Shown piece after piece: positions 1-64,000 of a DNA stretch of 64,000 bases. The stretch covers positions 177,415 to 241,414 of IMG/VR virus record IMGVR_UViG_3300009034_000001, one strand, 5' to 3'. Positions within the stretch are counted from its first letter, which is position 1. Every line of letters begins with the position of its first letter. Below the pieces are notes generated by a model, which searched no databases, was not told the DNA's origin, and saw only the letters and a list, made by a program, of their open reading frames with translations. The position numbers were made by a program, and so were the translations under genes.

Positions 1-608
1 CTTATTTCCTCAATAACATTCCTAACTGGCCGAACTCTGCGAGTGCATCCAAAGAATTTTGTAACTGCACAAAAATCACAATTAAACGGGCAACCACGCG
101 CAGTTTCAATGGGATAACATATCTTCAATAACCGTTGTACTCGGTTGTCAAAGGAACTGAAATCTGATGGCGGAGTAATAGACAAATCACAAAACCTACT
201 ATGTCTGTACTTTTGGTTTAAATTAAAACTACTAAAGTCGTTTATTATTCGAGGTAATAGTATTTCAGCTTCGCCACATGCAACTGAGTCGACAAACTTT
301 GAGGCTTCATCAGAAAACATACTTGCATGCGGCCCACCATAGATAACAGTAGCCCCTTTTTCTTTAAAATAGCTTGAAAGTTCATATACTCGAGTACTTT
401 GGCAGGTCAAAGAAGTAAATATTACCAAGCGGTATTTTTTGTTAAAGTTGATATCTGAAAAACTTTCATCAACCGTGTCTACATTCCAGTCGTTAGGTAA
501 AAGTGCTTTCAATAAGCCAAGTGTCGTTGACAAAAGATAACTCCTTCTGGGTTTGATTATACGTTTACGATTGTCATATATGCCAGGTCGAACGCACAAA
601 ACCTTCAA
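1..608 (-). CDS. B12-binding domain radical SAM protein (3' end runs off the window)
   Basis: Manual translation from TTG 608 (GGAGG at 616-620): ...GATVIYGGPHASMF...VACGEAE...IETARGCPFNCDFC; cobalamin-binding GGxH motif plus CxxxCxxC. Absent from the ORF track because it has no stop in the window. Confidence 0.9.
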   Translation of the reverse strand, partial: MKVLCVRPGIYDNRKRIIKPRRSYLLSTTLGLLKALLPNDWNVDTVDESFSDINFNKKYRLVIFTSLTCQSTRVYELSSYFKEKGATVIYGGPHASMFSDEASKFVDSVACGEAEILLPRIINDFSSFNLNQKYRHSRFCDLSITPPSDFSSFDNRVQRLLKICYPIETARGCPFNCDFCAVTKFFGCTRRVRPVRNVIEEI

Positions 609-845
609 TACAATACCTCCAAGGTTGTAATTTTTACTCTTCTTCTGTTACGACGGTAACAGTTATATTATTGCCCAATTCCGTATCTTTCGGAACTGCA
701 AGACGAGTGTGTTTACACAAATTGTTTTTCTTATCGCCATTAATACTTACAGCGACAAAATTCTTTCTCTTCTTGGTTGTTTTTGAATATTTCATTTTTA
801 TTACCGTTTGAGCTCCCATGATCAAACCCTCCTTATTTGAAAAAA

Positions 846-1691
846 CTAATCTTCCTCTTCAGGTATCCATAACTTCCGCGTAAATGTAATATTCTGATTA
901 CATTTACTAATCCGGTTATTTACCAAACGGTCCATGTTGTTAATTGCCTGAGCAATTTTACTTTTAATCACCTCTACATCTTTAAGTTCCTTTGGTGAAA
1001 TTTCTACCTCAAACTTTCGAGACCTTGGCAACTCACCTACCAAGGTAATTCCTAAAATAGCATCACTGTATCTAGGCCGAGGGTAAGTTACCTCAATAGT
1101 ATAACTCTTCCAATAGTCAAAAAGTTCGGGCAACTTTTTGTCAGATTCAAATTTATAAATGACTTGTGGACACCATATTCGTGCGCCCGGCATAATGCCA
1201 TCAACAGCTTCCTCCAAATACTTCAACACAACCTGTAACTTGCTTTCACAAAACGCAGTCCTGTTCTTACTTACCTTTTCCCTTAGAGCCTCTGCGGCCT
1301 CTTGAAGTTCATATTCCTTGATGGAATTAGCCTTTGAGGCTGACAAAAGTGAGGAGAACGACTGTGTTGAAAACTCGGAAAACTCATAACAAAGAAATCG
1401 CCTTTCTATTTCCCTCCGTGCGTCATATCCCACATCAGTATACTTTGGACCAAGCGCTTCGGAAATAACTCGTTGAATACAATCTTGCCAGATTAGAAAT
1501 TTGCCATTGTTTAAACGTTCAACCAACAATCTAACCCAGCACGTCTTCGACTTAGATTGTGTATAGTAAGACAATCTACCATCAACGCGAAGATATTCAT
1601 CAACTGAACGATCGTGTCGTATCTGTAACCAGACTTCTAAATTTGGATAACCTTGAAGAACTTCTGACAGCCCTTGAATCAAGTCCATCAC
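846..1691 (-). CDS. Hypothetical protein (281 aa)
   Basis: Long ORF with RBS; no recognised motif. Confidence 0.7.
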   Translation of the reverse strand: MMDLIQGLSEVLQGYPNLEVWLQIRHDRSVDEYLRVDGRLSYYTQSKSKTCWVRLLVERLNNGKFLIWQDCIQRVISEALGPKYTDVGYDARREIERRFLCYEFSEFSTQSFSSLLSASKANSIKEYELQEAAEALREKVSKNRTAFCESKLQVVLKYLEEAVDGIMPGARIWCPQVIYKFESDKKLPELFDYWKSYTIEVTYPRPRYSDAILGITLVGELPRSRKFEVEISPKELKDVEVIKSKIAQAINNMDRLVNNRISKCNQNITFTRKLWIPEEED

Positions 1692-1699
1692 ATTCCTCC

Positions 1700-2287
1700 T
1701 TATACTTTATAAGTAGTTTGATTGAAAACATCTTTTATTTTTTTGAAATCACCTGGCCGGTCATCTAAATAGAAACTATTGTAAACCGTAAGTTCAATTT
1801 GTTTACCCAACTTGATTGGTTCACATTTGCCAAAAATTCTAATCATCCTCCGAATTCGATTTACAAGCGGCTTATGTTTCTGCGACCATGCAACTTCGAC
1901 CATATCTCTAGTTTGCCAAGGTGCAACTTCCAACTTGCCATATCCCAACGCACGATTCAACACTAAAGCAAAGGTTGTAACTCCAAACTTAAAGGAGTCT
2001 GGCAACCCTTTCCTCTTCCTCGTGCCGTCAATAATTTCAATCTTTCCGCCTTTTAACAGATGAATTACTGAACGATAAGACAACGAGTCTATCCTGAAGT
2101 AACCTTTCTTCTTCGAGTGTCCAAATTGTGATTGAAACATAGACACATCATCATAAGGCTCGAAGTATAAACCGTTTGTGCCGTTTGCAACGAGTAACGT
2201 GTCCACAATGTTAACCTCCTTATACTTACAAAGAAGTGTCGCCCCAATCAAAACAAGTAAAGGATGGAATATAACAGTTTCTACCAT
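1700..2287 (-). CDS. Hypothetical protein (195 aa)
   Basis: Long ORF in the gene chain; no recognised motif. Confidence 0.65.
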   Translation of the reverse strand: MVETVIFHPLLVLIGATLLCKYKEVNIVDTLLVANGTNGLYFEPYDDVSMFQSQFGHSKKKGYFRIDSLSYRSVIHLLKGGKIEIIDGTRKRKGLPDSFKFGVTTFALVLNRALGYGKLEVAPWQTRDMVEVAWSQKHKPLVNRIRRMIRIFGKCEPIKLGKQIELTVYNSFYLDDRPGDFKKIKDVFNQTTYKV

Positions 2288-2440
2288 AAATCAAAAAATC
2301 TTTTGCTTCCTTGAGATTATCAAAGATCATCGCAAATACATAATTCTTTGGACCAACGTTTGGATTCGTATTTCGATATACAATCCAAAAATCGCCTTCT
2401 TGGACCAATGTTGCGTATTTTATTTCGCGCATGACAACTA

Positions 2441-2836
2441 TCACCTCATGTCATATTCCTTTGCTAAATACGACTCCATATTTTCAACAGCGCGGCACAC
2501 ATCTTCCGCGGTATGAGTCCATGCCGGATTAACAGCCCGATCATCCAGATAGATATGGCACATAATTTTTGAACTAGAAGTATCCTCCTGAGGTTGATAT
2601 GGATTACAGTTGAAATGATCAATTGGAATTTTATTCGCTTTAATCCAAAGCTTTAATTTTGGAGTAATTATCCGAGTTGTGTCTAACACAATAATCCACC
2701 CTTTGGATTTCAACATCTTCAAGGCTTTAACTACCTTTTCTATTGGTTTCCCAATCTTACCAGCACTTCGGTAACCTCGTTTGTACTCTGCCAGAGTACC
2801 ATCCAAATCAACTCAACAATACTTCACGTTATACAT
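2441..2836 (-). CDS. HAD-superfamily phosphatase with in-frame TGA at codon 8 (Sec readthrough or nonsense lesion)
   Basis: GGAGG (2844-2848) then ATG 2836: MYNVKYC*VDLDGTLAEY...LDTTR...SKI..IYLDDRA; HAD motifs I-IV; TGA at 2813-2815. Confidence 0.8.
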
Positions 2837-5063
2837 TTTTGACCCTCCAAGGTTATTTCCGTTTCCACGGAAAGCCAGCATGGATAAAAGCTATCTCATA
2901 ATCTACATGACCAGAAACAAATTTACCTACAAAAAACCTTTCGGATTGATTTAAGTTTTTAACTGCCTTTTTGTATTCGTTTCTAAGAAGTTTATCTATC
3001 GGTTTTTCTAACTTCTGTGCTATATCTAATAGTTCTGCATAGGTCTTTGTTGTTTTACTCTTCATTTCTCAAACCTCCAAAGCGAGTGAAATTGTTATTA
3101 TAAGCGGTTCCGGATCCGCATGAGTATAGCCCTTCTTCGGGCGTTTTACTAAATAGTCACGACGGAAGTACGTTAATCTTATTAAACCTCCCTTAATTTC
3201 AACTTCATCAGGGATATCCAAATCGAAAGAAACAAGGCGACTCCTATCAGCATACTTCGCACGATATGTCAATTCCCTATACGATTCAGTACAGTCAAAT
3301 CTAACCTTTGACCCAAGTGCCCGGATCTCTTGTAGTCGAAGTCTACGTTTTTGTCCCTTGGTTGAAAAGATTACTTCCTTCCCAACAAAGGTCTGCAACT
3401 TTTGAAATACAGCATCATCAAACTCCGTTGCCCAAGCCATTATTCGACTCCTTATGTTCAAATTTTGTTGTTAAATCGGTTGAATTTCAACCGCTACGGG
3501 AGTTAAATGTTAATCAAAACAAAGTTTCATCTGTCAAAGTGACAATCCCGGAATTTCCGGAATTTCCGGAAATTAATAAACATCTACAATTTCGGGCTTT
3601 CCATTAAATTCAGTCCATTCTTTACAAGCTTGGTACACAGCCCTTGCAAATCCGGTCCAGTATGAAAACCTAGAATGTAAAAATGTTTCTTCTCCGGGTT
3701 TGAAATCTGATGCAACTTTGTGAATAAGGCTTAAAACTAACTGTTCAAACCCAACTTCAACCGCTGGAACTCCGTCGTAAAGTTTAGCTACGTTTAACAG
3801 GATAATTCGATGAAACCTTTCAACCTCTACCATTTCATCCGGTTCAACACGACAAAATTCGGGATGTAGCCTCAAATCCAAAAGGAAACGCTGAATTAAC
3901 ATATTGTGAAACTTTATGAAGTGGATTTTACCCTTGTGGGCCAAAGTCATCTTCACACCGGCTTTGGCACTGTTGACATCCTTTTCCTGTTTCATCGCGT
4001 TCTATACCCCCATATTTCATGTCGAGCAACTGTTTTTCAGACAAAGCCTCTTTCAATGATTGTTTATCCAGTTTCAAATTGAGATACAACTTTCCACCTT
4101 TCAAACTAGCACCCGACACATGTCCAATCTTATTAGAAAATTGCATCTCCAATGTCACCTCGGGACCATTTTTATTTAGTTTAGTCACAAGTTGATCCGC
4201 CGCCCTCTTAGAAAATCGCATCTTACTTAAATCCAAAATTACTGTGTAAACAGTCATTAATTTTTACCTCCTTACTAAAGCCATTCCAACGTCTGGATGA
4301 TATTCCCACAAATGTTTAACATGGTGTTGTAAGACTGAACGTTTAACATGGTAAATGTGTTTAGAACTCGGTTGAAACTTCAAAGGTGTTCCGCCAGATG
4401 GAGTACTTAAATTTACAGCCAGTACAACAAAAGTGTCATAGTTGCCAAGAATGTCGTAACTAAAATCGTCGGGTAAAGCAGTTTCTGTTGGCCACTTGCC
4501 CCACCGCAAGTAAACACCGGGCACTTCATCTCTAAATGCAATTGTCCGACCCTGTGAAAACATAAACGTCACCTCCTTATATCAAATGTTCTGGAGTTAA
4601 TTTACCTTCAATCAACATCCAAGAGAGGAACTGTTGAACTCGAAGTTTGTCAAAACCATACCTTTTTGTAAGTGTGAAATCAATTCTGTCAATATGGACT
4701 TTCTTAAATCCACTCTGTTCATCAAATATTTCCTCAAAAGACATTCCCTCGCCCTTCAACTTTACGTCAAATTTGTCAAGAAACTTCATAGCTAAGTCAA
4801 TAATTGCACCCTTGATTATCTCCTCCGACTTCCTTCCGAGTTCCGAATACAATGTCATAATCCTATCAACTAACTCTGAATGATCGAATTCATGCAAGTA
4901 TTCCACAACTATTCTGTCAGGATCAAAATTAGGTTTCCAACCGCGATCAAGGGCTTTGTCTATTACTACATCTCCAAGTGCACGTAACCTTTTAATTAAA
5001 AACGTCTTCCTCATTTTCATGTCGCTCTCCTCGACTCAATCTGATAATTGGAATCCAAAAAAT

Positions 5064-5474
5064 CTAGTCTGGAAGAACTTTCATCTCCGTAAAGACAGAA
5101 CAACGAGCAAATTCTGTGCCACCGTTAACTACAGTTGCAATGTCTTGTATACCTGTTGCAACAATATCTCTCACTTCAACCCTTCTTACAGCTAATTTTG
5201 TGAGGTCATCTGTCCAAATCTCAGCATGTAACTTTTTGTGGAAGCCATGGAAGCCGTACGGGTACGTTTCGGAAGTACCATCAGTGTGGATAACTCCTCG
5301 TTTTCGAGATTCTCGACACCTGTAGTCCATTTCCGATACCCACTTCCCAACCGGAACAATCTTGTTAGTATTTCCTTGACAATCAAGAAATAAATTACCT
5401 CGAGTGGTTAACCTAAAGACCTTCCAACAATACTTCCTTCTGGCCTTTCTTATTACTAGTTTATGTAAACACAT
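5064..5474 (-). CDS. Family B paralog 1 (MCL...KVF...GFHxF)
   Basis: Shares MCL start, YxxKVF, W.SE.DYR, GFHGFH and VEVRxIVAxGxQ with five other ORFs. Confidence 0.8.
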   Translation of the reverse strand: MCLHKLVIRKARRKYCWKVFRLTTRGNLFLDCQGNTNKIVPVGKWVSEMDYRCRESRKRGVIHTDGTSETYPYGFHGFHKKLHAEIWTDDLTKLAVRRVEVRDIVATGIQDIATVVNGGTEFARCSVFTEMKVLPD

Positions 5475-5511
5475 AACTACCTCCTACTAGTCAAACTTAC
5501 AACTAAGGTTA

Positions 5512-5787
5512 TTAAAAATTCATTGCACGATATTCATTTAATTGTGCGCCCATACCCAACGCAAAATTATAAACTTCAACTACGCGTTGCATATTCTTGC
5601 AATGAAACTCTTCAAAAGTTTTATGCACATCTTGGTCAGAACTTACATAAACAGGGTAGTCTTCCATACTAAACTCGTCGCATACGACAATCATATGTGT
5701 AGCGCCAGACTTCTTCCCGGCTTTAAACCAGGTGATAATGTCTTCTCTCGTAGCTATATCCATACTATACCCCCATTTACCAATCAA
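5512..5787 (-). CDS. Conserved phage hypothetical protein (GATHMIVVCD...DYPVYV...MQRVVEVY)
   Basis: Motif recalled from other phage hypothetical proteins; RBS present. Confidence 0.6.
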   Translation of the reverse strand: MIGKWGYSMDIATREDIITWFKAGKKSGATHMIVVCDEFSMEDYPVYVSSDQDVHKTFEEFHCKNMQRVVEVYNFALGMGAQLNEYRAMNF

Positions 5788-7377
5788 GATCGAATCTTAA
5801 AGACTGGGCCCAATCTAGTCCCCGAACGTAATAGAAGGGATTACCAAAAACAGTTCCAAACACATTCTTTAATGCATCTCGTAAGAGTGACTCATCAGTT
5901 CCAGGGAAATCTCGTTTGAGCTTTTCTAAGATAGAATCCATTTTTGAAGACAATCGAACTTTATGATTCTCAATCAAATTGGTAACATCTTCAGACAAGG
6001 TATCCAAAAAGTTGCCTACTTCTTCAATCAGATCATCTTCCATATCACATAGGTTCATGTTAGTCACCTCCTTGACGTTCTGTCTTTCAGTTTACCTTTA
6101 GTGCCAATTTCCTTAATGGAACTAACTAATATGTGATAGTTATTTTCTATTCTTGATCCAAAGACTCTAACAAAGTCAGTAGGATCAACTTCATCCACCA
6201 ATGTGCCATGTTCTTCCAAATCTCCTGGTACCAATCCAGCCTCGCCACACGGAATGCACTCAAATGTTAAAAGAGTCCGGCCACCTCGTTTCGTATTTCC
6301 CGGCCCTTGTCGGTAATAGTTAACATTAAAAGGAGTACTAACAGTATGAATAGCTTCGTTGTCAAAAATTACAAATTGATCGCCACATTTAATCAATGCA
6401 AGCTTTTCTGGATTTGGCTTTAGTGTATCATATTCGGTTCCGGATAGGTATTTCCTTCCAGTTTCATCATCAAGAGTAAATGAAGGAATTTTATATACTT
6501 TAGCTTTTATTAAAGTCACACTACCACCTCCTAATCGTCTTCCTCGTCTTTTTCTACTTCTTCAAAGGTTACAGAAGAATGTTCGGAAACATTAATCCCG
6601 CGTTTTTCCAATTCGCGAATAGCACTTTCGAAGAATAACAAATCGCCTGATGCATAACAATCTGAGTTGTGTATCGAGTCGTTAAGTTCGACTACCATCT
6701 CCTTCAATCTTTCGGTTTCAAATTCAGAAACATGCATTTGCCACCTCCTCATATACCATTTATCCAGCATAAAAACCTTCTCCAAAGTCGAGCCCATCTG
6801 CCAGTAATAGGAATGTAATACATACAAGTCCCATGACAATTCCAAGTTCTATAATCTCTGGTTTCCCATTCACTTGTAAAAGCATTCCTCAAGGCATTGA
6901 ACCGACACCTTTCTTTTGGTTTAAACCTAGGCTCAAAATCAACACATTTAATACAAAAAGACTTTTTTTCCGGGATGTTAAAAGCTTTGTTTACATCCCA
7001 TAGGTTTAAGCCCATCACAGAACCTCCATTTATGTCGATCTTCTTCTGGAAACAATGTCAATGTGTTGCTAAGAAAATGCCAAAAGCTATTCCTAGAATA
7101 AGTCCAAGAATGAATCCATTTCCTGGAACAAGCACGAAATTAGCAACCCGTGTGCAAAATGAGATCTTTTCTTCGTAGAAGCGACATTTGCCATCTCTAT
7201 TTTCCTCTGAAGGATTGATTCTTTTCCTTTCGCCTGGATAAGGATTCATTATTTTATAAAGTCTGCAGGTTTCCCAGAAGATCTCCAATGTCTACAGTTT
7301 TTACAATATACCTTATTTTCAGTTCCTTTTTTTGGCATCATCATCCTCTCCTTAGACATAGTCATGTACTAATATTT

Positions 7378-7764
7378 TCACTCATTAGTTACCTTTGGCA
7401 AAATCCGAATCTTTTTACAAACGAACACGGACAGGTTATTTGACCTATCAACATACTGCAAACCAAAAGCAACCGCCTTACTTATCTCGACTTTACGAAC
7501 TACCAAACGTCCAAACATTCGCATTCGGTGTTTCCATTTTAAAGCATCTTTCTTGGTATAAAAACAATGCCAACCATTCTCATATGTGCCCTGTTCATAT
7601 CCCAAACTAATACGCTTAGGGCCCTTAGCATTCAGCCAAACGTCTACTGGACGAACGGTGCCACAGCCAAAGTACTCCGACTTCAACTTATCTGCCATTA
7701 CAAAGAAAACTTTATAGCCATACCTCGGTTGATATTCGCTTTTCCTAAGATAATCCAAACACAT
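7378..7764 (-). CDS. Family B paralog 2
   Basis: MCL...YGYKVF...RP..VWL...GWHCF...KVEI...VFVCK. Confidence 0.8.
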   Translation of the reverse strand: MCLDYLRKSEYQPRYGYKVFFVMADKLKSEYFGCGTVRPVDVWLNAKGPKRISLGYEQGTYENGWHCFYTKKDALKWKHRMRMFGRLVVRKVEISKAVAFGLQYVDRSNNLSVFVCKKIRILPKVTNE

Positions 7765-9366
7765 TATACCACCCCCGCATCAGATTTTGAAGTAACAATG
7801 CCATCTCTAAGTAACTCTTTGAGTATCAAAGGGTCAAAGATACAGTGTATAACGCCTTCTAAGTCTGAACAAGTACGAATCCTAACATCACAAAGTTCTA
7901 ATTGATAGGAATAGACTAACTTTACAAATTCTCTGGTGTTTTTAACAAAAAACCCTTTGTCGTATGCTATATCAATCAGTTTGTGAATTACATCTTCGGG
8001 TATTACGTGTTTAATCCGCAAGCACATTTCCATATAATTTAACTCCTCCTAACACCTTGTTTTGTTGACCCTAGTTGATAACCACCACATTCGTTTTGGT
8101 TTTTGAGTTGTTTCCACCACCAATTCTTCACCTGCCGTAACGTACCACGGAAGAAAACTGTTCCATCTACACAATCACATACAATATACCTTCTTACTCT
8201 TTTCATATTCCAAATTTCCTTTCAAAATATGAGGCTGTAGACTGCGGTCTCCCTGTCCCATTTAACTTTCGACAGGACGTTTATGAATTATTGAAGTTAC
8301 CTCTCTCGGTAGAGGCTTTCCGAGTACTTCAACAACCAAGTGTGTCCTACGGGCTACGAAAGCACCTCTTCACAATAAAATCAATTACAATGTTAGCGTC
8401 GTCTTACCTAAAGCTTCTTTCACATCACTCAATAACGAACGAACGCATTTCGAGAAAGTTTGCGCACGACCATAAATTTCGGGATCAATTGATTTATGAT
8501 GTGCATGGAGACAATTTGGGCCTGCAACCTTTCTAGTTGCCTCATAAGCCTGATTTATGACTTCGGTAAGGTTATTTGCCCTCTTTTCATATTCGTCGAC
8601 CGAAGGTAAATATTCTAATATGTTCCCACACTCTAGCCACAACTGGGTTAGATATGTACGTGGACACATCCTTAATGTTGCAATTGACTCTTTGTGAATC
8701 CGCTCCATTTCCTTCTGAAACCCATCTGGCTCATCGTAGACAATCATCGTACTACGTTCCGTTTTCAATATAGAATACTTCTTGTCCGGAATATGCTTAC
8801 GCGATATAACAGGTAAACCTTCAAACTCAGTAATTTGGTCAGATCGCAATGTAGAGTCCATAATACCACCTCCTAATGTATTTTTTACTTCCATGGACAA
8901 TATCTTGTACGGTAGTCTTCTAAAACTGGGCCCCCACAACCGTAGGCATAATCATGCAATAGCCACGGGGCAAAACGAAGTAAGTACTCACTCATAGGCA
9001 TCTCTTGTAAACCGTAACCATAGTAAAGTTCATTTTTCAGCTCTGATTGAAAACGAAATTCAAATTCACCTATACATTTCTCATTGTTATTAAAGTACTT
9101 TCTTATCATCCCGCCGTCATTGTGCCAATACTCTTTAAAATAAATCTTAGTTTCACTTGCATCTTCCTTAATTGAAGGAATCCAACCTTCTACAACAAGA
9201 CAATTTCCAAGATCCGTAACCTTTTCAATAATAGCAAGATTTGGATCGACGGTTAGATCACTAGCAAGCAGATTTACGGCGATAAATGTCAAAAAAATCC
9301 ATAGGATTAATATGATCCATGACATTTTTTTACGCCTATCACACATAGACTAACCCCCCCAGAAGA

Positions 9367-9645
9367 TTATCGCGGTTCGGTTGAGGCTTGATCAGCAAAG
9401 TTCATGATTACCTCATCCCATATCTCGGCTAACCAACAGGCCTCCGTATATGAAATTCGGCCAACTTTACCTTCCCTAAGTTCATCTTGCTTATTCCGAT
9501 AAAACCGCGGGCCAAGTTGTAATTTACGTTTACCATTGCCATACGATCGAATAGAAACTCCTAAAATCGGATCTCGGCCTTCAAACCCGGCGCCTTTCAA
9601 CGTCCAAACTTTATGAACTTTATCTTTACTAGGTTCATAAGGCAT
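9367..9645 (-). CDS. PC4/YdbC-like small nucleic-acid-binding protein (paralog of 50313-50570)
   Basis: VSIRSYGNGKRKLQLGPRFY...EGKVGRISYTE; PC4-like beta-strand and helix pattern. Confidence 0.5.
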   Translation of the reverse strand: MPYEPSKDKVHKVWTLKGAGFEGRDPILGVSIRSYGNGKRKLQLGPRFYRNKQDELREGKVGRISYTEACWLAEIWDEVIMNFADQASTEPR

Positions 9646-9659
9646 ACCTATGCCACCTC

Positions 9660-10133
9660 CTAATCATATTCTTTCTTTAATACAGCCTCAACTTCAAGCA
9701 TGAAAGTCTCATTGATGTTGTAGTACTTTGTATCAAAAAGATCCAAACCATCAAGATACGAATCGTCATAACACTCCTGATCGGTATCATAACGTTGAAA
9801 TCGACTTGCTTTTTTGTGCTCCTTAAGGATATCTTCAACCCCTTCTAATATCTGAAGTACATCATTGAAGGTTGTTGTTTTACCGTCATAATTTGTTAAA
9901 AACAACTTTATATCATCCAACGCAATACTGTAACCATTATCAAACCACTGCGCGAAACCGCCATTCTCAACCTGATAGTTTAAATTTCCCAAGATTACAG
10001 CATTGTAATGTGCTGGGCTAAACTTTTCGTGTATCTCATCAAGGAATTGACTATAAGAGCAACGACCCTTTTTAGATTTCCAAAAGTCATAGGCCTCATC
10101 CATCAGTTTTTGATGTATATCGCACTTTTCCAT
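9660..10133 (-). CDS. DMP19/DUF4375-family protein (DNA-mimic-like)
   Basis: QVENGGFAQWFDN signature; acidic C-terminus ending LD.FD.KYY. Confidence 0.75.
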   Translation of the reverse strand: MEKCDIHQKLMDEAYDFWKSKKGRCSYSQFLDEIHEKFSPAHYNAVILGNLNYQVENGGFAQWFDNGYSIALDDIKLFLTNYDGKTTTFNDVLQILEGVEDILKEHKKASRFQRYDTDQECYDDSYLDGLDLFDTKYYNINETFMLEVEAVLKKEYD

Positions 10134-10555
10134 TAATGGATCCTCCTTTCTTTCTTCTTTTGTTCCTCCGGAGGTAATACTCTCATCTCTTTAAACACAG
10201 AAACAGGCACACGACGACGACCGAACATTTCTTGATGTCCGGTTGCCACAATTCGTCTTACCTCCACCAGGCATACAATCTGACCATACCCTTTCCAATC
10301 TTCTGCATCTGACTTAAGGTGGAAACCGTGGAAACCTGTTTTATACAGCTTTTCAGACCGAAGTGAATATATGAAATTATGTTTTCGATTTTTATAGCCT
10401 CTACGATCTTTCTCGTTAATCCAGACACCATACGGAATGGCTCGTTTCCTCACGCCCTTACAATCTGATAACAATCTATTTCTCAATCCCAAAGTGAAAA
10501 CTTTCCAGAAGTATCGTTTCCTTACACGTTTCTTTACAACAATGTCTAAACACAT
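10133..10555 (-). CDS. Family B paralog 3
   Basis: MCL...YFWKVF...WINEKDRR...GFHGFH...VEVRRIVATGHQ. Confidence 0.8.
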   Translation of the reverse strand: MCLDIVVKKRVRKRYFWKVFTLGLRNRLLSDCKGVRKRAIPYGVWINEKDRRGYKNRKHNFIYSLRSEKLYKTGFHGFHLKSDAEDWKGYGQIVCLVEVRRIVATGHQEMFGRRRVPVSVFKEMRVLPPEEQKKKERRIH

Positions 10556-10630
10556 GTGGTTACACCTCTCGGCGCAATGTGATTAAATAAGTCACAAGGC
10601 CGGTAAAATAAATGAAAATTTATTTGATAT

Positions 10631-10684
10631 AATATACATATGTTCCATTTTCGACCTCAAGGCGGACCAAAGAATAATTTTGTA
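10631..10684 (-). promoter_or_regulatory. Repeated early promoter, copy 1
   Basis: AT-rich UP element, GGTCC-N3-TTGAGG-N18-TATATT. Confidence 0.8.
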
Positions 10685-11213
10685 TCTTTCGGGGAGTCAA
10701 CTATGTGACCGTCTTTTTTAATTGTCTTCCAATTCTAGCAAGTTCTGTCGCACGATCAAGTCCCTCTTCAAATTCGTCATCAACGACCCACTCATCAGCA
10801 GAGTGTTCCAGTTCAGTATGTAGTACATCACTTATCAAATCCACAATGTAGTCAATTTTATGTGACTGACTAAGTTTATCCCAACCTTTTGGAAATATAG
10901 CCATTACAATTCACCTCCTCACACTATTAGGCCCAAACGAATAGTTTGGTCCGACAATCGATGAAGTACTTGGTTCTATTCTTAGACAATCAAGCCGGCA
11001 ACCCTTCTAAACTTATTTCTTATCGCATCGAAGGTTCTGTCCTTTAAACTATCCAACTTGCATAAATGTTTTACACATCTATGCTGAGTCCAACCATAAT
11101 ACATGTATTTAACATACACGCCTTCAACTAAGTTGGTTTCCCTTCGTGTCCAAGTGTTATTATCTTTTCTTTTCAATTTACCTCACCTCCTTTCTAATCA
11201 AGTTTATTACGTA

Positions 11214-11597
11214 CTACTCTTCCTGTGAATATAAAAAGTGTTCAACACCTGAGGTAATAGTTTGCGTTATCATATCCTTTGTGCCTTTAGATTCGCTATA
11301 GTGATTATGGAACGCAAGTACCAAGTTAGGCTTTCCCTCAACAAGCATTCGCCTGTTACGTATTGGCCCAGCTCCTCTTCCGTACTTCTTCCAATCTGCA
11401 TCAAACTGGAGACAAAGAATACCAAGTTCATCAGCAACTTCCTTCGCAAAGAGGTCAGCACCTCTGAACACCTTACCATTTTTATCTTTCTTTCCGCAAC
11501 CGCCTTGAATGATAACAGTTGGATTATACTCGGAAACCACTTCTTTAATAGTTTTCTTGTCAGTCCAATTTCGATCGCCACATACAAGTATTCGCAT
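11214..11597 (-). CDS. YspA/DUF2493-type SLOG-family protein
   Basis: ILVCGDRNW...IIQGG...GAD..A...ADWKKYGRGAGPIRNRRML...VLAF...SKGT. Confidence 0.85.
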   Translation of the reverse strand: MRILVCGDRNWTDKKTIKEVVSEYNPTVIIQGGCGKKDKNGKVFRGADLFAKEVADELGILCLQFDADWKKYGRGAGPIRNRRMLVEGKPNLVLAFHNHYSESKGTKDMITQTITSGVEHFLYSQEE

Positions 11598-12169
11598 TAT
11601 AACTCCCCAATTTGTATATTGGCTGGTAGAACGTAACCAGTATAATAACTTCGGGGACCGTATCTACCGCCTCCGTTGTGTGTAAACCAGCCTCCGTATG
11701 CAGTCCTACAAAACGTTATGTAAAAGCCATCTTCAAAGTACACCTTTCGGAACATATCCTTGCCTAGCAAATTTTTTGAATTCAAAATCTTTGTGACTTC
11801 GCCATGTTTCTTAGTATACCGCTCAATACAATCCTGAAGCGACCAAAGTTTAATCTTTCGTCCACCCGGAATAATATTTTCGTCAACATTAACTACTTTC
11901 ATGATTTCACGCCCCTTTCCAGACACGACGCCTATTATTAAAACGCTTTAAATGCAATTTTTGGAACCAAACATTTTTTAATAATCTTTTTAACAACTGT
12001 TTTCTTAACAATATGATTCTTGATCGACACGTATCCTTTTATTACCCACCAATCTTTATCAGTGCCCATTATCACGCCAACGCCCTTTTTTCCACTATAT
12101 GGACTTACATATTCTACTAAATCTCCCTTGTCTAATTTCAGCATCGCTAATTCCTCCGTTAAATTAATA

Positions 12170-12246
12170 TGGTGGAGCCAGCGGGATTTGAACCCACATT
12201 GCAGGCTTGAAAGGCCCGCGACCTGACCGGATTAGTCGATGGCTCC
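12170..12246 (-). tRNA. tRNA-Glu (anticodon TTC), CCA encoded
   Basis: Full cloverleaf: GGAGCCA/TGGCTCC acceptor, GACT/GGTC D-stem, CGGGC-CTTTCAA-GCCTG anticodon arm, GTGGG-TTCAAAT-CCCGC T-arm, ACCA end. Confidence 0.95.
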
Positions 12247-12688
12247 AGTTTAACAACTCGGACACATATTTCAACAAAGTATCTCAAACCTTTTCCTAAC
12301 CGGATTGTAAAATCTAATTTCGGTTATACATCTTGAACAAGTTCCAGTACTAACTTTAAAACAACTAATTTTGTTCCCAGGATAACCATCGGTGATATGA
12401 CGACTACACTGTTTGCAATATAGTGTCTGATTAAAACTACCTTTGACAAACTTTGATTCTGCCCTTTTACTAGCCATAAATGTTTTCCGGTGGTAGTGGC
12501 CGAATTTTAGATCCAGAAAACTGCCAGCCAAAAACTCTTATGATCTGACGCTGCGTTAGAAATTTAAACACGGAAAACTGTCCAATACCAATGCCAACCA
12601 AAAGGACAAGCACAAAGCCTAAATATATATACATTGTTAACCCCCCGCACAAATTAGCAAAAGACCAAGGTGAATGTTGATATCAATA

Positions 12689-13429
12689 TTACTTTGTCAA
12701 TAAGGCATTCGTTCCAACCTTGACAATTCGGCCACCCTGTTTCTTAAACTCGTTTCGGATGTAAAGTGCGAGTTGATTCCTTACTTTCCTCTTGTCAATC
12801 TTATAACTACTTAGTTGTGAAATCAACTCCTGTGTAAAATCTCGAAGCGCTTTCGTATCTCCGGGGTCCAATGAGTTTATCAACTTTGTAACTTCATCTT
12901 TCACCCAAGAACTCACGTACTCATCCTTCTTACGCATCGAACTCTTTGTACCTTTCATGCGCTTCTTTCCCTCATGATCCCTCACAATGTTGTTAAGTTT
13001 CTGAAGTACCATTTTAGTAACCTCCCGTGTAAGAAATTCCCCTTTATTACGATCCAATTCGGGGTAACCATGAATCCTCGCAAAAGCATTCGCTGATGAC
13101 TCGGTAATAGATTTCTTATTACGTTCAAATGTAATTTTATCCGCTGACCAATCAGCAAAATGACCTAATTCATGTAGAAATACTAAACCTAAATCGTTAA
13201 ATCTAACTGGACAAGGAACGCGCAAAATTATTAATCCATTACAATCAAACATCTCTCCGTACTTAACCAAGATTTGGCTAGGGCTAAATTGGCCAGAACA
13301 TCTAATTGAACGAGCATGTTTCAAATAAACAATCAACCCTTTTTTTGACAACACAACCTTCGAAGATATGTCTCTTAGAAAAAATACAATCAACTCATTT
13401 GGAAACCTGGACTCATTAATAACTTTCAT
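12689..13429 (-). CDS. HExxH metallopeptidase-like domain fused to a family D domain
   Basis: FLHELGHF motif; C-terminal 107 aa align with family D; internal GGAGGT and in-frame ATG at 13012. Confidence 0.7.
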   Translation of the reverse strand: MKVINESRFPNELIVFFLRDISSKVVLSKKGLIVYLKHARSIRCSGQFSPSQILVKYGEMFDCNGLIILRVPCPVRFNDLGLVFLHELGHFADWSADKITFERNKKSITESSANAFARIHGYPELDRNKGEFLTREVTKMVLQKLNNIVRDHEGKKRMKGTKSSMRKKDEYVSSWVKDEVTKLINSLDPGDTKALRDFTQELISQLSSYKIDKRKVRNQLALYIRNEFKKQGGRIVKVGTNALLTK

Positions 13430-13625
13430 TATCTAGTAAGTCTTATGGCTTCCTCGGAAGTAAAAACGGGCCCGTCGGTTTTTCGACTTGTTTACCGGAC
13501 CATACCACCAATTCCAAAAGTGTTGTGTTTGACAACAACTTACCCGGGTGTTGTAGCATGTAATCCGCTGCCAATTCGTCAAGATGCTTGTGTAATAGCT
13601 CATGTACTCCTTTATGTGTAAATTC

Positions 13626-13939
13626 AACTTCATGCATTGTTGCCACCTCCTAAACCATATTTACCTTCTTTTTCCCCTTCCGCTTTGGTTTTATCAATTC
13701 AAGGGTTAAAGATTCTTTACCTTTTTCAATAGCTTTAAGGACGTGTATAATAAACTCGTCTGCTTCGCCACAAATACTTCCGCACATATGCTTAATCTGT
13801 ATATAGTTTTTAAGTTTTATATGCACTTCGTCATCTAACCTAATGGTCAAGACCTTCATTAAAGCCCTCTATTCTTCTTCCTTGATTTTTTAACAACTTC
13901 ATGCATTGTTGCCACCGCCTAAACAATACTTACCTTCTT
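13626..13939. repeat. 45-bp direct repeat (13626-13670 and 13895-13939)
   Basis: aacttcatgcattgttgccacc... copies with 3 mismatches flanking the 13650-13859 gene. Confidence 0.9.
13650..13859 (-). CDS. Ribbon-helix-helix-like DNA-binding protein
   Basis: MKVLTIRLDDEVHIKLK: Arc/CopG-like N-terminus; basic tail. Confidence 0.5.
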   Translation of the reverse strand: MKVLTIRLDDEVHIKLKNYIQIKHMCGSICGEADEFIIHVLKAIEKGKESLTLELIKPKRKGKKKVNMV

Positions 13940-14382
13940 GTTAAAAGTAAAGCCAGTTTATAACGCACATCATCTACATATAAAAACGTTTGGCCAGCAC
14001 TTGGATGTGAAAATTCACGCCGCACGTAATGAACAACTTCCTTGTTCGGACCTAAACCAGTAAAACAAAGCGTCTTCGCTATCCGCACCTTCACTTTCCC
14101 GGTTGATGTTGTATGGAACGGACAGCCACAAGCACGAGCGAAAGAACACCTTTGTAGTACAAAGAATGCCTTTCCGATGTTGCCAAATCGATACCCACGT
14201 TGTTCAAGTGATTCAATATTTAAACGTGTAGCTTGTGTAACATCAGAAAGAGTAATAATTTTACCTGGCCCATTAAGTATCGTCCTCCCAAATGTAGTCT
14301 TCAGTATGACAAAGTCCACTTTCCTACTCTTCAACTCAGCTAATAACTCACCATTTGAACTACGCATAACTAATTTCTCCTG

Positions 14383-14880
14383 TTAAAAGATTTCGATATT
14401 AAATTCACAATCCATTACACCGTTAACCTTATCAATAAGCTTTCCAATTCCTTGGCCTCTCGTAAACAGATAGCATGTATTGCCATCTTTATCCAATCGG
14501 CTAGTAACATCAAGTGTAATATCCCATCGATCAAGAAACTTGGTACATGCAGTAGCCAAGCCTGCAGGACCTTCACCGCCATAACCACAAGCAAAACCAG
14601 TCGCGGTCCATCTAAAGCCATCCTGAAAAGTGATTTCTGTATATGGGTCGTCAGGATTAGGATATGGACTGTGGTAAATGAGTTTTACAATACCGTGTGC
14701 ACTAATCAATTTGGCAATATTCCTGAGACTTATAGCAGTAACTCCACACTCAGGCTCTAGTAATAATTCCTCGAATTTACTCTGTGTCTTCATACAAAAT
14801 GGACAGTAAGCTTCATCTGGCTTCAAAGCGGCCACACCAATCATATCACTCGATTTAAAACAAAAGATACATGTCTTCAC
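14383..14880 (-). CDS. Zn-finger plus GFxxGYGGEGP (DUF6166-like) hypothetical protein
   Basis: CxxC...CxxC N-terminus; GFACGYGGEGPAGLA motif. Confidence 0.45.
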   Translation of the reverse strand: MKTCIFCFKSSDMIGVAALKPDEAYCPFCMKTQSKFEELLLEPECGVTAISLRNIAKLISAHGIVKLIYHSPYPNPDDPYTEITFQDGFRWTATGFACGYGGEGPAGLATACTKFLDRWDITLDVTSRLDKDGNTCYLFTRGQGIGKLIDKVNGVMDCEFNIEIF

Positions 14881-15698
14881 GGTTACCTCCTTAAGTACAA
14901 ATATCTTTAACTAAACTTATGGTCACAAATGGCTTCGTATACTTTTTCTGGCTCCAGTCCGGTAATTCTCATTAGCCGGTCGGGACAGCCAACAACTTCT
15001 GCCTCTGAAATAACAGTTCCCAAAGTTGTCATCTCATCATGAGTTAAAATAACAATTTCACAATCGTCCCTTCTCATCTTGTCAAAAGCATCCGCCTTAT
15101 CAGTAGCTTCGACGGTCTCAATCCACACGGCGCCAACTATTCCCATAAGAATTCCCCAGTAACGCATTTCAATACCTCCTGTCGTGTATTATAACTTCCA
15201 ACTTTCCGTCAATTACATTTAAATGATACTCATAGCTCGGGTAATCAATGGAACCATTACCTATAAATCCACACTCCGGATCACAAGCCACTTCCAACAA
15301 TGAATGAAGTACTTCCCTTTGATTACCTTGTGCTTCCTTGATTAATTGTTCAAGGTAACTACGCACATTAGACGGGTAGCCGTCGGAAAATATTGTAAAA
15401 GAGTATTTTCCAAGGTAAATATTTGCACGAGTACTCATTTTCTAACCCCCTTTACTGACGTTAATCATCAAAGATTCATTTCACTTCAGACCGCCAACAC
15501 ATAGCAGATGACCCGACGATGACGGTAAACCACTGATTATCGATAAGTAAATCCAATCCTTCCCGGTAACTTCCACAGGGCGAATCACAAACAGGTAACC
15601 TTTCAACCTTTACAACTTCAGGATCGTCTTTACACGTTACCTCAAGTCGAGAGATAATTCTTTTAATAGCTTCTTTTTGCTTAGTCATATTCGTCTCC

Positions 15699-15980
15699 TT
15701 ACCACATTTCATTAAAAGTACGTTGTATCACACCGCATTTAAAATGGATTACACTATCCAAAGAAACCATTCTAAACTGCTTTTTAACTCTATCCCATAC
15801 AACCATTAGATCACGGTCCAATGGATTATAACTAAGGCCAACACCTTTGATACCTTTCTTAACGCCAATTCGAGCAAGCATTCTCCTCTGGGCCCCGTTA
15901 GTACGTTTAATAAATGAAATTGAAAAGAACTTCCCTTTCGTGTTGTCAATTAACGCTCTTACTTCATCAACCTTATACAT
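15699..15980 (-). CDS. SH3/WYL-like fold phage protein
   Basis: GKFFSISFIKR.NG..R.M.AR.GV...VVWD..KKQFRMV pattern typical of this phage family. Confidence 0.6.
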   Translation of the reverse strand: MYKVDEVRALIDNTKGKFFSISFIKRTNGAQRRMLARIGVKKGIKGVGLSYNPLDRDLMVVWDRVKKQFRMVSLDSVIHFKCGVIQRTFNEMW

Positions 15981-18448
15981 ATAACCCCCTTACAGACTAA
16001 TCAGGAACATCTCTTCCTCCTAGAAAACCGTACTCATAATCGCATTTAGGACACTTCCAATAATTAAATGTATCGTTGTAATCTCCAGTGTGAATCCCGT
16101 CAACAAAATGTTTCTTTGGTATCTCTGCGCCACAATGAGGACAGAAATAAGAATGATACCAACCTTTCCAGAAAAGACGCTTTTCAGGTTCGATTAACCT
16201 ATGTCTTATGAAGTCTAATTGTTTTACTCTTTCTTTAATCAGAGTTCTGTATTCTTTTTTCAAGGCACGTATTTCTGCTCGTCGCGCGTGTTCCTCACGA
16301 ATAAGTTTATCAATAACTTCATCTTTCATGACCTTTTCTCCATAGCTTTATCGGATTTTCTTATACATCTTAAGAAAGCCAAAAAACGTTCCAAGAATGC
16401 CCTATCGTGTGCATCAAACTGCGGATTTATACCAACATATTTTACAAGACCTCTCTTGACATAATCACTAACGGTGTCAAGTTCAACCAAATCAGTCCTA
16501 ACCTCTTCAGTAAATGTGTGACAATCAAAGCTAATCTTTACCCAGTCTTTCAAAACTGCGTGTATTAACTTCTCCCTATTCACAATTTCATAGTCAAGTT
16601 TTCCAAATAAATCAACTATAGATTGAACAACACTATCAGGAACATCCCACTCAATCTTTACACGTAACATATCAACATGCCTCCTAAATTACAAACTCTT
16701 CTGGCCTTACCATAATTGATTCGCCACAAGCCTTACAGGTTGTTATATAAGCTTTATCATCAACGACCGGGAAGCTGGAGTCACAATATGGACAGTAGAA
16801 ATAGTACGTGTCATCAATATTCCTCCCATACTTCATGACCTCACGTTTGAAACCTTTTAGTACTTTCGTGTCATAAACGTCACGTCCTATTTCGTAATAA
16901 TCCATAACATCATCGCCTGCATCAAAAGTGGTTATCCAAAAAAGATCTCTAACACCTAGAGATCCACGGACCAGAATTGCAACCGTTTCGCCCGTTTCCG
17001 GATCATCAACAGATATCCACCAGCCATTCTCACCGCGCTCAAGAAATTCAACAGCCTTAGACATTTTGCCAAAAAGAAAATAATCTGGGATATCACCAAA
17101 AGGTTGTAGTGACGTTCCAATAGTTAACTCAAATTCCTTGTCCTGACTATAATGAGGTTTCAAATTCATTAACTGCCCTCCTCAACGATTTTATAATAAT
17201 ATCCAATGCAACGTCGGTAGCTTGGACTTTTGCTGTTGTTATGGCCTAAGTTCTTCTGGAAATATCTCAAGTATGTCTTCGTAAGACGCCTTGTGAAGTG
17301 GATCGTTCCAAATTTCATTCTTTATCTGATCAACAGTATCGAAAACATGGAAAAAAGCGTGACTCACGCCATAATCAGCTAAATGAACCCAGAAGACGTA
17401 ATACTTCTTTCCATCAACAATAGCATTGCCAAACATGGAATAAAGTTCTTGTCGAAAGTCAGACCCGATAGGATCCATCATTTGTCCAATACGTTTTACA
17501 TCAAATTGAATGCCCTGGACGGTAAGAGTCAGGTCTTCATCAAACTCATCCCACAGCCAATCCGTACCCCGTGGAGCACCAACGCCTGCAGCTTCAAAAA
17601 TTGCGCTCACAATCTTTTCTTTAATGTCTTCCATAATTCTGCCTCCGTTAATCAAAAATTATGTTTCTATGATTCTAAGTTTTCCATATACAAACAACTG
17701 ACCGACCAACAAATTACTTTTATGTCTAAAAATCCACATCGTTCCCTCATCAGGATAATACTTTCCGATAGGAAAGGCCAAATCAAAAACTGTAATAGTT
17801 CCATCTACTGTAATTATAAATAACCACTTCGTTCTCCAGTTGTACACCAATTCCATCTTAACGCCCTCCTTCCGAAGTATAAGTTTTAGCACAATCTGGA
17901 CAAACGCCAATTTCAACCACGATTTCCCAACCTTCGGAGTTCCGTATTCCCTTGGTCTTCGTTTCGAAACGATACTTCTTTGGCCTAGTTTTTGTCACAA
18001 CTTTATGCTGTCTTACACCTGGTCCAATACTTTTGCCGCATTTTTGACAATTATACATAGATATCTACCTCATACAATTTTGTGTAATGGACTGTTAAAA
18101 ATGTTTTTTTAATAATGGAGTATCTTTATCTACCTAATCATCCACACCATGTAGACTCTAACCACTCGTCTAAGAGAGTGCCAGTTTTCACACCACATAA
18201 TACTTTTCTGATCCATTCTTCGTTTGCGGAACAAGCAGTTATGAAATCCCAATCTGTTTGTTGGTTCTTCCATAAGAAGAACCATGGACTTATTCCACTG
18301 TTTGGATGGTCATAATTTACCATGACAAACTCGTATCCAGAAGCAGAAGACATTTGGTAGATTTCAATTGTTGTCTCTTTGTCCAAACTTACTACAACTT
18401 TTCTCATCTTTGCTCCTTCACGCTAAATTTATTTAATTATTTTTTAAT

Positions 18449-18500
18449 AATATAAACATGTTCGGTCATAGACCTCAAGGCAGACCAAAAAATATTTTTA
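18449..18500 (-). promoter_or_regulatory. Repeated early promoter, copy 2
   Basis: AT-rich UP element, GGTCT-N3-TTGAGG-N18-TATATT. Confidence 0.8.
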
Positions 18501-19249
18501 AAACGAGGTCAACATTAATGAGACTTATTTCTACTTATAGCTACAATCCCAATATAACTCCGAATAGTCAATTTCATCATCACCAAAGTCTTTGAAGAAA
18601 GTACAATTGTAAAAGCCCGGCGTATCAACCGCATAGTAGCTACCTTTATACTGTATACCTCTAAGATGTTGACATAAGTAAGACCTACAACCCCAATTCA
18701 CAACGCAACCGTCTTCAGAGTTGTCGGGCCAAAAGCAACCATTGGGACCTGAGGCTTCAGCTGAAAACTTTTCATCCGGTATGTACATTTTCTTTCCTCC
18801 TTCTCATTTTCTCAACAATCCAATTAGGACAAAGGTATGATATCTTACGGGAGTAGGCGCAGCTCTTGCCAGCAGTAAAGCCACATTTGAAATTAGGTTT
18901 CAGAAACTCACAAGGCTTCCGATCTATTCTAATTTGTCCTTTCTTTATCCTTTTCATAATAATACGCTGACGTCACTACCAACAGTTTGTTCTTTAAAAT
19001 ATTTTTTGCCTGTCTTACTTTTTCAATCGTATCAGGATCATCCAAATCCCACCTCTCCAAAATGGTATTCAGCTCTGCATCGGGCAAATGATACTGTCCT
19101 CGTACTAAACCATGTTTATCCAATATTTCATAGACCGGTTCAACCCCAAGCCAGTCGACACAATTAGCTAGCCACTTGCCCAATTTGTGCTTCTGAGTCT
19201 TTGAGACCTCTGACTGATAACCTTTCATGACTTACCTCCTTGTGTTTGG

Positions 19250-19582
19250 CTATCCAAAACAGACCTTCCTCATTAATGCTTTAAGTGCACATTTATTACC
19301 GCGTAACCTATAGTTCCAACCGGATAAAAACTTTCCTTTATGTACAATATTTAAACAACCATAACTATCAGAATCTGGTTGAGGCACAAGCTTCCAAAGT
19401 GGACAATTATTACAATACGGCCTAGTTCGCGGCGGCCACACACTAAAGTCTTTGTAAAATCCAGCATCGATACAAAGTTGGCAGGAATGGATGCCTCCAA
19501 AAATTACACTCTTTCTTTCTATGGTTGAACAAACAAGGTCAAATACTCTTTTTTGAGTCCAACGCTTCCTTTGGTTGAACAT
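19250..19582 (-). CDS. Family A paralog 1
   Basis: Likely start ATG 19582 with RBS; WT.KRV...CxxC...CxxCPLW...C...KG...GNK.ALKAL. Confidence 0.8.
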   Translation of the reverse strand: MFNQRKRWTQKRVFDLVCSTIERKSVIFGGIHSCQLCIDAGFYKDFSVWPPRTRPYCNNCPLWKLVPQPDSDSYGCLNIVHKGKFLSGWNYRLRGNKCALKALMRKVCFG

Positions 19583-20048
19583 ACCTACGATACCTCCTTC
19601 TTTCTTTTCGAAGTGGCACAATCTTTTTAGAGAAAACGTAACAACGATACATATGTCCAAGTACTCTGTGAGGAACGCGTTTAACACGCATCACAATACA
19701 AACGAGTTTGAGTAAATCGATGTCTTCATAATCGTAAACATCGATACTTGGATTCACTTGTTGGTGTCCGCTACATGAAAATAAAGTGCCACAGCCCTGT
19801 TCACGGGCTCGCATTACAACGTCCCTGATTCCCGGGTCAATTTTGTCGTCAATAGCTGACGTCCAATAACTACGATAGTGTTTACGCTCGTTGTCAGAAT
19901 ACCTTTGGCATATATGATAACAAAAAGTTAATGATTTCAGCCTGTCATTGTGCACAATTGTTATAATTCTACATCGTTTGACGTCAACTGGACGATAACA
20001 AATGAAACACTGGGGCTCAACATTAATTATAATTTGTTCGTCGTGCAC
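19539..20048 (-). CDS. Protein with ID..I..V...T..SCSGH motif (TYW3-like N-terminus; paralog of 56445-56939)
   Basis: IDPGIRDVVMRAREQGCGTLFSCSGH. Confidence 0.45.
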   Translation of the reverse strand: MHDEQIIINVEPQCFICYRPVDVKRCRIITIVHNDRLKSLTFCYHICQRYSDNERKHYRSYWTSAIDDKIDPGIRDVVMRAREQGCGTLFSCSGHQQVNPSIDVYDYEDIDLLKLVCIVMRVKRVPHRVLGHMYRCYVFSKKIVPLRKERRRYRRYVQPKEALDSKKSI

Positions 20049-20375
20049 ACTTTCACTTCCTTGACTGATATCATATCTTCTGCTAACATCTCAATACAAT
20101 TCCAAAAGGTACTCAATGAACCACTACCTGTGGTCACTTTGTAATTGACTTTAGGTTCCGTGCAACAAACCTCAAACTCCCAGCATTGTGCTGGATAGCC
20201 AGTAATCCATATCTTTACTCGAGCCCCGGGAAAGACAACTTCGCCAAGAAAGTGCTTTTCGTGACATTTAATATCAAAAGGTTTTAGTCCAAGTTTTTTC
20301 AAAAGACCTAAATCCCACGAAAAAGGTGTTACCCTATCTAAGCAGTCCAACATATAATATCCCTCCTCCTTTGTA

Positions 20376-21110
20376 CTAACAATTACTTGGAATCAAATCC
20401 GGAAACTCCAGCTCCAAGAACGCTTTAACTCTAATCTTTAATCTAAGTTCCAGTTGCCTTATCCTTTCCCTTGAAAGTCCAAATTTATCTCCAATTGCTT
20501 GCAGTGTTTTTGGCTTTTCAGACATTAAACGATTTTCTAAGATATACCGGTCTCTACTTTTCAATGTTCTACGAAATGTAGCAAACTGTTTATTGAAAAA
20601 CTTTCTCTCATCGCGTTCAACAATCTTCAGGTCAGTAGACTTTTCTTCATCTATTACAAGGCCGATTTGAGCTTGCCGATCCGAAACCTCGAGCGAGTCA
20701 AGAGATACATCCCACTTTACATCTTCATTAATATCCGGCTTGGAAGGCCTAACTATACTCCGATTGTTTGCAATGAACCTCAACATCTTAGACTTAATCC
20801 AGAAGGAAGCGTAGTAAGAAAATTTCACTCCTCTAAATGGGTCAAACTTCTCCACAGCACGAATTAAACCCAAATTACCTTCTTGAATCAAATCTAAAAC
20901 GTTGATGCCAAACCTGTTATAGTATCCCAAAGCAATTTTTACCACTAGCCTCAAATTTGAAATCACTAATTTGTCCCTTGCACTAAGGTCATTACTTTTT
21001 GCATACCTCTTTGCAAGTTCCAGAACCTTTTCTGACGGTAATACTGGATTATGTTTTATCTCTGATAAATACAGCTGAAATGTCCTATTATGTATAGTTT
21101 CTGTAAACAT
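20376..21110 (-). CDS. RNA polymerase sigma-70-family factor, RpoH-like
   Basis: Region 1.2 YLSEI; region 2 SNLRLVVKIA...DLIQEGNLGLIRAVEKFDPFRGVKFSYYASFWI; region 4 TLQAIGDKFGLSRERIRQLE. Confidence 0.92.
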   Translation of the reverse strand: MFTETIHNRTFQLYLSEIKHNPVLPSEKVLELAKRYAKSNDLSARDKLVISNLRLVVKIALGYYNRFGINVLDLIQEGNLGLIRAVEKFDPFRGVKFSYYASFWIKSKMLRFIANNRSIVRPSKPDINEDVKWDVSLDSLEVSDRQAQIGLVIDEEKSTDLKIVERDERKFFNKQFATFRRTLKSRDRYILENRLMSEKPKTLQAIGDKFGLSRERIRQLELRLKIRVKAFLELEFPDLIPSNC

Positions 21111-22433
21111 TACTTATTAGCCATACCGGAGAGTTCCGGAAAAGACGTTCTATAATCTATGCGCATAGCTTGATGTAAAAACCGCTCCAATAACCGAATA
21201 GCAGCCTTTGGATTTTCTTGAATAAGCAAACTAAGTCGGTGTGTTATTTCCCAACAGTTGTTGCAAAGTCTAGTAGCGTGCAGAGCTTTTGGAGAGCCGC
21301 ATTCCTTACAGTAAAACGCCATCCCCCTTGGTATTGTTATTGGTGCCATACACTAACCCCCATTATAAAAGTTAACGGCATTACTTTCTTCGCCGCTCTG
21401 ATAGAACACAAGGGCTTGTCTTCTTGGTCTAAACATTTCAACTCTCACCAAAAGCTCAGGTCTGTCTTTACTTGCCCTATAAGCCTCATCAAGACACTGA
21501 TGCAAACTGGTATAATAGTGCCCTTGGCCTATCTCTACATATTCCCATCGCCACTCCACCATTACTTTTCCTCCTCTATCCTTCAAAAATTGTTTCAAAC
21601 ACTTCCTCCCACGGAGTCATAATATCGATAGACTTTGGTGGCCAACCTTCATTTGAATATACATTCAACGTTACGGACTCTCGACCACAATGTAAGCCGA
21701 AAGTAACATCACCATAACGCTCTTTTAGCGCTCTCTTAAGTTCTTCAAGTTTTTCTCGAAGGAACCAATCCCACTTGTTCAAATTTGGTTTATCTCTCCA
21801 ACTCATTCTTTCCTCCTTCATTACATTCCTCTTCCTTGTGTCTCTTAAGTATCCTTCTGGATAAAACAAATATGCCTAAACTCACCACAATAGCTATATA
21901 ACATATATATGTTACCAAGTTACCTAAAAATGCAAATTCCGTATGTTGAGTCATATCTCAGTACCTCCTAAACAATATCCTCATCAAAGTATTCAAAGTT
22001 TTCAGGATCGGAGCCGTACAATGTTCTCTTTAACTTCGCCTTAGCACTACAACCTTTTTCATCACAACTAACATTGTACATAATCTCAAGATATACACGA
22101 TTGACTTTGACCCAAGCCCTTGCGGATATAAGACCATTTGTAGTCCAGCAATGATTACACTGTTTTTTCATGAGACTCTCCCTTTACTGGATTTCTTCAA
22201 TTCCTGGAAACTTATTCAACATACCCAAATTATAAGTCACAGGCTCCGATTTAATAAGAACATGCATCTTGTAGAGGCCGTGTGGAACATCTTCAAATAT
22301 AAATTCTAACAGCCCAATCAGAACAAGGCCATTCTTCAACCTAACACTTATGGTTTTATCTGTTGTAAATCTCTTTAACATAAAAAGCCTCCTCGTTCCG
22401 AATGAGTAAATGAAAATTTATTTTTAATAATAT

Positions 22434-22487
22434 AATATACATATGTACCTTAACGAACTTCAAGGGGGTCCTTAAAATTTTTTTGTG
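22434..22487 (-). promoter_or_regulatory. Repeated early promoter, copy 3
   Basis: AT-rich UP element, GGACC-N3-TTGAAG-N18-TATATT. Confidence 0.8.
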
Positions 22488-22497
22488 CCTGTTCCTT

Positions 22498-22863
22498 CTA
22501 TTTACCTAAACAGACTTTTCTAGCTAATGCCTTTAAAGCACCCTTATTCTTATATAACTTCTTTTCCCAATCGGCCAACGTCACACCTTTATAAACAGCG
22601 GAAGTACATAAGCTACCAGTAAGCGATTTAAACCGAGACTCTGGATAAATATTCCAAAGAGGGCACCAAAAACACTTACTAGGCTTCCATTCGACCATGC
22701 AAGTGAATAACGTATTTGAGTCCTTACAGAGTTTACAAGCCTCTCCAAAGGGATGGCTAAAAAACATTCCATTGTATGTAATATTTTTCAGTACAAGCTC
22801 GTAAACACGTTGCTTTGTCCATCTTTTTGACTTTTTGATATCCAAATTTACCACCCCCTCCAA
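22498..22863 (-). CDS. Family A paralog 2
   Basis: CKLC...CFWCPLW...C..AVYKG...NKGALKALARKVCLG. Confidence 0.85.
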   Translation of the reverse strand: MEGVVNLDIKKSKRWTKQRVYELVLKNITYNGMFFSHPFGEACKLCKDSNTLFTCMVEWKPSKCFWCPLWNIYPESRFKSLTGSLCTSAVYKGVTLADWEKKLYKNKGALKALARKVCLGK

Positions 22864-23067
22864 GGAGACTTCCGTTCAAAATAAGCTATTTCAGCCTCCG
22901 TTGCTATAAGATGCCAAGTATATGGCATCAATCTTTCTATTTCACCCCAAGGGGAATCAATTTCATAAGCCTTATCTTCTGGCATACCGCATTTTTGAAT
23001 TAGCCAGTTGGTAGCCCATTCACCAAACCACTCCGGACTGTCACTCCAAACGCTCATAATACACCTC

Positions 23068-23385
23068 CTATCCTAGACAAACCTTTCTTGCTAACGCCCT
23101 TAATGCTCCACGATTTCCTTTAAGTCGATTCGTTATTTCACCTAGCCGTCTACCTTTATGTACATACAAACAACAAGCACTTTCAGAATCAGTATGAGGC
23201 AAATCAACAATATCCCTAAGTCGACAGTAGCCACAAAACTTCATAAACCTAAACGATTGAAAATCAGCTCGTTGTTTCGCGTCTATACAGAGCGGGCAGT
23301 CATTGGGAGCACTAAAGAATATACCGTACTTTTCAATATTGTTCAAAACAATCTTTAAGATATCCTCACGCGTATAACTACTCAT
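23068..23385 (-). CDS. Family A paralog 3
   Basis: NIEKYG...CPLC...CGYC...C..VHKG...GNRGALRALARKVCLG. Confidence 0.85.
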   Translation of the reverse strand: MSSYTREDILKIVLNNIEKYGIFFSAPNDCPLCIDAKQRADFQSFRFMKFCGYCRLRDIVDLPHTDSESACCLYVHKGRRLGEITNRLKGNRGALRALARKVCLG

Positions 23386-23640
23386 AATAAGCCCCCATTT
23401 TTAAGATTGTCGTAATACTCTTTCATACAACCCTTGTCACTTGGACACAACCCCCAAGTATCAGCCCATTTTCCATACGACTCATAAGCAGGCAGTGTAA
23501 ATGACTCTTTCCAGAATCTTCCACATAGACCACACCAATAGTGGTCGTACTTAACAGAAGGACAACCTGTAAGGAGCCAAGATAACCTATCAAATATCCT
23601 CCTTAACATCTGACACCTCCATTTCACAATAATTTTCTAA

Positions 23641-24011
23641 CTATCTTGGAATAAAGATTTCATTACATACAAATACACGCAATTTTCGTTGCCAGCCCTT
23701 TGCAATCACCTTTCGTATCTTTACTTTCTTTATTACGGGACTTCGCGGATACGGGAAATGGGAGTAGCCCAACTACGTGCGTCGCGTAAAGTATAAAAAC
23801 AATGCCAGCCATTTTTATACTCCTTTCCGAGCCAATCATGTAAAAATTGTTTGGGTTGTCCCACTGAAAAATCCTTAGCACGCAACCACTTACCTAAAGG
23901 TCGTGTCTTGCAACCGTAGAATTCGCCATACAAGCCATTAGCCGAGTCCACAAAGACTTTATAACCATACTTTGGTCGATACAAAGACGTGTCAAGTTGT
24001 CGAAGACACAT
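23641..24011 (-). pseudogene. Family B paralog 4, frameshifted near 23765
   Basis: Frame 1 ends at IREVP*; the family C-terminus (KKVKIRKVIAKGWQ...VFVCNEIFIPR*) continues in the -1 frame. Confidence 0.75.
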
Positions 24012-24022
24012 TTAACCACCCC

Positions 24023-24331
24023 CTAACCTAAAAAGACCTTCCTTGCTAATGCTCTAAGTGCTCCCTTTTTTCCTCTTAATTGTGAAGAGATATTGCGTAA
24101 TGACTTGTTTTTATGTTGTATCAAACAACAATCGGCATTCTCCGGCATTGGATACAGATCCCACAGCGGACAATAGTAACAGGCCCCCGACGGATAATTT
24201 AAAACTTCACCTCGACGTGAGTCTGCTTCATGACAAGCTTCGCATGTAGAAGAATCACCATATATGTCTCCAAAATTCTCGATGTTCTTTAAAGCAAGTT
24301 GAAAAACTCTTTTCTTTGTCCACTTTTTCAC
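24023..24331 (-). CDS. Family A paralog 4
   Basis: WTKKRV...CEAC...CYYCPLW...GALRALARKVFLG. Confidence 0.85.
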   Translation of the reverse strand: MKKWTKKRVFQLALKNIENFGDIYGDSSTCEACHEADSRRGEVLNYPSGACYYCPLWDLYPMPENADCCLIQHKNKSLRNISSQLRGKKGALRALARKVFLG

Positions 24332-25011
24332 TTCCTTTCACCTCCTTCTAGAATTTTTTCTTGCACAAAACAATCATATTCAATTGTACTGCCAAATCCC
24401 TTGTCGTTTACCCAAAATATGAACATATAATCATTTTCCATGTACAATTCCCGAAACGATTTATAGTGTAACAACCTATGCTCAAGTGGTAGTGTAAGGT
24501 CAATAACTATCTCACTGCCAACACTAGTTACCATAACAGCCACCAGGTGACCCTCACCCGTACTTTCGGGATCGCCGCGTAAGATAGCTTTTAGTAGCGG
24601 TCTTTCCAATAGTAACAATATTCCTACTTGATGTTCCGGGAAAATATATTTTAATGAAGCACCTACGAACATAGCTGCATCTTCACAATCACCAACTAGT
24701 CCATCTTTAACCGTTTGACTAGGTGACTTCCACCCATCGTTTTTGGCCAACGCTAGGTCAGTGTCAACAACGTAAGTAAAAGCCTTCAACATTTCAGTAA
24801 GTTCTTGCCCTGTTTGTGGCCTCACTTTCTCAAATGTCACACGGTCATCTTCAATGATACTATGAACAAATACTTCAAAATCCGTTTGTAGTTTATCTAT
24901 TGGACTACGCACTGTTTCGGGTTCATAGCAGGATGCACCGGCGTCTAACATTATCCAACAAAGTGTAAATAAAATGAGGCATCTAATGGCTTTCATGTTC
25001 CTATTCTTCAA
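24328..25011 (-). CDS. Transglutaminase-like cysteine proteinase (BTLCP-like) with signal peptide
   Basis: Hydrophobic N-terminus; W.SP.QT...GDCED; GHLVAV; downstream D completing a Cys-His-Asp triad. Confidence 0.75.
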   Translation of the reverse strand: MKNRNMKAIRCLILFTLCWIMLDAGASCYEPETVRSPIDKLQTDFEVFVHSIIEDDRVTFEKVRPQTGQELTEMLKAFTYVVDTDLALAKNDGWKSPSQTVKDGLVGDCEDAAMFVGASLKYIFPEHQVGILLLLERPLLKAILRGDPESTGEGHLVAVMVTSVGSEIVIDLTLPLEHRLLHYKSFRELYMENDYMFIFWVNDKGFGSTIEYDCFVQEKILEGGERK

Positions 25012-25061
25012 TTTAATTTTGTTACAGTTACATTGTTATGTTTCCAAACACGTTTCCATAA

Positions 25062-25412
25062 CTAACCTAGACAGACTTTCCTTGCTAAAGCTCTAAGCGC
25101 CCCCTTGTTTTTGTTAAGGAACATTGACCACATTCCAAGACTTTTACCCTTGTACTTATAATTAGCACAGTAAAACTTACCACGTTGACTAACACTGGGA
25201 GGTCTAACAAGTTGCCAAATTGGACAATGGTCACATAGTGTAGTGCTTCCATACGTTCCGCTATTGTACCACAGATCTCTTGCATCATGACACAACTGAC
25301 AAGTGCGAACTAATCCAAAGAGTCCGCCTGTATCTTCAATATTTTGTAAAACTTGTTTATAAACTGCTTCACGCGGCCATTTCTCCATTATTAGCACCTC
25401 CTTTTCAATCAA
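25062..25412 (-). CDS. Family A paralog 5
   Basis: CQLC...CDHCPIW...C..YKYKG...NKGALRALARKVCLG. Confidence 0.85.
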   Translation of the reverse strand: MIEKEVLIMEKWPREAVYKQVLQNIEDTGGLFGLVRTCQLCHDARDLWYNSGTYGSTTLCDHCPIWQLVRPPSVSQRGKFYCANYKYKGKSLGMWSMFLNKNKGALRALARKVCLG

Positions 25413-25950
25413 TTAATGTTGCCCACGTCATACAATTTATTTTCATTGCCTTGCGCTTGCTTGAAACACAAATATCAATACGTTCCGTAAATCTCCTATT
25501 CATCAAATCAGCGATCCAAAACTTTCCAAAACCCTCAATGTAAACACATTTTGGCGGTTGCCACCCTTTTCTAAATAAATCCCAAGATACAGCCACAGTT
25601 CCACCAGGTCGAGGTTTTAACATAAAAGCCGTATGAAATGGGTCACTGTCTGTTTCAGCTTTATCAAGAGTATAAGCAGTAATAGTTACATACTTAACTT
25701 TGTACGTTTCCAACTCGGAAATTCGAGCTTCATGGTCAGCTAAACGTATTCCCATTGCGGCCAATTTCGACTCCATATTACTTAATCGTTCTTGAGGACT
25801 TACAAACCCACGTTGGCTTTCAAGTTTACCTTTAAGTTTATATGTGTTATCAACTGCAAGAGCAAAAAAGACGAATAAGCCAACCATAAAGGCGAGTCCG
25901 CCAACAGCACATACAATGAAAACAACAAATCTTCCAATATGCTTACACAT
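25405..25950 (-). CDS. Membrane-anchored 3D-domain protein (lytic-transglycosylase-like)
   Basis: N-terminal TM helix and coiled coil, then VTITAY...TDSDPF.TA...VAVS.D...YIEGFG...D.M...RIDI. Confidence 0.8.
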   Translation of the reverse strand: MCKHIGRFVVFIVCAVGGLAFMVGLFVFFALAVDNTYKLKGKLESQRGFVSPQERLSNMESKLAAMGIRLADHEARISELETYKVKYVTITAYTLDKAETDSDPFHTAFMLKPRPGGTVAVSWDLFRKGWQPPKCVYIEGFGKFWIADLMNRRFTERIDICVSSKRKAMKINCMTWATLID

Positions 25951-26350
25951 TTTTTTTACCTCCCAACTCTCTTCTTATTTACTTGGTTTTTTCTTACGTA
26001 AGCGCCTTATCAGTTCCCACGCAACTTCACATTCAATTGTACGACCGCCTCTAATTTCTTCGCACCGCTTTAAACTATCTTCTAATCCCTTGATCGACTT
26101 TTTTTCAAATTTCCGTAAATCACTTCCCATTCTTCACCCTCCAATCTTGAATTACTTCTTATCTAAGCCCGTAAACATCTTCCACAGTTTGGGCTTCTTC
26201 AATCCTTTCAGTGCTTCCGGAGAGTAGCCTTCAACTATGAGAGCTTCACGTAACTGCTTAGACTTAAGCAAAAAATATAGTTCAGGTTTTGAACGTAAAA
26301 CGTTTTTAACCAATACAAACATCATCTCCTCCGTACATTGATATATCTAC

Positions 26351-26545
26351 TCAACCAACGTCTACATATTCCGTACAAAGTTGCAAAACTTCATCATAAG
26401 AGTGAGCTCCCAAAGCTTTCTTTGAAAATTCATCCGCCCGCTGTTTCAACCCGGCCCTTTTCAAAGTTTTAGCAACTATTCCAATTATGTTAAAAACGTT
26501 TCCGTCCTGACCAATCAGTTTACATTTAGGTTTATTACTCATCAC
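26351..26545 (-). CDS. Conserved phage hypothetical protein (L.GQDGNVF.IIG...SYDEVL)
   Basis: Motif recalled from widespread phage small proteins. Confidence 0.6.
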   Translation of the reverse strand: MMSNKPKCKLIGQDGNVFNIIGIVAKTLKRAGLKQRADEFSKKALGAHSYDEVLQLCTEYVDVG

Positions 26546-27912
26546 AAAGAAACCTCCTTTATAGTTATTTCATCCTCTCACGCTTTTTGAATGTTATCAT
26601 CTTCGTCCACGAAGATTATTTCATCACATTCATCACCCAGATAGTGCATTCCACATTCTTCGTCATCACAAAGATGTATTCCGCTTGTTGGCGTGCTTCT
26701 CGTTGCAGGTTCCTCACAATAGGAGCACTTCGGAATTTCGCCTACTTCCCAGAGATACCCAGAACTTTCATAATGTCCAGCCATTTGACACCTCCTTCTT
26801 TCTACAGATGTTTTGCGAGTTCGTTATAAAACGTCACACTCGCTACTCCCCGACTGTCACCTATATAACGTTGACTGTAAGGTCTCATTGACTCGCCAAC
26901 GCCAACTTCAAACGTGCCGTCAGTAAACTCAATCAAACAAATAACCTCCTCCGCAAAGCCAAACTCGACCGTTAGTATATTTTCAACTTTTCGGTCTTCA
27001 ATAATACCTTTCCAACCATCGCCAATATTTTCCAATTCTTTGCCATATATCAGATATATTTCAAACTCCCTCATCTCACATCTCCTTATATGTTGCATTT
27101 AAACGTTAAAATTATTAGAAGATCCACCAAACAAATTTGACGCCTAATGCAACACATGCCCCCTTATAAGCCCACGCAAATGAATCTATCAAAAATCCTA
27201 ACACGTCACCTATTACTTCGCCAACATCAATGTTGTTGTTCATAATGTCATCCTCCCTTTAAGAATTCAATTGCCAAAATTGTTACTATTAACGCCCACA
27301 TGAGCCATGTCCATCTAATTCCAAATATCATAGATGCCTCCTCCACAAGTTATTTATTTCCCGTTTTTACCTGAACAGAAGTCATCTGCAAGCGTTGCAG
27401 CAATTTCAAACGAATAACCACTAATCTCTTCTACTTCATACTCTCCACGAACCTCCACTTGGTCCCCAGGTTCGGGTTTGTCGGATGAAAAGAAGAAGTA
27501 AGTTCTATCCTCGCAGACGTTTCCATTACTTTCTAACAAAGCGCATAAGTATATACGCATTGTGCTAATCCTCCTTCTATTTATTTCCTTTTTATAGCCA
27601 CGCCCATAGCCTTTGCTTCTCTTTCAAGAACCTCCGGATGAAACTGTGAAAAGTGTTCAATTACGGCACACCTTTCGCGTCTCTTAAGCGTTTTTCCGTT
27701 GGGACTTTTCATATCAAGTCGAATTCGGTAAGAAACATCTATCTTGACACCACATAAATTACAAGTGCCTTCCTTCCTGATAATCTCCGACCACTTGCTA
27801 TTAAGAGATCCACACCTCGGACATGCTGGTTCAGTTGAATCCTGCTCAAAATGTTGCTCCACACTTATGACAATACCATCTGGTCATTTCTCCTCCCTAG
27901 ATAGTTCAAAAA

Positions 27913-28158
27913 TTACCTAATTCGGCCTTTTTCAACAGCTGACTTAATTCTGGCCTTCTCGTAAAGTGTTCTCACTGCAGCTTCCAATCTAGTCATCGCA
28001 ATATGGTCAAAGAAACGCTCGTCGCATTTTGTGCACTCAATCCATTCAAGTCCACATATTCTTTCATTAACTTCAGGTAGTCTAAGTGGATAATTGCCCT
28101 CGCGGGCTACCATTTCCCCACCACAAAGCGGACAGACGGTGTTGACCAGTTTCTTCAC
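27913..28158 (-). CDS. YgiT-type zinc finger (MqsA antitoxin N-terminal-like), no HTH
   Basis: CPLCGGEM...I.GL....CTKCDERFFD.....RLE. Confidence 0.75.
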   Translation of the reverse strand: MKKLVNTVCPLCGGEMVAREGNYPLRLPEVNERICGLEWIECTKCDERFFDHIAMTRLEAAVRTLYEKARIKSAVEKGRIR

Positions 28159-28174
28159 TAATTAGTCACCTCCT

Positions 28175-28393
28175 TTATTTTCCACGATGACTGCGTTTAC
28201 TTGCCTTCAGAGGATTTATCATCTTACCAGTCTTTTTATCTTTAATAAGTGTCGGAGCCATTGGGCACCGTTCGCCTAAAGGATGTCCAGGCTCACGCCA
28301 TTTTCTCTCAGGATATAAATACACCTTACACTTCCCACCCTCAATATGAAGACAATCGTCATCAATACACCTCTGGATTATCTCACCGCCCAT
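28175..28393 (-). CDS. PxxKW-family cysteine-rich protein
   Basis: C..Y..PERKW....CPMA...K.INPLKASKR matches the PxxKW family pattern known from Desulfobacterota. Confidence 0.75.
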   Translation of the reverse strand: MGGEIIQRCIDDDCLHIEGGKCKVYLYPERKWREPGHPLGERCPMAPTLIKDKKTGKMINPLKASKRSHRGK

Positions 28394-28655
28394 AAGCTTC
28401 CCTCCTCACACAATGACTTTTTTAGAAATTATCTATAAGTTTTCTGATTGATGGATTCCGAATTTCAACCTCGTCAAGATTTTGGGGAAACAACAACACA
28501 GCAAATTGGTCTTCAAGGCTCATACCATCATAGCACACACGAATAAAACGTGCTCTCTCGTCACGACTTAATTTTCCAAACCAAGTAAAGAAACCCATGT
28601 TTTGTAGTTCACGTTCCATACTACCACCCTCCTATGACAGTTAAATAAGGAAAAA

Positions 28656-29006
28656 CTATTTCAATATTTTGACAGCTAACGCTCTAAGTGCGCCTTTATT
28701 GCCGTGTAACTTACTATCCAATTCAGTCAGACGTTTACCTTTATGTAAATAATTGACACATTGGTTAGAACTACCCTTCAACTCCAAAGGTTGTTTGAAA
28801 ATATTCCACAGAGGACACAAATCACAAACATCCTCGTCAATATCCAAGGTTAAATAACGTGTCCACCTTTCATCCTCCGCCTCGTGGCACATTTTACACG
28901 GAACACTATACATAGAGCCATAACTCTCGATGTTGCCAAATACCAATCTTAATACTCTACTTTTTGTAAACTTCGGCCTTCTCCTTCTGGGAAACATAAA
29001 CATCAC
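28656..29006 (-). CDS. Family A paralog 6
   Basis: NIESYGS...CKMC...CDLCPLW...C.NYLHKG...GNKGALRAL. Confidence 0.85.
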   Translation of the reverse strand: MMFMFPRRRRPKFTKSRVLRLVFGNIESYGSMYSVPCKMCHEAEDERWTRYLTLDIDEDVCDLCPLWNIFKQPLELKGSSNQCVNYLHKGKRLTELDSKLHGNKGALRALAVKILK

Positions 29007-29150
29007 CTCCTAAGTACTAATCATCAGGCGTAAAACCTTTACAGCCTTTACAGCCTTTACTGCTTGTACTGCTATCGCAAATCAAAAATGCTATAAACAT
29101 CACCAAACCAAAGAAAATTGAGAGTACAATTTCCATAACGTCGCCCCCAC

Positions 29151-29498
29151 TTAGCCCGACAATATTTTAGTAGCAACCGCTTTTAGTGCCCCTTTGTTAG
29201 GAAACAAAAGCTCATCCCAGGTGGATAACGATCTGCCTTTATATCGATATTCATAACATTGACCCTCAGTGCCTTTCAAATCCCTAGGTTGTGATAGTAC
29301 ATCCCATAACGGACAGTAATCACAATGACAAGAGTCTATTCCAAGAAGAGAGCCGGGTGGGTTATATATGTCGATATTGGGATAGCGCTTCGTTGATGCA
29401 CGGCACAATGCACAACCGCAGCCAAAAAAGGATTTATGTTGATCGATATTACGATACACTAACTGAAGTATTTTGTCCTTAGTCCACTTCCTTGGCAT
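29151..29498 (-). CDS. Family A paralog 7
   Basis: CALC...CDYCPLW...C..YRYKG...NKGALKAV. Confidence 0.85.
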   Translation of the reverse strand: MPRKWTKDKILQLVYRNIDQHKSFFGCGCALCRASTKRYPNIDIYNPPGSLLGIDSCHCDYCPLWDVLSQPRDLKGTEGQCYEYRYKGRSLSTWDELLFPNKGALKAVATKILSG

Positions 29499-29514
29499 TT
29501 AAACTTTCACCTCC

Positions 29515-29832
29515 TTAACTATCCTTCTTTGTTAAGTTGTTAACTAACGCAAGCAATAATGCTCGTAGTGCAGGTTTATTGTTACGTAATTTAGAATCCA
29601 AACTATGCAAGATTTTGCCTTTATATTTAATATTTGCGCAATCCGACATATATGGAATCGACTGTTTTAAATACCTCCAAAGTGGACAGACGTCACACTG
29701 GGAGTGGTCAAAACCAGCATGTTCCTCGGCTTCAACACAAAGTAGGCAAGTAAACGGATCTCCATATAAAGAGCCATCGCGTTCAATGTTACGCTCGACG
29801 CACCTTATAATAGATTTCTTCGATAGCTTCAT
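29515..29832 (-). CDS. Family A paralog 8
   Basis: KKSIIRCVERNIE...CLLC...CDVCPLW...C.NIKYKG...NKPALRALL. Confidence 0.85.
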   Translation of the reverse strand: MKLSKKSIIRCVERNIERDGSLYGDPFTCLLCVEAEEHAGFDHSQCDVCPLWRYLKQSIPYMSDCANIKYKGKILHSLDSKLRNNKPALRALLLALVNNLTKKDS

Positions 29833-29847
29833 TTTTTTTAGCCTCCT

Positions 29848-30171
29848 TTAGCTAAAGTGATTAATAAGTCCCCTTAACAACGCCAGTAACGCCGGCTTAT
29901 TTCCCCTTAGCTTTTTATTATGAACCCAAAGCGGGTTACCTTTATATCGTATAATAGAACAGCCGCTTTCAGCATCCGTACGACAGCCCAATTCCGGCAT
30001 TGTCACATAATCCCACAACGGACAGAAATTACACTTATAAGCAGAAAGATGTCCACGCCTGTTAAAAGCAATACTACAAAGTAAACAGTTAAAACGACTA
30101 AACAAAGAACCATGCATTTTAATGTTTCGCTCGACGAAATTTATAAGGTTTTCCTTTGAAATCTTATGCAT
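29848..30171 (-). CDS. Family A paralog 9
   Basis: CLLC...CNFCPLW...C..IRYKG...GNKPALLALL. Confidence 0.85.
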   Translation of the reverse strand: MHKISKENLINFVERNIKMHGSLFSRFNCLLCSIAFNRRGHLSAYKCNFCPLWDYVTMPELGCRTDAESGCSIIRYKGNPLWVHNKKLRGNKPALLALLRGLINHFS

Positions 30172-30588
30172 CTTCTAACTCCTTCCCAAATATAGCATTC
30201 CAAACTATTCAAGTCCTTTGAACCATCTTTCGTCAAATTGCACGGGGCGGCCCGTCCCTAGACTTAAACGCTCTAAATTTAAGTCGGCGAACCTTGACTC
30301 CTTTGCCCAAGTATTAGAACACCGATAACTTCGCGAACAAACCGGAGATGATCCGCTCGTGTCAGGTACCAATAAGTAGGAAAGGAACCTAGTTCAAAGA
30401 GAGTCTCACCGTCACCCCGTAAATCCACAATACTACAATGTTCCGGAGAGGCGTTGACCAAATGTGTTACTGAGTTCCATGTGTGATGTGGCCACCCGGA
30501 TGACCTATTAAAGCCTCTCTGATAAGACTCAAGTATAATATCAAGAGCACATACCATCTCTGAATATAACATCTTCTGTAACTGTACC

Positions 30589-31017
30589 TTATTTAACTGT
30601 ATCTGCAACCTGTTTCTCTATAAAAATCTGTTTACATACAGTAACACTATGACTTTCCATGCCACTAAATGTGCTGAAACATTGATTCCCAACACAAACT
30701 GGTTCTTTTACCCTTACCCTCCAAATCTCGTGATTATGGTCGTATCCAAAACGTCCTTTCTGTTTTAGTCGAGCCTTTACATCCTTCAAACTATGGTAAA
30801 CATGAAAACCTCGAAGATAACACGTACGACCTTCATCTCTTAAGGATATTGTTTCCTTACGAAAATTACCAATGTAATCTTTTTCATGTAACCATTGGTG
30901 TCTAGGCCTAACTTTACTTCTGTTTATAAATTCGCCATAAAGTTTACCGTTTATCCGAGCAAAAACCTTATAACCTTGCTTCACTGGCCGTTTATTTGTC
31001 ACTACAGATAAACACAT
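30589..31017 (-). CDS. Family B paralog 5
   Basis: MCLS...GYKVF...GKLYGE...RP..WLHEKDY...GFHVYH...VTVCKQIFI. Confidence 0.85.
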   Translation of the reverse strand: MCLSVVTNKRPVKQGYKVFARINGKLYGEFINRSKVRPRHQWLHEKDYIGNFRKETISLRDEGRTCYLRGFHVYHSLKDVKARLKQKGRFGYDHNHEIWRVRVKEPVCVGNQCFSTFSGMESHSVTVCKQIFIEKQVADTVK

Positions 31018-31050
31018 TTAATGCCCTCCTTTAACTGTGCCTATTACAAG

Positions 31051-31494
31051 CTACTTCTTATATACAGGAATTCGTTCTTCTATAAAAATCTGCTTACAAA
31101 CCGTAACATTTTGCCTCACCATTTCACCACCCATATGAAGGCGATAGTTTTGAACCCCATTACAAGTAGGCTCTTTTATCTTAACCTTCCATATTTCGTA
31201 ACTACCTCTACGCGCTTCGTAGGGGTAAGTCATTTTCCGACGAAGTCGAGCCTTGGCATCCTTCAAACTATGGTATACATGAAAACCCATAAGGTACTTA
31301 TGAAAACCTCTATCTCTTAAGAACATTATATCCTCCCAATAGCTATCTCTGTAGTCTTTTTCATGTAACCACCGGCGTTTTGGTCTAACCTGTTCGTTAC
31401 TTACATATTCTCCATACAGTTTGCCATGAAGCTGAAAGAAGATCTTGTAACCTTGTTTCACCGATCTTCTATTTATTACGGTTGATAAACACAT
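31051..31494 (-). CDS. Family B paralog 6 (tandem duplicate of paralog 5)
   Basis: Same motifs; identical 26-nt RBS/start junction at about 31008-31032 and 31484-31509. Confidence 0.85.
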   Translation of the reverse strand: MCLSTVINRRSVKQGYKIFFQLHGKLYGEYVSNEQVRPKRRWLHEKDYRDSYWEDIMFLRDRGFHKYLMGFHVYHSLKDAKARLRRKMTYPYEARRGSYEIWKVKIKEPTCNGVQNYRLHMGGEMVRQNVTVCKQIFIEERIPVYKK

Positions 31495-32259
31495 TTAATG
31501 CCCTCCTTTGCTTTTCAGGAAATCAACTGCGACCTTACCTCTACCTTTTAGTGCTCGCAATTGATGTACTTGTCAATAGACCTCTTTTTCTGATTTCTCT
31601 CAGTACCTCTATCTTTTTCGCTTGCAATTTTTTGATTTCCAAACGTGTATCCGTACCATCTAGTTTGCCATATCCCCAACCAGCCGCAAAATCTGCAAGC
31701 TTAAAGTCAATCTGATTAATTAACCTTTCATAATAATCGACTAGTTCCTCATCAGAAAGATCTGTGTGTTTTACATTAAGAAATCCTGCTGTTTCAGGCG
31801 TAATGCAACCAAACACAACAAAAACCGTCCAGAAAAGGAAATAGACTACTAAAGCAGCCTTTATTATTTTTAGCGCCATGACTTTCCTCCCATTATGTTA
31901 AATGAATATAAAAAGATTTACTTTAATTAGTTAACCTGCTCTAATTTAACACTCATTTTTAATAAAGCTTGAATTAAAGTAGCTGCAGTAGTACCCTCTA
32001 AACAGCCGCCTTTTACCTCCTCAACATGTAAACTTCCTGCTGCAACACGGAATTTCCTGCCCTGTAACCAACTAAAACGAATGGCATCTACTTCAGACAT
32101 AGTATCCAATTTTGTAATTCGCTCATGGTAAGGTAAAGTCCTAAAAACTATCTCAACCACCTCATCCTTTGTCATTAACATTCCTATTCACCCCCTTTAA
32201 GTGTGAGTATCACAAATTAACATGAAAAGATATAAACGTGTCTATACTTCTTTTTATGC

Positions 32260-32787
32260 TTAAAATGTTCCTTGCGTCTTTGGAAGCCTATCATATAGCT
32301 TTGCTTTCAGTTCTACTACTTGTTGTTTCAGGTTTTTGATAGTTCTCTCATTGCCGCCTTCTTCACAAATTAATTCATGCTGAAGACGATAACATTTAGC
32401 CTTCAAAGAAGATATTTCCTTCCGCAAGCACTCAACATTAGTAGCATCACAAACCAATGCACGTCTAAGCTGATTTCGACTTTTGATCTCTTTCAACAGT
32501 CTGAACCTGAGCTTTATGATTGTGTTTCTTTGGTATTCTACAGTATATTCCTGGTCGTTCCTTTCTACGCAGGTAGATTTACGCCGAAGTCTATAACATT
32601 CATCCTTCAAAGAAGATATTTCCTTCTTCAAACGTCCAACATTAGCAACATCACCGACTTGTTTTAAAGTGACAATAACGCGTTGAATACTACTAATGTC
32701 CCAATCTCGAACAACGCCACCGTACTCAAGTTTTCTTGCTAACCTTTTTAGTATTTCAATCTGGTCACATATAGTTGCTGCATACAT
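32260..32787 (-). CDS. Coiled-coil protein with an internal repeat
   Basis: LKKEISSLKDECYRL and LRKEISSLKAKCYRL; repeat also visible at DNA level. Confidence 0.7.
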   Translation of the reverse strand: MYAATICDQIEILKRLARKLEYGGVVRDWDISSIQRVIVTLKQVGDVANVGRLKKEISSLKDECYRLRRKSTCVERNDQEYTVEYQRNTIIKLRFRLLKEIKSRNQLRRALVCDATNVECLRKEISSLKAKCYRLQHELICEEGGNERTIKNLKQQVVELKAKLYDRLPKTQGTF

Positions 32788-34410
32788 AATAAGCTACCTC
32801 CTTCTAATATTCTTATGATTTCTCTGTTTTGTTACCTTTAATGTCTATCCTCGTCTTCAAAAGCTTCCTTATAATTCCGGTCTGCTTCGTCAATCACCTC
32901 ATGTGCCATGGTATTCGGTTTTGAGATTCTCCCTCCCGTAATATGCATATATACTTTGCTTACTTCTCCCATTACCATGCTGTAATCGTGAAGCTCTCGT
33001 TTAACCAAGTCAACATCAAGATTGCCATCCTTTTTGCAAACGAGGTCTCGCCAGAAATTTTCAAACGTTTTTTCATATTCTTCCATAATTATACCCCCAG
33101 AATTATTTTTACAATTCCAAGATTTGTAGCCTATTTCGCAAAGGCTTCCAACTGGCACATAAACTCGCCTATCTTGACTTCCACATCTTTTAAATGGGCT
33201 GCAAAGACTCGTAGCTTTTCAACATCGGAAGCAGGTTCAATGCCTCTAATCGCAAGTTTGTCTGCTACTCGTTCTAACAGATCAATTCGTTCTCTTAGAT
33301 TTGCTAACATGTCACGTTACCTCCCTAATACAATTAATACATGGGCCATCAGGAATCAAAGTAAACTCCTCCCGATATTCGCAATCATCTTTATCCCATT
33401 GGCACATGTATATGGTCTTCTTACGATGTTCCTTTACATTTAAAGTTTCATGAACATCTATTCCAGCAACTGCAACCATATACTTGCAGGTTTCAACTAA
33501 AGACCTTCTACATCTTGCCACTTTTGTTACTTTTTCCATTAAATTACACCTTTCTCTTTATAAGCTCTCATCTATAACTTCCCCTGTTTCATCATCTGTA
33601 ATCCTACCATTCCAATCTCTTACAAACTTTGCTCTAAGTTTTTCACGAAGAGATAACTCTTCTATTGCCTCTTGTTTGGTAGGAGCCTTTACCCGAAGAA
33701 ACTCTACAATAGTTCTTGTGAAGTTAAAAGTTGGCATTTTATTCCCTCCCCTTGTTTAATGTGAATGCTCTCTGTACTTAGAAAACTCGACAAAAAACGC
33801 TCTAAAATTATCATCGGAAAGGCCATCGAGCAGCTTAATAATTACCTTAAGCATATCTCTTATGTTAATGGAGATTAATCCGGGGGGAACCTTTTTAACC
33901 AACACATTATAGCAATACTGATGGACCTCTTCCATTATTTCTTGAATGGTAGCATCGGCCTCAAACGTTGAGCCATAATCTTCATTTTCCAACAAAGCAA
34001 GTATTCTTCCTCTTACCTTCATTGGTAGAACGTAGCACATCTCTCCCACCCCCTTAAGAAGCTGTTGGCATCAGCAAGCCGGTCAACTCCATGTAGCATT
34101 TATCACACAAAAGAATTTCCCAGACTCCTTCGTAAAAGACGATTACTACCGTTGCCTTATTTACATTACAAGCAACACAGTTATATCGCCCGTTTGATTT
34201 AACTATCTTTATCACTTGCGCGCTCCCTTAACTTATTCTTTATCGATTATATCGAAAGAAGCGGGTTCTGTCATAACAGCAAGCGGCACAGTATCCCAAT
34301 CTTTGACTTTTGGTGATGCAACACGATGAAAATCGAGAAGAAACTGTTGTGCTTCGTGATTCAAATCATGAAAGTAAATCTCCACATCATTTGATAAAGT
34401 TATCTTCATG

Positions 34411-34734
34411 TTATTTCTTGGCCCCCTTCGAATAGAAATTTATTAAACCTCTTAAAAACGCTCGTAGCGCAGGTTTATTTCCTTCCAACCTACTTTCAAT
34501 AGTAAACACAGCTTCTCCCTTGTATTTCAGGTGGCTACAAGCGGCTTCCAAACCGCAAAACTTTGGTTTTGGTAAATAATCCCATAATGGACAGTACTTA
34601 CATGTAAAATATTCCGTGGGAGACGTTCTCTTGTCAGCCTCAATACAAAGTTTACAGCTATGTAAACCTCCACTGAATGAGCCATATTTCTCGATGTTAT
34701 TTTTTATAAACTGAATAATTGTTGACTTCTTCAT
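34411..34734 (-). CDS. Family A paralog 10
   Basis: Family motifs; first of a 7-gene tandem array. Confidence 0.9.
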   Translation of the reverse strand: MKKSTIIQFIKNNIEKYGSFSGGLHSCKLCIEADKRTSPTEYFTCKYCPLWDYLPKPKFCGLEAACSHLKYKGEAVFTIESRLEGNKPALRAFLRGLINFYSKGAKK

Positions 34735-35063
34735 TTATGTCTTCCTCCTTTATTTTTATACTCGTTGATGAGTCCATTTAACATTGCACGTAGTGCAGGT
34801 TTATTTCCTGTCAACCTGGAATCCAACACAACCAACTTTTCTCCTTTATATTTAAGATTAAAACATTCGGCCCCATAATGTTCAAACTCTGGTTTTGGCG
34901 CGTAATCCCATAGTGGACAAACTTGACATACATCACGGACATCACGAAACAGCAACTTCGCTTCAGCTTCTCTACAAAATATGCAACCACGACGACCGCC
35001 CCAAAGGGAACCACTTTTCTCTATATTACCTCTTAAAAACCGAATAATGGTTGACTTCCTCAT
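34731..35063 (-). CDS. Family A paralog 11
   Basis: Family motifs. Confidence 0.9.
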   Translation of the reverse strand: MRKSTIIRFLRGNIEKSGSLWGGRRGCIFCREAEAKLLFRDVRDVCQVCPLWDYAPKPEFEHYGAECFNLKYKGEKLVVLDSRLTGNKPALRAMLNGLINEYKNKGGRHK

Positions 35064-35067
35064 TTAT

Positions 35068-35382
35068 TTAATCCTCCTTGTCAAAATGTTTAATTAGTCC
35101 ATTTAATAAAGCTCGAAGTGCCGGTTTGTTTCCTTCCAACCTCATTTCAATCTCAAACAACGCTTTTCCATTATACTTAAGATTTGCACAGCTAGCTTGA
35201 TAACTACGACACTTTGGTTTTGGTATATAATCCCATAGTGGACAGACCTTGCATGCAAGCCAATCCGGTGGGGACATCCTCTTTTGAGCCTCGGCACAAA
35301 GTTTACAGTTAGATAAATTACAAAATGAGCCATATTTCTCAATATTATTTTTTACAAACCGAATAATGGTTGACTTTCTCAT
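35068..35382 (-). CDS. Family A paralog 12
   Basis: Family motifs. Confidence 0.9.
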   Translation of the reverse strand: MRKSTIIRFVKNNIEKYGSFCNLSNCKLCAEAQKRMSPPDWLACKVCPLWDYIPKPKCRSYQASCANLKYNGKALFEIEMRLEGNKPALRALLNGLIKHFDKED

Positions 35383-35386
35383 TTAT

Positions 35387-35719
35387 TTAATCCTCCTTGT
35401 CAAAATGCTTAATTAGTCCATTTAATAAAGCTCGAAGTGCCGGTTTGTTTCCACGCAACTTGAAATCAATCGTATTCAATGTTTCCCCTTTATAACTAAT
35501 CCACCCACAGCTATATTCATTAGTTGGTATGTAATCCCACAGAGGACAAGCAACACACCTACACCTGCCATAATGGTAGGTATTATTAGGATCAAACCTT
35601 TTATCAGCCTCCCAACAAAGCATGCATCCACAGCTCAATTCAAATGCTTTCCTGCAGAATAACGAGCCATACCTCTCAATATTATTCTTAACAAATCGAA
35701 TAATGGTTGACTTCCTCAT
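35387..35719 (-). CDS. Family A paralog 13
   Basis: Family motifs. Confidence 0.9.
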   Translation of the reverse strand: MRKSTIIRFVKNNIERYGSLFCRKAFELSCGCMLCWEADKRFDPNNTYHYGRCRCVACPLWDYIPTNEYSCGWISYKGETLNTIDFKLRGNKPALRALLNGLIKHFDKED

Positions 35720-35723
35720 TTAT

Positions 35724-36035
35724 TTAATCCTCCTTGCCAAAGTGATTAACTAACCCATTTAACAATGCTCGAAGTGCTGGTTTGTTTCCAGCCAACTTGT
35801 TTTCCCAAACTAGTAACGGTTCTCCTTTATAACTAATCCACCCGCAGGCAGGCGTAATATCACACTTTGGTTTTGATATGAAATCCCATAGTGAACAAAC
35901 TTCACAGATATTACAAAACGCGGGCTTCCTCAATTTAGCTTCTGCGCAAAGTATACAATCACTCAATCCACCAAAGAGGGAACCACGACTTTCGATGTTT
36001 CCTTTTACATACCGAATAATTGTTGCCTCCTTCAT
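35724..36035 (-). CDS. Family A paralog 14
   Basis: Family motifs. Confidence 0.9.
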   Translation of the reverse strand: MKEATIIRYVKGNIESRGSLFGGLSDCILCAEAKLRKPAFCNICEVCSLWDFISKPKCDITPACGWISYKGEPLLVWENKLAGNKPALRALLNGLVNHFGKED

Positions 36036-36352
36036 TATTTTCTCCCTTTACTAGCCAAATTGACCAATCCATTCAACACCGCGCGTAATGCTGGTTTGTT
36101 TCCTTCCAATCTCATATCCAACACGCACAATCTTTCGCCTTTGTATTTAATCTTGCCACATGGGGATTCAAAACCTTCATACTTTGGTTTTGGAAAATAA
36201 TCCCATAATGAACATGCATCACAGGAATTCCAAAATAAAGCTTTCCGCTTTTTTGCTTCGTTACAAAGTACGCAACCAACTGTGCCACCGAAGAGAGAGC
36301 CATAACTCTCGATGTTTTCTTTCACACATAGAATAATTGTTGATTTTTTCAT
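36035..36352 (-). CDS. Family A paralog 15
   Basis: Family motifs. Confidence 0.9.
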   Translation of the reverse strand: MKKSTIILCVKENIESYGSLFGGTVGCVLCNEAKKRKALFWNSCDACSLWDYFPKPKYEGFESPCGKIKYKGERLCVLDMRLEGNKPALRAVLNGLVNLASKGRK

Positions 36353-36684
36353 CTACTAAGTCCTCCTTTATTAAACGAGTTGACAACCCCATTTAACAAC
36401 GCACGCAGTGCGGGTTTGTTTCCTTTGAGAGTGTCACTCCAATAAGCTAGCCTCATCCCTTTATACAATATATCCTCGCAGTAAGGACTTATATTACCTA
36501 TCAAAACAGGGTCACTTATATAATCCCACAGGGGACAGAAACTGCACTTTGGTGTCAGTCCCGAGGTTTTTGCACGGCGCGCTGAAGCTACCAAACAAAT
36601 TTTACAAATAGACGCGAGCCCGTATAAAGAGCCATGTGTATTGATGTTTTTCTCAACACACCTTATAATTGATTTCAGGTTCAT
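36349..36684 (-). CDS. Family A paralog 16
   Basis: Family motifs. Confidence 0.9.
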   Translation of the reverse strand: MNLKSIIRCVEKNINTHGSLYGLASICKICLVASARRAKTSGLTPKCSFCPLWDYISDPVLIGNISPYCEDILYKGMRLAYWSDTLKGNKPALRALLNGVVNSFNKGGLSR

Positions 36685-36898
36685 TTACTTCCACCTCCTC
36701 TTTAAATACTACATGTGTTTCCACAGCTCCACAGCATCCTTCATAATTGTAGGTTTCCTCGAAAGAAGCATCAGTGGAATATTTATTATAGCTGCAATCA
36801 CAACAAGTATCGGGAAGAAGATAGGAGTGATTGTCCACTTAATACTCTGTTTCACAATTATTTCGCCCCCTTCTTAATTTACCATCTTTTTAAACACA

Positions 36899-37129
36899 TC
36901 AATGCCCTATACGAAAAGTCTTTCTTAAAATAATTGAGACTCTCACCAATAAACTTAGATGTCTAGCCTTCCATTCAGCACTTAGTTTCCTCCAACTACA
37001 ATGGAGACAAAAGTCTTCTGGATAACCTACCCGAATAGTGCCAGAACAGACTGGACAAGCTCTAAATAACTTATATATCTCGACCTTGCCTTCTTTAGCT
37101 ACCAACGTGGACCCTCTACGTTTGGCCAA
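36899..37129 (-). CDS. Zn-ribbon protein (paralog of 48601-48807)
   Basis: CPVCSG....GYPEDFCLHCSW. Confidence 0.65.
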   Translation of the reverse strand: MAKRRGSTLVAKEGKVEIYKLFRACPVCSGTIRVGYPEDFCLHCSWRKLSAEWKARHLSLLVRVSIILRKTFRIGH

Positions 37130-38071
37130 AGTAATGCCACACCTGAGCAGTTAGTTCATCAATTGCACGCTGCCGTTCTTCAGCTCTCCGTTTCCAGAAA
37201 GATACCTGCTTTTCATGGTGGCAATTCAACCATTCCAAATCCTGTTCTAAATCAATAACCTCATCGATCCACTTATCTATTACTTTCTTGACTGACATTA
37301 ATCCTCCTCCTTAAGCTCCAGGCACCCCTAGTAGTTTACAAAGAAAGACAACTACAAGAATACCTGCAGACAGACCTACCCAAAAGCTAAATGGATCCAC
37401 TTTATGGCTTAACGGCTTCTCACAATGCTCACAAAATCTCATCTCAAACCTCCTAAAGATCCGGCGTCCAATCTTCAACCGTTGTTTTAAGTTTCCAACA
37501 CAGTTTAAAAACTATCAACCGGCATTTTGGCAAACTTAACTTTGGATAACGCTCATGAATCCTCTTCGATAGCTCTTCTACAATTTGCTCATCTGAATAA
37601 CCAGCTTCTTTCAAGCTATCAATATCACGTTCAATATACACATTTCCATAGCTCATCTCAAACCTCCCGTTTTTTAGCCTTTAGAACCATCATGGGCGGC
37701 CCTAAAGGAAACATATACATCTGTTTGAACTTTTCAAGTTCGCAATTTAACCAGTCGATTTCCCTCCAAAGTTTCTCAACTTCCAGCCGCTTCTCATTCT
37801 CTATTCTCAAATTGCTAGGCGGACAAAAGATACACGCCATAAGATACCTCCTTTATTTCTTCCCATCGCCCCAACGTATTCCATTCTTGCATCTTTCTAG
37901 TAAATCATTAATACTCTGTAGCTCAGAATCAATTTCTTGAATCTGACTAATAATTGCCTTAGCAACAACTATATCGAATTGTAACACAATGGTAGCTAGG
38001 TGTTTCTCTTTTAGTTCTTTAGCACTTAATATTATACCATCTATCAATTCAGCTAGCGCTTTTTCTTTCAT

Positions 38072-38275
38072 TTAATAGCCTCCACGCTCTAAAGCATCAG
38101 CACATTCATTGCACTGATAACCTTTGGCTACATCCAATGGAGTAAGTCGATTTGGTTTTCCACAATTAGGACACGGATGTTTCCTTGGATTCTTCTTTGT
38201 AGCTGCACGAAGAGCACTTCCTCCGCCCGGATCCGCAAAGCCAACCCCGTCAATGAGCATCTCTTCATCATGCAT
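38072..38275 (-). CDS. Conserved phage Zn-ribbon protein
   Basis: FADPGG.SALRAA...PCPNCG..NRLT..D...GYQC..CAD. Confidence 0.6.
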   Translation of the reverse strand: MHDEEMLIDGVGFADPGGGSALRAATKKNPRKHPCPNCGKPNRLTPLDVAKGYQCNECADALERGGY

Positions 38276-40146
38276 CTCTTTGATACCTCCTTAAAAGAAT
38301 TTAATTAAGAACCAATAAGTGCCCATCCCAGAACCAAGAAAAATGTTGCCACCAATACACAAATAATACATATACATATTTTCTCACGTCTATTGTATAG
38401 AGGCTCCCTACTAACTCCCGGGAACCTTACATCACCAGCCTCTTCATGCTTCCTTAACTTATGTAGAACGACATTTATCTTTTCAGTAGCTTCCTCATCT
38501 ATTTGCATAAATCTACAATACGCAGACTCAATCCGCTTTGCACCTTGTACCACACGGTTAATAAGTTCAATCTGTTCACAATTAAGTTCTCCCTTCTTAG
38601 CTAACCTGGCGACTGTAACTGCGGCAAACTTATTAGCTAACTTAGTTAATCTCGGATTATGCATATCTTATCACTCTCCTCGAATTGCGTTTCGGATTTT
38701 TCTGATATACAATTGTTTAAGGTCTTTGTAAAGCTGCCTTTTATTTTTTCCGGAAAGCAAGACCTTCCCGCTTCCAACTCCAAAACACTCCATCCGTGCT
38801 TCTCGCTCAGAGTTGACTTTCGAACTTACTCTGATAAGTGAACCATATTCAACAACATAGTACTTCTTTGCCATCTTAAATCACCTCCCAAACTAAATAT
38901 CTTTAATAGTATGTACCTTTTTCGGAAAGATTCTTCCCAGTCCACTATCGTACGTTTTGTATAAAGCGTATCCAAAAATGCCTCCAATGATTATGCACAC
39001 CACGCTATACAGTATGGCCGCCAAGAAAGCAATCCACTGAACCAACAGCTGGTCAGGGTATTTCAACAACAAATTTTTATACACCTGGGAAACAACCCAA
39101 ATGCCATATAAAGAGCCTGTCCAACAAAGTATGCAAGTTATCAAACCTAGCACCTTACAAGATACTTTTTGGAGTAAATTCATCCTTTTATCCCTCCTTT
39201 ATCTTTAGCAATTACTCATTAAACTTATTAAGCTGACGCGCAATATTCTCAAGTTGAGTAGCAATAGCAGCTAATCCAGTTAGAAGCGCTCGCGCAGTTG
39301 TTAGCAGAACCAACTTGTCATTGGTCGGCCCTGTTAGCTTTAGTTTCGACATATCTTCAAAAGACAAAGATTTTTCGATAATATCGTCGAGAGTCTTAAT
39401 CTGTGTTTCAACCTTCTTGTCCATTGGTTTCTCCTTGTTACAAAAAATTAGGTACAGTATAAACACACCATATAAACATTCCTACTAACTACTTGTGCTT
39501 CCGTCTGCGAAAAAACTTTCTGCGCTTGCCTTTTGTTTTCCAAACAGGCATTACATATTCCTCCACCAACCAATTTCTTCAGAGCATTTCTTTAGTCCAA
39601 TGTACATCCAGAAATGTGATACGAGCAACTTAAAAATAATGAAAAGTATTAGAAATAGTTCAATCATATCAATTCCTCCTTATCGTTTCTTTGGAAATCT
39701 CATACCGACGTCATCAAGCCTACAAGCACATACATCACCAGACAATCCTAACTCACACATAGCACCGTCAACAGCATTATAAAATGGCACGCCTCTAATG
39801 TCTGTAACCTCATAAATGCCAATTACTTCAAAAGGGTCATCCGCTGTCGGATACCTATTAGTAAACCAACAGCACTTATTAACTTTAATCGAGTCAGGGT
39901 TAGGATCAGCTTCCCTATCTTCTACTAAAAATATTCTCATAACTTTCTACCTCCTTCATGTTGAATTAAACATAATCTTTCGGCCCGTAAATAATCGAGT
40001 AATCACTAAAGCTGTGTACGAATTGTGAAACCATGTAACCCAATAATGCACAAATGGCTACCACCAAAATAAGTCTAAATACTAACCCGGATTTCCCTTT
40101 TAGTTTAAGCCAAAATAAACGCATCATTTCACACCTCACACTCTTT

Positions 40147-40455
40147 CTAACCAAAGTAATTATCTAATCCCTTTAGTAGTGCTCGTAGTGCTGGTCTATT
40201 TCCAGCTAGCCTAGAGTTCAAGACATGAAGATTCTTACCTTTGTATTTAATCTGATCACATCCACAAATATACGTTGGCCACTCTGGTCGAGGCATGTGG
40301 TCCCACAGGGGACACCACGCACAACTTGAGCCACAACTTGTGCCTTTCCTAGCCATGGCAACATCACACAATGCACAATCGAGCGGATGCCCATACAAAG
40401 AGCCATGGTTCGAGATGTTATTCCTTAAAAAACGAATAATCGCTGTCTTATTCAT
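40147..40455 (-). CDS. Family A paralog 17
   Basis: Family motifs; first of a 5-gene tandem array. Confidence 0.9.
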   Translation of the reverse strand: MNKTAIIRFLRNNISNHGSLYGHPLDCALCDVAMARKGTSCGSSCAWCPLWDHMPRPEWPTYICGCDQIKYKGKNLHVLNSRLAGNRPALRALLKGLDNYFG

Positions 40456-40781
40456 TTCTTTATTTCCTCCTTACCAAAACGCGTAATTAATCCATTCAAG
40501 AGTGCACGTAGTGCTGGTCTATTTCCAACTAGAATACAATCAATCGCCAACAAAGACCTTCCCTTATATACAATCCCAGAGCAGCTATAATTACTAGTAG
40601 GTATGTAATCCCACAACGGACAATCCATACAAGTTCCCTCATAGACATCAGGGTCAAAGTCGGGGTTAAACCGCTTATCGGCCTCTTTACAAATCACACA
40701 ACCCGCCATTTCCTTACTGAACAACGAGCCATACTCTTCAATATTCCTCTTGACACATCTTATAATGGTTGTCTTCTTCAT
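40452..40781 (-). CDS. Family A paralog 18
   Basis: Family motifs. Confidence 0.9.
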   Translation of the reverse strand: MKKTTIIRCVKRNIEEYGSLFSKEMAGCVICKEADKRFNPDFDPDVYEGTCMDCPLWDYIPTSNYSCSGIVYKGRSLLAIDCILVGNRPALRALLNGLITRFGKEEIKK

Positions 40782-41098
40782 CTTTTTATTTCCTCCTTGC
40801 CAAAGTAATTAACTAATCCATTTAGCAGCGCTCGTAGTGCTGGTTTGTTTCCACGCAATCTATGCTCAAATTTGTACAGAGTTGTTCCTTTATGCCAAAT
40901 ATCTGCACAATCGGCTCTGTGACCCGGTGGTTTTGGCATGATATCCCATAATTGACAGTTATTACATTCAGATGTACCCAGTGAAGTTTTCCGCTTTTCT
41001 GCTTCCTTACACAAAACACAATTAAACGGGTCGCCATATAAAGAGCCATACGTCTCAATATTACGTTTTACAAGGCTAATAATAACTGACTTCTTCAT
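40778..41098 (-). CDS. Family A paralog 19
   Basis: Family motifs. Confidence 0.9.
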   Translation of the reverse strand: MKKSVIISLVKRNIETYGSLYGDPFNCVLCKEAEKRKTSLGTSECNNCQLWDIMPKPPGHRADCADIWHKGTTLYKFEHRLRGNKPALRALLNGLVNYFGKEEIKR

Positions 41099-41424
41099 TT
41101 ATTAAGTCCTCCTTTTTCAAACAAGTTGATAACCCCATTTAACAATGCTCGTAGTGCTGGTTTGTTTCCTTCCAGCTCGGAATCAATCGAAATCAACGGT
41201 TTCCCTTTATACCTAATCCACCCACAGCTATTATCACTAGTAGATATGTAATCCCACAGAGGACAAGCAACACACCTACACCTGCCATAATGGTGGGAAT
41301 TATTAGGGTTAAATCTTTTACCTGCCACATCACAAAGTGCACAGGTTGTAAGTTTATCACTAAATAACGAGCCATACTTCTCGATATTCCTCTTGACACA
41401 TCTTATAATGACTGACTTCTTCAT
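41095..41424 (-). CDS. Family A paralog 20
   Basis: Family motifs. Confidence 0.9.
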   Translation of the reverse strand: MKKSVIIRCVKRNIEKYGSLFSDKLTTCALCDVAGKRFNPNNSHHYGRCRCVACPLWDYISTSDNSCGWIRYKGKPLISIDSELEGNKPALRALLNGVINLFEKGGLNK

Positions 41425-41759
41425 TTGTTTAATTCTCCTTTATTAAAAGCGTTGATAAGTCCATTTAATAACGCTCGAAGAGCTGGTTTATTGCCATTCA
41501 AGAAGTAATCAGAAGCAAAAAGTTTTGCTCCTTTGTAGAGAATGTCAGAACATTCTGAATACCTACCAGATGGTCTTGTTATGTGATTCCACAATGGACA
41601 GAGGTCACATTCAAGTACCATTTCGAAAACCTTCCAATCCGTTTGAGAAGCACGCTTTTGTGCTCCCTTACAAAGAATGCAATCATCTGGAATTCCGTAT
41701 AACGACCCATACTTCTCAATATTCCTTTTGATGCATCTTATAATAGCTGAAACCTTCAT
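41421..41759 (-). CDS. Family A paralog 21
   Basis: Family motifs. Confidence 0.9.
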   Translation of the reverse strand: MKVSAIIRCIKRNIEKYGSLYGIPDDCILCKGAQKRASQTDWKVFEMVLECDLCPLWNHITRPSGRYSECSDILYKGAKLFASDYFLNGNKPALRALLNGLINAFNKGELNK

Positions 41760-42287
41760 ATCGGCATCCCCCTATCATATCTTGTATTGCGCACTACTGT
41801 GTCCTTATCAACAGTATATCTCACTTTACACAATGTGCATTTAAAAGCCAAATCACCACAAGCATATGAAGCACAACCTCTAGAATGTAATACTAAATTT
41901 GTGCCACAATCAGGACAAATTCCATGTTCTACGCATTCCTTTCTAAACTTTCTACGCTTTAGTATAACAACTGGATCATTCATCATCCTTACCTCCACTA
42001 TATTTTAACGTCTATATCTAAATATTCTAGAAGCAAACGAGCACACGCAACCACAGCTGCCCAACATCTTCTTGCGTCTACAAGTGAATCGAATTTATAC
42101 TCTTCATCCTCCGGATGAAGAAATTTGTGACGCAGACATGTGCCACTTTCATCCCATTCTTCCTCAACGATAGATATGCGTACTTTATATCTCCACATTT
42201 TTCCTCCAATCCATTTGTGATTTTCTTTACTGTGGTAGGTTCATAATAATTGTAGGTTAATTTTTTTTAGTTAAATTGATTTTATAT

Positions 42288-42341
42288 AATATACCAATTT
42301 TTAGGTTTAACTTCAAGGGGGACCCTAAAATATTTTTGTAC
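42288..42341 (-). promoter_or_regulatory. Repeated early promoter, copy 4
   Basis: GTACAAAAATATTTTAG-GGTCC-N3-TTGAAG-N17-TATATT. Confidence 0.85.
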
Positions 42342-42484
42342 TGTGTTGATATGTCATCCCTTGTTAACCTTTTGGCCAAGTTGCTATCAGTAAAGTGACC
42401 ATTGCAGCCCAAAACAACAATCTCCATCCCCACTTGCCCATCATAACCTCCTATTGAGTAATATACTCTTTCAAATCAACAAAT

Positions 42485-42805
42485 TTACCGGGGGTCACCC
42501 GATACCGAAACTTTCATCCAAACTTCGCCGTTGAAGAGGTCAGAAACAAAATGTCTACCATTGCATTTATTATCAAGATAACATTCAGTAGTCTTCCCGT
42601 CAGAACCCGAAGCCAGAAAGATGTCACTACACATGGTAAATTCTTCCTTGAAGACTTTGTTGCCTCTCCCCCCAGGAACAATATAACGTCTAACCGCAAA
42701 ATCCTTTTTTAGCTTGTGCCTCTCATCATAGAGAACTCTAATCCAACGATTGAATTTAAAATGTTCTCTTTCGTACCTTTCCTTTAATGTAGATTGATCA
42801 CACAT
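42485..42805 (-). CDS. Family C paralog 1
   Basis: MCD..TLKERY...W.RV..DERHKLK...VRRY...F....DIFL...KTTECY...FVSDLFNGEVW. Confidence 0.88.
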   Translation of the reverse strand: MCDQSTLKERYEREHFKFNRWIRVLYDERHKLKKDFAVRRYIVPGGRGNKVFKEEFTMCSDIFLASGSDGKTTECYLDNKCNGRHFVSDLFNGEVWMKVSVSGDPR

Positions 42806-42849
42806 CTTTTGTGTCCTCCTTCTAAATAAGTTTAATCAAACCAAATTAT

Positions 42850-43176
42850 TTAACAATCTGCATCCTCACAAATCCAAACTTCGCCATTAAAGAGAAGACT
42901 AACAAAACCGGTCCGACATGTCATAACGGCATCATGATACAAATAATGCTCGGTTGTCTTCCCGGCGCTCTCAGTCAGAAAAATATCCGAATCCATCCAA
43001 AATTGGTACAAACTGACTTTGTCATTCCCCACGGGAGGGATAACATAACGCCTAACAAACACGCCAGTTTTTAGTTTGTGCCTCTCATCGTAAGGGACTC
43101 TAATCCAACGAGGAACGCATTTATCTTTAATCTGTTCCCTTTCATACCTTTCCTTTAATGTAGATTGATCGCACAT
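42850..43176 (-). CDS. Family C paralog 2
   Basis: Family motifs. Confidence 0.88.
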   Translation of the reverse strand: MCDQSTLKERYEREQIKDKCVPRWIRVPYDERHKLKTGVFVRRYVIPPVGNDKVSLYQFWMDSDIFLTESAGKTTEHYLYHDAVMTCRTGFVSLLFNGEVWICEDADC

Positions 43177-43206
43177 CTTTTGTATCCTCCCTCTAAATAA
43201 GTTTAA

Positions 43207-43548
43207 TCAAACCTGAGACCAAATACGCATCCAAACTTCGCCACGGAAGAGGTCTCCAACATAACCCCTTTTTCCAATCGATGCTTGTCCAGGCAAAATT
43301 TCATCATGGTACATATAAGCAGTTGTTGTCCTCCCGTTGTAACCCTTTGTAAGAAAAATGTCAGAATCCATCCAAAAGTCATGTACTTCAACATGGTCAC
43401 TCCCAGTAGGGACAAAATAGCGCCTAACCCTAGTACCCGATTTTAGCTTGTGTCGCTCATCAAAGGGAACCAGAACCCAACTAGGAACGCATTTATCTTT
43501 ATTCTGTTCCCTTTCATGTCTTTCCTTTAATGAAAGTTTAATACACAT
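43207..43548 (-). CDS. Family C paralog 3
   Basis: Family motifs. Confidence 0.88.
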   Translation of the reverse strand: MCIKLSLKERHEREQNKDKCVPSWVLVPFDERHKLKSGTRVRRYFVPTGSDHVEVHDFWMDSDIFLTKGYNGRTTTAYMYHDEILPGQASIGKRGYVGDLFRGEVWMRIWSQV

Positions 43549-43592
43549 CGTTTATACCTCCTTTCGGTGGTTAATAAAACCAAGTTATTTAT

Positions 43593-43997
43593 TCAGCAAC
43601 CCGTGAGCACCAAAATCCAAACTTCATCCATAAACAGATCCTGAACAAAACCACTCCGTCCCCCTATATTTTTCGAGTCCTTAACAAAACCCTTCCGTTC
43701 CCCCATCTTACTCGAGGGTACTGGCCCAGGCGGAGGATGATACAAATAACACTCCGTAGTCTTCCCGTTGTAACCCTCCGTCAGAAAAATGTCCGAATCA
43801 AGCCAAAATTCTTGCATGGAGACTTTGCCACTATTTCCCACCTTAACGTAGCGCCTAACAAACATACCAGCTTTTAGCTGGTGTCTCCGTTCAAAGGGAA
43901 CCATAATCCAACGAGGAACGCACGTTTTCTGTTGCTTTTCATATCTTTCCTTTAATGTAACTTTAAAAAAATCAGTAGCTGCTGGAAAATCGAACAT
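43593..43997 (-). CDS. Family C paralog 4 (with Pro/Gly-rich insertion)
   Basis: Family motifs plus HPPPGPVPSSKMGERKG insert. Confidence 0.88.
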   Translation of the reverse strand: MFDFPAATDFFKVTLKERYEKQQKTCVPRWIMVPFERRHQLKAGMFVRRYVKVGNSGKVSMQEFWLDSDIFLTEGYNGKTTECYLYHPPPGPVPSSKMGERKGFVKDSKNIGGRSGFVQDLFMDEVWILVLTGC

Positions 43998-44711
43998 TAC
44001 TTATTCCCCCCTTTCATTACTTTAAAAAAGACTGGATATGGCTCTTCTAATATGATAAAGAAAACCTTTATCATTTGGTAGTGTATAAAGCATAAGCCCA
44101 TTTGCAATCTTGCGAACAAAGTACTCTTCGCCTTTATAGTGAAAACAATAACACGTGTTGAGTGCCATATCATCGGTGTTGACTTCTACTACGCCCTGTC
44201 GTATTCCAATCGGCCATTGCGTTTCCATCTATATCCGCCCCCTATTTAATATGATTTATTACACATTCTACTGTCATAACAGCAGCAAATGCCGTTATGA
44301 CTGAAATAACCACATAATAAAGTATACCCATTAGTTTCTTCATTTCAAACTCCGTTGTTTATTCTGATTTACTCAAAAGGGAATACATCTGCCAACAGTG
44401 AACTTACATTCACCACTAAAGACTCTTCCGAGTCAGAACCCTTGTTATATCCCAGCCAGTCACCGCCCCTATCGCTATCCATCCACCACTGACCATCACC
44501 AAGTTCGTTCTCGACTTGTTTTTTCCAACTTTTTAACAATTCTCTTAATTTCTTTTCCATCTTTACCCTCTCTTCATCTTTTTTGGCTTTATCCAAAACA
44601 TCTTTTTGCTTATCATATAATTCCTTGCAACGCTTCTTAAAAGACCTTTTGCCATCTTCCCTCAAAAGGTCTATCAAAGTGATTTCTCCCATGATTTCAT
44701 CTCCTTCTATC

Positions 44712-44945
44712 TTACGTTACAATAAGTCCAAATACGACCGCAATGCTCGCTCCGAACCATGTGCACCACAAATCGTCCCACTCAGGCGTTCCATAACCTA
44801 ACATATCTAACAATTCCTTTGCCACGCCAAATGCGAATCCGGCAAAATAAAGTGGCGACCATGCCATTCCTAACAAAGATAGCATACAACCCACTATAAG
44901 ATGCGCTATTTTATCTCTTCTCAATGTAATATCCCAATGACCCAT
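44712..44945 (-). CDS. Small membrane protein (VanZ/DUF2279-like DK..H...KE..D motif)
   Basis: DKIAH...hydrophobic helices...KELLD..G.G...DL. Confidence 0.5.
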   Translation of the reverse strand: MGHWDITLRRDKIAHLIVGCMLSLLGMAWSPLYFAGFAFGVAKELLDMLGYGTPEWDDLWCTWFGASIAVVFGLIVT

Positions 44946-45028
44946 ATAAAATCCCCCATATTTTTTTTGCCCGTCCCAAATTAAATAATACAGTTAAAGA
45001 TATGTCGTTTACCTCCTTTTCGTACTCC

Positions 45029-45174
45029 GAGGGAATCAAACCCTCATCCGCTATTGTCATACTAGGGCTCACGGCTACTAGAAACATCATGAGTCATTAC
45101 ACGACACAGCACAATGTTACCGTGAGCCCGGCACCCCCTCGATCTCCGCCTTTCCGCAGATGCCGCAAGGCGGA
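45029..45174 (-). ncRNA. Candidate structured RNA element
   Basis: GC-rich intergenic stretch with three stems: TCCGCCTT/AAGGCGGA, GGGCTCACGG/CCGTGAGCCC and GAGGG-TTTGATT-CCCTC. Confidence 0.35.
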
Positions 45175-45244
45175 AGCCTACTCAAACACAGATATAGCTG
45201 ACACGGCCAGTCCAAATTCAAACACCTCCATATAAACCGCACTG

Positions 45245-45562
45245 CTACTCGTACACGTACATCATCCATACTTCGCAGTTAAAGAGGTCACTAACATAAT
45301 ACTTGGTGACATCACCTTTTCGGTTATAACATTCTTCAGTTACCGAGTTATAGTTTGGAGCCAAATAGATGTCAGTACCCATAGTAAATTCTTTCATATA
45401 GACACAAGTACTTCCTGCTGTAAGGATAAAAGCTCTGACTACCTTATCCTTCTTCAATACATGTCTTTGGTCATAAGGCACATGACACCAACGGTCATAG
45501 TGTGGTACCTGCTCTCTGAGCCATCGATCTCTTAAACATGGTTTATCATCCATTTCTTTCAC
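45245..45562 (-). CDS. Family C paralog 5
   Basis: Family motifs (FTMGTDIYL, YVSDLFNCEVW). Confidence 0.88.
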   Translation of the reverse strand: MKEMDDKPCLRDRWLREQVPHYDRWCHVPYDQRHVLKKDKVVRAFILTAGSTCVYMKEFTMGTDIYLAPNYNSVTEECYNRKGDVTKYYVSDLFNCEVWMMYVYE

Positions 45563-45586
45563 CTCTTTTAAATATACTCCGTACTG

Positions 45587-45892
45587 TTACGCGTACATCC
45601 GCCATACCTCTCCGTTAAAAAGGTCACTAACAAAATATTCGATATCACAACCTCTTTTCTTATAACATTCCGTAGTTAACTTGGAAAAGCCTCCTGACGA
45701 TAAATAGATGTCAGTACCCATAGTAAATTCTTCCATGTGAACACAATCTCTTCCAAATGGAACGGCATAACATCTAATCCTAATGCCCTTCTTTAATAAA
45801 TGTCTCTGGTCGTGACGCACTTGAGTCCAATAACAATCGACAGGTGACTGTTCCTTCATGTATCTATCTCTTAAAGTAGGTTCGCCGCACAA
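45587..45892 (-). CDS. Family C paralog 6
   Basis: Family motifs. Confidence 0.88.
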   Translation of the reverse strand: MCGEPTLRDRYMKEQSPVDCYWTQVRHDQRHLLKKGIRIRCYAVPFGRDCVHMEEFTMGTDIYLSSGGFSKLTTECYKKRGCDIEYFVSDLFNGEVWRMYA

Positions 45893-45916
45893 TTTCTTTC
45901 ACCTCCTTTATTCTCA

Positions 45917-46222
45917 CTAAATATCTTTACTTTTTATCCACACCTCTCCGTTAAACAGATCACTAACAAAGCGTACGTCACTGTAGCCGTATTCCCTATA
46001 GTATTGAATGGTTTTTAAGTTAGTGCCCTTTCCCAAATAGATATCTGTGGCCATAGTGAATTCTTCCACGATGACTTCTTGAGTTCCAATTGGTATAATG
46101 TAACGCCTTACCCTAGTGCCACTCTTTAATAAATGTCTTTTGTTATAGGGTACACATTTCCAGTTGTCATTATCGTATGTCTCCCTGAGATGCCGATCCC
46201 TTAAACAAGGTTTGTCACACAT
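45917..46222 (-). CDS. Family C paralog 7
   Basis: Family motifs. Confidence 0.88.
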   Translation of the reverse strand: MCDKPCLRDRHLRETYDNDNWKCVPYNKRHLLKSGTRVRRYIIPIGTQEVIVEEFTMATDIYLGKGTNLKTIQYYREYGYSDVRFVSDLFNGEVWIKSKDI

Positions 46223-46273
46223 ATCTTTTCACCCCCTTTTAGGTCTGATTGTCGAACCAATCACTATTAATCA

Positions 46274-46343
46274 ATACCGGAACACCCGCCACCGTATCGG
46301 CGCGCCACGGCATTTAACCGCCGAATAACAAGTGTTCCGGTAT
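46274..46343. repeat. 12-bp perfect inverted repeat enclosing a GC-rich sub-hairpin
   Basis: ataccggaacac (46274-46285) and gtgttccggtat (46332-46343). Confidence 0.85.
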
Positions 46344-46351
46344 ATCTTTCT

Positions 46352-46516
46352 TTAACCAAATAATGGATGTTCCGATATATCTTTCTTTTCGCCGTCCCCA
46401 ATGGTTCCTACGGATCCCCAAAATATCTTACCCGCAAGGTGAAAACCCAACCCAAATGCAAACCCAAGTACCACGGTAAGTCCAAACAAAACCGCCAATT
46501 CATGTACATCAAACAT
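46352..46516 (-). CDS. Small membrane protein (54 aa, below the ORF-track cutoff)
   Basis: GGAGG RBS; MFDVHELAVLFGLTVVLGFAFGLGFHLAGKIFWG... Confidence 0.6.
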   Translation of the reverse strand: MFDVHELAVLFGLTVVLGFAFGLGFHLAGKIFWGSVGTIGDGEKKDISEHPLFG

Positions 46517-48600
46517 CTTTACCCTCCTTTTTTGGCTCTACGTTAATCAGTACCGTGCCGGAAGCATAAACGACTTTTCCATCTTTATAATGTACTTCCC
46601 AAAAAGGGTTGTTTGGCTCTGGTGTACATATATGAGTAATGCCGCCAGTCACCAAGAGTCTGTCCCCAACCCTAAAGGTCATTACTACTTTATTTTCCTT
46701 TTCTATTTCAATAAATTCTCGACTCATAATTCTATGCCTCCTGCCAAAGTTTTTTTTACTCATACTAAATAGCTTGAAGCCTTAACCCGAGTTCTTCTTT
46801 TGTAAGATGAAGTTCATCTATTCTCTTTTTTGACTTATACACTATCCCAAATCCCGTCCCGTCTACAAACAGTAGTCTGAAGTCCTCGAATTCGTTTGAA
46901 TGTTTATTTAGGCTTGCTAACATCTGTTTTTCATCTAGCGCCTTTGATAACCGCCACATACTCTACCCTCCTAAAATGGCTTTTAGACATCTTCCCCTTC
47001 GCCTGCATCTAACACGGCCAGTTTCTATATTTTGCAAATAACACTCCGCATTATAAGTTCGCGGTTTAGTAAATCCCGGTCCCCCGTTCTTATAAGCAAC
47101 GTCCGACAATTGCATGTAGCTCGGGACAGATATCATAGTAAAGAATCTTCTTACCCGTTGCCATAACCCCTCCACGCCTCTAGAATCTTTTCATAACCAC
47201 CGGACAATCACCTTCATAACAAACACACTTACCCGCATCGACGCACGTAAAGTTTGTTACCTCCGTTACCGCGTTATCAAGATCCTCTTCAAGCATCTCG
47301 CTTAGGTTGTAACGAATGTCTTCTACCTCAATGTCATCCGTGGCTCTAATGATAAAAGTTCTCATAATCACCAACCTCCTCGGTACCCTACCTCCTCATC
47401 TCCTTACCACCCCCCTGCATTTTTTTTGCAAAAAGCTCCATACCACCACGGCCCGATATGAAAACGTCCCCGGCTTGATGGGGCTTCCTACGCAGTATCC
47501 GAATAAGTGGCACTAAAACACCGGAAATCAAGGGGGCCTCTGACGCTCTAGGGCACCTCTGAACTAAAGAACTGTAACTCTGTAGAACTAATGATCTGAT
47601 CACCTGTCTCTCCTATTCTACTTCTGTATCTGAGCAAGAGGGTGCTTGAACTCTAACATGGCAAAATCTGCCACATCTACCAAATACTTTTTATTTCCTG
47701 TTGATAAATACTTCCCCAAGCGAGCTATCAAGCAGTTTATATGATTGTATTCGGGATGTGTTTTTATATACTCTTCATTCGCGCCGTACTTCCTAAGACC
47801 GTGCCTTGAAGTATAGTATATCATTTCTCCGATAAACTCTGCTGAGATTTCTCTGCTCTCCTTTTGGGTCATCTGACCGAGCATTTCTATTAATCGAGTA
47901 ATCATATTAGCTTACCTCCTCTCGCTTCTTATCAAAAGAAGCCTTATCTCTGTAGTTCTTTATCTTCTTATTGCATGTATAGCAATACTTCGCACCTTCT
48001 TTTATATAGAACTGATAGATTCTTCCTTTGTGCTCACAATTCACTTGCTTATTCCTTTTTAGTCTCTGATTGTCAGAAAAAACCATCCTCACCATCTAGC
48101 CTCGACAGAATGTCCTCAGCGATGTTGTCAAGAGCCTCACTGTAAAAATCATAACCATAAGCCAGATCGTCTACATACTCACACAAAACCTGCTTAATAA
48201 TTCTTATCTTCTCATTCTTTGTCATGGCTGGATCCTTCCCGTATATCTTCTTTTTGTTACTCTTTCTTTCATGGTATACCTCCTTCTTTCTTTTCGACAT
48301 ACCATATTTCCACTGACCTTAACCAACCGTGGTCATTGTATATAGTGTGCACCCTTATAATCTTAATGTCTTTCCGTTCCAGGAATCCCTTGACCTTTTC
48401 ACGGAACTCATGCTTACCCCTGAAAGTTAATTCGATTTCTAGGAAGTAGACTTTTACATCCTCTTCTTCGATTTCCGTCATACAGGTGGTACACCTTAAA
48501 TTCATCCTGGCCAGAGCATCATTGAATCCTATTGAAAGTCCAACCAGTGCTACAATCAGAACAAAAATTAGTATCAATTTTTTCATTATACACCTCCTCT

Positions 48601-48807
48601 CTAAAATTGATATAATATGTAAACCAAGCCTAAGAGAATAATCAGAACGAACCAAAGTAAACCTGCTTCTATTCTGCTTTGGCTATTTGTATCCTTACCC
48701 TCTTCAGTCCAGCAATACTTCCAGCTACAGTTGCTACAGTGATCATCTGGGTAGCCTAAGACAACTTTGCCAGAACAGAGAGGACAGACATCATGTAACT
48801 TAAACAT
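48601..48807 (-). CDS. Zn-ribbon plus TM protein (paralog of 36899-37129)
   Basis: CPLCSG....GYPDDHCSNCSW plus C-terminal TM helix. Confidence 0.65.
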   Translation of the reverse strand: MFKLHDVCPLCSGKVVLGYPDDHCSNCSWKYCWTEEGKDTNSQSRIEAGLLWFVLIILLGLVYILYQF

Positions 48808-50312
48808 CTCTATACCTCCTGTCTGTAGATATTCTTCTTTGTATCTCTACACATCATGATACTCTTGCCGCCTTTCATAATAAAGCCTGCCCTCTTCAGC
48901 TCATTCAAAACAAATATAGCTGGATGCTCGGCGGTTCGAATCTCATCGATAGTGAGTATACACTCTCTATAACTTTTCTGTTCCATACCTCCCCTCTACA
49001 TCTTGTTTGTTATTTTTGTTGCACCTGTTATCTCATCATATTCCTCGGCGTACCCTATTCGTTCTATCGTAACGATTACATCAACATCTGATAACTTGAG
49101 ACCTTCTATCTCAGCTACCACTTGCTGCATGGTGCCAATCAGAACTGTCCTCTCACCCTCTACATCAAATCTTTTTGCCATGTTCATGCCTCCTTACAAG
49201 TTCAAATCACTTCTCCTTCTTTAACTCACGTAGGATATCATCTAACAGGTCAGTAGCATCATCTAACTTGAAGAAAATGAGTAATCCTATAATGCACATT
49301 ACTAGTTCCATGTCTTATCTAGCCCCCTTTAGCTTTTTAGAAGGTTTTGTTCTGTTCCATTTATTTTTTCTCTGTACCATAACTTTAATCATTCGATAAT
49401 CCCCATGAGGAAAAAGATTGCTCATTTCTTTCACACACTGTTCAGCCAATACTTTGGATGGAAAAATTGCATAACTGTTCTCATAAAGAATTATGTGGTT
49501 CCAAAGAATAACCGCATAAGCCCATTCCTTTGCAGGATTAATCATATAGCCACAAAACTTTATTGGTTTATCACCTTTCATCTTTCTAACCTGTCTTCAA
49601 TTAACTTATGTACATATCCCAGTTCTATTATCTCACCCTCTATAACCCTAATGTACGATCTTACTGAAAACTCTCCGATAGCTGGATAACGATCTGTAAT
49701 GATTTCTACTATTCTATCTTTAGAATATGCAGCTTCCCATAGCTCCAATATATCTTCTCGAATCTGTTTATCCATAGATATTTACCTCACCTTCACTTCT
49801 TTTTATCCCAAAGTTTCTTAGCTTTAGCAGTTTCTGTAGGATGAACCCCTTCTAAATGTTTTCTAATATCTTTAAGCGATTTAAAGTGACTTAACCCACA
49901 TAGTTTGCATGTGTAAGTATTGAACGTCAGAATCATCTTAGTTACCTCCTTAAACCTGCTTGTTTCAGTCTGAGGAGTAGTTCTCTATGAAAAATTTTGT
50001 GCTCCTCGGCGCTACCCCAATCAACACCAGTACTATTAAGATAATCGTTGCCAAGATTTGTATATAGATGGTCTAATACAAATTTACCTATCGCGTGCCA
50101 ATTATAGCTCTTCCGAGGAGGTGTTTTGTTAGGATATCTCTTCAAAACCAGTGGATCCATAAAGTTATCTTTCCTTTCATCTTCCATAAAGTTTCACCTC
50201 CCAAATAAGCAAGGTAGGTGGCTAAATAGGCGATCCTTTCATATACCCTCATCCAACCACCCAAAGCTTCCGTTTCCTATGCCACCTACCCGTGTAAAAC
50301 ATCTTGCCGATG

Positions 50313-50570
50313 TTAACTCGAAGCAAGTTCTGCGAACTTTGCTTCAATTACAACGTTTAGCCCTAGTAGCCATGTTATCTCTTCGTGGGACAGTCGTCCA
50401 ACCTTACCTTCTTTCATCTTGCCTTCCTTATCCGCCCAATACCTAGGTCCTATCTGGAACCTTAAAGGCCCGTTGTTGTAAGTACAGATAGATGCACTAA
50501 GAATAGGTATCCCATCTTTCTCGAGGGTTTCCATCCAATAAGTTTTATTCTTCTGTGGATCGAACGCCAT
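50313..50570 (-). CDS. PC4/YdbC-like protein (paralog of 9367-9645)
   Basis: PILSASI.TYNNG..RFQIGPRY...EGKVGRLS..E. Confidence 0.5.
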   Translation of the reverse strand: MAFDPQKNKTYWMETLEKDGIPILSASICTYNNGPLRFQIGPRYWADKEGKMKEGKVGRLSHEEITWLLGLNVVIEAKFAELASS

Positions 50571-53500
50571 AGTATTTTACCTCCTTTATGATTTATAATT
50601 CAATACTTCCTTTACAAACTGATCTCCAAGTTTATCTTCGGTCTCAGAACTAAGTAGTCTGCCAAAAACAGGCGGAGCCCACACGTACACCTTTATCTTT
50701 TCTGATGCACGTAAACTCTCACCCCAGCTGTTATGTACCAACGTAACAACGCCGTTCCAGAAACAAATTACATTGTCATCATCAATCCAAAGGAACGATC
50801 CTGATGGGTGGTTTGGATGCCTTAAAGCATTATCTAACAGTTCAAGTACGTCTGTGTCCTTGTCAAACCAATACTTTAAAATATAACCTGCTTGCACATT
50901 ACCTCACCTCCTTCCAATAGGATCTTTTAGTTTATCTAGTGGCGCTAGTTCATAGGTTAATCTTATTTCATTCACTTTATCTAGCGTCAGTTGTTCTTCT
51001 GCGGTATAATAAGACAAGCCACATTCTATACACTTCCCACTCTCAGATGGATGTGGTTCCACATCTGAATAGGTCATTAAAGTATAAACGCCCCCACACC
51101 TTAAGCAGTTTGTAGAATCACTGTATCCAGACATGTTGTTATCACCCCCTTATGTTAGCTTCCCCAAAACTTCTTCAGCTGACTTACCAGTAATTTCTTC
51201 AGCCCATGCAATAGCATCATTCCACCAATACATAACTAAGTCGAAGATTCCTTCTAGCCTGGGGTCTAAGTTCTGTTCCTTTAGAGCTTCAGTAATAGAT
51301 TCAGACAAGGTTTTAGAATATTCTCCTGGAAAGTATATTGCTAAAGGATCTTTTTCTTCTGCTGGTTCCTTGTAACTTGCCTCACGAATCTGGGCTGACC
51401 TAAAGATTACATTAGCTATTTCCAACAGTGTGATTGTTTCTGACAAATTACTCACCTCCTTTCCTAAGCTACTTTTACTAAAACTAACTCCAACTTCCCA
51501 TGGCTAAACCTCGCAAGAGTTATACCCTTGCTTTCCGACAAAATTTGAAGCTTATTAACTGAGATAAACCCCACTAACTCGGCTGATGCCTTAAAAGATG
51601 CTCTCCGATCATAGTACATGTCAATATACCTAATTTTTACTTTGTATCTATCCGAAATAGTATCGTATAATACTTCCTCTACGATACAATCAGCATATCC
51701 ATCAGCACGTAATCTCACAAGGACTTCATTATTCTTTTTTAAATTACTTGCCTTTAAAACATGCGACATTCCCTTCCACCTCCTTTTCTTAACTAACCGC
51801 CATTTACTATATCCTCCAGTGACACAACACCCACACCCTGTTGTGTTCTTTCTAGGATACTATGTTTATTCGAAGGATTGTCAAGATCCTTAACGTCCGC
51901 CGTCAAAACTTCACAACCCGCAGCTGTCAGTTGGTCCACAAGGTCGACAATTCCACTTTCCCAAACAGCTTCAACACCAGAAATACGGAACCAATAGAAA
52001 GTGCACTTACCACTTGAACGCGGCACAGGTACTAGCCGAACTTCTCCCGAGTATTCAATATGTAATCCCCAACTAGGAGCAGAGAACAATGCCATCCAAT
52101 GATGTAACTTATGGCTCCCTTTAGTTACTACATCGAAAGGCATCCAACCTTCTATTTGCACACGATGACAATTTGCCATACTTATGTCACCCCCTTCTAT
52201 ATTCTACCTGTAAATAAAAGATAAAACACAACAGCAGCAAAACAACTATATAGTACCATAAACACTTTATTAGGCCACGTCCATATCTTATCTTCTTTTC
52301 TAGTCCAATTTCTTTTCACGCTTTACCTCCTCGCCTTTAATGAAACTTAAATGCGGAATTATAAGGAACAGCTCTCTTTGCCGCATCTTCTGCGGCAATC
52401 ATGCTATTTACTTCCTTAGCGGAGAAGTGGAATAAACGATGTTGATTAGTATCGCCTTGCTTAACAGCTATTTGATAACACTCTTCACAAATCCGTTTCT
52501 GTAAGTCTTCAGTTAAGCCTACGTTGTCCATTATTTGTACGCCTTCGGGTCCGACAAGTACCGATACAGTATTAGGTAGTTGTAGAAGCTCCTCAATTGA
52601 CAACTTCTCCAACTCACTGTCACAACTGTTACACTTTTTTACTTCTTTGTTTTCCACGTAACACCTCCTTTAATGACGACGGACCAACAATGCCTCTTCC
52701 AGAAAGAAAGAATGGAAATTCTGAATCTTTATAAATACTCAGTGGCCATAATACGGCTTTGCCTACAATAAGTGTGTAATCCATTGCATCAATCAGTTCC
52801 GGTGAATGTAAAGTCAGATTATAATAAGATGTCACTTTAGAAGCTGGGAAGAACCTTAGGCCAATGTTATTACCCAGCCTTTTCAATTCCGGCATGCGAT
52901 ATGCCATTCTTTACCACCTCCTCTTCCTTCTATATAGTAACCGGAAGACCAAGTAGTATATACAGAACGAAAATAAAAAGGAAATTCCAACACTTTCAAT
53001 AAAGATCTTCCACATTGTTTATTCACCTCCCGTCAAACTTAATCTTTAAACATTAAAGGAAACGCACGTCTATCGAAACCATATCTCTCAATTTGGTTAA
53101 ACCTTACCTCTGAAAGCCAGAAACCTTTCTTTGGTTTCTTAAACCCAAGTTTATAATCCAAATAATCCTTCAACGCTAGAGCTGTCTCATCTTCAATCTC
53201 TTTTTTAATTTGCTGGGCTCGTCCTTGATGTTTATGAACTTTCTTTGTAGCTTTATTAAGTTCGTGTTCCCTTATTACGTCTAACAACCTTTTAAATGTC
53301 ATAAACTACCTCCCGCACCTGGAGTTCTTTTTAAAGACTTTGTTCAGTGAGTCACAAATGTCTGTACACATTCTGTCATTCACCTTGCCATCAACAAAGG
53401 GACCCCTGCCAGTAGTTTTAACACTTAGGTAGTCAATTAGCCAAACAATGTGTTCCCCTGCCAAAGGAACCATATACACTTGTTTTTGATTAAGGCCCAT

Positions 53501-53588
53501 TGTTACACCTCCCCATCGTTTTCCTTTTTGGAATGTAGGGAGCTCTTTAAAGAGCCCCCTACTCAGTCAGGTCACCCCGGTGAGGGTT

Positions 53589-53930
53589 TTACTTCGTCAA
53601 GTAAGCACGGTTACCCACGCGGATTATCTGGCCGCCGTCGATCTTCTTGTACTCATTCCGGATGTACAGCACGATTTGGTTTGTGAACTTCTTCAGGTCA
53701 CCTACCTCGGCTGTGTCCAATGTTGCTACCACCTCATCGGCAAAGTCTCTCAGCTGCACGGCATCGCCATCTTCCATCCGATTCCACAGAGCCTTTACTT
53801 CGGCCCTGACCTTTGTGGAAGTACAATTCTCGAAGTTTCTCTTGGAACCGTTTTTGGATTCGCGGGCCTCAACCTGCTCTTCGTGATCCTTGACAACCTC
53901 GTCCAATTTTTTGAATCCGTTCTCTGCCAT
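53589..53930 (-). CDS. Family D protein (possible winged helix)
   Basis: FKKLDEVV..HE...ST.VR.EVK...GD.VQLRDF...LYIRNE...GG.I.RVGNRAYLT. Confidence 0.8.
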   Translation of the reverse strand: MAENGFKKLDEVVKDHEEQVEARESKNGSKRNFENCTSTKVRAEVKALWNRMEDGDAVQLRDFADEVVATLDTAEVGDLKKFTNQIVLYIRNEYKKIDGGQIIRVGNRAYLTK

Positions 53931-54234
53931 CTTGTATCACCTCCTTTATACTCAGTACCCTGAGTTTATTTATTAACCGAAACTTCATATTATGCCTTAT
54001 CCTTATCCTTATCCTCATCCGTTGCCAAAAGGTCTTCCTCAGCCTTTACAGCCAAGTTCAAATACTTTTCAGCCTTCTTATCATCTCCCTCCGCCTCGGA
54101 CTTGAGAGCCACTGCAAAGGCAAGTTTCACTTTTAACGGAAGATCCCTAACGCCAATTTCCTCTTTAATTGCCAAAATTTCCAATGCCATCTTTAATCAC
54201 CCCCCACAAGTTAATGTTTTATTTTTATATAATA

Positions 54235-54289
54235 AATATAATTATCACCACGGCCGAACCTCAAGCGGGACCAAAATATATTTTTGTAC
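54235..54289 (-). promoter_or_regulatory. Repeated early promoter, copy 5
   Basis: GTACAAAAATATATTTT-GGTCC-N3-TTGAGG-N18-TATATT. Confidence 0.85.
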
Positions 54290-55695
54290 GTAGGTATAAT
54301 AAATGTCCTTTATAATTTCATACAACCAACCTCGATTTCTTGCACAAGATTCAATAACTCATTACCTCACTATTTTAATTTGAACCTTTTGGGCCCGAGT
54401 AACCTAACACCAAGGTTTAAAACCCATCTGGCAAATAAACTTAATAGTAGGACAACCGTTGTGCCAAATTAGTTTTCCGGATGGATAAATGCCAAGCCCA
54501 GCTTCAGCAGAGAACAGTACATACTTATCAACATCTGGACAATAACCAACGATACAATAGTTTTCCTTATGTCCAGAAGCTATTTCACAATCGAAGTCAA
54601 CGCCAATTGAAATAGCTAATACATTGCCAGTTCTATCCTCAGCCCGGAATATCTCAGGTTTGGACCTTGGGAACTGCTTAGTCAAGTCTTCAGCCAATCG
54701 TCCTATTGCTTGTTCTGCACTCTTTAACGACACTATTCTCACCTCCTCTTAACCGTACTTCCATACATTGGCTAACTCATTAAGTTGTTTAGCCAGAACC
54801 TGCATAGCATCCCAAACAATCCTTGGTTCGTGAGTATTGTGTTTCTGAAACCACACAACCCAATCCGTCAGCTGTTCGGCAACCAGGACACCCTTGTCCT
54901 CACGTAAAGAATCGCTTAACTTTGGATGCTTCATTAGTTTAGAGAACTTGTTTATGCCGGGTATCATAACTACACCTCCTCTTCATCATTTTCTTCTCCC
55001 GGAGTTAATACACCTTCATGTTCCAATTGAGCTTTCAGGTTTGACAATGATTCATCAAGTTCCTGTAAAACTACTGACTTACCCTTTTTAATCATATCAT
55101 CAATATCGGGTAACTTAATCTCTTCTGACATGATGTGCACCTCCTTGCTTATCTGTCTTTATCTTATGGCACTTGTAACACCTAATCCAATCCGGGTGTT
55201 CTTCTTCATGACGTTTCTTCAAGAACCCGCCACAATCAATACACGTCTTTGTTTTACTCAGTTCATTATATGGGTAGCTCTTCTTTGGCATACTTTCTCA
55301 CCTCCTTTTTTCGTTAACCTCCCATACATGTAATCTCTGACCACCAAGGCCTGTATAAGCCGAAAGTATCACTATTGTTTTCAAGCCGATACATTTCGGT
55401 CTGCCAACATATATAACCCAACCAGCTCTCTTTGCCCTTGAATCTCCCTCCCCATAGTATTTATCCACATGGTAAGTTGCATTTCCAATTTTAGTCAACA
55501 ACCCAACTTCTTTCCAACTGTCTCTCAACTGACGAGCAAGTTTTAGATTCCGTGTGGTGAGCGTGTATAACTCATTACACACAGCAATTAAAAAATGTAC
55601 ATCCTGTTGAAAATTCTCTCTTCCTGTCCTCATAGCTTTAAACCTCCTTTTTTATATCCCCCTCAATTAATTTTTTTAGTTAAATTGTTTAATAT

Positions 55696-55749
55696 AATAT
55701 ACTACTTTTTAAAATTAACCTCAAGAGGGACCTAAAAATATTTTTGTAC
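55696..55749 (-). promoter_or_regulatory. Repeated early promoter, copy 6
   Basis: GTACAAAAATATTTTTA-GGTCC-N3-TTGAGG-N17-TATATT. Confidence 0.85.
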
Positions 55750-56444
55750 TAACGTTATTTGGTGCATCCTCTTTGCATCCTTTTTACCCTCCTTTTATTT
55801 TGTAGTCTTGTTACATCCAGAACCTTATCAAAGTTCCTTTACTTTAAGTTTGAACCTTTTTTGCTGATGATATCACCTCCTTTAAAATTTCTTGTCTTTA
55901 AACTTTGGAGTTTGATATAACATGTCAAGTACATCCTTGACAAGTAAATCAACCAAGCAATCTTTACAGACTACCATTGAACCATCCTCATCGAAACAGC
56001 GTGGATCCGAACCGCCCAAGTCAGTTATTGCTAAGTTAGTTTCATCAAACTCCGGTGGGTAAAGTTGTTCGACAATATGTGCCGTCCACTTATCCACCCA
56101 AGCATGATCCTCTTTACTAACATCTTCTAAACAAGTGAAACACTTGTAGTAGTTTACCAGTACAGCTGGCTTTAACTTTTCTTGTTTCACCGTTTTTTCA
56201 CCTCCTTTAAATTTCAAGTACTTTAGTAACCAAAAGTTGGCCAATGTTGTTTTCACCTCGGATATAGTCGCAGGCACTATTCCAATCATTTAGCTCCGCT
56301 AACTCTTCAGGAATCCAATGCGTAGCCTGCCTCATATAAGCAAGCATCTGTTCCTTTGCGCGCTCTTCCGTTGATTCAATAATAGCCGCCCGGATCTCGG
56401 TAGCATCATCGTTTAACATTATAGCCACATATACTGCCATAATC

Positions 56445-56939
56445 TTAATCACCTCCTTTATTACTTATTATTGTTTCTATCACTCGTGATACTTCCAAAA
56501 TGCATCGCTTCCATAACTCGGGATCCTTATACCCATGGAGATAGTTAATTTCAACGCTCCCATGTACGCCCTTTTTCCTTCCGGTCAATTCGCTCGGGAA
56601 GATTGACAACTGAACCGAAGCAACGCTCAGTAAACAGTAACGGCTTTGATTAAACGGAAATTGTTTACATACAGTCAAAAACCTAGTTAGCCTATTCAGA
56701 TCCACAGTAAAATTCACCCATGTTGGCCCTCGGTCCTCGCAATCAGGATGCCCCCAACAGCTAGCAAATGTTCTACAGCCAGGTAACTTGTTCATTGTTT
56801 GAACCAACTGCAGTATTTCTGGATCCATTGATACACCCCTAGTGTATAATCCCAATTTCTTCACCTCCCTTTCTTTAATTGATTTTTGTGTCTGGAAGCA
56901 AGTCAGCCATACTTTTAATCTCAATAACTTTTCCTTCAA
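56445..56939 (-). CDS. Protein with D..I..LV..N...T..SC.GH motif (TYW3-like; paralog of 19539-20048)
   Basis: MDPEILQLVQTMNKLPGCRTFASCWGH. Confidence 0.5.
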   Translation of the reverse strand: MKEKLLRLKVWLTCFQTQKSIKEREVKKLGLYTRGVSMDPEILQLVQTMNKLPGCRTFASCWGHPDCEDRGPTWVNFTVDLNRLTRFLTVCKQFPFNQSRYCLLSVASVQLSIFPSELTGRKKGVHGSVEINYLHGYKDPELWKRCILEVSRVIETIISNKGGD

Positions 56940-57677
56940 CTCTCAGGTCTCTAAGCGCCTTCACATATAGCACTTCCTTCTGGTACGGAACCATGCCCTT
57001 CTTGGTCTTCCGCTGTCGGGTCACTGTATACCTAATCCCATGAATATCTTTACAATCGTCGCACTGGAGAAAATCAATGTAACCTTGTTTGTACGGATTG
57101 TAAGTCCTGCCCTTTGATGGCTTCCTCAACTCATAAGGCTGGAAGACCACTTGAGTAACTCTTTTCTCCTGTTTACAGAAATTACATCTTGCATGTAGCA
57201 CGTTACCACCTCCCTTTATTTGCAGCCACACCCGATTGTTGACTCACACCCTGGTTTGAATTCAAAGGTATGGTCACAACAGTATTGTTTAATGTAAGCA
57301 TCATCCATGGACGTAAGGGTATTCCTTAACTTTTTCAACCCTTCCACTAAATCCTCGTCCGAGGATAGAAACCAGCTCACTTCAAGCCAGCGTTGCCCGT
57401 TTGTTTCTTTGATCCCTCTTTTAAGGATCCAACTTAGTGCTGCTTCCCTCTGGTCATTCATGAAAACTGACCTGCAGTATGGACACTTACTTGATGCCTC
57501 TGCGCCACATTTTTTACAATGACAGTTAGCCATGATATCACCTCCCCTCTTTACTTACTTTTTTGTTTGTAGTCTTTGTTGCCTGGAACCTCATTACTTC
57601 GTTCCTCACTTTAAAGTTTGAACCTTTTTTCGTTGTTTTGGGTGCCCCCTCTCCGGAGGCACCCGCACGAGTCAGGT

Positions 57678-58148
57678 CTAGACCGATAAGTACGCACGTG
57701 CACCAACACGCGTGATTGTTCCGCTCAAGCGATTCCACTCATTGCGAACGTACAGGGTCAGACGATCCTTAGTCTTCTTCTCATCCAAGCCACTTGTTCC
57801 CAGTTGGTCATAGAGCGTTCCAACAAACTCGCGCAACTGGATTGTGTCACCAGCACCCATCTCAGACATCAGATTTCTAACTTCAGTCCGTATCCATGTT
57901 GAAACCGCGAACTCATTAGCCTGACCGTTCGAACTAGTTTCGGCATGAGCCTTTTTCTCCTCGTGCTCAACGATTACGTCTTCTAGTTTCCTAAACATTG
58001 ATATCACCTCCTTTTTCCCCCACACCTTGGTGGGTATATTTTTTTCCTCATAACACTGTCCAATCTTTTTGTAAGGACAGTTGGGACACCCACACCGATC
58101 CACTCGCCCGTACCTCTCAAAAATCTCTTCCTCGTACCTACAACCCAT
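57678..58148 (-). CDS. Family D protein (core start 57998; optional Cys-rich N-terminal extension)
   Basis: Family D motifs; GGAGGT and in-frame ATG at 57998. Confidence 0.8.
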   Translation of the reverse strand: MGCRYEEEIFERYGRVDRCGCPNCPYKKIGQCYEEKNIPTKVWGKKEVISMFRKLEDVIVEHEEKKAHAETSSNGQANEFAVSTWIRTEVRNLMSEMGAGDTIQLREFVGTLYDQLGTSGLDEKKTKDRLTLYVRNEWNRLSGTITRVGARAYLSV

Positions 58149-58273
58149 TCTTTATTTTTCCTTCCCCTGGGTCCGGCACCGCATCCGGATCCTCCTTTAC
58201 CGGTTTTTTGTTGCATTCCTTCGCCGTGTGTAGGGGGAACCTTTTACAGTCCCCCCACCGGGTCAAGTCCTAC

Positions 58274-58726
58274 TTAAATTGTCAAAAAGGCTCTGGAACC
58301 TACCCTGACAATCCTTCCACCCATGTCCTTCCAACAATTCCTTATATAGAGGACCATCCTGTCGTCCAATTTCTTTCTTGGAATTGTTGTTGAACCTTCC
58401 ACCTGGTCCGTGAGTCCTGAGCTAAAATCCCTCAATTTAATACACTCACCTTCCACCAGGTTTCCTAAAAGTACCTTACACTCATTCCGGACCCAAGTAC
58501 TAACATATTCACTTTGGTCCTTGGTCGTGCCATTTCCCTGGACAACCTTTTTGTCCTCATACTCCCGGACAACGTCGTCCAATTTTTTAAATGTGTTTTC
58601 CATAGTCCCGTCCTCCTTTTTATTTGGATTTTGGTGTCCCTGCAATAAGTTTTCCATGTCCCCTCCTTTTTCGGGCCCGTTTATATTTTTTTGTCCGGAC
58701 CCAATTTTTTTATTCCACCTTAACAT
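58274..58726 (-). CDS. Family D protein with three nested in-frame starts (58726, 58657, 58603)
   Basis: Family D motifs; each ATG is preceded by its own SD-like sequence. Confidence 0.8.
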   Translation of the reverse strand: MLRWNKKIGSGQKNINGPEKGGDMENLLQGHQNPNKKEDGTMENTFKKLDDVVREYEDKKVVQGNGTTKDQSEYVSTWVRNECKVLLGNLVEGECIKLRDFSSGLTDQVEGSTTIPRKKLDDRMVLYIRNCWKDMGGRIVRVGSRAFLTI

Positions 58727-58779
58727 TTAATACCTTCCTTTTATTTTATTATAATATATTTCCCCTATGAACGTCCGGA

Positions 58780-59100
58780 GAGTTATCCGACAACGGATAT
58801 AGAACCTTACCTCTGTACCTCTAACTGTAGAATTAGATCTATATCTCTAGACGTATAGTCAAGATGGATTCTATAGGCATTTAATATATAATAGACTGCT
58901 ATATAGTCTAAAACTATAGTTAACTCTAAGACTCTAGAGATCATTGTATCTATAACTCTTTTACTAAGGATTTCTTATTACTTATGTAGAATTGATATAG
59001 CGGATATCTATATAGATATGGAGTAGAATAAGGATCTACTATACTAGACTCTTTATATAGCATCTCTCTGGGAACTAAGCTTTCCCTTAAGCTTTCTTTC
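58780..59100. other. Long AT-rich noncoding block enriched in TAG/CTA and short palindromes (candidate terminus, pac site or origin)
   Basis: No ORF; about 30 TAG/CTA triplets in about 280 bp (hand count); 16-bp palindrome at 59004-59019. Confidence 0.5.
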
Positions 59101-59348
59101 GGCCCATTTACTTAACAATCATCGAAACTCTCATTCTCTGTTTCTTTTTTGGCAGCCCAATTGTAGTTTACTGGTTCATAGTCGAGGCAGGTATGTGTTT
59201 CCTTATTATACCGAGGTGCTTTAAGAATACACTCTCGTAAAAGAGCTGTTGTGTAACGGTATTGAATACAAAATTTGCAATCACTCATCCTTTATACCTC
59301 CTTTAAACTTCCAATGAGGCCAAGAACGAATATGACATATAGTTTCCT

Positions 59349-59726
59349 TTAGTCTTCATCTAGCATATAAATATACTGTCGTGCGATTTCACATAGAGCA
59401 ACAAATACAGCATCTTTATCACGTTCAAGCTGTCCTAACTCGATATACGGAACGAGGTCGGGGTGTGTCTTTTTTTCACGGCTGTATTCCACTCCGTACA
59501 CCCACCCCATTGTAAAATATGCCTGCATCCAGCTTCCGTGTAGCTCTTCTGGCGAGCGAGAACGCTGCTCTCCACACTGTCGCTCTATCACTTCACGGAA
59601 CTGTGCCTTGAATGACTCTTCACGTTCGTCCCATAGCACTGGTATTACTGGAGCATTTGCAGATTGTGCTGCTAGCCTTGCAGCATCGTACACAAACCTT
59701 GCTCGTCGCTCAATTAGTTCTTTCAT
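59349..59726 (-). CDS. RyR-domain protein
   Basis: H.SWM......GW.YG.....KKTHPDLVPY.EL...E..KD. Confidence 0.8.
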   Translation of the reverse strand: MKELIERRARFVYDAARLAAQSANAPVIPVLWDEREESFKAQFREVIERQCGEQRSRSPEELHGSWMQAYFTMGWVYGVEYSREKKTHPDLVPYIELGQLERDKDAVFVALCEIARQYIYMLDED

Positions 59727-60370
59727 CTCTATTTCCTCCTCTTATAAATTCACACATCTCTGAATCACTGAATGGTTCCTGTTCTTTCATTATCTTAACT
59801 CACAAGGGTAAAGTTCAATTTCCCACTTACACCAAGCTGGTCGTACTAAAATGTATTGACCATCTATATCAGTTATAAATCCATAAACCTTTCCTTTAGA
59901 CAATCTGTGTCTCAAGTGGAAAATGTCTTGCCTTATAATCTCAACTCTTTGACCTACTTTCATCCTTCATCCTCCTTTGTTGCGTTCAGTCTGGTGAATC
60001 ATATTCAGGAGTGTATCTGGTCATATTATAAATACGGAATGCCTTATCCGCGGGAAGTTTAATCAAATACTTTGTGTTCACTGGCGCATCATGACCTCTG
60101 GTGGCAATAATGGCAACACCGTCGCTTTTCATTTCCAAAACTTCTGTAATAAGGTTCGTCATCCAAGCCTCATGCTCGTTATTATAAAAAACAATGTCTC
60201 CCTTTTTAATTTTACTCATCATGCACCTCCTTTACCAACCCTTATCGTATCCGTGAATAATACAGCCCCATCTAATCCATGCTGTGTATAACCACCAAAG
60301 AATTAATCGGACTAGGCCAATTGGCCATGTAATGAAATAGAACAAGTACTTGTTCATAACCCCTCCTTTA

Positions 60371-60580
60371 CTATCTCTCAAGTGGACTCTTTATTATCAT
60401 CCACCTCTTTACTTTACTAACTCTTATTCCATTCTTATACACACTTTCGAAAGAGTTCTTTAATGCCTCTCTGATGTCATTTATGCTTATCTTCTCACCG
60501 TAGTGTTCTCTTGACTCTTCCTGATCTATTGCTACTATGTAATTTTGGATCATCTTAACCTCCTTTCTAAGCTGAGTCAA
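60371..60580 (-). CDS. Hypothetical protein (tandem paralog of 60591-60926)
   Basis: MIQ.Y.V.IDQ.E...INDIR.AL...YK.GIRV.KVK.WM. Confidence 0.7.
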   Translation of the reverse strand: MTQLRKEVKMIQNYIVAIDQEESREHYGEKISINDIREALKNSFESVYKNGIRVSKVKRWMIIKSPLER

Positions 60581-60590
60581 CTTAACAGCT

Positions 60591-60926
60591 CTATGAATCC
60601 AGCTTCTTTTTTATTTCTCCCAAATTTATTATTGACTCTATTTTCATCCATGACTTTACTTTCTTAACCCTTATTCCTTTCTTATAAAACCCCGCATAAA
60701 AATACATTCGCAAGGCAGTTCTGATATCATTTATAGTTACTTTTCCATCATAATACCTCTTCACCTCATTCCACTTTTTTGCTTCATCCTGATCTATTGA
60801 TACTAAATAACTTTGGATCATCTTAATCACCTCTCTTGTAATTCTCCTGAACCGATGTTTTACAACTGCCACAGCGCCATGTAACATAAATATTTGAGCC
60901 ATCTTTATCAGTGTCAATGTCCTCAA
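60591..60926 (-). CDS. Hypothetical protein (tandem paralog of 60371-60580)
   Basis: Same motifs; true start is likely the internal MIQSY. Confidence 0.7.
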   Translation of the reverse strand: MRTLTLIKMAQIFMLHGAVAVVKHRFRRITREVIKMIQSYLVSIDQDEAKKWNEVKRYYDGKVTINDIRTALRMYFYAGFYKKGIRVKKVKSWMKIESIINLGEIKKKLDS

Positions 60927-61341
60927 TCCACAAAAAACTCTCGCAGACAGGGCAAGTCATATCATCTCTTAAATGCATAAGTCTGTCTTCACAACTCATC
61001 TTTACCTCCTTTATCTTACCAATGTCTTGTTATAAAGCCTAGTACAAATAATCCGCAAGCACCTATAGCTAATATATAGAATACTGCAAGTACACTAAAA
61101 ATTATTTTTGCTGTTGATCTCATCTCTAATACCTCCTATTTAGGGACATGGTGTGCTTAGATGATGAAATGCAAGAATAGCTAAACAGCCTGCAGCTATC
61201 AATATGCAGTAGCCAAGTATGCAGCCTACTGTCTTGAATGTCACCCCTGCTATTACCTTTACCTTTACCTTCATATCCATTCCTCCCCACGTTCTTCAAA
61301 TTCCTTATAAAAAAAACAATGTATCCCTTTTTTAATTTCAC

Positions 61342-61983
61342 TCATCTCCTTTTTCGCCTATAGCCTCCTTTGTTGTGTTTAGGTTTTTCATAAATACTTA
61401 CAATCTCAGCTCCTAGAATTTTCTCCATCCTTTTCAAGGCAAATTCATGTGCCTGTTCATCAAAGTCTGCCACACCCTCCTTTAATACGTACACCTTATA
61501 ATCACGATCTCTTAGGTCACTAGTAGTTTCCATTACACATATGGAGGTACATACGCCTACTATATATACTTCATCAATTCTCTCATGATCTAAAATCCCT
61601 TCCAAATGAGTATTATAAAAGGCAGAAAAGCGCCTCTTCCTAACAAGATAGTCATTTGGTACTACCTTTAGAGAATCGACAATCTCCGCACCTTTTGTGC
61701 CTTCAATGCAGTGTTTAGGAAATCGTTCAAATTCCAAATCGTTCTCTTGATGAGAATCTGTCACAAATATAATAACTGCGCCTGCTTTCCTCATATGATC
61801 TAGAGTTTTTTCTATAAAGGAGATAATCCCTCTTGCACTTTCACCGCAGTAAAGGGATCCGTTCTCCTCAATGAAGTCCTTTAACATATCTACAATAATG
61901 AATGCCTTCCGAGGTACTTTTTCCGCACAATATCGAAGTTCTTCACTTGACCATTGTTTTGACATCCTCGCTCCTCCCTTCAT
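61342..61983 (-). CDS. Isochorismatase-family cysteine hydrolase, nicotinamidase (PncA)-like
   Basis: IVDMLKDF, TDSH, FPKHCIEGTKGA, KRRFSAF, GVCTSICV: Asp-Lys-Cys triad plus metal ligands. Confidence 0.88.
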   Translation of the reverse strand: MKGGARMSKQWSSEELRYCAEKVPRKAFIIVDMLKDFIEENGSLYCGESARGIISFIEKTLDHMRKAGAVIIFVTDSHQENDLEFERFPKHCIEGTKGAEIVDSLKVVPNDYLVRKRRFSAFYNTHLEGILDHERIDEVYIVGVCTSICVMETTSDLRDRDYKVYVLKEGVADFDEQAHEFALKRMEKILGAEIVSIYEKPKHNKGGYRRKRR

Positions 61984-62213
61984 GAAATTCCTCTGCCTTT
62001 TGATAGTTCTCTGCTACACTACCACCATGAGATACAGCCGTAATGATCGATATCCAACTGTCACTATCTATTATTAACTTAATAACACCTCTATGTCCGT
62101 GTACTGGTAAATATCCATTTTCAATACATACATCTCCATTTGGTAGCCTGCTGAAATACCAGCCATTTTCATAATGAAATCTATCCATCTTATTAAGCCT
62201 CCTGTTGAATAAT

Positions 62214-62438
62214 TTATTTCCACACTGCTGCTTCTACACAGGATTCAAAGTACTCTTTGTTCTTAGCTATTAAACATTCTTCACTACATATATAAGCACA
62301 AAAATCTATTTCTAGCCAAGTAGTAAGTTCTTTACAATTCCAACATGGACGAGGATCCTTTCCTTTCAACATTCCATTATACTGATGTAAGTATTTAGCC
62401 TTTGGGTACTTTTTATCAAATTTCACTTCATCCTCCAA
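62214..62438 (-). CDS. Zn-finger protein (paralog of 62993-63208)
   Basis: KFDKKYP.A.YL.Q...MLKGK...PCWNCKELTTW...CSEECL..KNKEY. Confidence 0.75.
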   Translation of the reverse strand: MEDEVKFDKKYPKAKYLHQYNGMLKGKDPRPCWNCKELTTWLEIDFCAYICSEECLIAKNKEYFESCVEAAVWK

Positions 62439-62480
62439 TGCTTTAATCTGAACTACAATTTAAGCTTACTTTTACTTCAA

Positions 62481-62963
62481 TCACTTAACTTCCCTTATGT
62501 AACCTCTCTTCACCATCTCGGGATACTCACCAAAACCACCATCGCTATAACCACGTAGAGGTATAAGCCGCTTACCGCCTGTTCCTCTAACACGATACAG
62601 AGTGGCGCCACTTTTAGCAACAATTCCATAGTATCTTACAATTCCCTTGGGCAGTCTATGAGCAAAGTGAGCAATATCCCTTCTATCACCAACTGAAAGC
62701 ACATGAGAAGGAAGCGAGCCGAATGAGGTACTACCTCCTGGGTGAGTATGAAAGTTAACTAGGTGCTTCTTCCAATCAAAACGTATCCTCATTGTAACAC
62801 CAGTATCATCTCCTTTACTAACAGAAGCTCTATCAAACTTGCCAGACTTGAGAATATAAATGCCAGCCTCGCGTATGGTTACACCTTTAGTCCTTAGTTG
62901 AGTAAACATTGTTCTAAGTTGAGCTCTCGTCATAAGTCTTCCACATCTTCTTTTTCTAGCCAT
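62481..62963 (-). CDS. JAB/MPN-like metalloprotein
   Basis: RE.G....FHTHP...S..D spacing; followed by YYGIV strand. Confidence 0.6.
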   Translation of the reverse strand: MARKRRCGRLMTRAQLRTMFTQLRTKGVTIREAGIYILKSGKFDRASVSKGDDTGVTMRIRFDWKKHLVNFHTHPGGSTSFGSLPSHVLSVGDRRDIAHFAHRLPKGIVRYYGIVAKSGATLYRVRGTGGKRLIPLRGYSDGGFGEYPEMVKRGYIREVK

Positions 62964-62992
62964 TATATTATCCTAACTTACAAAATGCAGAT

Positions 62993-63208
62993 TTACCTTT
63001 CATCTTGCCTGCCAAATGCTTCACAATATTCTTTATTCTTAATGGCTAAACATTCTTCGCTGCACAGGTAAGCTTGAAAATCCATATCTACCCAAGTAGT
63101 AAGTTCCTTACAATTCCAACATGGCTGAGGATTGTCCTCTTTGCCCTTCAACATACTACCGCACTGCTTTAAATATTCAGCGTTTGGATATTTCTTATCA
63201 AATTTCAT
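62993..63208 (-). CDS. Zn-finger protein (paralog of 62214-62438)
   Basis: Same motifs. Confidence 0.75.
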   Translation of the reverse strand: MKFDKKYPNAEYLKQCGSMLKGKEDNPQPCWNCKELTTWVDMDFQAYLCSEECLAIKNKEYCEAFGRQDER

Positions 63209-63436
63209 CTCCTTATCTCCTTAACCACACAAATTTCTTTAATCTATACCAATAGGTAGGCTTGAAGTATGGACAATTCCCTTTGCTGTTATATAAACTC
63301 CTTTGTTCATAGTTTATAACGCCCGTGTATTTATTACTAGGAACGTGACTACACATAGTTGAAGTGCTTCTGTTTAAACAATCTTTACAGTATACTTTCA
63401 GGCTAACCATTTTTTGTCCTCCTTATCAAAACTGAC

Positions 63437-64000
63437 TTAAGTGGCTATCAGTTTTTTGAACCCCTCTTCGTTTAATATCTTGACACCCAGTGTCTTTGCC
63501 TTCTCAAGCTTGGATCCAGCTTCTTTACCTACCACTACGAAATCGGTCTTACGACTAACCGAAGAACCAACCAAACCTCCCAACCCCTGAACTATACGTC
63601 TGGCCTCGTCTCTGGTAAAAGACTCTTGTTTACCGGTAAACACAAAAGTTTTGCCCAAAAGTGCAGATTTAATAGCCACTACTTTCTTTTCCTTAACAAT
63701 CTCCACGCCTGCTTTAAGTATCCTTTCTATGATATTTAAGTTGTTCTTATCTTTAAAAAATCCCACTACACTCTTGGCAACCTCTGGTCCTATCTCTTCA
63801 ATGGTCATAAGTTCCTCTTCTCCTGCCCTAAGTGCCTTTATACCCGCGAAATTATCTGCCAATACTTGGGCCACATGCCCGCCCACATGGCGGATTCCCA
63901 GAGCATATAAAAACCTGCCTAAGGTGGTCTTTTTGCTCCTTTCGATGGCCTCCATGATGTTTTGGGCAGACTTCTCAGCCATGCGCTCTAGATTGGCCAG
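63437..64000 (-). CDS. ligA: NAD-dependent DNA ligase, C-terminal HhH and BRCT part (5' end outside the window)
   Basis: LERMAEKSAQN...RFLYALGIRHVG...IGPEVA.S...GKTFVFTG...VSRKTDFVVVG..AGSKL.KA..LGV. Confidence 0.95.
   Translation of the reverse strand: MANLERMAEKSAQNIMEAIERSKKTTLGRFLYALGIRHVGGHVAQVLADNFAGIKALRAGEEELMTIEEIGPEVAKSVVGFFKDKNNLNIIERILKAGVEIVKEKKVVAIKSALLGKTFVFTGKQESFTRDEARRIVQGLGGLVGSSVSRKTDFVVVGKEAGSKLEKAKTLGVKILNEEGFKKLIAT

What the first reader, a model, noticed from the sequence alone, without database searches (positions are those of the whole stretch)
10631..55749. Six copies of an early promoter with a fixed GGWCC box 3 nt upstream of the -35 element
Seen: at about 10660, 18478, 22463, 42316, 54264 and 55724 the minus strand reads (GTAC)AAAAA-T-rich-GG(T/A)CC-N3-TTGA(G/A)G-N17/18-TATATT. 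Five copies have GGWCC and one has GGTCT. The spacers diverge while the box position is invariant. Established: TTGA and TATAAT-like hexamers plus a UP element make a strong sigma70 promoter. Inference: the extra box is a site for a phage regulator (analogous to the T4 MotA box) or a methyl-sensitive switch.
Basis: partly seen in the sequence, partly recalled or inferred. Interest (0 to 1): 0.6.

Follow-up and report, generated by a model that had tools for sequence, protein, structure and literature searches.

The report
Phage early promoters with extra GC box
An uncultured 241-kb sediment phage carries six near-identical early promoter modules in which a conserved GGWCC box replaces the usual A-rich site next to the -35 element; the box is clearly under selection, but what reads it is not known.

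Summary
Six minus-strand modules (TTGA starts at window 10660, 18478, 22463, 42316, 54264 and 55724) share this layout: (GT)AC, an A/T tract, GGWCC, S-N-C, TTGARGT, 16-17 further spacer bases, then TATATTAT. A profile search of the whole 241,415-bp genome finds only these six, plus one degenerate seventh copy about 1.2 kb outside the window that lacks the box.

All five box columns are at least 5/6 identical, against 5 of 82 spacer and flank columns (P about 1e-6). The box is therefore selected, not merely inherited.

The A/T tract matches the distal UP-element subsite. The box with its linker forms an 8-bp G+C island at about -43 to -36, where the proximal alpha-CTD subsite normally lies.

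No phage RNA polymerase was detected. The only phage sigma gene lies downstream of one of these promoters. A host-RNAP early promoter is the best reading.

What the box does is unresolved:
- regulator docking site, about 0.4
- holoenzyme or extended -35 contact, about 0.3
- structural role, about 0.12
- methyl switch, about 0.03

The T4 MotA analogy fails on position and on missing homologues. No relatives and no RNA data exist, so no transcription start site or cross-phage conservation test was possible.

The parts
10629..10685 (-). Promoter module P10660. A/T tract 10669-10685, box GGTCC 10664-10668, linker GCC 10661-10663, -35 TTGAGG 10655-10660, 18-nt spacer, -10 TATATT 10631-10636. Predicted +1 near 10624. 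The first downstream gene is 10133-10555 (140 aa, basic).
18447..18503 (-). Promoter module P18478. A/T tract 18487-18503, variant box GGTCT 18482-18486, linker GCC, -35 TTGAGG 18473-18478, 18-nt spacer, -10 TATATT 18449-18454. Predicted +1 near 18442. The first downstream gene is 18138-18407.
22432..22488 (-). Promoter module P22463. A/T tract 22472-22488, box GGACC 22467-22471, linker CCC, -35 TTGAAG 22458-22463, 18-nt spacer, -10 TATATT 22434-22439. Predicted +1 near 22427. It heads the run of small genes that ends with the phage sigma factor gene.
42286..42341 (-). Promoter module P42316. GTAC plus A/T tract 42325-42341, box GGTCC 42320-42324, linker CCC, -35 TTGAAG 42311-42316, 17-nt spacer with TG before the -10, -10 TATATT 42288-42293. 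Predicted +1 near 42281. It heads the second array of the 20-copy Cys-rich gene family.
54233..54289 (-). Promoter module P54264. GTAC plus A/T tract 54273-54289, box GGTCC 54268-54272, linker CGC, -35 TTGAGG 54259-54264, 18-nt spacer, -10 TATATT 54235-54240. Predicted +1 near 54228.
55694..55749 (-). Promoter module P55724. GTAC plus A/T tract 55733-55749, box GGTCC 55728-55732, linker CTC, -35 TTGAGG 55719-55724, 17-nt spacer, -10 TATATT 55696-55701. Predicted +1 near 55689. This is the copy furthest upstream in the direction of transcription.
20376..21110 (-). Phage sigma-70-family factor, 244 aa, with regions 2 and 4 and no detected region 3. It lies about 1.3 kb downstream of P22463 in the same gene run. 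It is the only sigma gene found in the genome.

Best explanation
The six elements, plus a box-less seventh copy just outside the window, are one family of early promoters read by the host RNA polymerase (RNAP) with its primary sigma factor. This part is inferred from sequence anatomy and context.

Each module is built from these parts:
- An A-then-T tract that fits the distal UP-element subsite, the docking site for one alpha C-terminal domain (alpha-CTD), centred near -52.
- An 8-bp G+C island, GGWCC-S-N-C, at about -43 to -36.
- A -35 element, CTTGARGT.
- A 17/18-nt spacer.
- An extended -10, TATATTAT.

The G+C island occupies the position where activator-independent strong promoters carry the A-rich proximal alpha-CTD subsite. 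It is conserved as tightly as the -35 hexamer, while the spacer and flanks have drifted almost to random. It is therefore a selected recognition element; this much is shown.

My most likely reading of its role is inference only. I take it to be the docking site of a small trans-acting protein, either phage-encoded or injected. That protein would sit in the one helical turn between alpha-CTD on the distal subsite and sigma region 4 on the -35. One factor could then switch the whole early regulon together, either as a class-II-like co-activator or as the early shut-off repressor.
For: **Anatomy and uniqueness**
- establish the layout and show that the composite occurs only at these sites.

**Selection on the box**
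- Box identity is 0.87, against 0.41 for the spacer and 0.27 for the far-upstream flank.
- All 5 box columns are at least 5/6 identical, against 5 of 82 neutral columns (P about 8e-7).

**Promoter context**
- All copies are intergenic and lie 61-118 nt from a start codon with a strong ribosome-binding site.
- They are confined to the first-transcribed block of small genes.
- No phage RNAP was detected with PF00940 or PF00562.
- The phage sigma gene itself sits downstream of P22463, so at least that copy must first fire with a host sigma.

**Position of the box**
- The proximal and distal alpha-CTD subsites are centred near -43 and -53 (PMC3326320).
- The box is 77% G+C and the linker 94% G+C, next to a 15% G+C tract. 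That makes it a poor alpha-CTD site, because alpha-CTD prefers the narrow minor groove of A-tracts.

**Precedent**
- At the phage Mu middle promoter Pm, a Mor dimer binds 5-bp inverted repeats centred at -43.5, and alpha binds immediately upstream of it (PMC4390567).

**The seventh copy**
- It keeps the UP tract, the CCC linker, the -35 and the -10, but lacks the box. This is what one would expect of a promoter that escapes box-mediated control.
Against: - No TSS or RNA data exist. Only two sediment DNA runs hold this phage.
- No relative carries the promoter, so cross-phage conservation cannot be tested.
- No candidate DNA-binding protein was identified among the 20 early proteins scanned. 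The ribbon-helix-helix (RHH_1) search gave nothing significant in the window.
- A 5-bp word that occurs about 200 times in the genome is too short to be a specific operator by itself.
- The flanking invariant bases (C before TTGA, GT after TTGAn) could equally reflect direct RNAP contacts.
- The host is unknown, so its sigma preferences are unknown.
Confidence: 0.4

Rival explanations
1. The box is an extended -35 element read by the holoenzyme itself. GGWCC-S-N-C-TTGAR would be one long -35-region element. It would be contacted directly by sigma region 4, by the alpha-CTD/sigma-4 junction, or by RNAP modified by an injected phage protein. The sigma could be the host primary sigma, a host RpoH-like sigma or the phage sigma. 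No separate DNA-binding regulator would be needed.
For: - E. coli sigma32 promoters have a conserved -35 region that reaches equally far upstream: TNtCNCcCTTGAA (PMC12077118).
- The dnaK P1 scaffold reads TCTCCCCCTTGAAG (PMC10216364). P42316 reads GGTCCCCCTTGAAG, which is 12 of 14 identical.
- The delta-proteobacterial sigma32 consensus is CTTGAAA, with CTTGAAg and gTTGAgg variants (PMC545781).
- The phage sigma's best family hits are RpoH and RpoS models. Its nearest homologues (about 40% identity) are Desulfobacterota sigmas annotated as sigma-32.
- Its region 4.2 keeps the RERIRQ motif that reads TTGA-type -35 elements.
- The invariant C before TTGA and GT after TTGAn (7 of 7 copies) look like direct polymerase contacts.
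Against: - The sigma32-type -10, CCCCATnT, is absent. The -10 is TATATT(AT) in all copies.
- Region 2 of the phage sigma scores higher against RpoS and SigA chains than against E. coli RpoH (119 and 99 bits against 84), and I saw no RpoH-box motif after region 2.4 in the translation (by eye). It is not a clear RpoH.
- Sigma-4 footprints reach roughly -38 (own knowledge). GGWCC at -43 to -39 lies beyond that, in alpha-CTD territory, and alpha-CTD prefers A-tracts.
- The two leading Gs of the box do not match the sigma32 consensus.
- No bacterial genome in the 185,579-species set shows this architecture beyond 12 scattered chance hits.
Confidence: 0.3
2. The box is a structural element only. The G+C island would act as a rigid or wide-groove junction between the bent A/T tract and the -35. 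It would set the phase of upstream DNA wrapping, or keep alpha-CTD off the proximal position. No protein would read its bases.
For: - There is a sharp composition step: 15% G+C in the tract, 77-94% in the island and 38% in the -35.
- The linker varies in sequence but stays S-rich: GCC, GCC, CCC, CCC, CGC, CTC.
- The seventh copy keeps only the CCC linker.
Against: A purely structural role does not explain base-specific conservation. G-G-W-C-C is kept in 5 of 6 copies. The only variation is T/A at the centre, which preserves the palindrome, and one C-to-T change at the end.
Confidence: 0.12
3. The box is a methyl-sensitive switch. GGWCC would be the target of a host or phage methyltransferase of AvaII/SinI-type specificity, and its methylation state would gate early transcription.
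For: GGWCC is a palindrome and a known restriction-modification specificity (own knowledge). The centre varies only between T and A.
Against: - GGWCC is neither avoided nor enriched: 198 observed against 221 expected.
- No C5 (PF00145) or N4/N6 (PF01555) methyltransferase is present in the phage.
- One active-looking copy reads GGTCT, and the seventh copy has no site at all.
Confidence: 0.03
4. The box is an inherited passenger. The modules are copies spread by duplication or recombination, like the repeated promoter cassettes of T4-type hyperplastic regions. On this view the box is conserved only because the copies are young or are homogenised by gene conversion.
For: - The modules lie among tandem paralogue arrays.
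- Pairs of copies share spacer or leader similarity, for example P42316/P55724 at 0.57 and P10660/P22463 at 0.52.
Against: - Spacer, leader and flanks have diverged to 0.27-0.41 identity while the box stays at 0.87. Gene conversion would homogenise the spacers as well.
- Homology stops sharply at the module edges.
Confidence: 0.07

Closest known systems
UP-element-containing sigma70 promoters (rrnB P1 type; Estrem/Ross/Gourse consensus)
   Same: Both have -35 and -10 hexamers with 17/18-nt spacing. Both have an A-tract-then-T-tract upstream. AAAAATATTTT fits the distal subsite pattern AAAWWTWTTTT (consensus letters recalled from Estrem et al. 1998). The subsite centres near -43 and -53 come from PMC3326320.
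   Different: The proximal subsite (A-rich, about -46 to -38) is replaced by a conserved G+C island, GGWCC-S-N-C. The -35 is TTGARG followed by T, not TTGACA.
Phage Mu middle promoter Pm with activator Mor (class-II-like)
   Same: A protein site built on 5-bp repeats is centred at about -43.5, and alpha-CTD binds A/T-rich DNA immediately upstream of it (PMC4390567). That is the same geometry as A/T tract, then box, then sigma-4 region.
   Different: Pm lacks a functional -35, and the Mor site is a 16-bp element with two inverted repeats. Here the -35 is intact, only a single 5-bp palindrome is conserved, and no Mor-like protein has been identified.
Sigma32 (RpoH) heat-shock promoters
   Same: The -35 is CTTGAA with a conserved C-rich extension reaching 8 nt upstream: TNtCNCcCTTGAA. 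dnaK P1 reads TCTCCCCCTTGAAG and P42316 reads GGTCCCCCTTGAAG.
   Different: The -10 CCCCATnT is absent, and TATATT takes its place. The two leading Gs of the box differ from the consensus. The phage sigma is not a clear RpoH.
T4 middle promoters (MotA box with AsiA sigma appropriation)
   Same: Both are phage-specific extra promoter words that mark a temporal class.
   Different: The MotA box is centred at -30 and replaces the -35 (own knowledge). Here the box lies at about -41 beside an intact -35. No MotA (PF09158) or AsiA (PF09010) homologue is present.
Repeated early promoter families of large lytic phages (T4 early promoters and PeSL cassettes, T5 early promoters)
   Same: Both involve many near-identical strong early promoters with conservation outside the two hexamers (upstream A/T block, A/T-rich initial transcribed region). 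Both are scattered through a region of small, fast-evolving ORFs (own knowledge of Wilkens & Rueger, Gentz & Bujard and Arbiol et al.).
   Different: As far as I know, none of those families has a G+C box at the proximal UP position. No conserved stem-loop accompanies these modules, and terminator-like hairpins are not enriched.

Membership tests
Sigma70-type (-35/-10) bacterial promoter | -35 hexamer resembling TTGACA | tested here: met
   TTGAGG in four copies and TTGAAG in two, which is 4/6 of consensus. TTGA is invariant.
Sigma70-type (-35/-10) bacterial promoter | -10 hexamer resembling TATAAT, with a 17+/-1 nt spacer | tested here: met
   TATATT in all six copies (5/6 of consensus). The spacer is 18 nt in four copies and 17 nt in two.
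Sigma70-type (-35/-10) bacterial promoter | Transcription starts 6-8 nt downstream of the -10 | not testable with these tools
   Only two sediment DNA runs hold the phage and no RNA run does.
UP element | Distal subsite: an A-tract followed by a T-tract, centred near -53 | tested here: met
   AAAAATATTTT is exact in 3 of 6 copies and is also present, shortened by one T (AAAAATATTT), in the seventh copy. The other copies differ by 1-3 changes. The tract is 15% G+C.
UP element | Proximal subsite: an A-rich tract centred near -43 | tested here: not met
   GGWCC-S-N-C occupies about -43 to -36. The box is 77% G+C and the linker 94%.
UP element | Stimulation that depends on alpha-CTD | not testable with these tools
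   This needs in vitro transcription with alpha-CTD-deleted RNAP.
T4 MotA-dependent middle promoter | A MotA box centred at -30 that replaces the -35 | tested here: not met
   The box lies 3 nt upstream of an intact TTGA -35 element.
T4 MotA-dependent middle promoter | MotA and AsiA proteins encoded by the phage | tested here: not met
   PF09158 gave no match. PF09010 gave only a 13-bit sub-threshold hit.
Sigma32 (RpoH)-type promoter | -35 CTTGAA with a C-rich upstream extension | tested here: inconclusive
   CTTGAR is present in 6 of 6 copies. The extension agrees with the consensus at the T, the C and the C-rich positions, but not at the two leading Gs.
Sigma32 (RpoH)-type promoter | -10 CCCCATnT at 11-16 nt | tested here: not met
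   No C-run is present. Three copies have only aCAT at that position, and the conserved -10 is TATATT.
Methylation-gated promoter | A cognate methyltransferase, and a site distribution that shows selection | tested here: not met
   No PF00145 or PF01555 gene is present. GGWCC occurs 198 times against 221 expected. A host methyltransferase cannot be tested because the host is unknown.
T4-type promoter-early stem-loop (PeSL) cassette | An early promoter repeated among small ORFs, together with a conserved adjacent stem-loop | tested here: inconclusive
   Repetition among small-ORF arrays is met. No conserved stem-loop is shared by the copies, and terminator-like hairpins are not enriched: 5 against 11.3 expected in one region, 14 against 12.3 in the other.

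The most novel reading that the evidence does not exclude
The GGWCC-S-N-C island would be the recognition site of a previously unknown small phage protein, or of a phage-modified polymerase surface. It would insert in the single helical turn between alpha-CTD on a consensus distal UP subsite and sigma region 4. One factor would then switch on or shut off the entire 57-kb early regulon of an orphan jumbo phage. That would be a compact new form of class-II-like promoter control with no homologue among known phage regulators.
Probability: 0.3. Interest if true: 0.55.

Novelty: new variant of a known kind. Interest (0 to 1): 0.4.

Why it matters
Large lytic phages take over the host through one class of very strong early promoters. 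Conserved positions outside the two hexamers usually reveal how the phage biases or later silences host RNA polymerase.

Here a base-specific G+C box replaces the proximal UP subsite, in a phage with no detectable relatives among about 15 billion proteins. If a factor reads the box, it is a handle on an unknown takeover or shut-off mechanism. It would also be a compact, portable control element for synthetic promoters.

If the polymerase itself reads the box, it extends the known reach of -35-region recognition.

In practical terms, the seven modules give a clean operon map for the early third of this genome. The result is otherwise modest: a well-defined motif whose promoter nature is conventional.

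Tried and rejected
**1. Comparative test of box conservation: impossible, because no relatives were found.**
- Near-DNA search of GenBank phages: no match.
- The large terminase subunit (TerL) is at most 27% identical, and the DNA polymerase at most 28% identical, to any GenBank phage.
- IMG/VR searches with the sigma factor and with TerL found only a 100%-identical 173-kb fragment, which lacks the promoter region.
- A second contig from the same sample is 99.99% identical.
- The 20-paralogue family hits only this phage. That holds in the word-index search of 5.8 billion proteins and in the full HMMER search of 1.84 billion representatives.

**2. Pattern scans for box plus promoter: chance hits only.**
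- IMG/VR: 2 hits.
- JGI metagenomes: 20 hits, none with the A/T tract.
- 185,579 species genomes: 12 scattered hits. The architecture is therefore not a recognisable host promoter type.

**3. TSS evidence: none available.**
- Only two low-depth sediment DNA runs hold the phage and no RNA run does.
- Short 80-90% matches from other contigs over the A/T-rich leader (55637-55720) are not from this genome and stop before the box. I treat them as low-complexity chance matches.

**4. Second promoter class for the phage sigma.**
- Dyad and k-mer enrichment found no convincing motif with a CTTGA-type -35.
- There is only weak enrichment of AGTAATT and GTATAAA upstream of non-early genes.

**5. Candidate regulators: none found.**
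- Pfam and NCBIfam scans covered 20 early proteins, including the first gene after every promoter. No HTH or RHH domain appeared.
- The RHH_1 search gave only a 12.5-bit hit outside the window.

**6. Other searches.**
- No dyad symmetry spans the box and the -35.
- A possible 11-bp-spaced direct repeat (GGTCy ... rGTYn) is perfect in one copy but absent in two. I did not adopt it.
- Generic sigma70-like hits (60 against 50.9 expected; 53 against 48.8) and terminator-like hits are not enriched.

**7. Fold of the Cys-rich family.** The model is good (pLDDT 84) but has no PDB match.

No complex prediction was attempted.

Full report
**Setting**

The window is the last 64 kb (177415-241414) of a 241,415-bp linear IMG/VR virus record, estimated 98% complete. 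The G+C content is 38-42% and the GC skew is uniformly negative. About 90% of ORFs lie on the minus strand, so transcription runs from the right end leftwards.

In that direction the genome shows, in order:
- a block of roughly 57-65 kb of small ORFs, which is the window
- tRNAs and replication genes (DNA polymerase, a LonB-like protease)
- the large terminase and large structural-size genes

Ribosome-binding sites are strong and of the GGAGG type. The phage was found only in sediment metagenomes.

**Check of the observation**

GGWCC-N3-TTGA occurs five times on the minus strand, against 0.76 expected. A sixth copy reads GGTCT.

A relaxed scan of the whole genome for TTGA-N16-19-TATAWT gives 20 hits. 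The six sites stand out among them because they share 75-80 nt of similarity.

An nhmmer profile of the six copies recovers only those six (E 1e-15 to 1e-18). It also finds one weak seventh copy at genome 176244, about 1.2 kb left of the window. The seventh copy keeps AAAAATATTT, CCC, TTGACG, a 17-nt spacer and TATTAT, but has TATAC where the box should be.

The consensus is (GT)AC-AAAAATATTTT-(0-2 nt)-GGWCC-S-N-C-TTGARGT-N16/17-TATATTAT, followed by an A/T-rich leader.

Homology ends sharply about 25 nt upstream of TTGA and about 20 nt downstream of the -10. Pairwise identity by segment is as follows:

| Segment | Identity |
|---|---|
| Far upstream | 0.27 |
| A/T tract | 0.75 |
| Box | 0.87 |
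| Linker | 0.62 |
| -35 hexamer | 0.91 |
| Spacer | 0.41 |
| -10 hexamer | 1.0 |
| Leader | 0.40 |

Five of 82 spacer, flank and leader columns are at least 5/6 identical, against five of five box columns (P about 8e-7). The combination of an A/T tract with the box occurs nowhere else except for one unrelated coding site.

**Are they promoters, and for which polymerase?**

- Each module sits in a real intergenic gap, 35-169 nt after the preceding stop codon.
- Each has its -35 element 61-118 nt before a start codon with a good ribosome-binding site.
- Searches for single-subunit and multisubunit RNAP domains found nothing in the genome.
- One sigma-70-family gene was found, at window 20376-21110, with regions 2 and 4.
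- That gene lies about 1.3 kb downstream of P22463 in the same gene run. At least this copy must therefore be fired first by a host sigma.

The hexamers match 9/12 of the sigma70 consensus with 17/18-nt spacing. Such matches are not enriched as a class (60 found against 51 expected). The argument for function therefore rests on the shared extended module and its context, not on hexamer score.

No RNA data exist for this phage. The two DNA runs hold only low-depth, near-identical contigs. The start site remains a prediction.

**Anatomy relative to known polymerase contacts**

Assume the start lies 7 nt after the -10. The -35 hexamer then spans about -35 to -30, or -36 to -31 in the 18-nt-spacer copies. 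The linker spans -38 to -36, the box -43 to -39, and the A/T tract about -60 to -44.

The alpha-CTD subsites of UP elements are centred near -43 (proximal) and -53 (distal), and alpha-CTD prefers the narrow minor groove of A- and T-tracts (PMC3326320). An A-tract followed by a T-tract is the signature of optimised distal subsites. AAAAATATTTT fits the distal pattern AAAWWTWTTTT as I recall it from Estrem et al. 1998.

The box and linker (77% and 94% G+C) therefore sit exactly where the proximal alpha-CTD subsite would be, and they are the opposite of what alpha-CTD prefers. This is the unusual feature of the family.

**What reads the box?**

*(a) A trans-acting protein.* The free space between the distal tract and the -35 is one helical turn. 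A close precedent is phage Mu Pm. There a Mor dimer binds 5-bp inverted repeats centred at -43.5, and alpha binds the A/T-rich DNA just upstream (PMC4390567). The box-less seventh promoter fits a copy that escapes such control.

Several points count against this reading. No DNA-binding domain was found in the 20 early proteins I could scan. No RHH domain was found in the window. The pentamer alone is too common (198 copies) to be a specific operator.

*(b) The holoenzyme itself.* E. coli sigma32 promoters carry a -35 region conserved just as far upstream, TNtCNCcCTTGAA (PMC12077118). dnaK P1 (TCTCCCCCTTGAAG; PMC10216364) is 12/14 identical to P42316 (GGTCCCCCTTGAAG).

The phage sigma scores best against RpoH and RpoS family models. 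Its nearest homologues (about 40% identity) are Desulfobacterota sigmas annotated as sigma-32. Its region 4.2 keeps RERIRQ. Its region 2.4 has S and L where, from memory, sigma70 has Q437 and T440.

Against this reading, the sigma32-type -10 (CCCCATnT) is absent, and the phage sigma resembles RpoS and SigA more than RpoH in region 2. The two leading Gs of the box do not match. The box also lies beyond the usual sigma-4 footprint (own knowledge).

*(c) A purely structural G+C junction.* This explains the S-rich linker but not the base-specific GGWCC.

*(d) A methylation switch.* This has no support. The word is not depleted and no C5 or N4/N6 methyltransferase is present.

*(e) Passive inheritance.* The saturated spacers contradict it.

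I rank (a) at about 0.4, (b) at 0.3, (c) at 0.12, (e) at 0.07 and (d) at 0.03.

A MotA box sits at -30 and replaces the -35 (own knowledge). Here the -35 is intact and the box lies at -41. MotA and AsiA domains are absent. The element works, at most, 'like' a class-II or Mor-type site, and not like a MotA box.

**Search for relatives**

The phage is an orphan. All of the following returned nothing but the same phage or chance hits:
- GenBank phages
- IMG/VR
- JGI metagenomes
- one genome for each of 185,579 species
- the 5.8-billion-protein word index
- a full HMMER pass over 1.84 billion representatives

Conservation across phages, which would be the best in silico test, is therefore not available today.

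**Verdict**

This is a real, statistically solid family of early promoter modules. Its core is conventional: host RNAP, a distal UP subsite, a -35 and a -10. Its one unconventional feature is a conserved G+C box in place of the proximal UP subsite.

I class it as a new variant of a known kind. Its function is open, and simple in vitro experiments on synthetic DNA could settle it.

Noticed in passing
genome 176190-176275 (window about -1225 to -1140; outside the window): A seventh, degenerate copy of the promoter module. It reads AAAAATATTT, then TATAC in place of the box, then CCC-TTGACG-N17-TATTAT, followed by a perfect leader hairpin (ATGACATAAAA/TTTTATGTCAT). It marks the left boundary of the early block.
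   Followed up: yes
window 22498-41759 (20 genes, e.g. 35068-35382): A 20-member paralogue family of proteins of about 105 aa. They have five invariant Cys residues (CxxC...CxxC...C) and a conserved C-terminal helix, GNKPALRALLNGL. Every hit among 5.8 billion proteins (word search) and 1.84 billion representatives (HMMER) is encoded by this phage itself. The AF2 model has pLDDT 84 and no PDB fold match.
   Followed up: yes
window 42485-46222, and 5064-31494: Two further paralogue families were found. One has 7 members of about 105 aa, directly upstream of P42316. The other has 6 members of strongly basic proteins of about 92-147 aa, one of which (10133-10555) is the first gene after P10660.
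   Followed up: no
window 20376-21110 (-): The phage sigma factor has no relative in any phage collection searched. Its nearest homologues (about 40% identity) are sigma-32-annotated sigmas of Desulfobacterota (Desulfatiglandaceae, Desulfobacteraceae, Thermodesulforhabdus). Together with the sediment source, this is a weak hint about the host.
   Followed up: partly
window 9660-10133 (-): The second gene of the P10660 operon matches the DMP19-like family (PF14300, 32.9 bits, above cut-off). DMP19 is a DNA-mimic protein known to bind a transcription factor in Neisseria (own knowledge). It is a possible host-takeover protein.
   Followed up: no
window 54386, 55856 and 57624 (minus strand; regions 54290-54403, 55750-55875, 57534-57650): There are three copies of a second intergenic repeat with the core AAAAGGTTCAAA(C/T)T..AA..AGG(A/T)A. 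Two of them lie about 100-130 nt upstream of promoters P54264 and P55724. Over about 115 nt the mean column identity is 68%. The function is unknown; it could be a small leader ORF, an RNA element or a protein site.
   Followed up: partly
window 12170-12246 (-); also genome about 169661 and about 124790: tRNA-Glu(TTC) lies in the early region (ARAGORN and Rfam). tRNA T-arm motifs (GGTTCAAATCC) suggest further tRNA genes left of the window.
   Followed up: partly
genome 1-176000 (upstream regions of non-early genes): The words AGTAATT (8 found against 1.2 expected) and GTATAAA (7 against 1.7) are enriched upstream of genes outside the early block. They may be the -10-like core of middle or late promoters used by the phage sigma.
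   Followed up: partly
window 58945-59111 and 58727-58806: This is an A/T-rich intergenic stretch with repeated CTATAT/TATAG words. An isolated TATATTATAAT with no recognisable -35 lies at 58751-58758. These could be another control region or an origin, in the 8 kb upstream of the first box promoter.
   Followed up: no
window 55900-64000 (locus L037:1-8100): The right-most 8 kb carries no box promoter. It encodes a BRCT/HHH_2 protein (ligase-like fragment), an isochorismatase-family protein and a RyR-domain protein (precomputed Pfam annotation). What drives these genes is unclear. The contig ends show no repeats.
   Followed up: no
genome 127914-130343 (L009:7914-10343, -) and 61565-63904 / 72418-74373: A LonB/LonC-like AAA+ protease (809 aa) is present. 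Two paralogous large proteins (779 and 651 aa) match only the unknown-function family phrog_27227 and match nothing in GenBank phages by tblastn.
   Followed up: no

What the first reader, a model, noticed from the sequence alone, without database searches (positions are those of the whole stretch)
19250..46222. Shared expansion mechanism: near-identical junction DNA flanking variable gene cores in three unrelated families
Seen: family A junction 35041-35133 vs 35360-35452 (93 nt, 2 mismatches) while the adjacent cores differ widely. Family C junction about 42773-42842 vs 43145-43213 is nearly identical, including intergenic DNA. Family B has an identical 26-nt RBS/start junction before both 31017 and 31494. 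The arrays thus have a repeat-like junction and spacer-like core with about 320-bp period. Inference: a gene-accordion driven by unequal recombination at conserved junctions.
Basis: partly seen in the sequence, partly recalled or inferred. Interest (0 to 1): 0.7.

Follow-up and report, generated by a model that had tools for sequence, protein, structure and literature searches.

The report
Old tandem gene families, patchy recombination
The accessory arm of an uncultivated 241-kb phage carries three unrelated families of small tandemly duplicated genes that are old and diverged, with a few short recombined patches between copies but no sign of a currently expanding or contracting "accordion".

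Summary
The three cited near-identical junction pairs exist: A is 93 nt with 2 mismatches, C is 70 nt with 4 mismatches (second copy 1 nt off), and B is 26 nt identical. Each is one pair per family, not a property of the arrays.

The window is the last 64 kb of a 241,415-bp sediment-metagenome tailed phage. All genes lie on the minus strand.
- **Family A:** 21 paralogs of about 105 aa with five invariant Cys, found nowhere else in 5.8 billion proteins.
- **Family C:** 7 paralogs.
- **Family B:** 6 paralogs.
- The three are mutually unrelated.

The copies are old: 31-66% amino-acid identity and synonymous sites near saturation. In family A the repeat-like junction mostly reflects conserved N- and C-terminal helices, plus the next gene's ribosome-binding site inside the upstream gene's tail. 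Codon identity at conserved residues is uniform along the gene. Family C has no general junction conservation.

Recombination among family A paralogs is nevertheless real. A PHI test is significant, local dS falls to 0.08 against 1.35 nearby, and gene 35387-35719 is a clear mosaic. The phage encodes a RecA-like recombinase.

No copy-number variation was seen, but the test was weak. Verdict: an ordinary diversified multigene family with sporadic gene conversion. Function is unknown.

The parts
34411..36684 (-). Family A array 2. Seven head-to-tail genes of 103-111 aa: 34411-34734, 34731-35063, 35068-35382, 35387-35719, 35724-36035, 36035-36352 and 36349-36684. They overlap by 4 nt (ATGA) or are 4 nt apart.
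   Evidence: ORFs, paralogy, spacing of 316-337 bp.
40147..41759 (-). Family A array 3. Five genes: 40147-40455, 40452-40781, 40778-41098, 41095-41424 and 41421-41759. All overlap by 4 nt.
28656..30171 (-). Family A array 1. Four genes: 28656-29006, 29151-29498, 29515-29832 and 29848-30171. The first two belong to the older GNKGALRAL subfamily and the last two to the GNKPALRAL subfamily.
   Evidence: tree.
19250..19582 (-). Dispersed family A member of the GNKGALKAL/ARKVC subfamily. The likely start is the ATG at 19582, inside the longer ORF that runs to 19687.
22498..22863 (-). Dispersed family A member.
23068..23385 (-). Dispersed family A member.
24023..24331 (-). Dispersed family A member. 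It lies directly upstream of family B member 23733-24011.
25062..25412 (-). Dispersed family A member.
35041..35133 (-). Near-identical tract, copy 1. It holds the last 22 codons of gene 35068-35382, a 4-nt spacer and the first 23 nt of gene 34731-35063.
   Evidence: 93 nt with 2 mismatches against 35360-35452. Local dS is 0.08 against 1.35 in the core of the same gene pair.
35360..35452 (-). Near-identical tract, copy 2. It holds the C-terminal 22 codons of gene 35387-35719, the spacer and the start of gene 35068-35382.
35397..35620 (-). Core of mosaic gene 35387-35719, shared with 41114-41337 in array 3. The two are 82% identical and include a 50-nt exact match, 35528-35577 = 41245-41294.
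   Evidence: Family D4, painting, exact matches. The conversion-type run has global p = 0.009. The tree groups this gene with 40452 and 41095 at 97/96 support.
41114..41337 (-). Partner core tract, in gene 41095-41424.
42485..43997 (-). Family C array 1. Four genes: 42485-42805, 42850-43176, 43207-43548 and 43593-43997, with 30-44 nt spacers.
45245..46222 (-). Family C array 2. Three genes: 45245-45562, 45587-45892 and 45917-46222.
42755..42842 (-). Family C junction tract, copy 1. It covers the 5' end of gene 42485-42805 plus the upstream spacer, and is 92% identical to 43126-43213.
   Evidence: Family D18. 36 of 40 upstream nt are identical, against 12-20 of 40 in all other C pairs.
43126..43213 (-). 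Family C junction tract, copy 2. It covers the 5' end of gene 42850-43176, the spacer and the last codons of gene 43207-43548.
30589..31494 (-). Family B tandem pair, 30589-31017 and 31051-31494, 53% amino-acid identity. The 26 nt around each start are identical (31007-31032 = 31484-31509).
23733..24011 (-). Family B member, short form of 92 aa.

Best explanation
The region is part of the accessory arm of a novel uncultivated tailed phage of 241 kb. The arm consists of small genes, all on one strand. Three lineage-specific small-protein families (A with 21 copies, C with 7, B with 6) arose by repeated single-gene tandem duplication, and some copies later dispersed. These duplications happened long ago.

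The copies have since diverged to 31-66% protein identity, with synonymous sites close to saturation. They are kept as tightly packed arrays that look translationally coupled.

In family A the repeat-like junction is mainly the DNA image of three overlapping constraints:
- a conserved C-terminal helix (GNKPALRALLNGL);
- the Shine-Dalgarno site of the next gene, encoded inside the upstream gene's tail;
- a conserved N-terminal helix.

On this old background lie a few short tracts of near-identity, about 26-230 nt long. These are footprints of later homologous exchange between paralogs, by interlocus gene conversion or unequal crossover. The exchanges occurred both between neighbours and between arrays 5.7 kb apart, and they produce mosaic genes. 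The conserved ends supply most of the exact-match substrate. The phage's own RecA/UvsX-type recombinase is a plausible catalyst.

What is shown: the paralogy, the age of the copies, the mosaicism and the recombination signal.

What is inferred:
- Duplication by unequal recombination and the identity of the recombinase.
- That family A proteins are small zinc- or disulfide-stabilised helical proteins, based on five invariant Cys in CxxC...CxxCPLW...C. Their variable core would give a repertoire of host-interaction specificities, such as takeover or anti-defence.
For: Families and copy numbers:
- 21 family A matches lie in the phage genome, all inside the window. All-against-all clustering gives A 21, C 7 and B 6.
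- The families are unrelated to each other.

Age:
- Family A amino-acid identity to the reference copy is 31-66%.
- Median synonymous difference is 0.60 in the N-terminus, 0.74 in the core and 0.65 in the C-terminus.
- Median terminal branch length is 1.16 substitutions per site.

Constraint rather than homogenisation:
- Codon identity at identical residues is 0.557, 0.544 and 0.538 for N-terminus, core and C-terminus. Amino-acid identity is 0.64, 0.40 and 0.70.
- An AAGGAGG site sits in the last codons of the upstream gene for nearly every array member.
- Family C shows no end conservation except in one pair.

Recombination:
- PHI gives z about -8.7, and z = -3.9 with p<0.0005 under codon-block permutation.
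- dS is heterogeneous within pairs. Pair 35068/35387 has 0.08 in the C-terminus and 1.35 in the core. Pair 40452/41095 has 0.21 in the N-terminus and 2.0 in the core. Pair 35387/41095 has 0.46 in the core and 1.9 in the C-terminus.
- The mosaic painting shows the pattern directly.
- The longest concordant run for 35387/41095 has global p = 0.009.
- Arrays are not monophyletic.
- 34 of 48 exact matches of 14 nt or more lie in the ends.
- A RecA-family gene lies at genome 105221-106351 and scores 119 bits.

Reality of the arrays:
- Duplicate contigs of the source metagenome are identical apart from 2 mismatches.
- Unitigs from two other sediment runs match at 100% and bridge three junctions in the reference configuration.
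Against: - No relatives carrying family A exist in the searched collections. Neither the duplication history nor copy-number stability can be checked against orthologues.
- Normalised for codon bias, synonymous similarity is slightly higher at the ends than in the core. The excess over saturation is 0.15-0.18 against 0.12. Some diffuse homogenisation of the ends is therefore not excluded.
- The second-best conversion tract is only borderline after global correction, at p = 0.068. That test stops at the gene end, whereas the tract continues across the junction.
- PHI on very divergent sequences can be inflated by rate heterogeneity. The codon-block control reduces this risk but does not remove it.
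- Function is pure inference. There is no Pfam or PHROG hit and no fold match.
Confidence: 0.62

Rival explanations
1. This is the reader's model: a live gene accordion. The arrays currently expand and contract by unequal homologous recombination at conserved junctions. The cores behave as exchangeable cassettes, and all three families share this mechanism.
For: - Each family has one junction-centred near-identical tract.
- Exact-match substrate is concentrated in the family A ends.
- There is recombination signal, and the core of 35387-35719 looks like a cassette swapped between conserved flanks.
- The phage encodes a RecA-like recombinase.
Against: - Copies are old and diverged, with no near-identical whole units.
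- Synonymous divergence is almost uniform along the gene.
- Only one pair per family shows the junction tract. Family C has no general junction similarity.
- The longest exact match lies in a core, not a junction.
- Copy number and junctions are identical in the duplicate contigs and in two independent sediment runs, with no alternative joints. Depth there was only 2-4, so this is weak.
Confidence: 0.15
2. Pure duplication and divergence with no later exchange. On this view the near-identical tracts are only the most constrained coding and regulatory segments, or remnants of the most recent duplications.
For: - End conservation tracks amino-acid conservation and the embedded Shine-Dalgarno sites.
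- The family B tract is just a Shine-Dalgarno site, a spacer and the conserved M-C-L-S start.
Against: - dS differs more than tenfold between segments of the same gene pair.
- Gene 35387-35719 has different closest relatives in its ends and in its core.
- PHI is significant even with codon-block permutation.
- The family C tract includes non-coding DNA at 36 of 40 identical, against 12-20 of 40 in other pairs.
Confidence: 0.15
3. Junctions are mobile regulatory cassettes of the PeSL type, as in T4-type phages. They would be promoter-terminator units that mediate modular shuffling of unrelated ORFs.
For: The setting is similar: a hyperplastic region of small orphan genes in a large phage, with repeated short junction sequences (PMC2839356).
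Against: - Family A genes overlap or are 4 nt apart, so there is no intergenic cassette.
- Promoter-like sites are not enriched, at 43 against 50.4 expected. Terminator-like sites are barely enriched, at 17 against 11.1 plus or minus 3.5.
- The units flanked are homologous paralogs, not unrelated ORFs.
Confidence: 0.03

Closest known systems
Gene accordions: the poxvirus K3L amplification (Elde et al. 2012, from my own knowledge) and the Staphylococcus aureus csa1 lipoprotein cluster (PMC7360770)
   Same: Tandem arrays of paralogs in a large dsDNA genome. Recombination between copies is the proposed driver. The setting is a host-interaction locus.
   Different: Known accordions are defined by observed copy-number change within populations and by near-identical or recently amplified units. 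Here the units are 31-66% identical at protein level, synonymous sites are near saturation, and no copy-number variant was seen.
Interlocus gene conversion in tandem multigene families (a general phenomenon, for example PMC3966223 and PMC2720389, listed)
   Same: Short tracts of high identity lie in otherwise diverged paralogs. dS is heterogeneous along the genes. Closest relatives form a mosaic. Tracts sit preferentially where similarity is highest.
   Different: It is seen here in an uncultivated phage and in an orphan protein family. Homogenisation is sporadic, and there is no concerted evolution of whole units.
Terminal multigene families of large eukaryotic DNA viruses, such as the small Cys-rich MGF110 family of African swine fever virus and terminal families of poxviruses (from my own knowledge, not tested here)
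   Same: Many diverged small paralogs are clustered in one arm of a linear genome, near its end. They are presumed to be host-interaction repertoires.
   Different: The virus realm and the proteins are different. There is no sequence or fold relationship. Gain and loss between isolates is documented there and cannot be tested here.
PeSL-mediated modular shuffling in T4-type phages (PMC2839356 and PMC4122927)
   Same: Short repeated sequences between small non-essential genes of a large phage serve as recombination sites.
   Different: PeSLs are intergenic units of a promoter plus a stem-loop terminator, and they flank unrelated ORFs. Here the repeats are the coding ends of homologous genes, and no promoter or terminator signal was found.

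Membership tests
Gene accordion (poxvirus K3L or S. aureus csa1 type) | Head-to-tail tandem array of homologous units | tested here: met
   Family A arrays hold 4, 7 and 5 genes. Family C arrays hold 4 and 3. Family B has a pair.
Gene accordion (poxvirus K3L or S. aureus csa1 type) | Units are near-identical or recently amplified | tested here: not met
   Amino-acid identity is 31-66%. Median synonymous difference is 0.67 overall. Only short tracts are near-identical.
Gene accordion (poxvirus K3L or S. aureus csa1 type) | Copy number varies within a population or between close relatives | tested here: inconclusive
   Duplicate contigs of the same metagenome and unitigs from two later sediment runs show the reference junctions only. 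Depth was 2-4, there were no long reads, and no relatives exist.
Multigene family with interlocus gene conversion | Statistical signal of recombination among paralogs | tested here: met
   PHI gives z = -8.7, and z = -3.9 with p<0.0005 under codon-block permutation. The concordant run for 35387/41095 has global p = 0.009.
Multigene family with interlocus gene conversion | Segments of one gene have different closest paralogs, and dS is heterogeneous within pairs | tested here: met
   Painting. dS is 0.08 against 1.35, 0.21 against 2.0, and 0.46 against 1.9.
PeSL regulatory cassettes of T4-type phages | Intergenic unit of a sigma-70-like promoter plus a stem-loop terminator | tested here: not met
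   Family A has no intergenic space. Promoter-like sites number 43 against 50.4 expected, and terminator-like sites 17 against 11.1.
Diversity-generating retroelement | A reverse transcriptase gene in the genome | tested here: not met
   PF00078 has no match in the 241-kb genome.
   Units are 316-477 bp and fully coding. The so-called spacers are homologous protein cores.

The most novel reading that the evidence does not exclude
Family A is a phage-encoded combinatorial repertoire. A conserved helical scaffold with five invariant Cys would display a variable core. Gene conversion would shuffle these cores between 21 expressed copies, through the conserved ends. The phage would thereby hold a standing library of binders against variable host targets, such as defence systems or sigma and RNA polymerase variants. 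That would be a recombination-based counterpart, in a phage, of antigenic-variation cassette systems.
Probability: 0.12. Interest if true: 0.65.

Novelty: new member of a known kind. Interest (0 to 1): 0.3.

Why it matters
This is a clean example, in an uncultivated jumbo phage, of how accessory-gene repertoires grow. Single-gene tandem duplication was followed by deep divergence and occasional short-tract exchange, which builds mosaic genes.

A 21-copy orphan family takes up about 3% of the genome. It has no homologue among billions of proteins and no known fold, so it is a reasonable target for functional work. It sits in the same arm as a phage sigma factor.

It does not open a new mechanism. 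Multigene families, gene conversion and conserved termini with variable cores are all well known. The accordion idea, which was the more exciting part, has no support here.

Tried and rejected
1. **Relatives for a copy-number comparison.**
   - Family A was sought in GenBank phages by megablast and tblastn, in IMG/VR and in 5.8 billion proteins. Only the phage's own genes were found.
   - A DNA polymerase search in IMG/VR found a 173-kb record from the same metagenome. It is the same genome, covering 1245-174352 at 99.998% identity and lacking the arm.
   - Two further contigs of that metagenome cover window 25239-38571 and 38589-51424. They differ by 2 and 0 mismatches and have no indels. They are duplicate assemblies, not independent strains.
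2. **Public runs.** Two 2024 sediment runs hold the phage at word depth 2-4, as unitigs of 150-700 bp. All matching pieces are identical, and three junctions are bridged in the reference form with no joints. The loose ends at family A are cross-mapping of other paralogs, and the remaining ones are unrelated contigs. This gives no usable information on copy-number heterogeneity.
3. **Function.**
   - Pfam and PHROGs gave nothing above noise for A, B or C.
   - The family A model (pLDDT 83) has no fold match in PDB, AFDB clusters, BFVD or the ESM Atlas. The all-against-all VIA search gave a best Z of 3.7.
   - Faint hits to Erv1, the ASFV sulfhydryl oxidase and Ero1 (Z 2.7-2.9, HMM E 0.4) were judged noise.
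   - A zinc-binding anti-sigma role was considered because a sigma factor lies at 20376-21110. Pfam gave no anti-sigma hit, so the idea has no support.
   - The family C model (pLDDT 85) is a small beta-barrel with only generic SH3-like or chromo-barrel-like matches, at E 0.02-0.3.
   - ESM Atlas features say only 'viral hypothetical'.
4. **Positive selection.** Pairwise dN/dS in family A cores is 0.2-0.7 and never above 1. Saturation limits this test.
5. **Other mechanisms.** A diversity-generating retroelement was excluded because there is no reverse transcriptase. PeSL-type cassettes were rejected. A CRISPR-like array was rejected because the units are coding.
6. **Assembly artefact.** Rejected. 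Units differ by 25-50%, and independent data reproduce the junctions.
7. **Literature.** No paper was found on the source sample or on comparable jumbo-phage tandem families.

Full report
**Context**

The window is bases 177,415-241,414 of a single 241,415-bp virus record. It comes from a JGI sediment metagenome (sample 3300009034, contig Ga0115863_1000006) and has a CheckV completeness of 98%.
- GC content is 0.40.
- Every ORF of 150 aa or more that is not a shadow of another lies on the minus strand, and GC skew is strong throughout.
- The genome encodes a caudovirus prohead protease, a family A DNA polymerase fused to a UDG domain, and a glycosyltransferase. It also encodes a RecA-family recombinase and three tRNAs.
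- Inside the window are a sigma-70 family factor at 20376-21110 and an isochorismatase-family protein at 61342-61983.
- The polymerase is at most 28% identical to anything in GenBank phages, so this is a deeply novel tailed phage.
- The sigma factor and the strong AGGAGG ribosome-binding sites point to a bacterial host.
- The last 64 kb is an arm of small genes with almost no database matches.

**Checking the observation**

The three cited pairs are real.
- Family A: 35041-35133 and 35360-35452 differ at 2 of 93 positions.
- Family B: 31007-31032 and 31484-31509 are identical over 26 nt.

The families are also real.
- A genome search with one family A protein finds 21 copies, all between window 19250 and 41759.
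- All-against-all clustering gives A 21, C 7 and B 6.
- Profile comparisons show that the three families are unrelated.
- Unit spacing is 316-337 bp in A, 336-431 bp in C and 477 bp in B.

**Is a near-identical junction a property of the arrays?**

It is not.
- In family A the junction segment of the other copies is 63-87% identical to the reference copy.
- In family C all pairs except the first two copies share only 12-20 of the 40 bases upstream of the start. Protein identity is flat along the length, at 0.47, 0.46 and 0.44.
- In family B the identical 26 nt consist of a Shine-Dalgarno site, seven spacer bases, and ATG plus the M-C-L-S codons. The M-C-L start is shared by all six members, including dispersed ones whose upstream DNA is unrelated.

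Each family therefore shows one patch, not an architecture.

**Why family A ends look conserved**

The protein alignment has three conserved elements:
- an N-terminal helix, approximately MKKSTIIRxVKxNIExYGS;
- five invariant Cys, arranged CxxC...CxxCPLW...C;
- a C-terminal helix, GNKPALRALLNGL.

Nucleotide identity per codon column follows that protein pattern. The decisive control is codon identity at positions where the two proteins carry the same residue.
- It is 0.557 in the N-terminal part, 0.544 in the core and 0.538 in the C-terminal part.
- The values expected at saturation from the genome's codon usage are 0.36-0.43.
- Median synonymous differences are 0.60, 0.74 and 0.65, close to saturation everywhere.

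The tail of each upstream gene also encodes the AAGGAGG site of the next gene. Genes overlap by ATGA or lie 4 nt apart. The repeat-like junction is therefore mostly two conserved helices plus a translational-coupling signal laid end to end. The copies are old, with a median terminal branch of 1.16 substitutions per site.

**Recombination is nevertheless present**

- A pairwise homoplasy (PHI) test on the 12 closest members gives z of about -8.7. It remains significant when whole codons are permuted and within-codon pairs are excluded, at z = -3.9 with p<0.0005.
- dS varies more than tenfold inside single gene pairs.

| Gene pair | Low-dS segment | High-dS segment |
|---|---|---|
| 35068 / 35387 | C-terminus 0.08 | core 1.35 |
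| 40452 / 41095 | N-terminus 0.21 | core 2.0 |
| 35387 / 41095 | core 0.46 | C-terminus 1.9 |

- Window-by-window painting shows that gene 35387-35719 is a mosaic. Its first 50 nt or so and its last 70 nt or so match its neighbour 35068-35382 at 91-100%. Its core matches 41095-41424, 5.7 kb away in another array, at 80-100%. That core includes a 50-nt exact match.
- A permutation test on runs of concordant polymorphic sites gives global p = 0.009 for that core tract and 0.068 for the C-terminal tract. The second test stops at the gene end, although the tract continues across the junction.
- The protein tree puts 35387 with 40452 and 41095 at 97/96 support, and the arrays are not monophyletic.
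- Exact matches of 14 nt or more between units fall mostly in the ends: 34 of 48, and 9 of the 12 that are 20 nt or longer. The ends make up 42% of a unit.

**Copy-number dynamics**

No genome other than this one carries family A.
- The same metagenome contains further contigs of the same phage: 173 kb, 13.3 kb and 25.4 kb.
- They are 99.985-100% identical to the main contig and have no indels across any array.
- They are duplicate assemblies and do not count as independent evidence.

Two sediment runs released in 2024 hold the phage at very low depth.
- Their unitigs are identical to the window and bridge junctions at 40778-40781, 41421-41424 and 42805-42850 in the reference form.
- No alternative joint appears.
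- The loose ends near family A are reads of other paralogs.

This speaks weakly against rapid flux and cannot exclude rare variants.

**What the proteins are**

- **Family A** has no Pfam or PHROG match. Its confident all-helical model (pLDDT 83) matches no known fold. Five invariant cysteines suggest a zinc site or disulfides.
- **Family C** models as a small beta-barrel with only generic matches. It has two distant relatives in 1.8 billion representatives. One of them is a single-copy gene in the small-gene region of a T4-like myovirus.
- **Family B** has the invariant residues M1, C2, L3, K17, F19, L26, P38, W42, Y67, G70 and H72. About 16 homologues are scattered in metagenomes, and none carries a functional annotation.

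Pairwise dN/dS in family A cores is 0.2-0.7. That is relaxed relative to the ends but not above 1.

**Verdict**

The cited pairs are confirmed, but the generalisation is not. Homologous exchange among paralogs occurs and uses the conserved ends, but the arrays are old, diversified multigene families and not a demonstrable accordion. The three families share a genomic neighbourhood and a mode of origin, not a special junction element. This is a new member of a known kind of system. Interest is modest, and rests mainly on the size and complete orphan status of family A.

Noticed in passing
window 20376-21110 (-): A sigma-70 family factor, with regions 2 and 4 at E 1e-16 and 3e-8. It sits among the dispersed family A members. 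It indicates a bacterial host and phage-directed transcription.
   Followed up: partly
window 61342-61983 (-): An isochorismatase-family protein (E 6e-44). It is one of very few annotatable genes in the 64-kb arm.
   Followed up: no
whole genome G000:C1:1-241415: All substantial ORFs across 241 kb lie on one strand, with a strong constant GC skew of -0.15 to -0.39 on the plus strand. No end repeats are recorded, so the replication and packaging strategy is unknown.
   Followed up: no
G000:C1:72500-74250 and 92500-95600 (outside the window): Two large structural-region genes contain long internal tandem repeats. Units of about 130-160 bp are 75-83% identical, seen as ladders of off-diagonal BLAST hits.
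   Followed up: no
window 25239, 38571-38589 and genome position 174352: The source metagenome holds a second, nearly identical set of contigs for this phage, of 173 kb, 13.3 kb and 25.4 kb. Their ends fall at these points, one of them inside family A gene 25062-25412. Why the assembler split a duplicate path there is unexplained. The only differences in the 13.3-kb piece are at window 31921 and 34387.
   Followed up: partly
window 36349-36684 (-) and 36641-36877 (+): The metagenome's gene caller missed this complete family A member and called an opposite-strand ORF instead.
   Followed up: yes
window 34527-34685, 34811-35014, 35142-35342, 36112-36303, 40822-41058 (-): A five-member 'family' of 52-78 aa ORFs lies in another frame inside family A genes. 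It is a by-product of the repeated DNA and very probably not real genes.
   Followed up: yes
window 5064-5474, 7378-7764, 10133-10555, 23733-24011, 30589-31017, 31051-31494 and the family C genes: All family B proteins start M-C-L and most family C proteins start M-C. Family B also has an invariant G-x-H. A Cys at position 2 recalls N-terminal-nucleophile enzymes, but no family or fold match supports this.
   Followed up: partly
window 12689-13429, 53589-53930, 57678-58148, 58274-58726, 60371-60926, 62214-62438 and 62993-63208: The arm holds further small paralog families beyond A, B and C, including a 5-member family, a tandem pair and a 3-member family. Duplication is therefore a general habit of this arm.
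   Followed up: no
window 42821-42842 vs 43192-43213: The spacer upstream of family C gene 42485-42805 carries a copy of the last codons and stop of gene 43207-43548. This is a relic showing that the duplicated or converted unit crossed a gene boundary.
   Followed up: partly

What the first reader, a model, noticed from the sequence alone, without database searches (positions are those of the whole stretch)
19250..41759. Family A: 21 paralogs of an unknown five-cysteine protein with conserved ends and a hypervariable core
Seen: 21 ORFs of about 100-120 aa with consensus K.T(I)I..V..NIE.YGS...CxxCxxA-(variable)-CxxCPLW(D)Y-(variable)-C..I.YKG..L.....L.GNKPALRAL. They occur as singletons (19-25 kb), a 4-gene group (28.6-30.2 kb), a 7-gene array (34.4-36.7 kb) and a 5-gene array (40.1-41.8 kb). 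Subtypes follow position: the WT.KRV/ALARKV.LG type lies on the left and the KSTII/ALL.GL.N type on the right, with intermediates near 29 kb. All copies are intact despite strong divergence. Inference: a Zn- or Fe-S-stabilised scaffold displaying variable loops, i.e. a diversified binder repertoire against variable host targets (anti-defence or host takeover). This is the strongest candidate for an undescribed system in the window.
Basis: partly seen in the sequence, partly recalled or inferred. Interest (0 to 1): 0.88.

Follow-up and report, generated by a model that had tools for sequence, protein, structure and literature searches.

The report
Private 21-copy five-cysteine phage protein family
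One uncultured 241-kb phage, probably of sulfate-reducing bacteria, carries 21 intact, old copies of a small five-cysteine protein that has no relative in any public database and no known fold; the copies keep a common scaffold, vary in two loops and swap their cores by recombination, but what they do is still only inferred.

Summary
A profile search finds exactly 21 intact paralogs (102-121 aa, minus strand, window 19250-41759) and no fragments. All have C-x2-C-x13-26-C-x2-C-x12-20-C, and nearly all have a strong ribosome-binding site.

The family is private to this phage. An exhaustive profile search of 1.84 billion representative proteins, a word-indexed search of the 5.8-billion-cluster collection, and scans of GenBank phages and of viral, metagenome and genome contigs return only this contig's own genes. 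Pfam, PHROGs, NCBIfam, PADLOC and PDB sequences give nothing significant. Two confident AlphaFold models (pLDDT 85 and 89) match nothing in PDB or BFVD.

The copies are old: synonymous sites are saturated. The scaffold is under purifying selection. The two loops are unconstrained, so positive selection cannot be shown.

New here: the genes are mosaics. A13 has the ends of its neighbour A12 and the core of A20, in the other array (p about 1e-13). The conserved ends therefore also act as recombination sites.

Twenty copies lie between two copies of a sigma-70-like promoter element.

Best reading (confidence about 0.4): a metal-stabilised, basic helical scaffold presents variable loops as a repertoire of specific binders made early in infection. 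The targets, protein or nucleic acid, are unknown.

The parts
19250..19582 (-). A01, left-clade paralog (110 aa); the ORF could extend to the GTG at 19687, but the ATG at 19582 has GAAGGAGG upstream
22498..22863 (-). A02, left-clade paralog (start uncertain, 118-121 aa); lies immediately upstream of the promoter-like element at 22464
23068..23385 (-). A03, left-clade paralog (105 aa); the only copy with CRLRD instead of CPLWD
24023..24331 (-). A04, left-clade paralog (102 aa); modelled with pLDDT 88.9, pTM 0.79
25062..25412 (-). A05, left-clade paralog (108-116 aa)
28656..29006 (-). A06, left-clade paralog (116 aa), last gene of the 4-gene group
29151..29498 (-). A07, left-clade paralog (115 aa); longest loop 1 (26 aa); extra Cys two residues before both CxxC motifs
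29515..29832 (-). A08, right-clade paralog (105 aa)
29848..30171 (-). A09, right-clade paralog (107 aa), first gene of the 4-gene group
34411..36684 (-). 7-gene array A16 to A10 in the direction of transcription (36349-36684, 36035-36352, 35724-36035, 35387-35719, 35068-35382, 34731-35063, 34411-34734). Genes overlap by 4 nt (ATGA) or 1 nt, or are 4 nt apart. The ribosome-binding site of each next gene lies in the tail codons (KGG/KED) of the gene before it
40147..41759 (-). 5-gene array A21 to A17 (41421-41759, 41095-41424, 40778-41098, 40452-40781, 40147-40455); all junctions are ATGA overlaps
35528..35577 (-). 50-nt tract in the core of A13 that is identical to 41245-41294 in A20; it marks the centre of the exchanged core cassette (alignment columns 52-114)
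35090..35133 (-). 44-nt tract in the 3' part of A12 that is identical to 35409-35452 in A13; homogenisation of junctions between neighbours
41756..41998 (-). 80-aa protein with two CxxC motifs whose stop overlaps the A21 start (ATGA); probably the first gene of the unit that contains the 5-gene array. No family match
42286..42341 (-). Conserved promoter-like element (A/T-rich upstream part, CTTGAAGT, 16 nt, TATATTAT; that is TTGAAG, 17 nt, TATATT as counted) upstream of the block that holds A21 to A02
22432..22488 (-). Next copy of the same promoter-like element, just downstream of A02; it opens the block that holds the phage sigma factor and A01

Best explanation
Family A is a multigene family found only in one jumbo phage: contig IMGVR_UViG_3300009034_000001, 241 kb. 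The host is probably a member of the Desulfobacterota. Each gene encodes a small (about 105 aa), basic, cytoplasmic, mostly helical protein. The conserved N-terminal helix, the YKG hairpin and the long C-terminal helix form a common scaffold. The two CxxC motifs, with the fifth Cys nearby or also taking part, are inferred to hold a metal ion: Zn, or Fe as in rubredoxin-type centres. That metal site would tie down the bases of two loops that are free to change in sequence and length. The family grew by tandem duplication long ago. Every copy has since been kept open and translatable, so each is individually useful. The copies still exchange core cassettes by homologous recombination through their conserved ends. 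Twenty of the 21 genes lie in one roughly 20-kb block of small genes behind a sigma-70-like promoter element. They are tightly packed and partly translationally coupled, so they are probably made together early in infection. The most likely function is a repertoire of specificity variants on one scaffold. Each variant would bind a different target, host proteins such as defence or housekeeping factors, or nucleic acids, through its loops. The conserved basic face would give a shared property. Shown: the family's existence, its privacy to this phage, its intactness, the Cys pattern, the scaffold/loop split, the mosaicism, the ribosome-binding sites and the gene packing. Inferred: metal binding, early expression, binding function and targets.
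For: There are 21 copies and no fragments. Only the contig's own genes are found among 1.84e9 representative proteins, the word-indexed 5.8e9-cluster collection, GenBank phages, IMG/VR, JGI metagenome contigs and GTDB species genomes. There is no significant Pfam, PHROGs, NCBIfam, PADLOC or PDB-sequence match. Two models from different clades agree in topology and are confident (pLDDT 84.9 and 88.9; pTM 0.76 and 0.79). Neither has a Foldseek match with E<=0.001, and TM-scores are 0.27 or lower. No conserved His, Asp, Glu or Ser is present; the only invariant reactive residues are the 5 Cys. The scaffold has pN 0.16-0.33 against a saturated pS of 0.6-0.8, while the loops have pN 0.56-0.73 plus indels. 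About 5.8% of single-base changes in these genes would create a stop codon. At the observed divergence, neutral copies would therefore not stay open. AGGAGG-type sites lie 5-9 nt upstream of nearly all starts (A02 and A05 unclear), and ATGA overlaps link genes in the arrays. Mosaic genes: A13 matches A12 at 37 of 47 informative sites in the ends, and matches A20 at 43 of 46 in the core (Fisher p 3e-13, about 5e-6 after correcting for all partitions and triplets). Exact shared tracts of 50 and 44 nt compare with a median of 10 nt. The promoter-like element occurs six times on the gene strand, and A02-A21 lie between the copies at 42317 and 22464. Phage and host context: a sigma factor about 40% identical to Desulfobacterota sigma factors; and, just outside the window, a GH108 endolysin, RNA ligase, PTPS and L27.
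Against: There is no evidence that any copy binds anything. Loop pN/pS near 1 at saturation fits plain lack of constraint as well as it fits diversifying selection, and among the closest pairs loop dN/dS is mostly below 1 (0.44-0.9), with two noisy exceptions. There is no relative in another phage, so copy-number turnover, the usual hallmark of arms-race families, cannot be seen; the second strain in the sample is identical across these genes. The generic sigma-70 scan found no more promoter-like sites than in shuffled sequence, so timing rests on one repeated element only. A uniformly basic scaffold points towards nucleic acids as much as towards proteins.
Confidence: 0.4

Rival explanations
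1. The proteins are nucleic-acid-binding metal-finger proteins. The conserved basic scaffold contacts the DNA or RNA backbone and the variable loops set sequence or structure specificity. This would give the phage a set of regulators, or blockers of host or competitor nucleic acids, much as clustered C2H2 zinc-finger genes diversify their contact residues.
For: All 21 have pI 8.5-9.8 and net charge +2.4 to +12.6. Outside the loops, K+R make up 19.6% against 7.3% for D+E, while the loops are near neutral. Cys knuckles are common in small phage DNA-binding proteins (established knowledge). The weak scattered Pfam hits are all to zinc fingers of nucleic-acid-related proteins, such as Spt4, PHD and zf-CW, but with E>0.01.
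Against: Half of the other small proteins in this window are also basic (median pI 8.5). Part of the charge sits in the KK start and in the KGG/KEE tails, which are dictated by the ribosome-binding site of the next gene. There is no match to any known DNA- or RNA-binding fold. Twenty-one different regulators in one phage would have no precedent.
Confidence: 0.25
2. The proteins are virion-associated or injected internal proteins. The conserved N-terminal helix would be a packaging signal and the variable body a set of payloads, by analogy with the polymorphic internal proteins of T4-type phages.
For: The proteins are small and basic, the N-terminus is conserved, and there are many variants. 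The T4 internal-protein analogy comes from established knowledge and was not tested here.
Against: The genes sit in a block of tiny genes together with a sigma factor, behind sigma-70-like promoters, not among structural genes. The C-terminal helix is as conserved as the N-terminus, unlike a leader-plus-payload design. No (L/I)-x-E protease site of the T4 type lies at a fixed position (read directly from alignment A1).
Confidence: 0.08
3. The proteins are redox-active thiol proteins. The CxxC motifs would cycle between dithiol and disulfide, as in Ero1/Erv-type or thioredoxin-type sites, rather than bind metal.
For: Both CxxC motifs sit at predicted helix N-termini. A profile search of PDB sequences gives its best, non-significant hit (E 0.08) to the Ero1 active-site stretch C-x-x-C-x-L-W.
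Against: The E-value is not significant. Foldseek finds no Ero1, Erv or thioredoxin fold. There are no conserved FAD-binding residues. A catalytic role does not explain 21 copies with free loops.
Confidence: 0.05
4. The array is a by-product of a recombination-prone repeat. The copies persist because duplication and conversion outrun decay, and most have no individual function.
For: Recombination between copies is demonstrated. The loops show no measurable constraint.
Against: Synonymous sites are saturated, yet all 21 reading frames, all five Cys and the scaffold residues are intact, nearly all ribosome-binding sites are present, and no fragment exists. Only two conversion tracts are evident, too few to rescue 21 genes.
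Confidence: 0.05

Closest known systems
Lineage-specific multigene families of large DNA viruses and jumbo phages (for example the ASFV MGF families and poxvirus ankyrin/PRANC genes; established knowledge)
   Same: Many tandem, diverged, intact paralogs lie in a terminal accessory arm of a large viral genome. The arm also holds other paralog families of 7, 6 and 4 copies. In those systems host interaction is the presumed role.
   Different: There is no sequence or fold relationship to any of them. This is a bacteriophage, the proteins are only about 105 aa, and they are built around five Cys. A family of 21 copies is, to my knowledge, very large for a phage.
Rubredoxin-type / zinc-ribbon metal knuckles (C-x2-C ... 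C-x2-C)
   Same: Two CxxC motifs are separated by a loop of variable length, and the protein is a small cytoplasmic protein of an anaerobe-associated genome.
   Different: Both knuckles are predicted to lead into helices within a helical bundle, not into a beta ribbon. There is an invariant fifth Cys. No Pfam zinc-ribbon or rubredoxin model matches.
Tandem polyimmunity loci of polymorphic toxin systems (for example the SUKH and Imm families; PMC3113570, PMC3482391)
   Same: These are tandem arrays of diverged paralogous proteins of about 100 aa that act as specific binders, with evidence of cassette recombination, and some were recruited by DNA viruses.
   Different: There is no homology to any immunity family in Pfam. 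No toxin gene or toxin-cassette context is present in the window.
Clustered C2H2 zinc-finger genes of animals (for example KRAB-ZFP clusters; established knowledge)
   Same: A metal-stabilised conserved scaffold carries variable specificity positions, in tandem clusters shaped by duplication and gene conversion.
   Different: The fold, the ligand set (no His) and the domain of life all differ. Here each protein is a single module rather than an array of fingers within one protein.
Zinc-binding anti-sigma factors (ZAS, for example RsrA)
   Same: They are helical cytoplasmic proteins of about 100 aa with several Cys including a CxxC; a phage sigma factor gene lies among the left-hand copies.
   Different: There is no H-x3-C-x2-C motif and no conserved His. 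No zf-HC2 Pfam hit was found, and there is no fold match to anti-sigma structures in the PDB.

Membership tests
Any curated protein family (Pfam-A, PHROGs, NCBIfam, PADLOC) | A profile match at or above the family threshold, shared by several members | tested here: not met
   No family is hit by more than one of the 21 members. The best hit is a single sub-threshold match to DUF6600 (E 1e-4) in one member that was not identified.
Zinc ribbon / rubredoxin-like | Two CxxC knuckles | tested here: met
   C-x2-C-x13-26-C-x2-C is invariant in all 21.
Zinc ribbon / rubredoxin-like | Knuckles carried on beta hairpins (ribbon fold) and a match to family profiles | tested here: not met
   Both knuckles precede predicted helices. 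There are no zinc-ribbon or rubredoxin Pfam hits and no Foldseek match.
Zinc ribbon / rubredoxin-like | Bound Zn or Fe | not testable with these tools
   This needs metal analysis of purified protein, or at least model coordinates to measure S-S distances.
ZAS anti-sigma factors | H-x3-C-x2-C motif in an anti-sigma helical domain | tested here: not met
   There is no conserved His, no zf-HC2 hit and no fold match in the PDB.
Ero1/Erv sulfhydryl oxidases | FAD-binding helical bundle with an active-site CxxC | tested here: not met
   There is only a motif-level PDB sequence hit with E 0.08-0.17. Foldseek does not recover Ero1 or Erv.
DGR (diversity-generating retroelement) target proteins | A reverse transcriptase gene plus a template/variable repeat pair that differs at adenines | tested here: not met
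   None of the five ORFs of 200 aa or more in the window is a reverse transcriptase. Repeats are only paralog-level. Copies differ throughout and by indels. The other 177 kb of the contig was not examined.
RiPP precursor families with many copies (prochlorosin-like) | A conserved leader followed by a short hypervariable C-terminal core, with a maturase nearby | tested here: not met
   The C-terminal 35-40 residues are the most conserved part and are predicted as a stable helix. The variable parts are internal loops. A radical SAM gene lies at the window's left edge, more than 19 kb away.
Polyimmunity / SUKH-type immunity arrays | Homology to an immunity family and linkage to toxin cassettes | tested here: not met
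   There is no Pfam hit, and no toxin domain was seen among the neighbours that were scanned.
Viral multigene families (as a kind, not a homologous family) | Many diverged, intact, clustered paralogs in an accessory arm of a large viral genome | tested here: met

The most novel reading that the evidence does not exclude
This would be a new metal-stabilised protein fold that a jumbo phage of sulfate-reducing bacteria uses as a built-in library of binders. Twenty-one loop variants on one scaffold are made together early in infection. New specificities arise by swapping core cassettes between copies through the conserved gene ends. That would be a phage counterpart of germline-encoded receptor repertoires, aimed at variable host defences or at competing elements.
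Probability: 0.2. Interest if true: 0.85.

Novelty: new variant of a known kind. Interest (0 to 1): 0.62.

Why it matters
Phage genomes rarely keep more than a few paralogs of anything. Here 21 old copies are all intact, so each copy appears to earn its keep, which points to an unusually broad set of targets for one protein design. The protein has no relative among about 15 billion predicted proteins and no fold match, so it is also a candidate new small metal-binding fold. It could be useful as a compact loop-display scaffold. It comes from phages of anaerobic sulfate reducers, a group that has hardly been studied. If the binder reading is right, it would show that phages can build diversity by duplication plus cassette exchange as well as by diversity-generating retroelements. 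If it is wrong, the family is still a clean natural example of concerted evolution at gene junctions with free cores.

Tried and rejected
1. Ero1 lead. The PDB profile search gave C-x-x-C-x-L-W of Ero1 as its best hit (E 0.08). I rejected it: the hit is not significant and has no fold support.

2. One member hits Pfam DUF6600 at E 1e-4. Fifteen members scanned singly did not show it, so I did not pursue it. It is a single sub-threshold hit and says nothing about the family.

3. dN/dS for diversifying selection. Nei-Gojobori counts by region show pS of 0.6-0.8 everywhere, that is, saturation. Loop pN/pS near 1 is therefore uninformative. Loop values for the closest pairs rest on 9-14 synonymous sites and scatter from 0.44 to 4.6. 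No claim is made in either direction.

4. Strain microdiversity and copy-number variation. Four further contigs of the same sample cover the arm but are 99.98-100% identical to the window. Their three differences lie outside family A. This gave no information.

5. The generic sigma-70 promoter scan gave fewer sites than in shuffled sequence, and terminator-like sites inside genes are unconvincing. Only the six-copy conserved element was kept.

6. Max-chi-square recombination signals that involve very distant 'parents' such as A01 or A02 were discounted as artefacts of rate differences between ends and core. Only reciprocal patterns (A13/A12/A20 and A12/A10/A13) were accepted.

7. Correlated extra Cys two residues before both CxxC motifs occur in A07 and A13. 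This hints that the two knuckles are neighbours, but two cases and one exception (A20) are too few.

8. Literature searches for the sample identifiers and for similar phage families found nothing relevant.

9. The first genome-contig scan, with the full alignment, failed for lack of a conserved stretch. I repeated it with the right clade only.

10. Alternative-frame ORF 'families' inside the arrays are shadows of the DNA similarity, not genes.

Full report
**Source and context.** The window is the last 64 kb (positions 177415-241414) of a 241,415-bp contig, IMGVR_UViG_3300009034_000001, also known as JGI Ga0115863_1000006. GC content is about 0.39. GC skew is strongly negative throughout, and nearly all genes are on the minus strand. 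Only five ORFs reach 200 aa, so the arm is a dense run of about 190 small genes.

Just left of the window the contig carries typical phage genes:
- a GH108 endolysin with a PG_binding_3 domain;
- RNA ligase, PTPS, a PDDEXK nuclease, ribosomal protein L27 and a radical SAM enzyme.

A sigma factor inside the window (20376-21110) is about 40% identical to sigma factors of Desulfatiglandaceae, Desulfobacteraceae, Thermodesulforhabdus and Desulfocarbo. The element is therefore best read as a jumbo phage, probably of a sulfate-reducing member of the Desulfobacterota. The host assignment is an inference. No close relative of the phage was found in GenBank phages or IMG/VR.

**The observation.** All 21 ORFs are present as described. 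A profile built from them recovers exactly these 21 from a six-frame translation, with E-values of 2e-41 to 3.5e-33. The next hit has E 0.44, even when stop-to-stop pieces as short as 12 aa are included, so no decayed copies exist.

- Five Cys are invariant, with spacing C-x2-C-x(13-26)-C-x2-C-x(12-20)-C-x(33-43).
- A maximum-likelihood tree separates A01-A07 (19.2-29.5 kb, ending ALARKVCLG or similar) from A08-A21 (29.5-41.8 kb, ending ALRALLNGLxN) with 100/99 support.

**Are they genes?** An AGGAGG-type ribosome-binding site lies 5-9 nt upstream of nearly all starts; the starts of A02 and A05 are uncertain and lack a clear one. Within the arrays, neighbouring genes overlap by ATGA or by 1 nt, or are 4 nt apart. 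In the arrays, the ribosome-binding site of the next gene is encoded by the tail codons of the previous one: K-G-G, K-E-E or K-E-D corresponds to AAGGAGG. This explains why the short C-terminal tails look conserved.

Synonymous differences are saturated (pS 0.6-0.8) in every part of the gene. About 5.8% of single-base changes in these genes would create a stop codon. My rough calculation is that a neutral copy would then have collected several stops. Twenty-one open frames with all five Cys intact therefore mean that each copy is kept by selection.

**How far does the family reach?**
- An exhaustive profile search of 1.84 billion representative proteins returned 15 hits. Thirteen are encoded in this window (verified). 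The other two are long Cys/Asp repeat proteins matched in many short stretches, which I treat as artefacts.
- The word-indexed search of the 5.8-billion-cluster collection returned only the contig's own proteins.
- GenBank phages, IMG/VR, JGI metagenome contigs and one genome for each of 185,579 species gave no relative.
- Pfam, PHROGs, NCBIfam, PADLOC and PDB sequences gave no significant or recurrent hit.

On present data the family is private to this phage.

**Structure.** AlphaFold2 models were built from the alignment of the 21 paralogs for one right-clade member (A12: pLDDT 84.9, pTM 0.76) and one left-clade member (A04: pLDDT 88.9, pTM 0.79). Both give the same order of elements:
- an N-terminal helix;
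- a loop, then the first CxxC leading into a helix;
- variable loop 1;
- the second CxxC in two short helical turns (CPLWDY);
- variable loop 2;
- the fifth Cys, then a short YKG hairpin;
- two C-terminal helices.

Confidence is highest (90 or more) in the conserved ends and lowest in the loops. Foldseek found nothing in the PDB or in BFVD for either model (best E about 2-7, TM 0.27 or lower). AlphaFold DB was not available, so 'new fold' is provisional. I had no access to coordinates, so the geometry of the Cys cluster is untested.

**What the sequence says about function.**
- No His, Asp, Glu or Ser is conserved. The only invariant reactive residues are the five Cys, which argues for a structural metal site or redox chemistry rather than catalysis.
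- There is no signal peptide or membrane segment (read directly from the sequences).
- All 21 proteins are basic, with pI 8.5-9.8. The charge sits in the scaffold (K+R 19.6% against D+E 7.3%), while the loops are near neutral and rich in Pro, Ser and aromatic residues.
- The background is also fairly basic (median pI 8.5), so this is suggestive only.

**Evolution.**
- Scaffold segments have pN 0.16-0.33. The two loops have pN 0.56-0.73, as high as the saturated pS, and they also vary in length.
- Because of saturation, and because the loops cannot be aligned reliably, positive selection cannot be told apart from absence of constraint. Loop estimates for the closest pairs rest on about 10 synonymous sites and scatter widely.

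The new finding is mosaicism. A13 agrees with its neighbour A12 at 37 of 47 informative sites in the two ends. It agrees with A20, 5.7 kb away in the other array, at 43 of 46 sites in the core (alignment columns 52-114). The Fisher p-value is 3e-13, and about 5e-6 after correcting for all partitions and all 3,990 triplets.

A12 likewise matches A13 at 24 of 24 informative sites in its ends, nearly all of them at the 3' end, and mostly matches A10 in between. Exact shared tracts of 50 nt (35528-35577 = 41245-41294) and 44 nt (35090-35133 = 35409-35452) stand against a median of 10 nt. Successive junctions in the 7-gene array are 94% identical over 118 nt.

The conserved ends are therefore also recombination substrates, and cores move as cassettes. 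Conservation of the ends is thus partly concerted evolution, not only protein-level constraint.

**Transcription context.** A 33-nt element recurs six times, always on the gene strand. It has an A/T-rich upstream part, then CTTGARGT, a spacer of about 16-17 nt (17-18 nt between the TTGARG and TATATT hexamers), and TATATTAT. The copies are at 55725, 54265, 42317, 22464, 18479 and 10661. It looks like a strong sigma-70-type promoter with an UP element.

A21 to A02 all lie between the copies at 42317 and 22464. The next block holds the phage sigma factor and A01. Early, host-polymerase-driven expression is a reasonable inference, but it has not been shown. The generic promoter scan was not enriched.

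**Interpretation.**
- I put the descriptive core at high confidence (about 0.9): a phage-private, selectively maintained, recombining multigene family of small Cys5 helical proteins with a conserved basic scaffold and two free loops.
- The metal site is probable (about 0.7), given the rubredoxin/zinc-ribbon-type motif pair in a cytoplasmic protein from an anaerobe's phage.
- The functional reading, a repertoire of target-specific binders made early for host takeover or counter-defence, gets about 0.4.
- Nucleic-acid binding is the main rival (0.25). Minor rivals are virion internal proteins, redox proteins and functionless repeats.

**Comparison with known systems.** As a kind, this is closest to the multigene families of large DNA viruses and to tandem polyimmunity arrays (PMC3113570, PMC3482391). 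In design it recalls clustered zinc-finger genes. It is not a member of any of these: every homology and fold test was negative. I rate it a new variant of a known kind (a viral paralog expansion) built on an apparently new protein family.

**Limits.** There is one genome from one sample. There is no expression data and no structure coordinates. AlphaFold DB could not be searched, and 177 kb of the contig was examined only in part. A motif scan of the viral collection, which includes this contig, found no further copies outside the window.

Noticed in passing
window 42485-46222 (-): A second tandem paralog family of seven genes of about 100-135 aa (42485, 42850, 43207, 43593, 45245, 45587, 45917) lies directly upstream of the promoter element at 42317. 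The one member scanned had no Pfam hit.
   Followed up: partly
window 5064-5474, 7378-7764, 10133-10555, 23733-24011, 30589-31017, 31051-31494 (-): A six-copy family (N-terminus MCLS..., with GYKVF and GKLYGEF motifs) has three members lying 12 to about 900 nt from family A genes: one immediately downstream of A04 and two upstream of A09. The two members scanned had no Pfam or PHROGs hit.
   Followed up: partly
window 12689-13429, 53589-53930, 57678-58148, 58274-58726 (-): A four-copy paralog family, plus several two-copy families, show that the whole 64-kb arm is unusually rich in private paralogs.
   Followed up: no
window 55694-55749, 54257-54289, 42286-42341, 22432-22488, 18447-18503, 10629-10685 (-): A conserved element recurs six times (A/T-rich tract, GGTCCC, CTTGARGT, spacer, TATATTAT), always on the gene strand and in intergenic gaps. 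It is probably a phage early promoter with an UP element.
   Followed up: partly
window 20376-21110 (-): A short phage sigma factor (244 aa, with regions 2 and 4 only in Pfam) has its nearest relatives, at about 40% identity, among the longer sigma-70/sigma-32-type factors of Desulfobacterota. This is the only clue to the host.
   Followed up: partly
window 61342-61983 (-): An isochorismatase-family protein (Pfam E 6e-44), possibly a nicotinamidase-type auxiliary gene.
   Followed up: no
window 12170-12246 (-): A single tRNA-Glu (anticodon TTC), the only Rfam or ARAGORN hit in the window.
   Followed up: yes
window, 17 ORFs, e.g. 21110-21349, 27581-27862, 27913-28158, 36899-37129, 41756-41998 (-): Seventeen other small proteins carry two or more CxxC motifs. 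One (27913-28158) has weak DUF1272 and Lar-like hits. A neighbouring small protein, 28175-28393, which is not one of the seventeen, has a sub-threshold DUF6811 hit. The arm as a whole is rich in Cys-knuckle proteins.
   Followed up: partly
window 24328-25011 (-): A 227-aa protein with a lipoprotein-like N-terminus and a GDCEDAA motif that recalls transglutaminase-like cysteine proteases. This is from memory and untested, and Pfam found nothing. Its stop overlaps the start of A04.
   Followed up: no
L004, L006, L007, L009, L011 (same sample): A second, nearly identical strain is assembled as one 173-kb contig that stops near the start of the paralog-rich arm (about 4 kb before the window) plus four short contigs across the arm. 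Only 3 base differences were seen in about 39 kb compared (window 4631, 31921, 34387). Why the assembly is fragmented here was not determined.
   Followed up: partly
L010 10481-20339 (contig 161-171 kb, left of the window): Genes for ornithine cyclodeaminase-like, PTPS (queuosine-type pathway), ribosomal protein L27, RNA ligase, PDDEXK nuclease and a GH108 endolysin. In strain contig L006 there are also DMP19 (DNA-mimic) and YAcAr domain proteins, within the part that corresponds to window positions about 9.6-11.6 kb.
   Followed up: no
window 34527-34685, 34811-35014, 35142-35342, 36112-36303, 40822-41058 (-): Out-of-frame ORFs inside family A genes cluster as 'families' in an all-against-all BLAST. 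They are shadows of the DNA similarity, not genes.
   Followed up: yes

What the first reader, a model, noticed from the sequence alone, without database searches (positions are those of the whole stretch)
35498..41294. Mosaic cores: a 50-nt identical tract shared by family A copies 5.7 kb apart
Seen: 35528-35577 is identical to 41245-41294 (HYGRCRCVACPLWDYI), although flanking segments of these two genes resemble other paralogs. The CGWI.YKG segment is shared by paralogs 13, 14 and 20. Inference: gene conversion or segment shuffling generates new loop combinations, as in antigenic-variation cassettes.
Basis: partly seen in the sequence, partly recalled or inferred. Interest (0 to 1): 0.6.

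Follow-up and report, generated by a model that had tools for sequence, protein, structure and literature searches.

The report
Mosaic zinc-protein gene array in phage
A 241-kb phage from sediment carries 21 tandem copies of a small cysteine-rich gene found nowhere else, and the copies have swapped pieces by ordinary recombination between paralogs, not by a programmed cassette-switching system.

Summary
Window 35528-35577 and 41245-41294 are identical over exactly 50 nt, and both encode HYGRCRCVACPLWDYI on the minus strand. The tract is the peak of a 186-nt core (86% identical) shared by paralogs p13 (35387-35719) and p20 (41095-41424).

Outside that core each gene resembles other copies. The 3' end of p13 matches its neighbour p12 (94% over a 118-nt block that runs across the gene boundary). 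The 3' end of p20 matches p16, and its 5' end matches p18.

Several tests support recombination:
- An exact 3SEQ-type test gives p = 1.2e-10.
- A PHI test gives z of about -5.
- Segment trees reject one another.
- Synonymous divergence varies 8- to 17-fold along the same gene pair.

Together these reject simple duplication and protein-level convergence.

The genes belong to a family of 21 paralogs of about 105 aa. They are basic, have five invariant Cys (two CxxC pairs plus one), and have no relative among about 15 billion proteins and no recognisable fold.

All copies are intact, each with its own ribosome-binding site. The genome has no reverse transcriptase. No population variants were seen, at low coverage.

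The best reading is evolutionary gene conversion or non-allelic recombination among tandem paralogs, seeded by conserved sequence islands. It is not antigenic-variation-style switching. The proteins' function is unknown.

The parts
35387..35719 (-). Paralog p13 (110 aa). Mosaic: conserved N-helix, a unique loop 1, a core shared with p20 and a 3' end shared with p12.
41095..41424 (-). Paralog p20 (109 aa). Mosaic: 5' end like p18 and p21, core shared with p13, 3' end like p16.
35528..35577 (-). The 50-nt perfectly identical tract, copy in p13 (CDS nt 143-192). It encodes HYGRCRCVACPLWDYI.
41245..41294 (-). The 50-nt perfectly identical tract, copy in p20 (CDS nt 131-180).
35418..35603 (-). Shared core block in p13 (CDS nt 117-302). 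It is 86% identical without gaps to 41135-41320. Synonymous divergence (dS) is 0.21 here against 0.79 and 1.69 in the flanks.
41135..41320 (-). Shared core block in p20 (CDS nt 105-290), the partner of 35418-35603.
35335..35452 (-). Junction module: the last 66 nt of p13, a 4-nt spacer and the first 48 nt of p12. It is 94.1% identical to 35016-35133 and contains the AAGGAGGA ribosome-binding site inside the C-terminal codons of p13.
35016..35133 (-). Junction module: the last 66 nt of p12, a spacer and the first 48 nt of p11. Partner of 35335-35452.
35664..35799 (-). Junction module between p14 and p13. It is 87.5% identical to the p13/p12 junction and 84% identical to the p19/p18 junction in the other cluster.
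36348..36425 (-). 3' end of p16, 87.2% identical to the 3' end of p20 (41094-41171). dS is 0.33 for the 3' segment of p20 versus p16, against saturation elsewhere in that pair.
41094..41171 (-). 3' end of p20, partner of the p16 3' block.
40723..40781 (-). 5' end of p18 (and the last bases of p19), 89.8% identical to the 5' end of p20 (41366-41424).
35823..35846 (-). CGWISYKG segment of p14. A slightly shifted 24-nt window (35820-35843) is 95.8% identical to p13 (35483-35506). This may be a short conversion patch, but it is not significant after correction.
34411..36684 (-). Array 1: seven head-to-tail paralogs p10-p16. Their stop and start codons overlap by 1-4 nt or are 4 nt apart.
40147..41759 (-). 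Array 2: five head-to-tail paralogs p17-p21 with 4-nt ATGA overlaps.
29515..30171 (-). Paralogs p08 and p09, of intermediate divergence (51-58% nt identity to arrays 1 and 2).
19250..29498 (-). Span holding seven divergent, scattered paralogs p01-p07: 19250-19582, 22498-22854, 23068-23385, 24023-24331, 25062-25388, 28656-28997 and 29151-29498. Most end in ...KGALRALARKVCLG.

Best explanation
The window is the accessory arm of a 241-kb, circularly assembled jumbo phage. It holds a lineage-specific family of 21 small proteins (102-118 aa). They are basic and probably bind zinc.

Within the two tight arrays the genes alternate between two kinds of sequence:
- conserved islands: the N-helix codons, the CxxCPLWDY codons, the GNKPALRALL codons, and a junction in which the C-terminal codons double as the Shine-Dalgarno site of the next gene;
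- divergent loop-coding cores.

Homologous recombination between misaligned copies starts in the conserved islands. It may be gene conversion or non-allelic crossover, and may use the phage's own RecA/UvsX-like recombinase or the host's. It has moved patches of about 60-190 nt between copies.

One event placed the same loop 2 / loop 3 core in p13 (array 1) and p20 (array 2), 5.7 kb apart. Later or separate events homogenised the p13/p12 and p12/p11 junctions and gave p20 a p16-like 3' end and a p18-like 5' end. The 50-nt identical run is the best-preserved part of the shared core. It is either a younger nested patch or the most constrained stretch.

Shown: the mosaic structure, its statistical support, the block boundaries, the intactness of all copies, and the absence of a reverse transcriptase. 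Inferred: the enzymology, the direction and order of events, and any adaptive value.

What the proteins do is a guess: either sequence-specific nucleic-acid binding or regulation, or binding of host proteins.
For: - Exact identity and coordinates.
- Family membership and anatomy. Invariant residues are C32, C35, C55, C58 and C71.
- Sliding-window nearest neighbours switch from p12 to p20 and back to p12 along p13.
- Exact hypergeometric-walk triplet test: p13 = p12/p20, p = 1.2e-10, Bonferroni 1.6e-7 over 1320 triplets. p20, p21 and p12 are also significant.
- PHI permutation test: z = -4.8 to -5.5, with 0 of 2000 permutations as low.
- Segment ML trees are mutually rejected (AU p <= 0.003). 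The core clade p13+(p18,p20) has UFboot 94.
- Segment dS (N-terminal / core / C-terminal): p13-p20 0.79 / 0.21 / 1.69; p13-p12 1.17 / 1.33 / 0.10. The p20-p16 C-terminal segment is 0.33.
- Block map, including blocks that cross gene boundaries and are flanked on both sides by divergent cores.
- A Shine-Dalgarno site precedes every copy, and in the arrays it lies inside the upstream gene's tail.
- The phage encodes a RecA-family protein (E = 2e-35).
- The sequence is reproduced in a second contig (99.985% identical) and in independent runs (0 differences), so it is not an assembly chimera.
Against: - Only one genome carries the family. Direction, timing, and whether the exchange was within one genome or between co-infecting relatives cannot be resolved.
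- The segments are short (75-198 nt). Bootstrap support outside the core is weak, and AU tests against trees estimated from the same data are liberal.
- The dS values rest on 13-31 synonymous sites per segment.
- Loop alignments are uncertain.
- The triplet and PHI tests are my own implementations, not the published programs.
- The 5' similarity of p13 to p12 is mostly at the amino-acid level (dS 1.17), so not every block of resemblance is a recent exchange.
Confidence: 0.8

Rival explanations
1. Simple recent duplication. p13 and p20 are just the youngest duplicate pair and have diverged evenly. The 50-nt run is a chance stretch without substitutions.
For: p13 and p20 are each other's closest relatives over the whole gene (76% nt identity).
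Against: - P(run >= 50) is 2e-5 at 76% identity.
- dS differs 4- to 8-fold between the core and the flanks of the same pair.
- The flanks have closer relatives elsewhere, at 94%, 87% and 90% identity.
- The triplet test gives p = 1.2e-10.
- The segment trees are incongruent.
Confidence: 0.03
2. Protein-level constraint or convergence. The shared core reflects selection for the same loops, not shared DNA ancestry.
For: The tract includes the family-wide invariant CxxCPLW motif.
Against: - Identity extends to synonymous positions. Core dS is 0.21, against values above 1 for other pairs in the same columns.
- Other copies encode the same CPLWDY motif with different codons.
Confidence: 0.02
3. A programmed diversification system: antigenic-variation-like cassette conversion into an expressed copy, or a diversity-generating retroelement.
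For: Variable segments are flanked by conserved sequence. There are many copies in one orientation.
Against: - All 21 copies are intact and each has its own Shine-Dalgarno site and start codon. There is no asymmetry between silent and expressed copies.
- Exchanged tracts are 84-94% identical, so the events are old.
- The genome has no reverse transcriptase, and the mismatch spectrum shows no adenine bias.
- No variant forms or joints appear in a second contig or in other runs, although depth there is low.
Confidence: 0.05
4. Exchange between different phage genomes. The mosaic arose when co-infecting relatives with diverged arrays recombined out of register, or by unequal crossover that changed copy number, rather than by within-genome gene conversion.
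For: Mosaicism by recombination between co-infecting phages is general phage biology (established knowledge). The data show only the products.
Against: - The short internal patches (118 nt and 186 nt), bounded on both sides by divergent sequence, look like conversion patches. A single crossover would not leave that pattern.
- No relative carrying the family exists in any collection searched.
Confidence: 0.1
5. Assembly artefact. The metagenome assembler created chimeric copies at the repeats.
For: The sequence comes from a short-read metagenome contig, and repeats of 50 nt can confuse assemblers.
Against: - The shared blocks are 84-94% identical rather than 100%, which a path switch cannot create.
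- A second contig spans p10-p15 identically.
- A contig from another run spans the p20 tract with both flanks and no differences (record 8).
Confidence: 0.02

Closest known systems
Tandem paralog clusters diversified by recombination at conserved intragenic sequence (Staphylococcus aureus lpl cluster; Tsuru and Kobayashi 2008, PMC2568036)
   Same: - Co-oriented tandem paralogs.
- A conserved nucleotide stretch inside every ORF that can serve as a recombination site.
- Incongruent phylogenies for different parts of one ORF.
- A conserved unit that spans the 3' end of one ORF, the spacer and the 5' end of the next.
   Different: - In lpl the conserved part is central and the ends vary. Here the ends and junctions are conserved and the centre varies.
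- lpl lies on a bacterial genomic island and could be compared across many genomes. Here there is one phage genome and an unrelated protein family.
Lineage-specific expansion of a zinc ribbon in Bacillus phage G (about 35 copies; Iyer et al. 2021, PMC7824862)
   Same: A jumbo phage with tens of copies of a small zinc-binding protein. Those authors suggest specific transcription factors or structural DNA-binding proteins. The family here is likewise small and basic (pI 8.5-9.8), and a phage sigma factor lies among its members.
   Different: A six-frame profile search of the phage G genome found no sequence relationship at E <= 1. The fold predicted here is mostly helical with two CxxC knuckles and matched no ribbon structure. 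Mosaicism was not reported in the passage of that paper that I read.
Antigenic-variation cassette systems (Borrelia vlsE/vls, Neisseria pilE/pilS, Anaplasma msp2; from general knowledge, not tested against sequences here)
   Same: Variable segments bounded by conserved sequence are exchanged by segmental gene conversion among many copies.
   Different: - No single expression locus and no truncated or promoterless donors.
- Every copy can be translated.
- The tracts are old (84-94% identical).
- No within-population variants were seen.
- This is a phage cytoplasmic protein family, not a surface antigen.
Diversity-generating retroelements of phages
   Same: A phage-encoded way to vary a short protein segment on a constant scaffold.
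   Different: No reverse transcriptase, no template/variable repeat pair with adenine-specific changes, and many full-length genes rather than one target gene.
Multigene families and gene accordions of large eukaryotic DNA viruses (for example poxvirus K3L amplification and the ASFV MGF families; from general knowledge)
   Same: Tandem arrays of small paralogs in a variable genome arm of a large DNA virus, thought to reflect host-virus conflict.
   Different: No homology, and a bacterial virus. Copy-number dynamics have not been observed here, because only one genome is known.

Membership tests
Interlocus gene conversion / non-allelic homologous recombination among tandem paralogs | Different segments of the same genes support different relationships | tested here: met
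   Triplet test p = 1.2e-10, Bonferroni 1.6e-7. PHI z about -5. AU tests reject the other segments' trees, p <= 0.003.
Interlocus gene conversion / non-allelic homologous recombination among tandem paralogs | Synonymous divergence is heterogeneous along a gene pair, so similarity is not due to protein constraint | tested here: met
   dS (N-terminal / core / C-terminal): p13-p20 0.79 / 0.21 / 1.69; p13-p12 1.17 / 1.33 / 0.10.
Interlocus gene conversion / non-allelic homologous recombination among tandem paralogs | Short high-identity patch bounded on both sides by divergent sequence | tested here: met
   A 118-nt block at 94% and a 186-nt block at 86% lie between cores or loops that are 40-67% identical.
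Interlocus gene conversion / non-allelic homologous recombination among tandem paralogs | Non-reciprocal transfer within one genome, as opposed to crossover or inter-genome exchange | not testable with these tools
   Only one genome carries the family, so no donor/recipient polarity can be read.
Antigenic-variation cassette system | One expression site plus silent, truncated or promoterless donor cassettes | tested here: not met
   All 21 copies are full-length ORFs with a Shine-Dalgarno site and a start codon.
Antigenic-variation cassette system | Ongoing switching that produces variant forms within a population | tested here: inconclusive
   The second contig is identical across p10-p15. Contigs from two other runs show 0 differences and no joints, but their depth is only 2-5 and coverage is partial.
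Antigenic-variation cassette system | Variable segments flanked by conserved recombination substrates | tested here: met
   Conserved islands occur at the junctions and at the CPLWDY and GNKPALRALL codons.
Diversity-generating retroelement | Reverse transcriptase gene in the element | tested here: not met
   PF00078 has no match in the 241-kb genome, while the control genomes matched.
Diversity-generating retroelement | Template and variable repeats differ at adenines of the template | tested here: not met
   The 26 mismatches are spread over all base classes. At mismatched sites p13 has A10 T9 G5 C2 and p20 has A9 T6 G6 C5.
Known zinc-finger or zinc-ribbon families (Pfam) | Match to a curated family model above its threshold | tested here: not met
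   No family matches more than one member. The best match is DUF6600 at 22.8 bits, below its cut-off of 27. PHROGs gave only two chance-level matches for one member (E 0.1 and 0.18). The best PDB sequence match is E = 0.15.
Known zinc-finger or zinc-ribbon families (Pfam) | Four metal ligands in two knuckles | tested here: met
   Two invariant CxxC pairs plus a fifth invariant Cys in all 21 copies. Metal binding itself was not tested.
Phage G zinc-ribbon expansion | Detectable sequence homology to the phage G copies | tested here: not met
   Profile A1 against the six frames of JN638751 gave no match at E <= 1.

The most novel reading that the evidence does not exclude
The arrays may be a recombination-based diversification device. 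In this reading, conserved junction and motif islands are maintained because they let the phage reshuffle hypervariable loops around a zinc-knuckle scaffold among about 20 expressed copies. That would keep a repertoire of binders tracking variable host targets or DNA sites. It would be a route to protein diversity in phages distinct from retroelement-based systems, and it would sit in a protein fold and family with no known relatives.
Probability: 0.12. Interest if true: 0.75.

Novelty: new member of a known kind. Interest (0 to 1): 0.42.

Why it matters
The case shows how a large phage builds and remodels a private gene family. Twenty-one copies make up about 4-5% of its genes, and they have no relative in about 15 billion proteins and no recognisable fold.

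The mosaic pattern gives a clean, statistically solid example of gene conversion among tandem paralogs in a phage. The unit of exchange ignores gene boundaries.

If the variable loops are binding surfaces, the family would be a natural library on a small zinc scaffold. Its targets, whether host proteins or nucleic acids, would reveal an unknown layer of phage-host interaction in sediments.

There is also a practical point. A public virus catalogue record trims away exactly this arm of the genome, so such families are easy to miss.

Tried and rejected
Searches for relatives, all without an outside hit:
- megablast of 34000-42000 and tblastn of p13 against 50,697 phage records;
- a profile-derived pattern scan of IMG/VR;
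- the word-indexed search of 5.8 billion protein clusters;
- the exhaustive HMMER search of 1.84 billion representatives. Every hit was one of this genome's own paralogs.

Family and fold searches:
- Pfam, PHROGs and PDB sequence searches gave only sub-threshold zinc-finger-like noise.
- The AlphaFold model (pLDDT 85.6) matched nothing. Foldseek against PDB found no hit with E <= 0.001, VIA-align wide gave a best Z of 3.7, and the Atlas shape search gave TM < 0.5.
- The Atlas language-model search gave unnamed viral clusters at 0.91. They could not be followed up and lie within the tool's stated chance range.

Other checks:
- The phage G zinc-ribbon expansion is not detectably homologous.
- DGR was rejected. 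RecT and ERF are absent.
- A search for relatives of the phage through its DNA polymerase returned only a trimmed record of the same contig.
- Laying contigs of three sediment runs on 35430-41420 showed identical short pieces and no joints. That is no support for ongoing switching, but the power is low.
- The first triplet script timed out, and the first tree run failed on the thread count. Both were rerun.

Full report
OBSERVATION. Window 35528-35577 and 41245-41294 are identical base for base, and the identity stops at both ends, so the run is exactly 50 nt. All genes in this window are on the minus strand, and GC skew is about -0.25 throughout. On that strand the tract reads HYGRCRCVACPLWDYI in two intact CDSs, 35387-35719 and 41095-41424.

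WHAT THE GENES ARE. An HMM built from the obvious copies finds 21 members in the window and none elsewhere in the genome.
- Twelve members form two tight head-to-tail arrays: p10-p16 at 34411-36684 and p17-p21 at 40147-41759. Their stops and starts overlap by 1-4 nt or are 4 nt apart.
- p08 and p09 lie at 29515-30171.
- Seven more divergent copies are scattered over 19250-29498.
- The proteins are 102-118 aa and basic (pI 8.5-9.8). They have no N-terminal hydrophobic stretch.
- All 21 share I14, C32, C35, C55, C58, C71, L88, A94, L95 and A97 in p13 numbering. That is two CxxC knuckles plus a fifth Cys, with near-invariant PLW, YKG and GNKPAL motifs.
- Column entropy is high, and indels occur, in three loops: before the first knuckle, between the knuckles, and after the second knuckle.
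- Every copy is preceded by a Shine-Dalgarno site close to AAGGAGG. In the arrays this site lies inside the C-terminal codons (K-E-D, K-E-E, K-G-G) of the upstream gene.
- An AlphaFold model built from the paralog alignment alone is confident (pLDDT 85.6). It is mostly helical, with a long N-helix, a long C-helix and short helices at the knuckles.

NO RELATIVES, NO KNOWN FOLD.
- Pfam, PHROGs and PDB sequence profiles give nothing above threshold.
- The word-indexed search of 5.8 billion clusters and the exhaustive HMMER search of 1.84 billion representatives (drawn from about 15 billion proteins) return only this genome's own copies.
- The phage collection and IMG/VR give nothing.
- Foldseek against PDB, VIA-align against 48,161 chains (best Z 3.7) and the Atlas shape search (TM < 0.5) find no fold match.
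- The language-model search lists unnamed viral clusters at 0.91. That is only a lead and lies within the tool's stated chance range.

GENOME CONTEXT. The window is the last 64 kb of a single 241,415-bp contig from JGI metagenome 3300009034.
- The contig's ends overlap by 43 nt.
- About 450 ORFs are all on one strand, with 89% coding density under code 11.
- It encodes a portal protein, a prohead protease, a family A DNA polymerase with a UDG domain, a Lon-like protease and a RecA-family protein.
- It is therefore a jumbo phage. The runs that hold it are sediment metagenomes.
- The window arm is dense with small ORFs and holds the four largest paralog families of the genome. This family, at about 21 of 452 genes, is the largest.
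- A sigma-70-type factor (20376-21110) sits among the scattered copies.

IS THE MOSAIC REAL?
- Over the whole gene, p13 and p20 are each other's closest relatives (76% nt identity), but the identity is very uneven.
- In 45-nt sliding windows the nearest neighbour of p13 changes along the gene. It is p12 (91%) at the 5' end, p20 (76-96%) at nt 106-255, and p12 (87-98%) at the 3' end. For p20 it runs from p18 and p21, to p13, to p16. A motif-delimited table shows the same pattern.
- I ran an exact hypergeometric random-walk triplet test (the 3SEQ statistic, my own implementation) over all 1320 ordered triplets of the 12 array genes. It gives p13 = p12/p20 at p = 1.2e-10 (Bonferroni 1.6e-7). Further significant signals appear for p20 (p16/p13), p21 (p20/p15) and p12 (p13/p10). 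A permutation version agrees.
- A PHI-type test on 169 informative sites gives z = -4.8 to -5.5, with 0 of 2000 permutations as low.
- ML trees for the 5', core and 3' segments differ. The core groups p13 with (p18,p20) at UFboot 94. The 3' segment groups p12 with p13, and p16 with p20. Each segment's data reject the other segments' trees (AU p <= 0.003).
- Synonymous divergence shows that the pattern is not due to protein constraint:

  | Pair | N-terminal dS | Core dS | C-terminal dS |
  |---|---|---|---|
  | p13-p20 | 0.79 | 0.21 | 1.69 |
  | p13-p12 | 1.17 | 1.33 | 0.10 |
  | p20-p16 | 2.44 | saturated | 0.33 |

ANATOMY OF THE EXCHANGED BLOCKS.
1. Core block: 35418-35603 versus 41135-41320, 186 nt without gaps, 86.0% identical. 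It runs from just after the first knuckle to the GNKPALRA codons and contains the 50-nt perfect run.
2. Junction-spanning blocks:
   - 35335-35452 (p13 3' end, spacer, p12 5' end) versus 35016-35133 (p12 3' end, spacer, p11 5' end): 94.1% over 118 nt.
   - The p14/p13 junction versus the p13/p12 junction: 87.5% over 136 nt.
   - The p14/p13 junction versus the p19/p18 junction in the other array: 84% over 131 nt.
3. p16 3' end versus p20 3' end: 87.2% over 78 nt.
4. p18 5' end versus p20 5' end: 89.8% over 59 nt.

The blocks ignore gene boundaries and are bounded on both sides by sequence that is only 40-67% identical. That is what conversion patches look like.

The p13/p20 core block and the p13/p12 junction block overlap in the GNKPALRALL codons. 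There, unrelated copies share 23-36-nt stretches at 97-100% identity, which makes this the likely crossover zone.

The loop 1 segments of p13 and p20 are unrelated. So p13 and p20 carry the same loops 2 and 3 combined with different loop 1 sequences.

Within the 186-nt block a perfect run of 50 is still unlikely under evenly spread mismatches (P = 0.004). This hints at a younger nested patch or at extra constraint on the knuckle, and I cannot tell which. The 24-nt p13/p14 patch around the CGWISYKG codons is suggestive but not significant after correction.

HOW IT MOST LIKELY WORKS. Conserved islands provide homology between misaligned copies. The islands are the junction with its embedded ribosome-binding site, the N-helix codons, the CPLWDY codons and the GNKPALRALL codons. 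Strand exchange starting there copies a patch from one paralog into another. It could use the phage's RecA/UvsX-like protein or host enzymes. The enzymology, direction and order of events are inferred, not shown.

Identities of 84-94% mean the events are old relative to the mutation rate. This is an evolutionary process, not a rapid switch.

WHAT IT IS NOT.
- It is not a cassette system. All copies are intact and translatable, and none is privileged.
- It is not a DGR. There is no reverse transcriptase and no adenine-specific mismatch pattern.
- It is not an assembly chimera. The shared blocks are not 100% identical. A second 13-kb contig from the same sample is 99.985% identical across p10-p15, and its two SNPs lie outside the family. 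Contigs from two other sediment runs reproduce about half of 35430-41420 with no differences, including the p20 tract with both flanks.
- Those same data show no joints or alternative forms, but depth is only 2-5, so they say little about rare variants.

COMPARISON WITH KNOWN SYSTEMS.
- The closest mechanistic precedent is the S. aureus lpl cluster. There, recombination at a conserved intragenic stretch shuffles variable regions, and the conserved unit spans two adjacent ORFs (PMC2568036). The geometry here is the mirror image: conserved junctions and a variable centre.
- The closest biological precedent is the roughly 35-copy zinc-ribbon expansion in Bacillus phage G. Those copies were proposed to be specific transcription factors or DNA-binding proteins (PMC7824862). 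A profile search of the phage G genome finds no homology, so this is an analogue, not a member.

FUNCTION (inferred, low confidence). Several features fit a family of sequence-specific nucleic-acid binders or regulators:
- small size;
- net positive charge;
- two zinc knuckles on a helical scaffold;
- variable loops;
- translational coupling in operon-like arrays;
- a neighbouring phage sigma factor.

They fit binders of host proteins (takeover or counter-defence) about equally well. Nothing here discriminates between these readings.

CAVEATS.
- There is one genome only.
- The segments are short, with 13-31 synonymous sites each.
- Loop alignments are uncertain. MAFFT placed a gap in loop 3 where the ungapped DNA comparison shows none.
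- AU tests against trees estimated from the same data are liberal.
- The PHI permutation ignores codon structure.
- The 5' resemblance of p13 to p12 is largely at the amino-acid level (dS 1.17) and should not be counted as a recent exchange.

VERDICT. The inference of recombination is supported and the cassette analogy is not. The mechanism is of a known kind, operating on a new, orphan phage protein family.

Noticed in passing
whole contig; window 1-64000 = G000:C1:177415-241414: The IMG/VR record IMGVR_UViG_3300009034_000002 (173,109 bp) is 100% identical to contig positions 1245-174353 in the three 6-kb stretches I compared. It therefore leaves out the whole 67-kb accessory arm that holds this window and the family, although the contig ends overlap and the arm has the same strand bias and composition. 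The arm seems to have been trimmed as non-viral flank.
   Followed up: yes
window 63437-64000 and the contig start (G000:C1:1-1519): The contig ends share a 43-nt overlap, which points to a circular or terminally redundant assembly. The last ORF of the window matches the C-terminal HhH-BRCT part of NAD-dependent DNA ligase. The open frame at the contig start (506 aa) is probably the rest of the same gene, but I did not check that.
   Followed up: partly
window 42485-46240 (starts 42485, 42850, 43207, 43593, 45245, 45587, 45917): A second tandem family of seven paralogs (90-134 aa, starting MCDQSTLKERYERE...) has patchy high-identity blocks of its own. One example is 42762-42842 versus 43133-43213, 94% over 81 nt, covering the gene's 5' end plus upstream spacer. 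Patchwise homogenisation may be general in this arm.
   Followed up: partly
window starts 5064, 7378, 10133, 23733, 30589, 31051; and 12689, 53589, 57678, 58274: There are two further paralog families, of 6 and 5 members. The 5-member family has one more copy just outside the window, at genome position 174966. One copy of the 6-member family lies between family members p03 and p04. Repeats with 477-nt spacing at 30612-31509 belong to the 6-member family.
   Followed up: no
window 20376-21110 (-): A sigma-70-type sigma factor (Sigma70_r2 and r4; phrog_351, E = 2e-42) lies among the scattered divergent family members.
   Followed up: partly
window 36349-36684 (-), L016:9036-9371: Paralog p16 is not called in the public gene calls for this contig. 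A 77-aa ORF on the opposite strand is called there instead. p16 is a full-length family member (HMM E = 4e-43) with a strong AGGAGG site.
   Followed up: partly
window 34387 and 31921: These are the only two differences between the 241-kb contig and a second 13.3-kb contig of the same sample (Ga0115863_1010418). Both lie outside the family genes. Two near-identical strains, or an assembly duplicate, coexist in the sample.
   Followed up: yes
window 12170-12246 (-): A single tRNA-Glu (anticodon TTC) gene.
   Followed up: no
window 61342-61983 (-) and 1700-2287 (-): An isochorismatase-family protein (E = 6e-44), and a weak, sub-threshold match to the Pfam Rit1_C model (PF17184, described there as the Rit1 N-terminal domain; 25.5 bits against a cut-off of 27).
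   Followed up: no
window 38072-38275 (-) and 41756-41998 (-): Two other small ORFs carry CxxC...CxxC zinc-ribbon-like spacing. One lies directly upstream of array 2. I did not test whether they are related to the family.
   Followed up: no
G000:C1:109647-111962, 127914-130364 and 105221-106354 (outside the window): A family A DNA polymerase with an N-terminal uracil-DNA-glycosylase-superfamily domain, a LonB/LonC-like AAA protease, and a RecA-family recombinase.
   Followed up: partly
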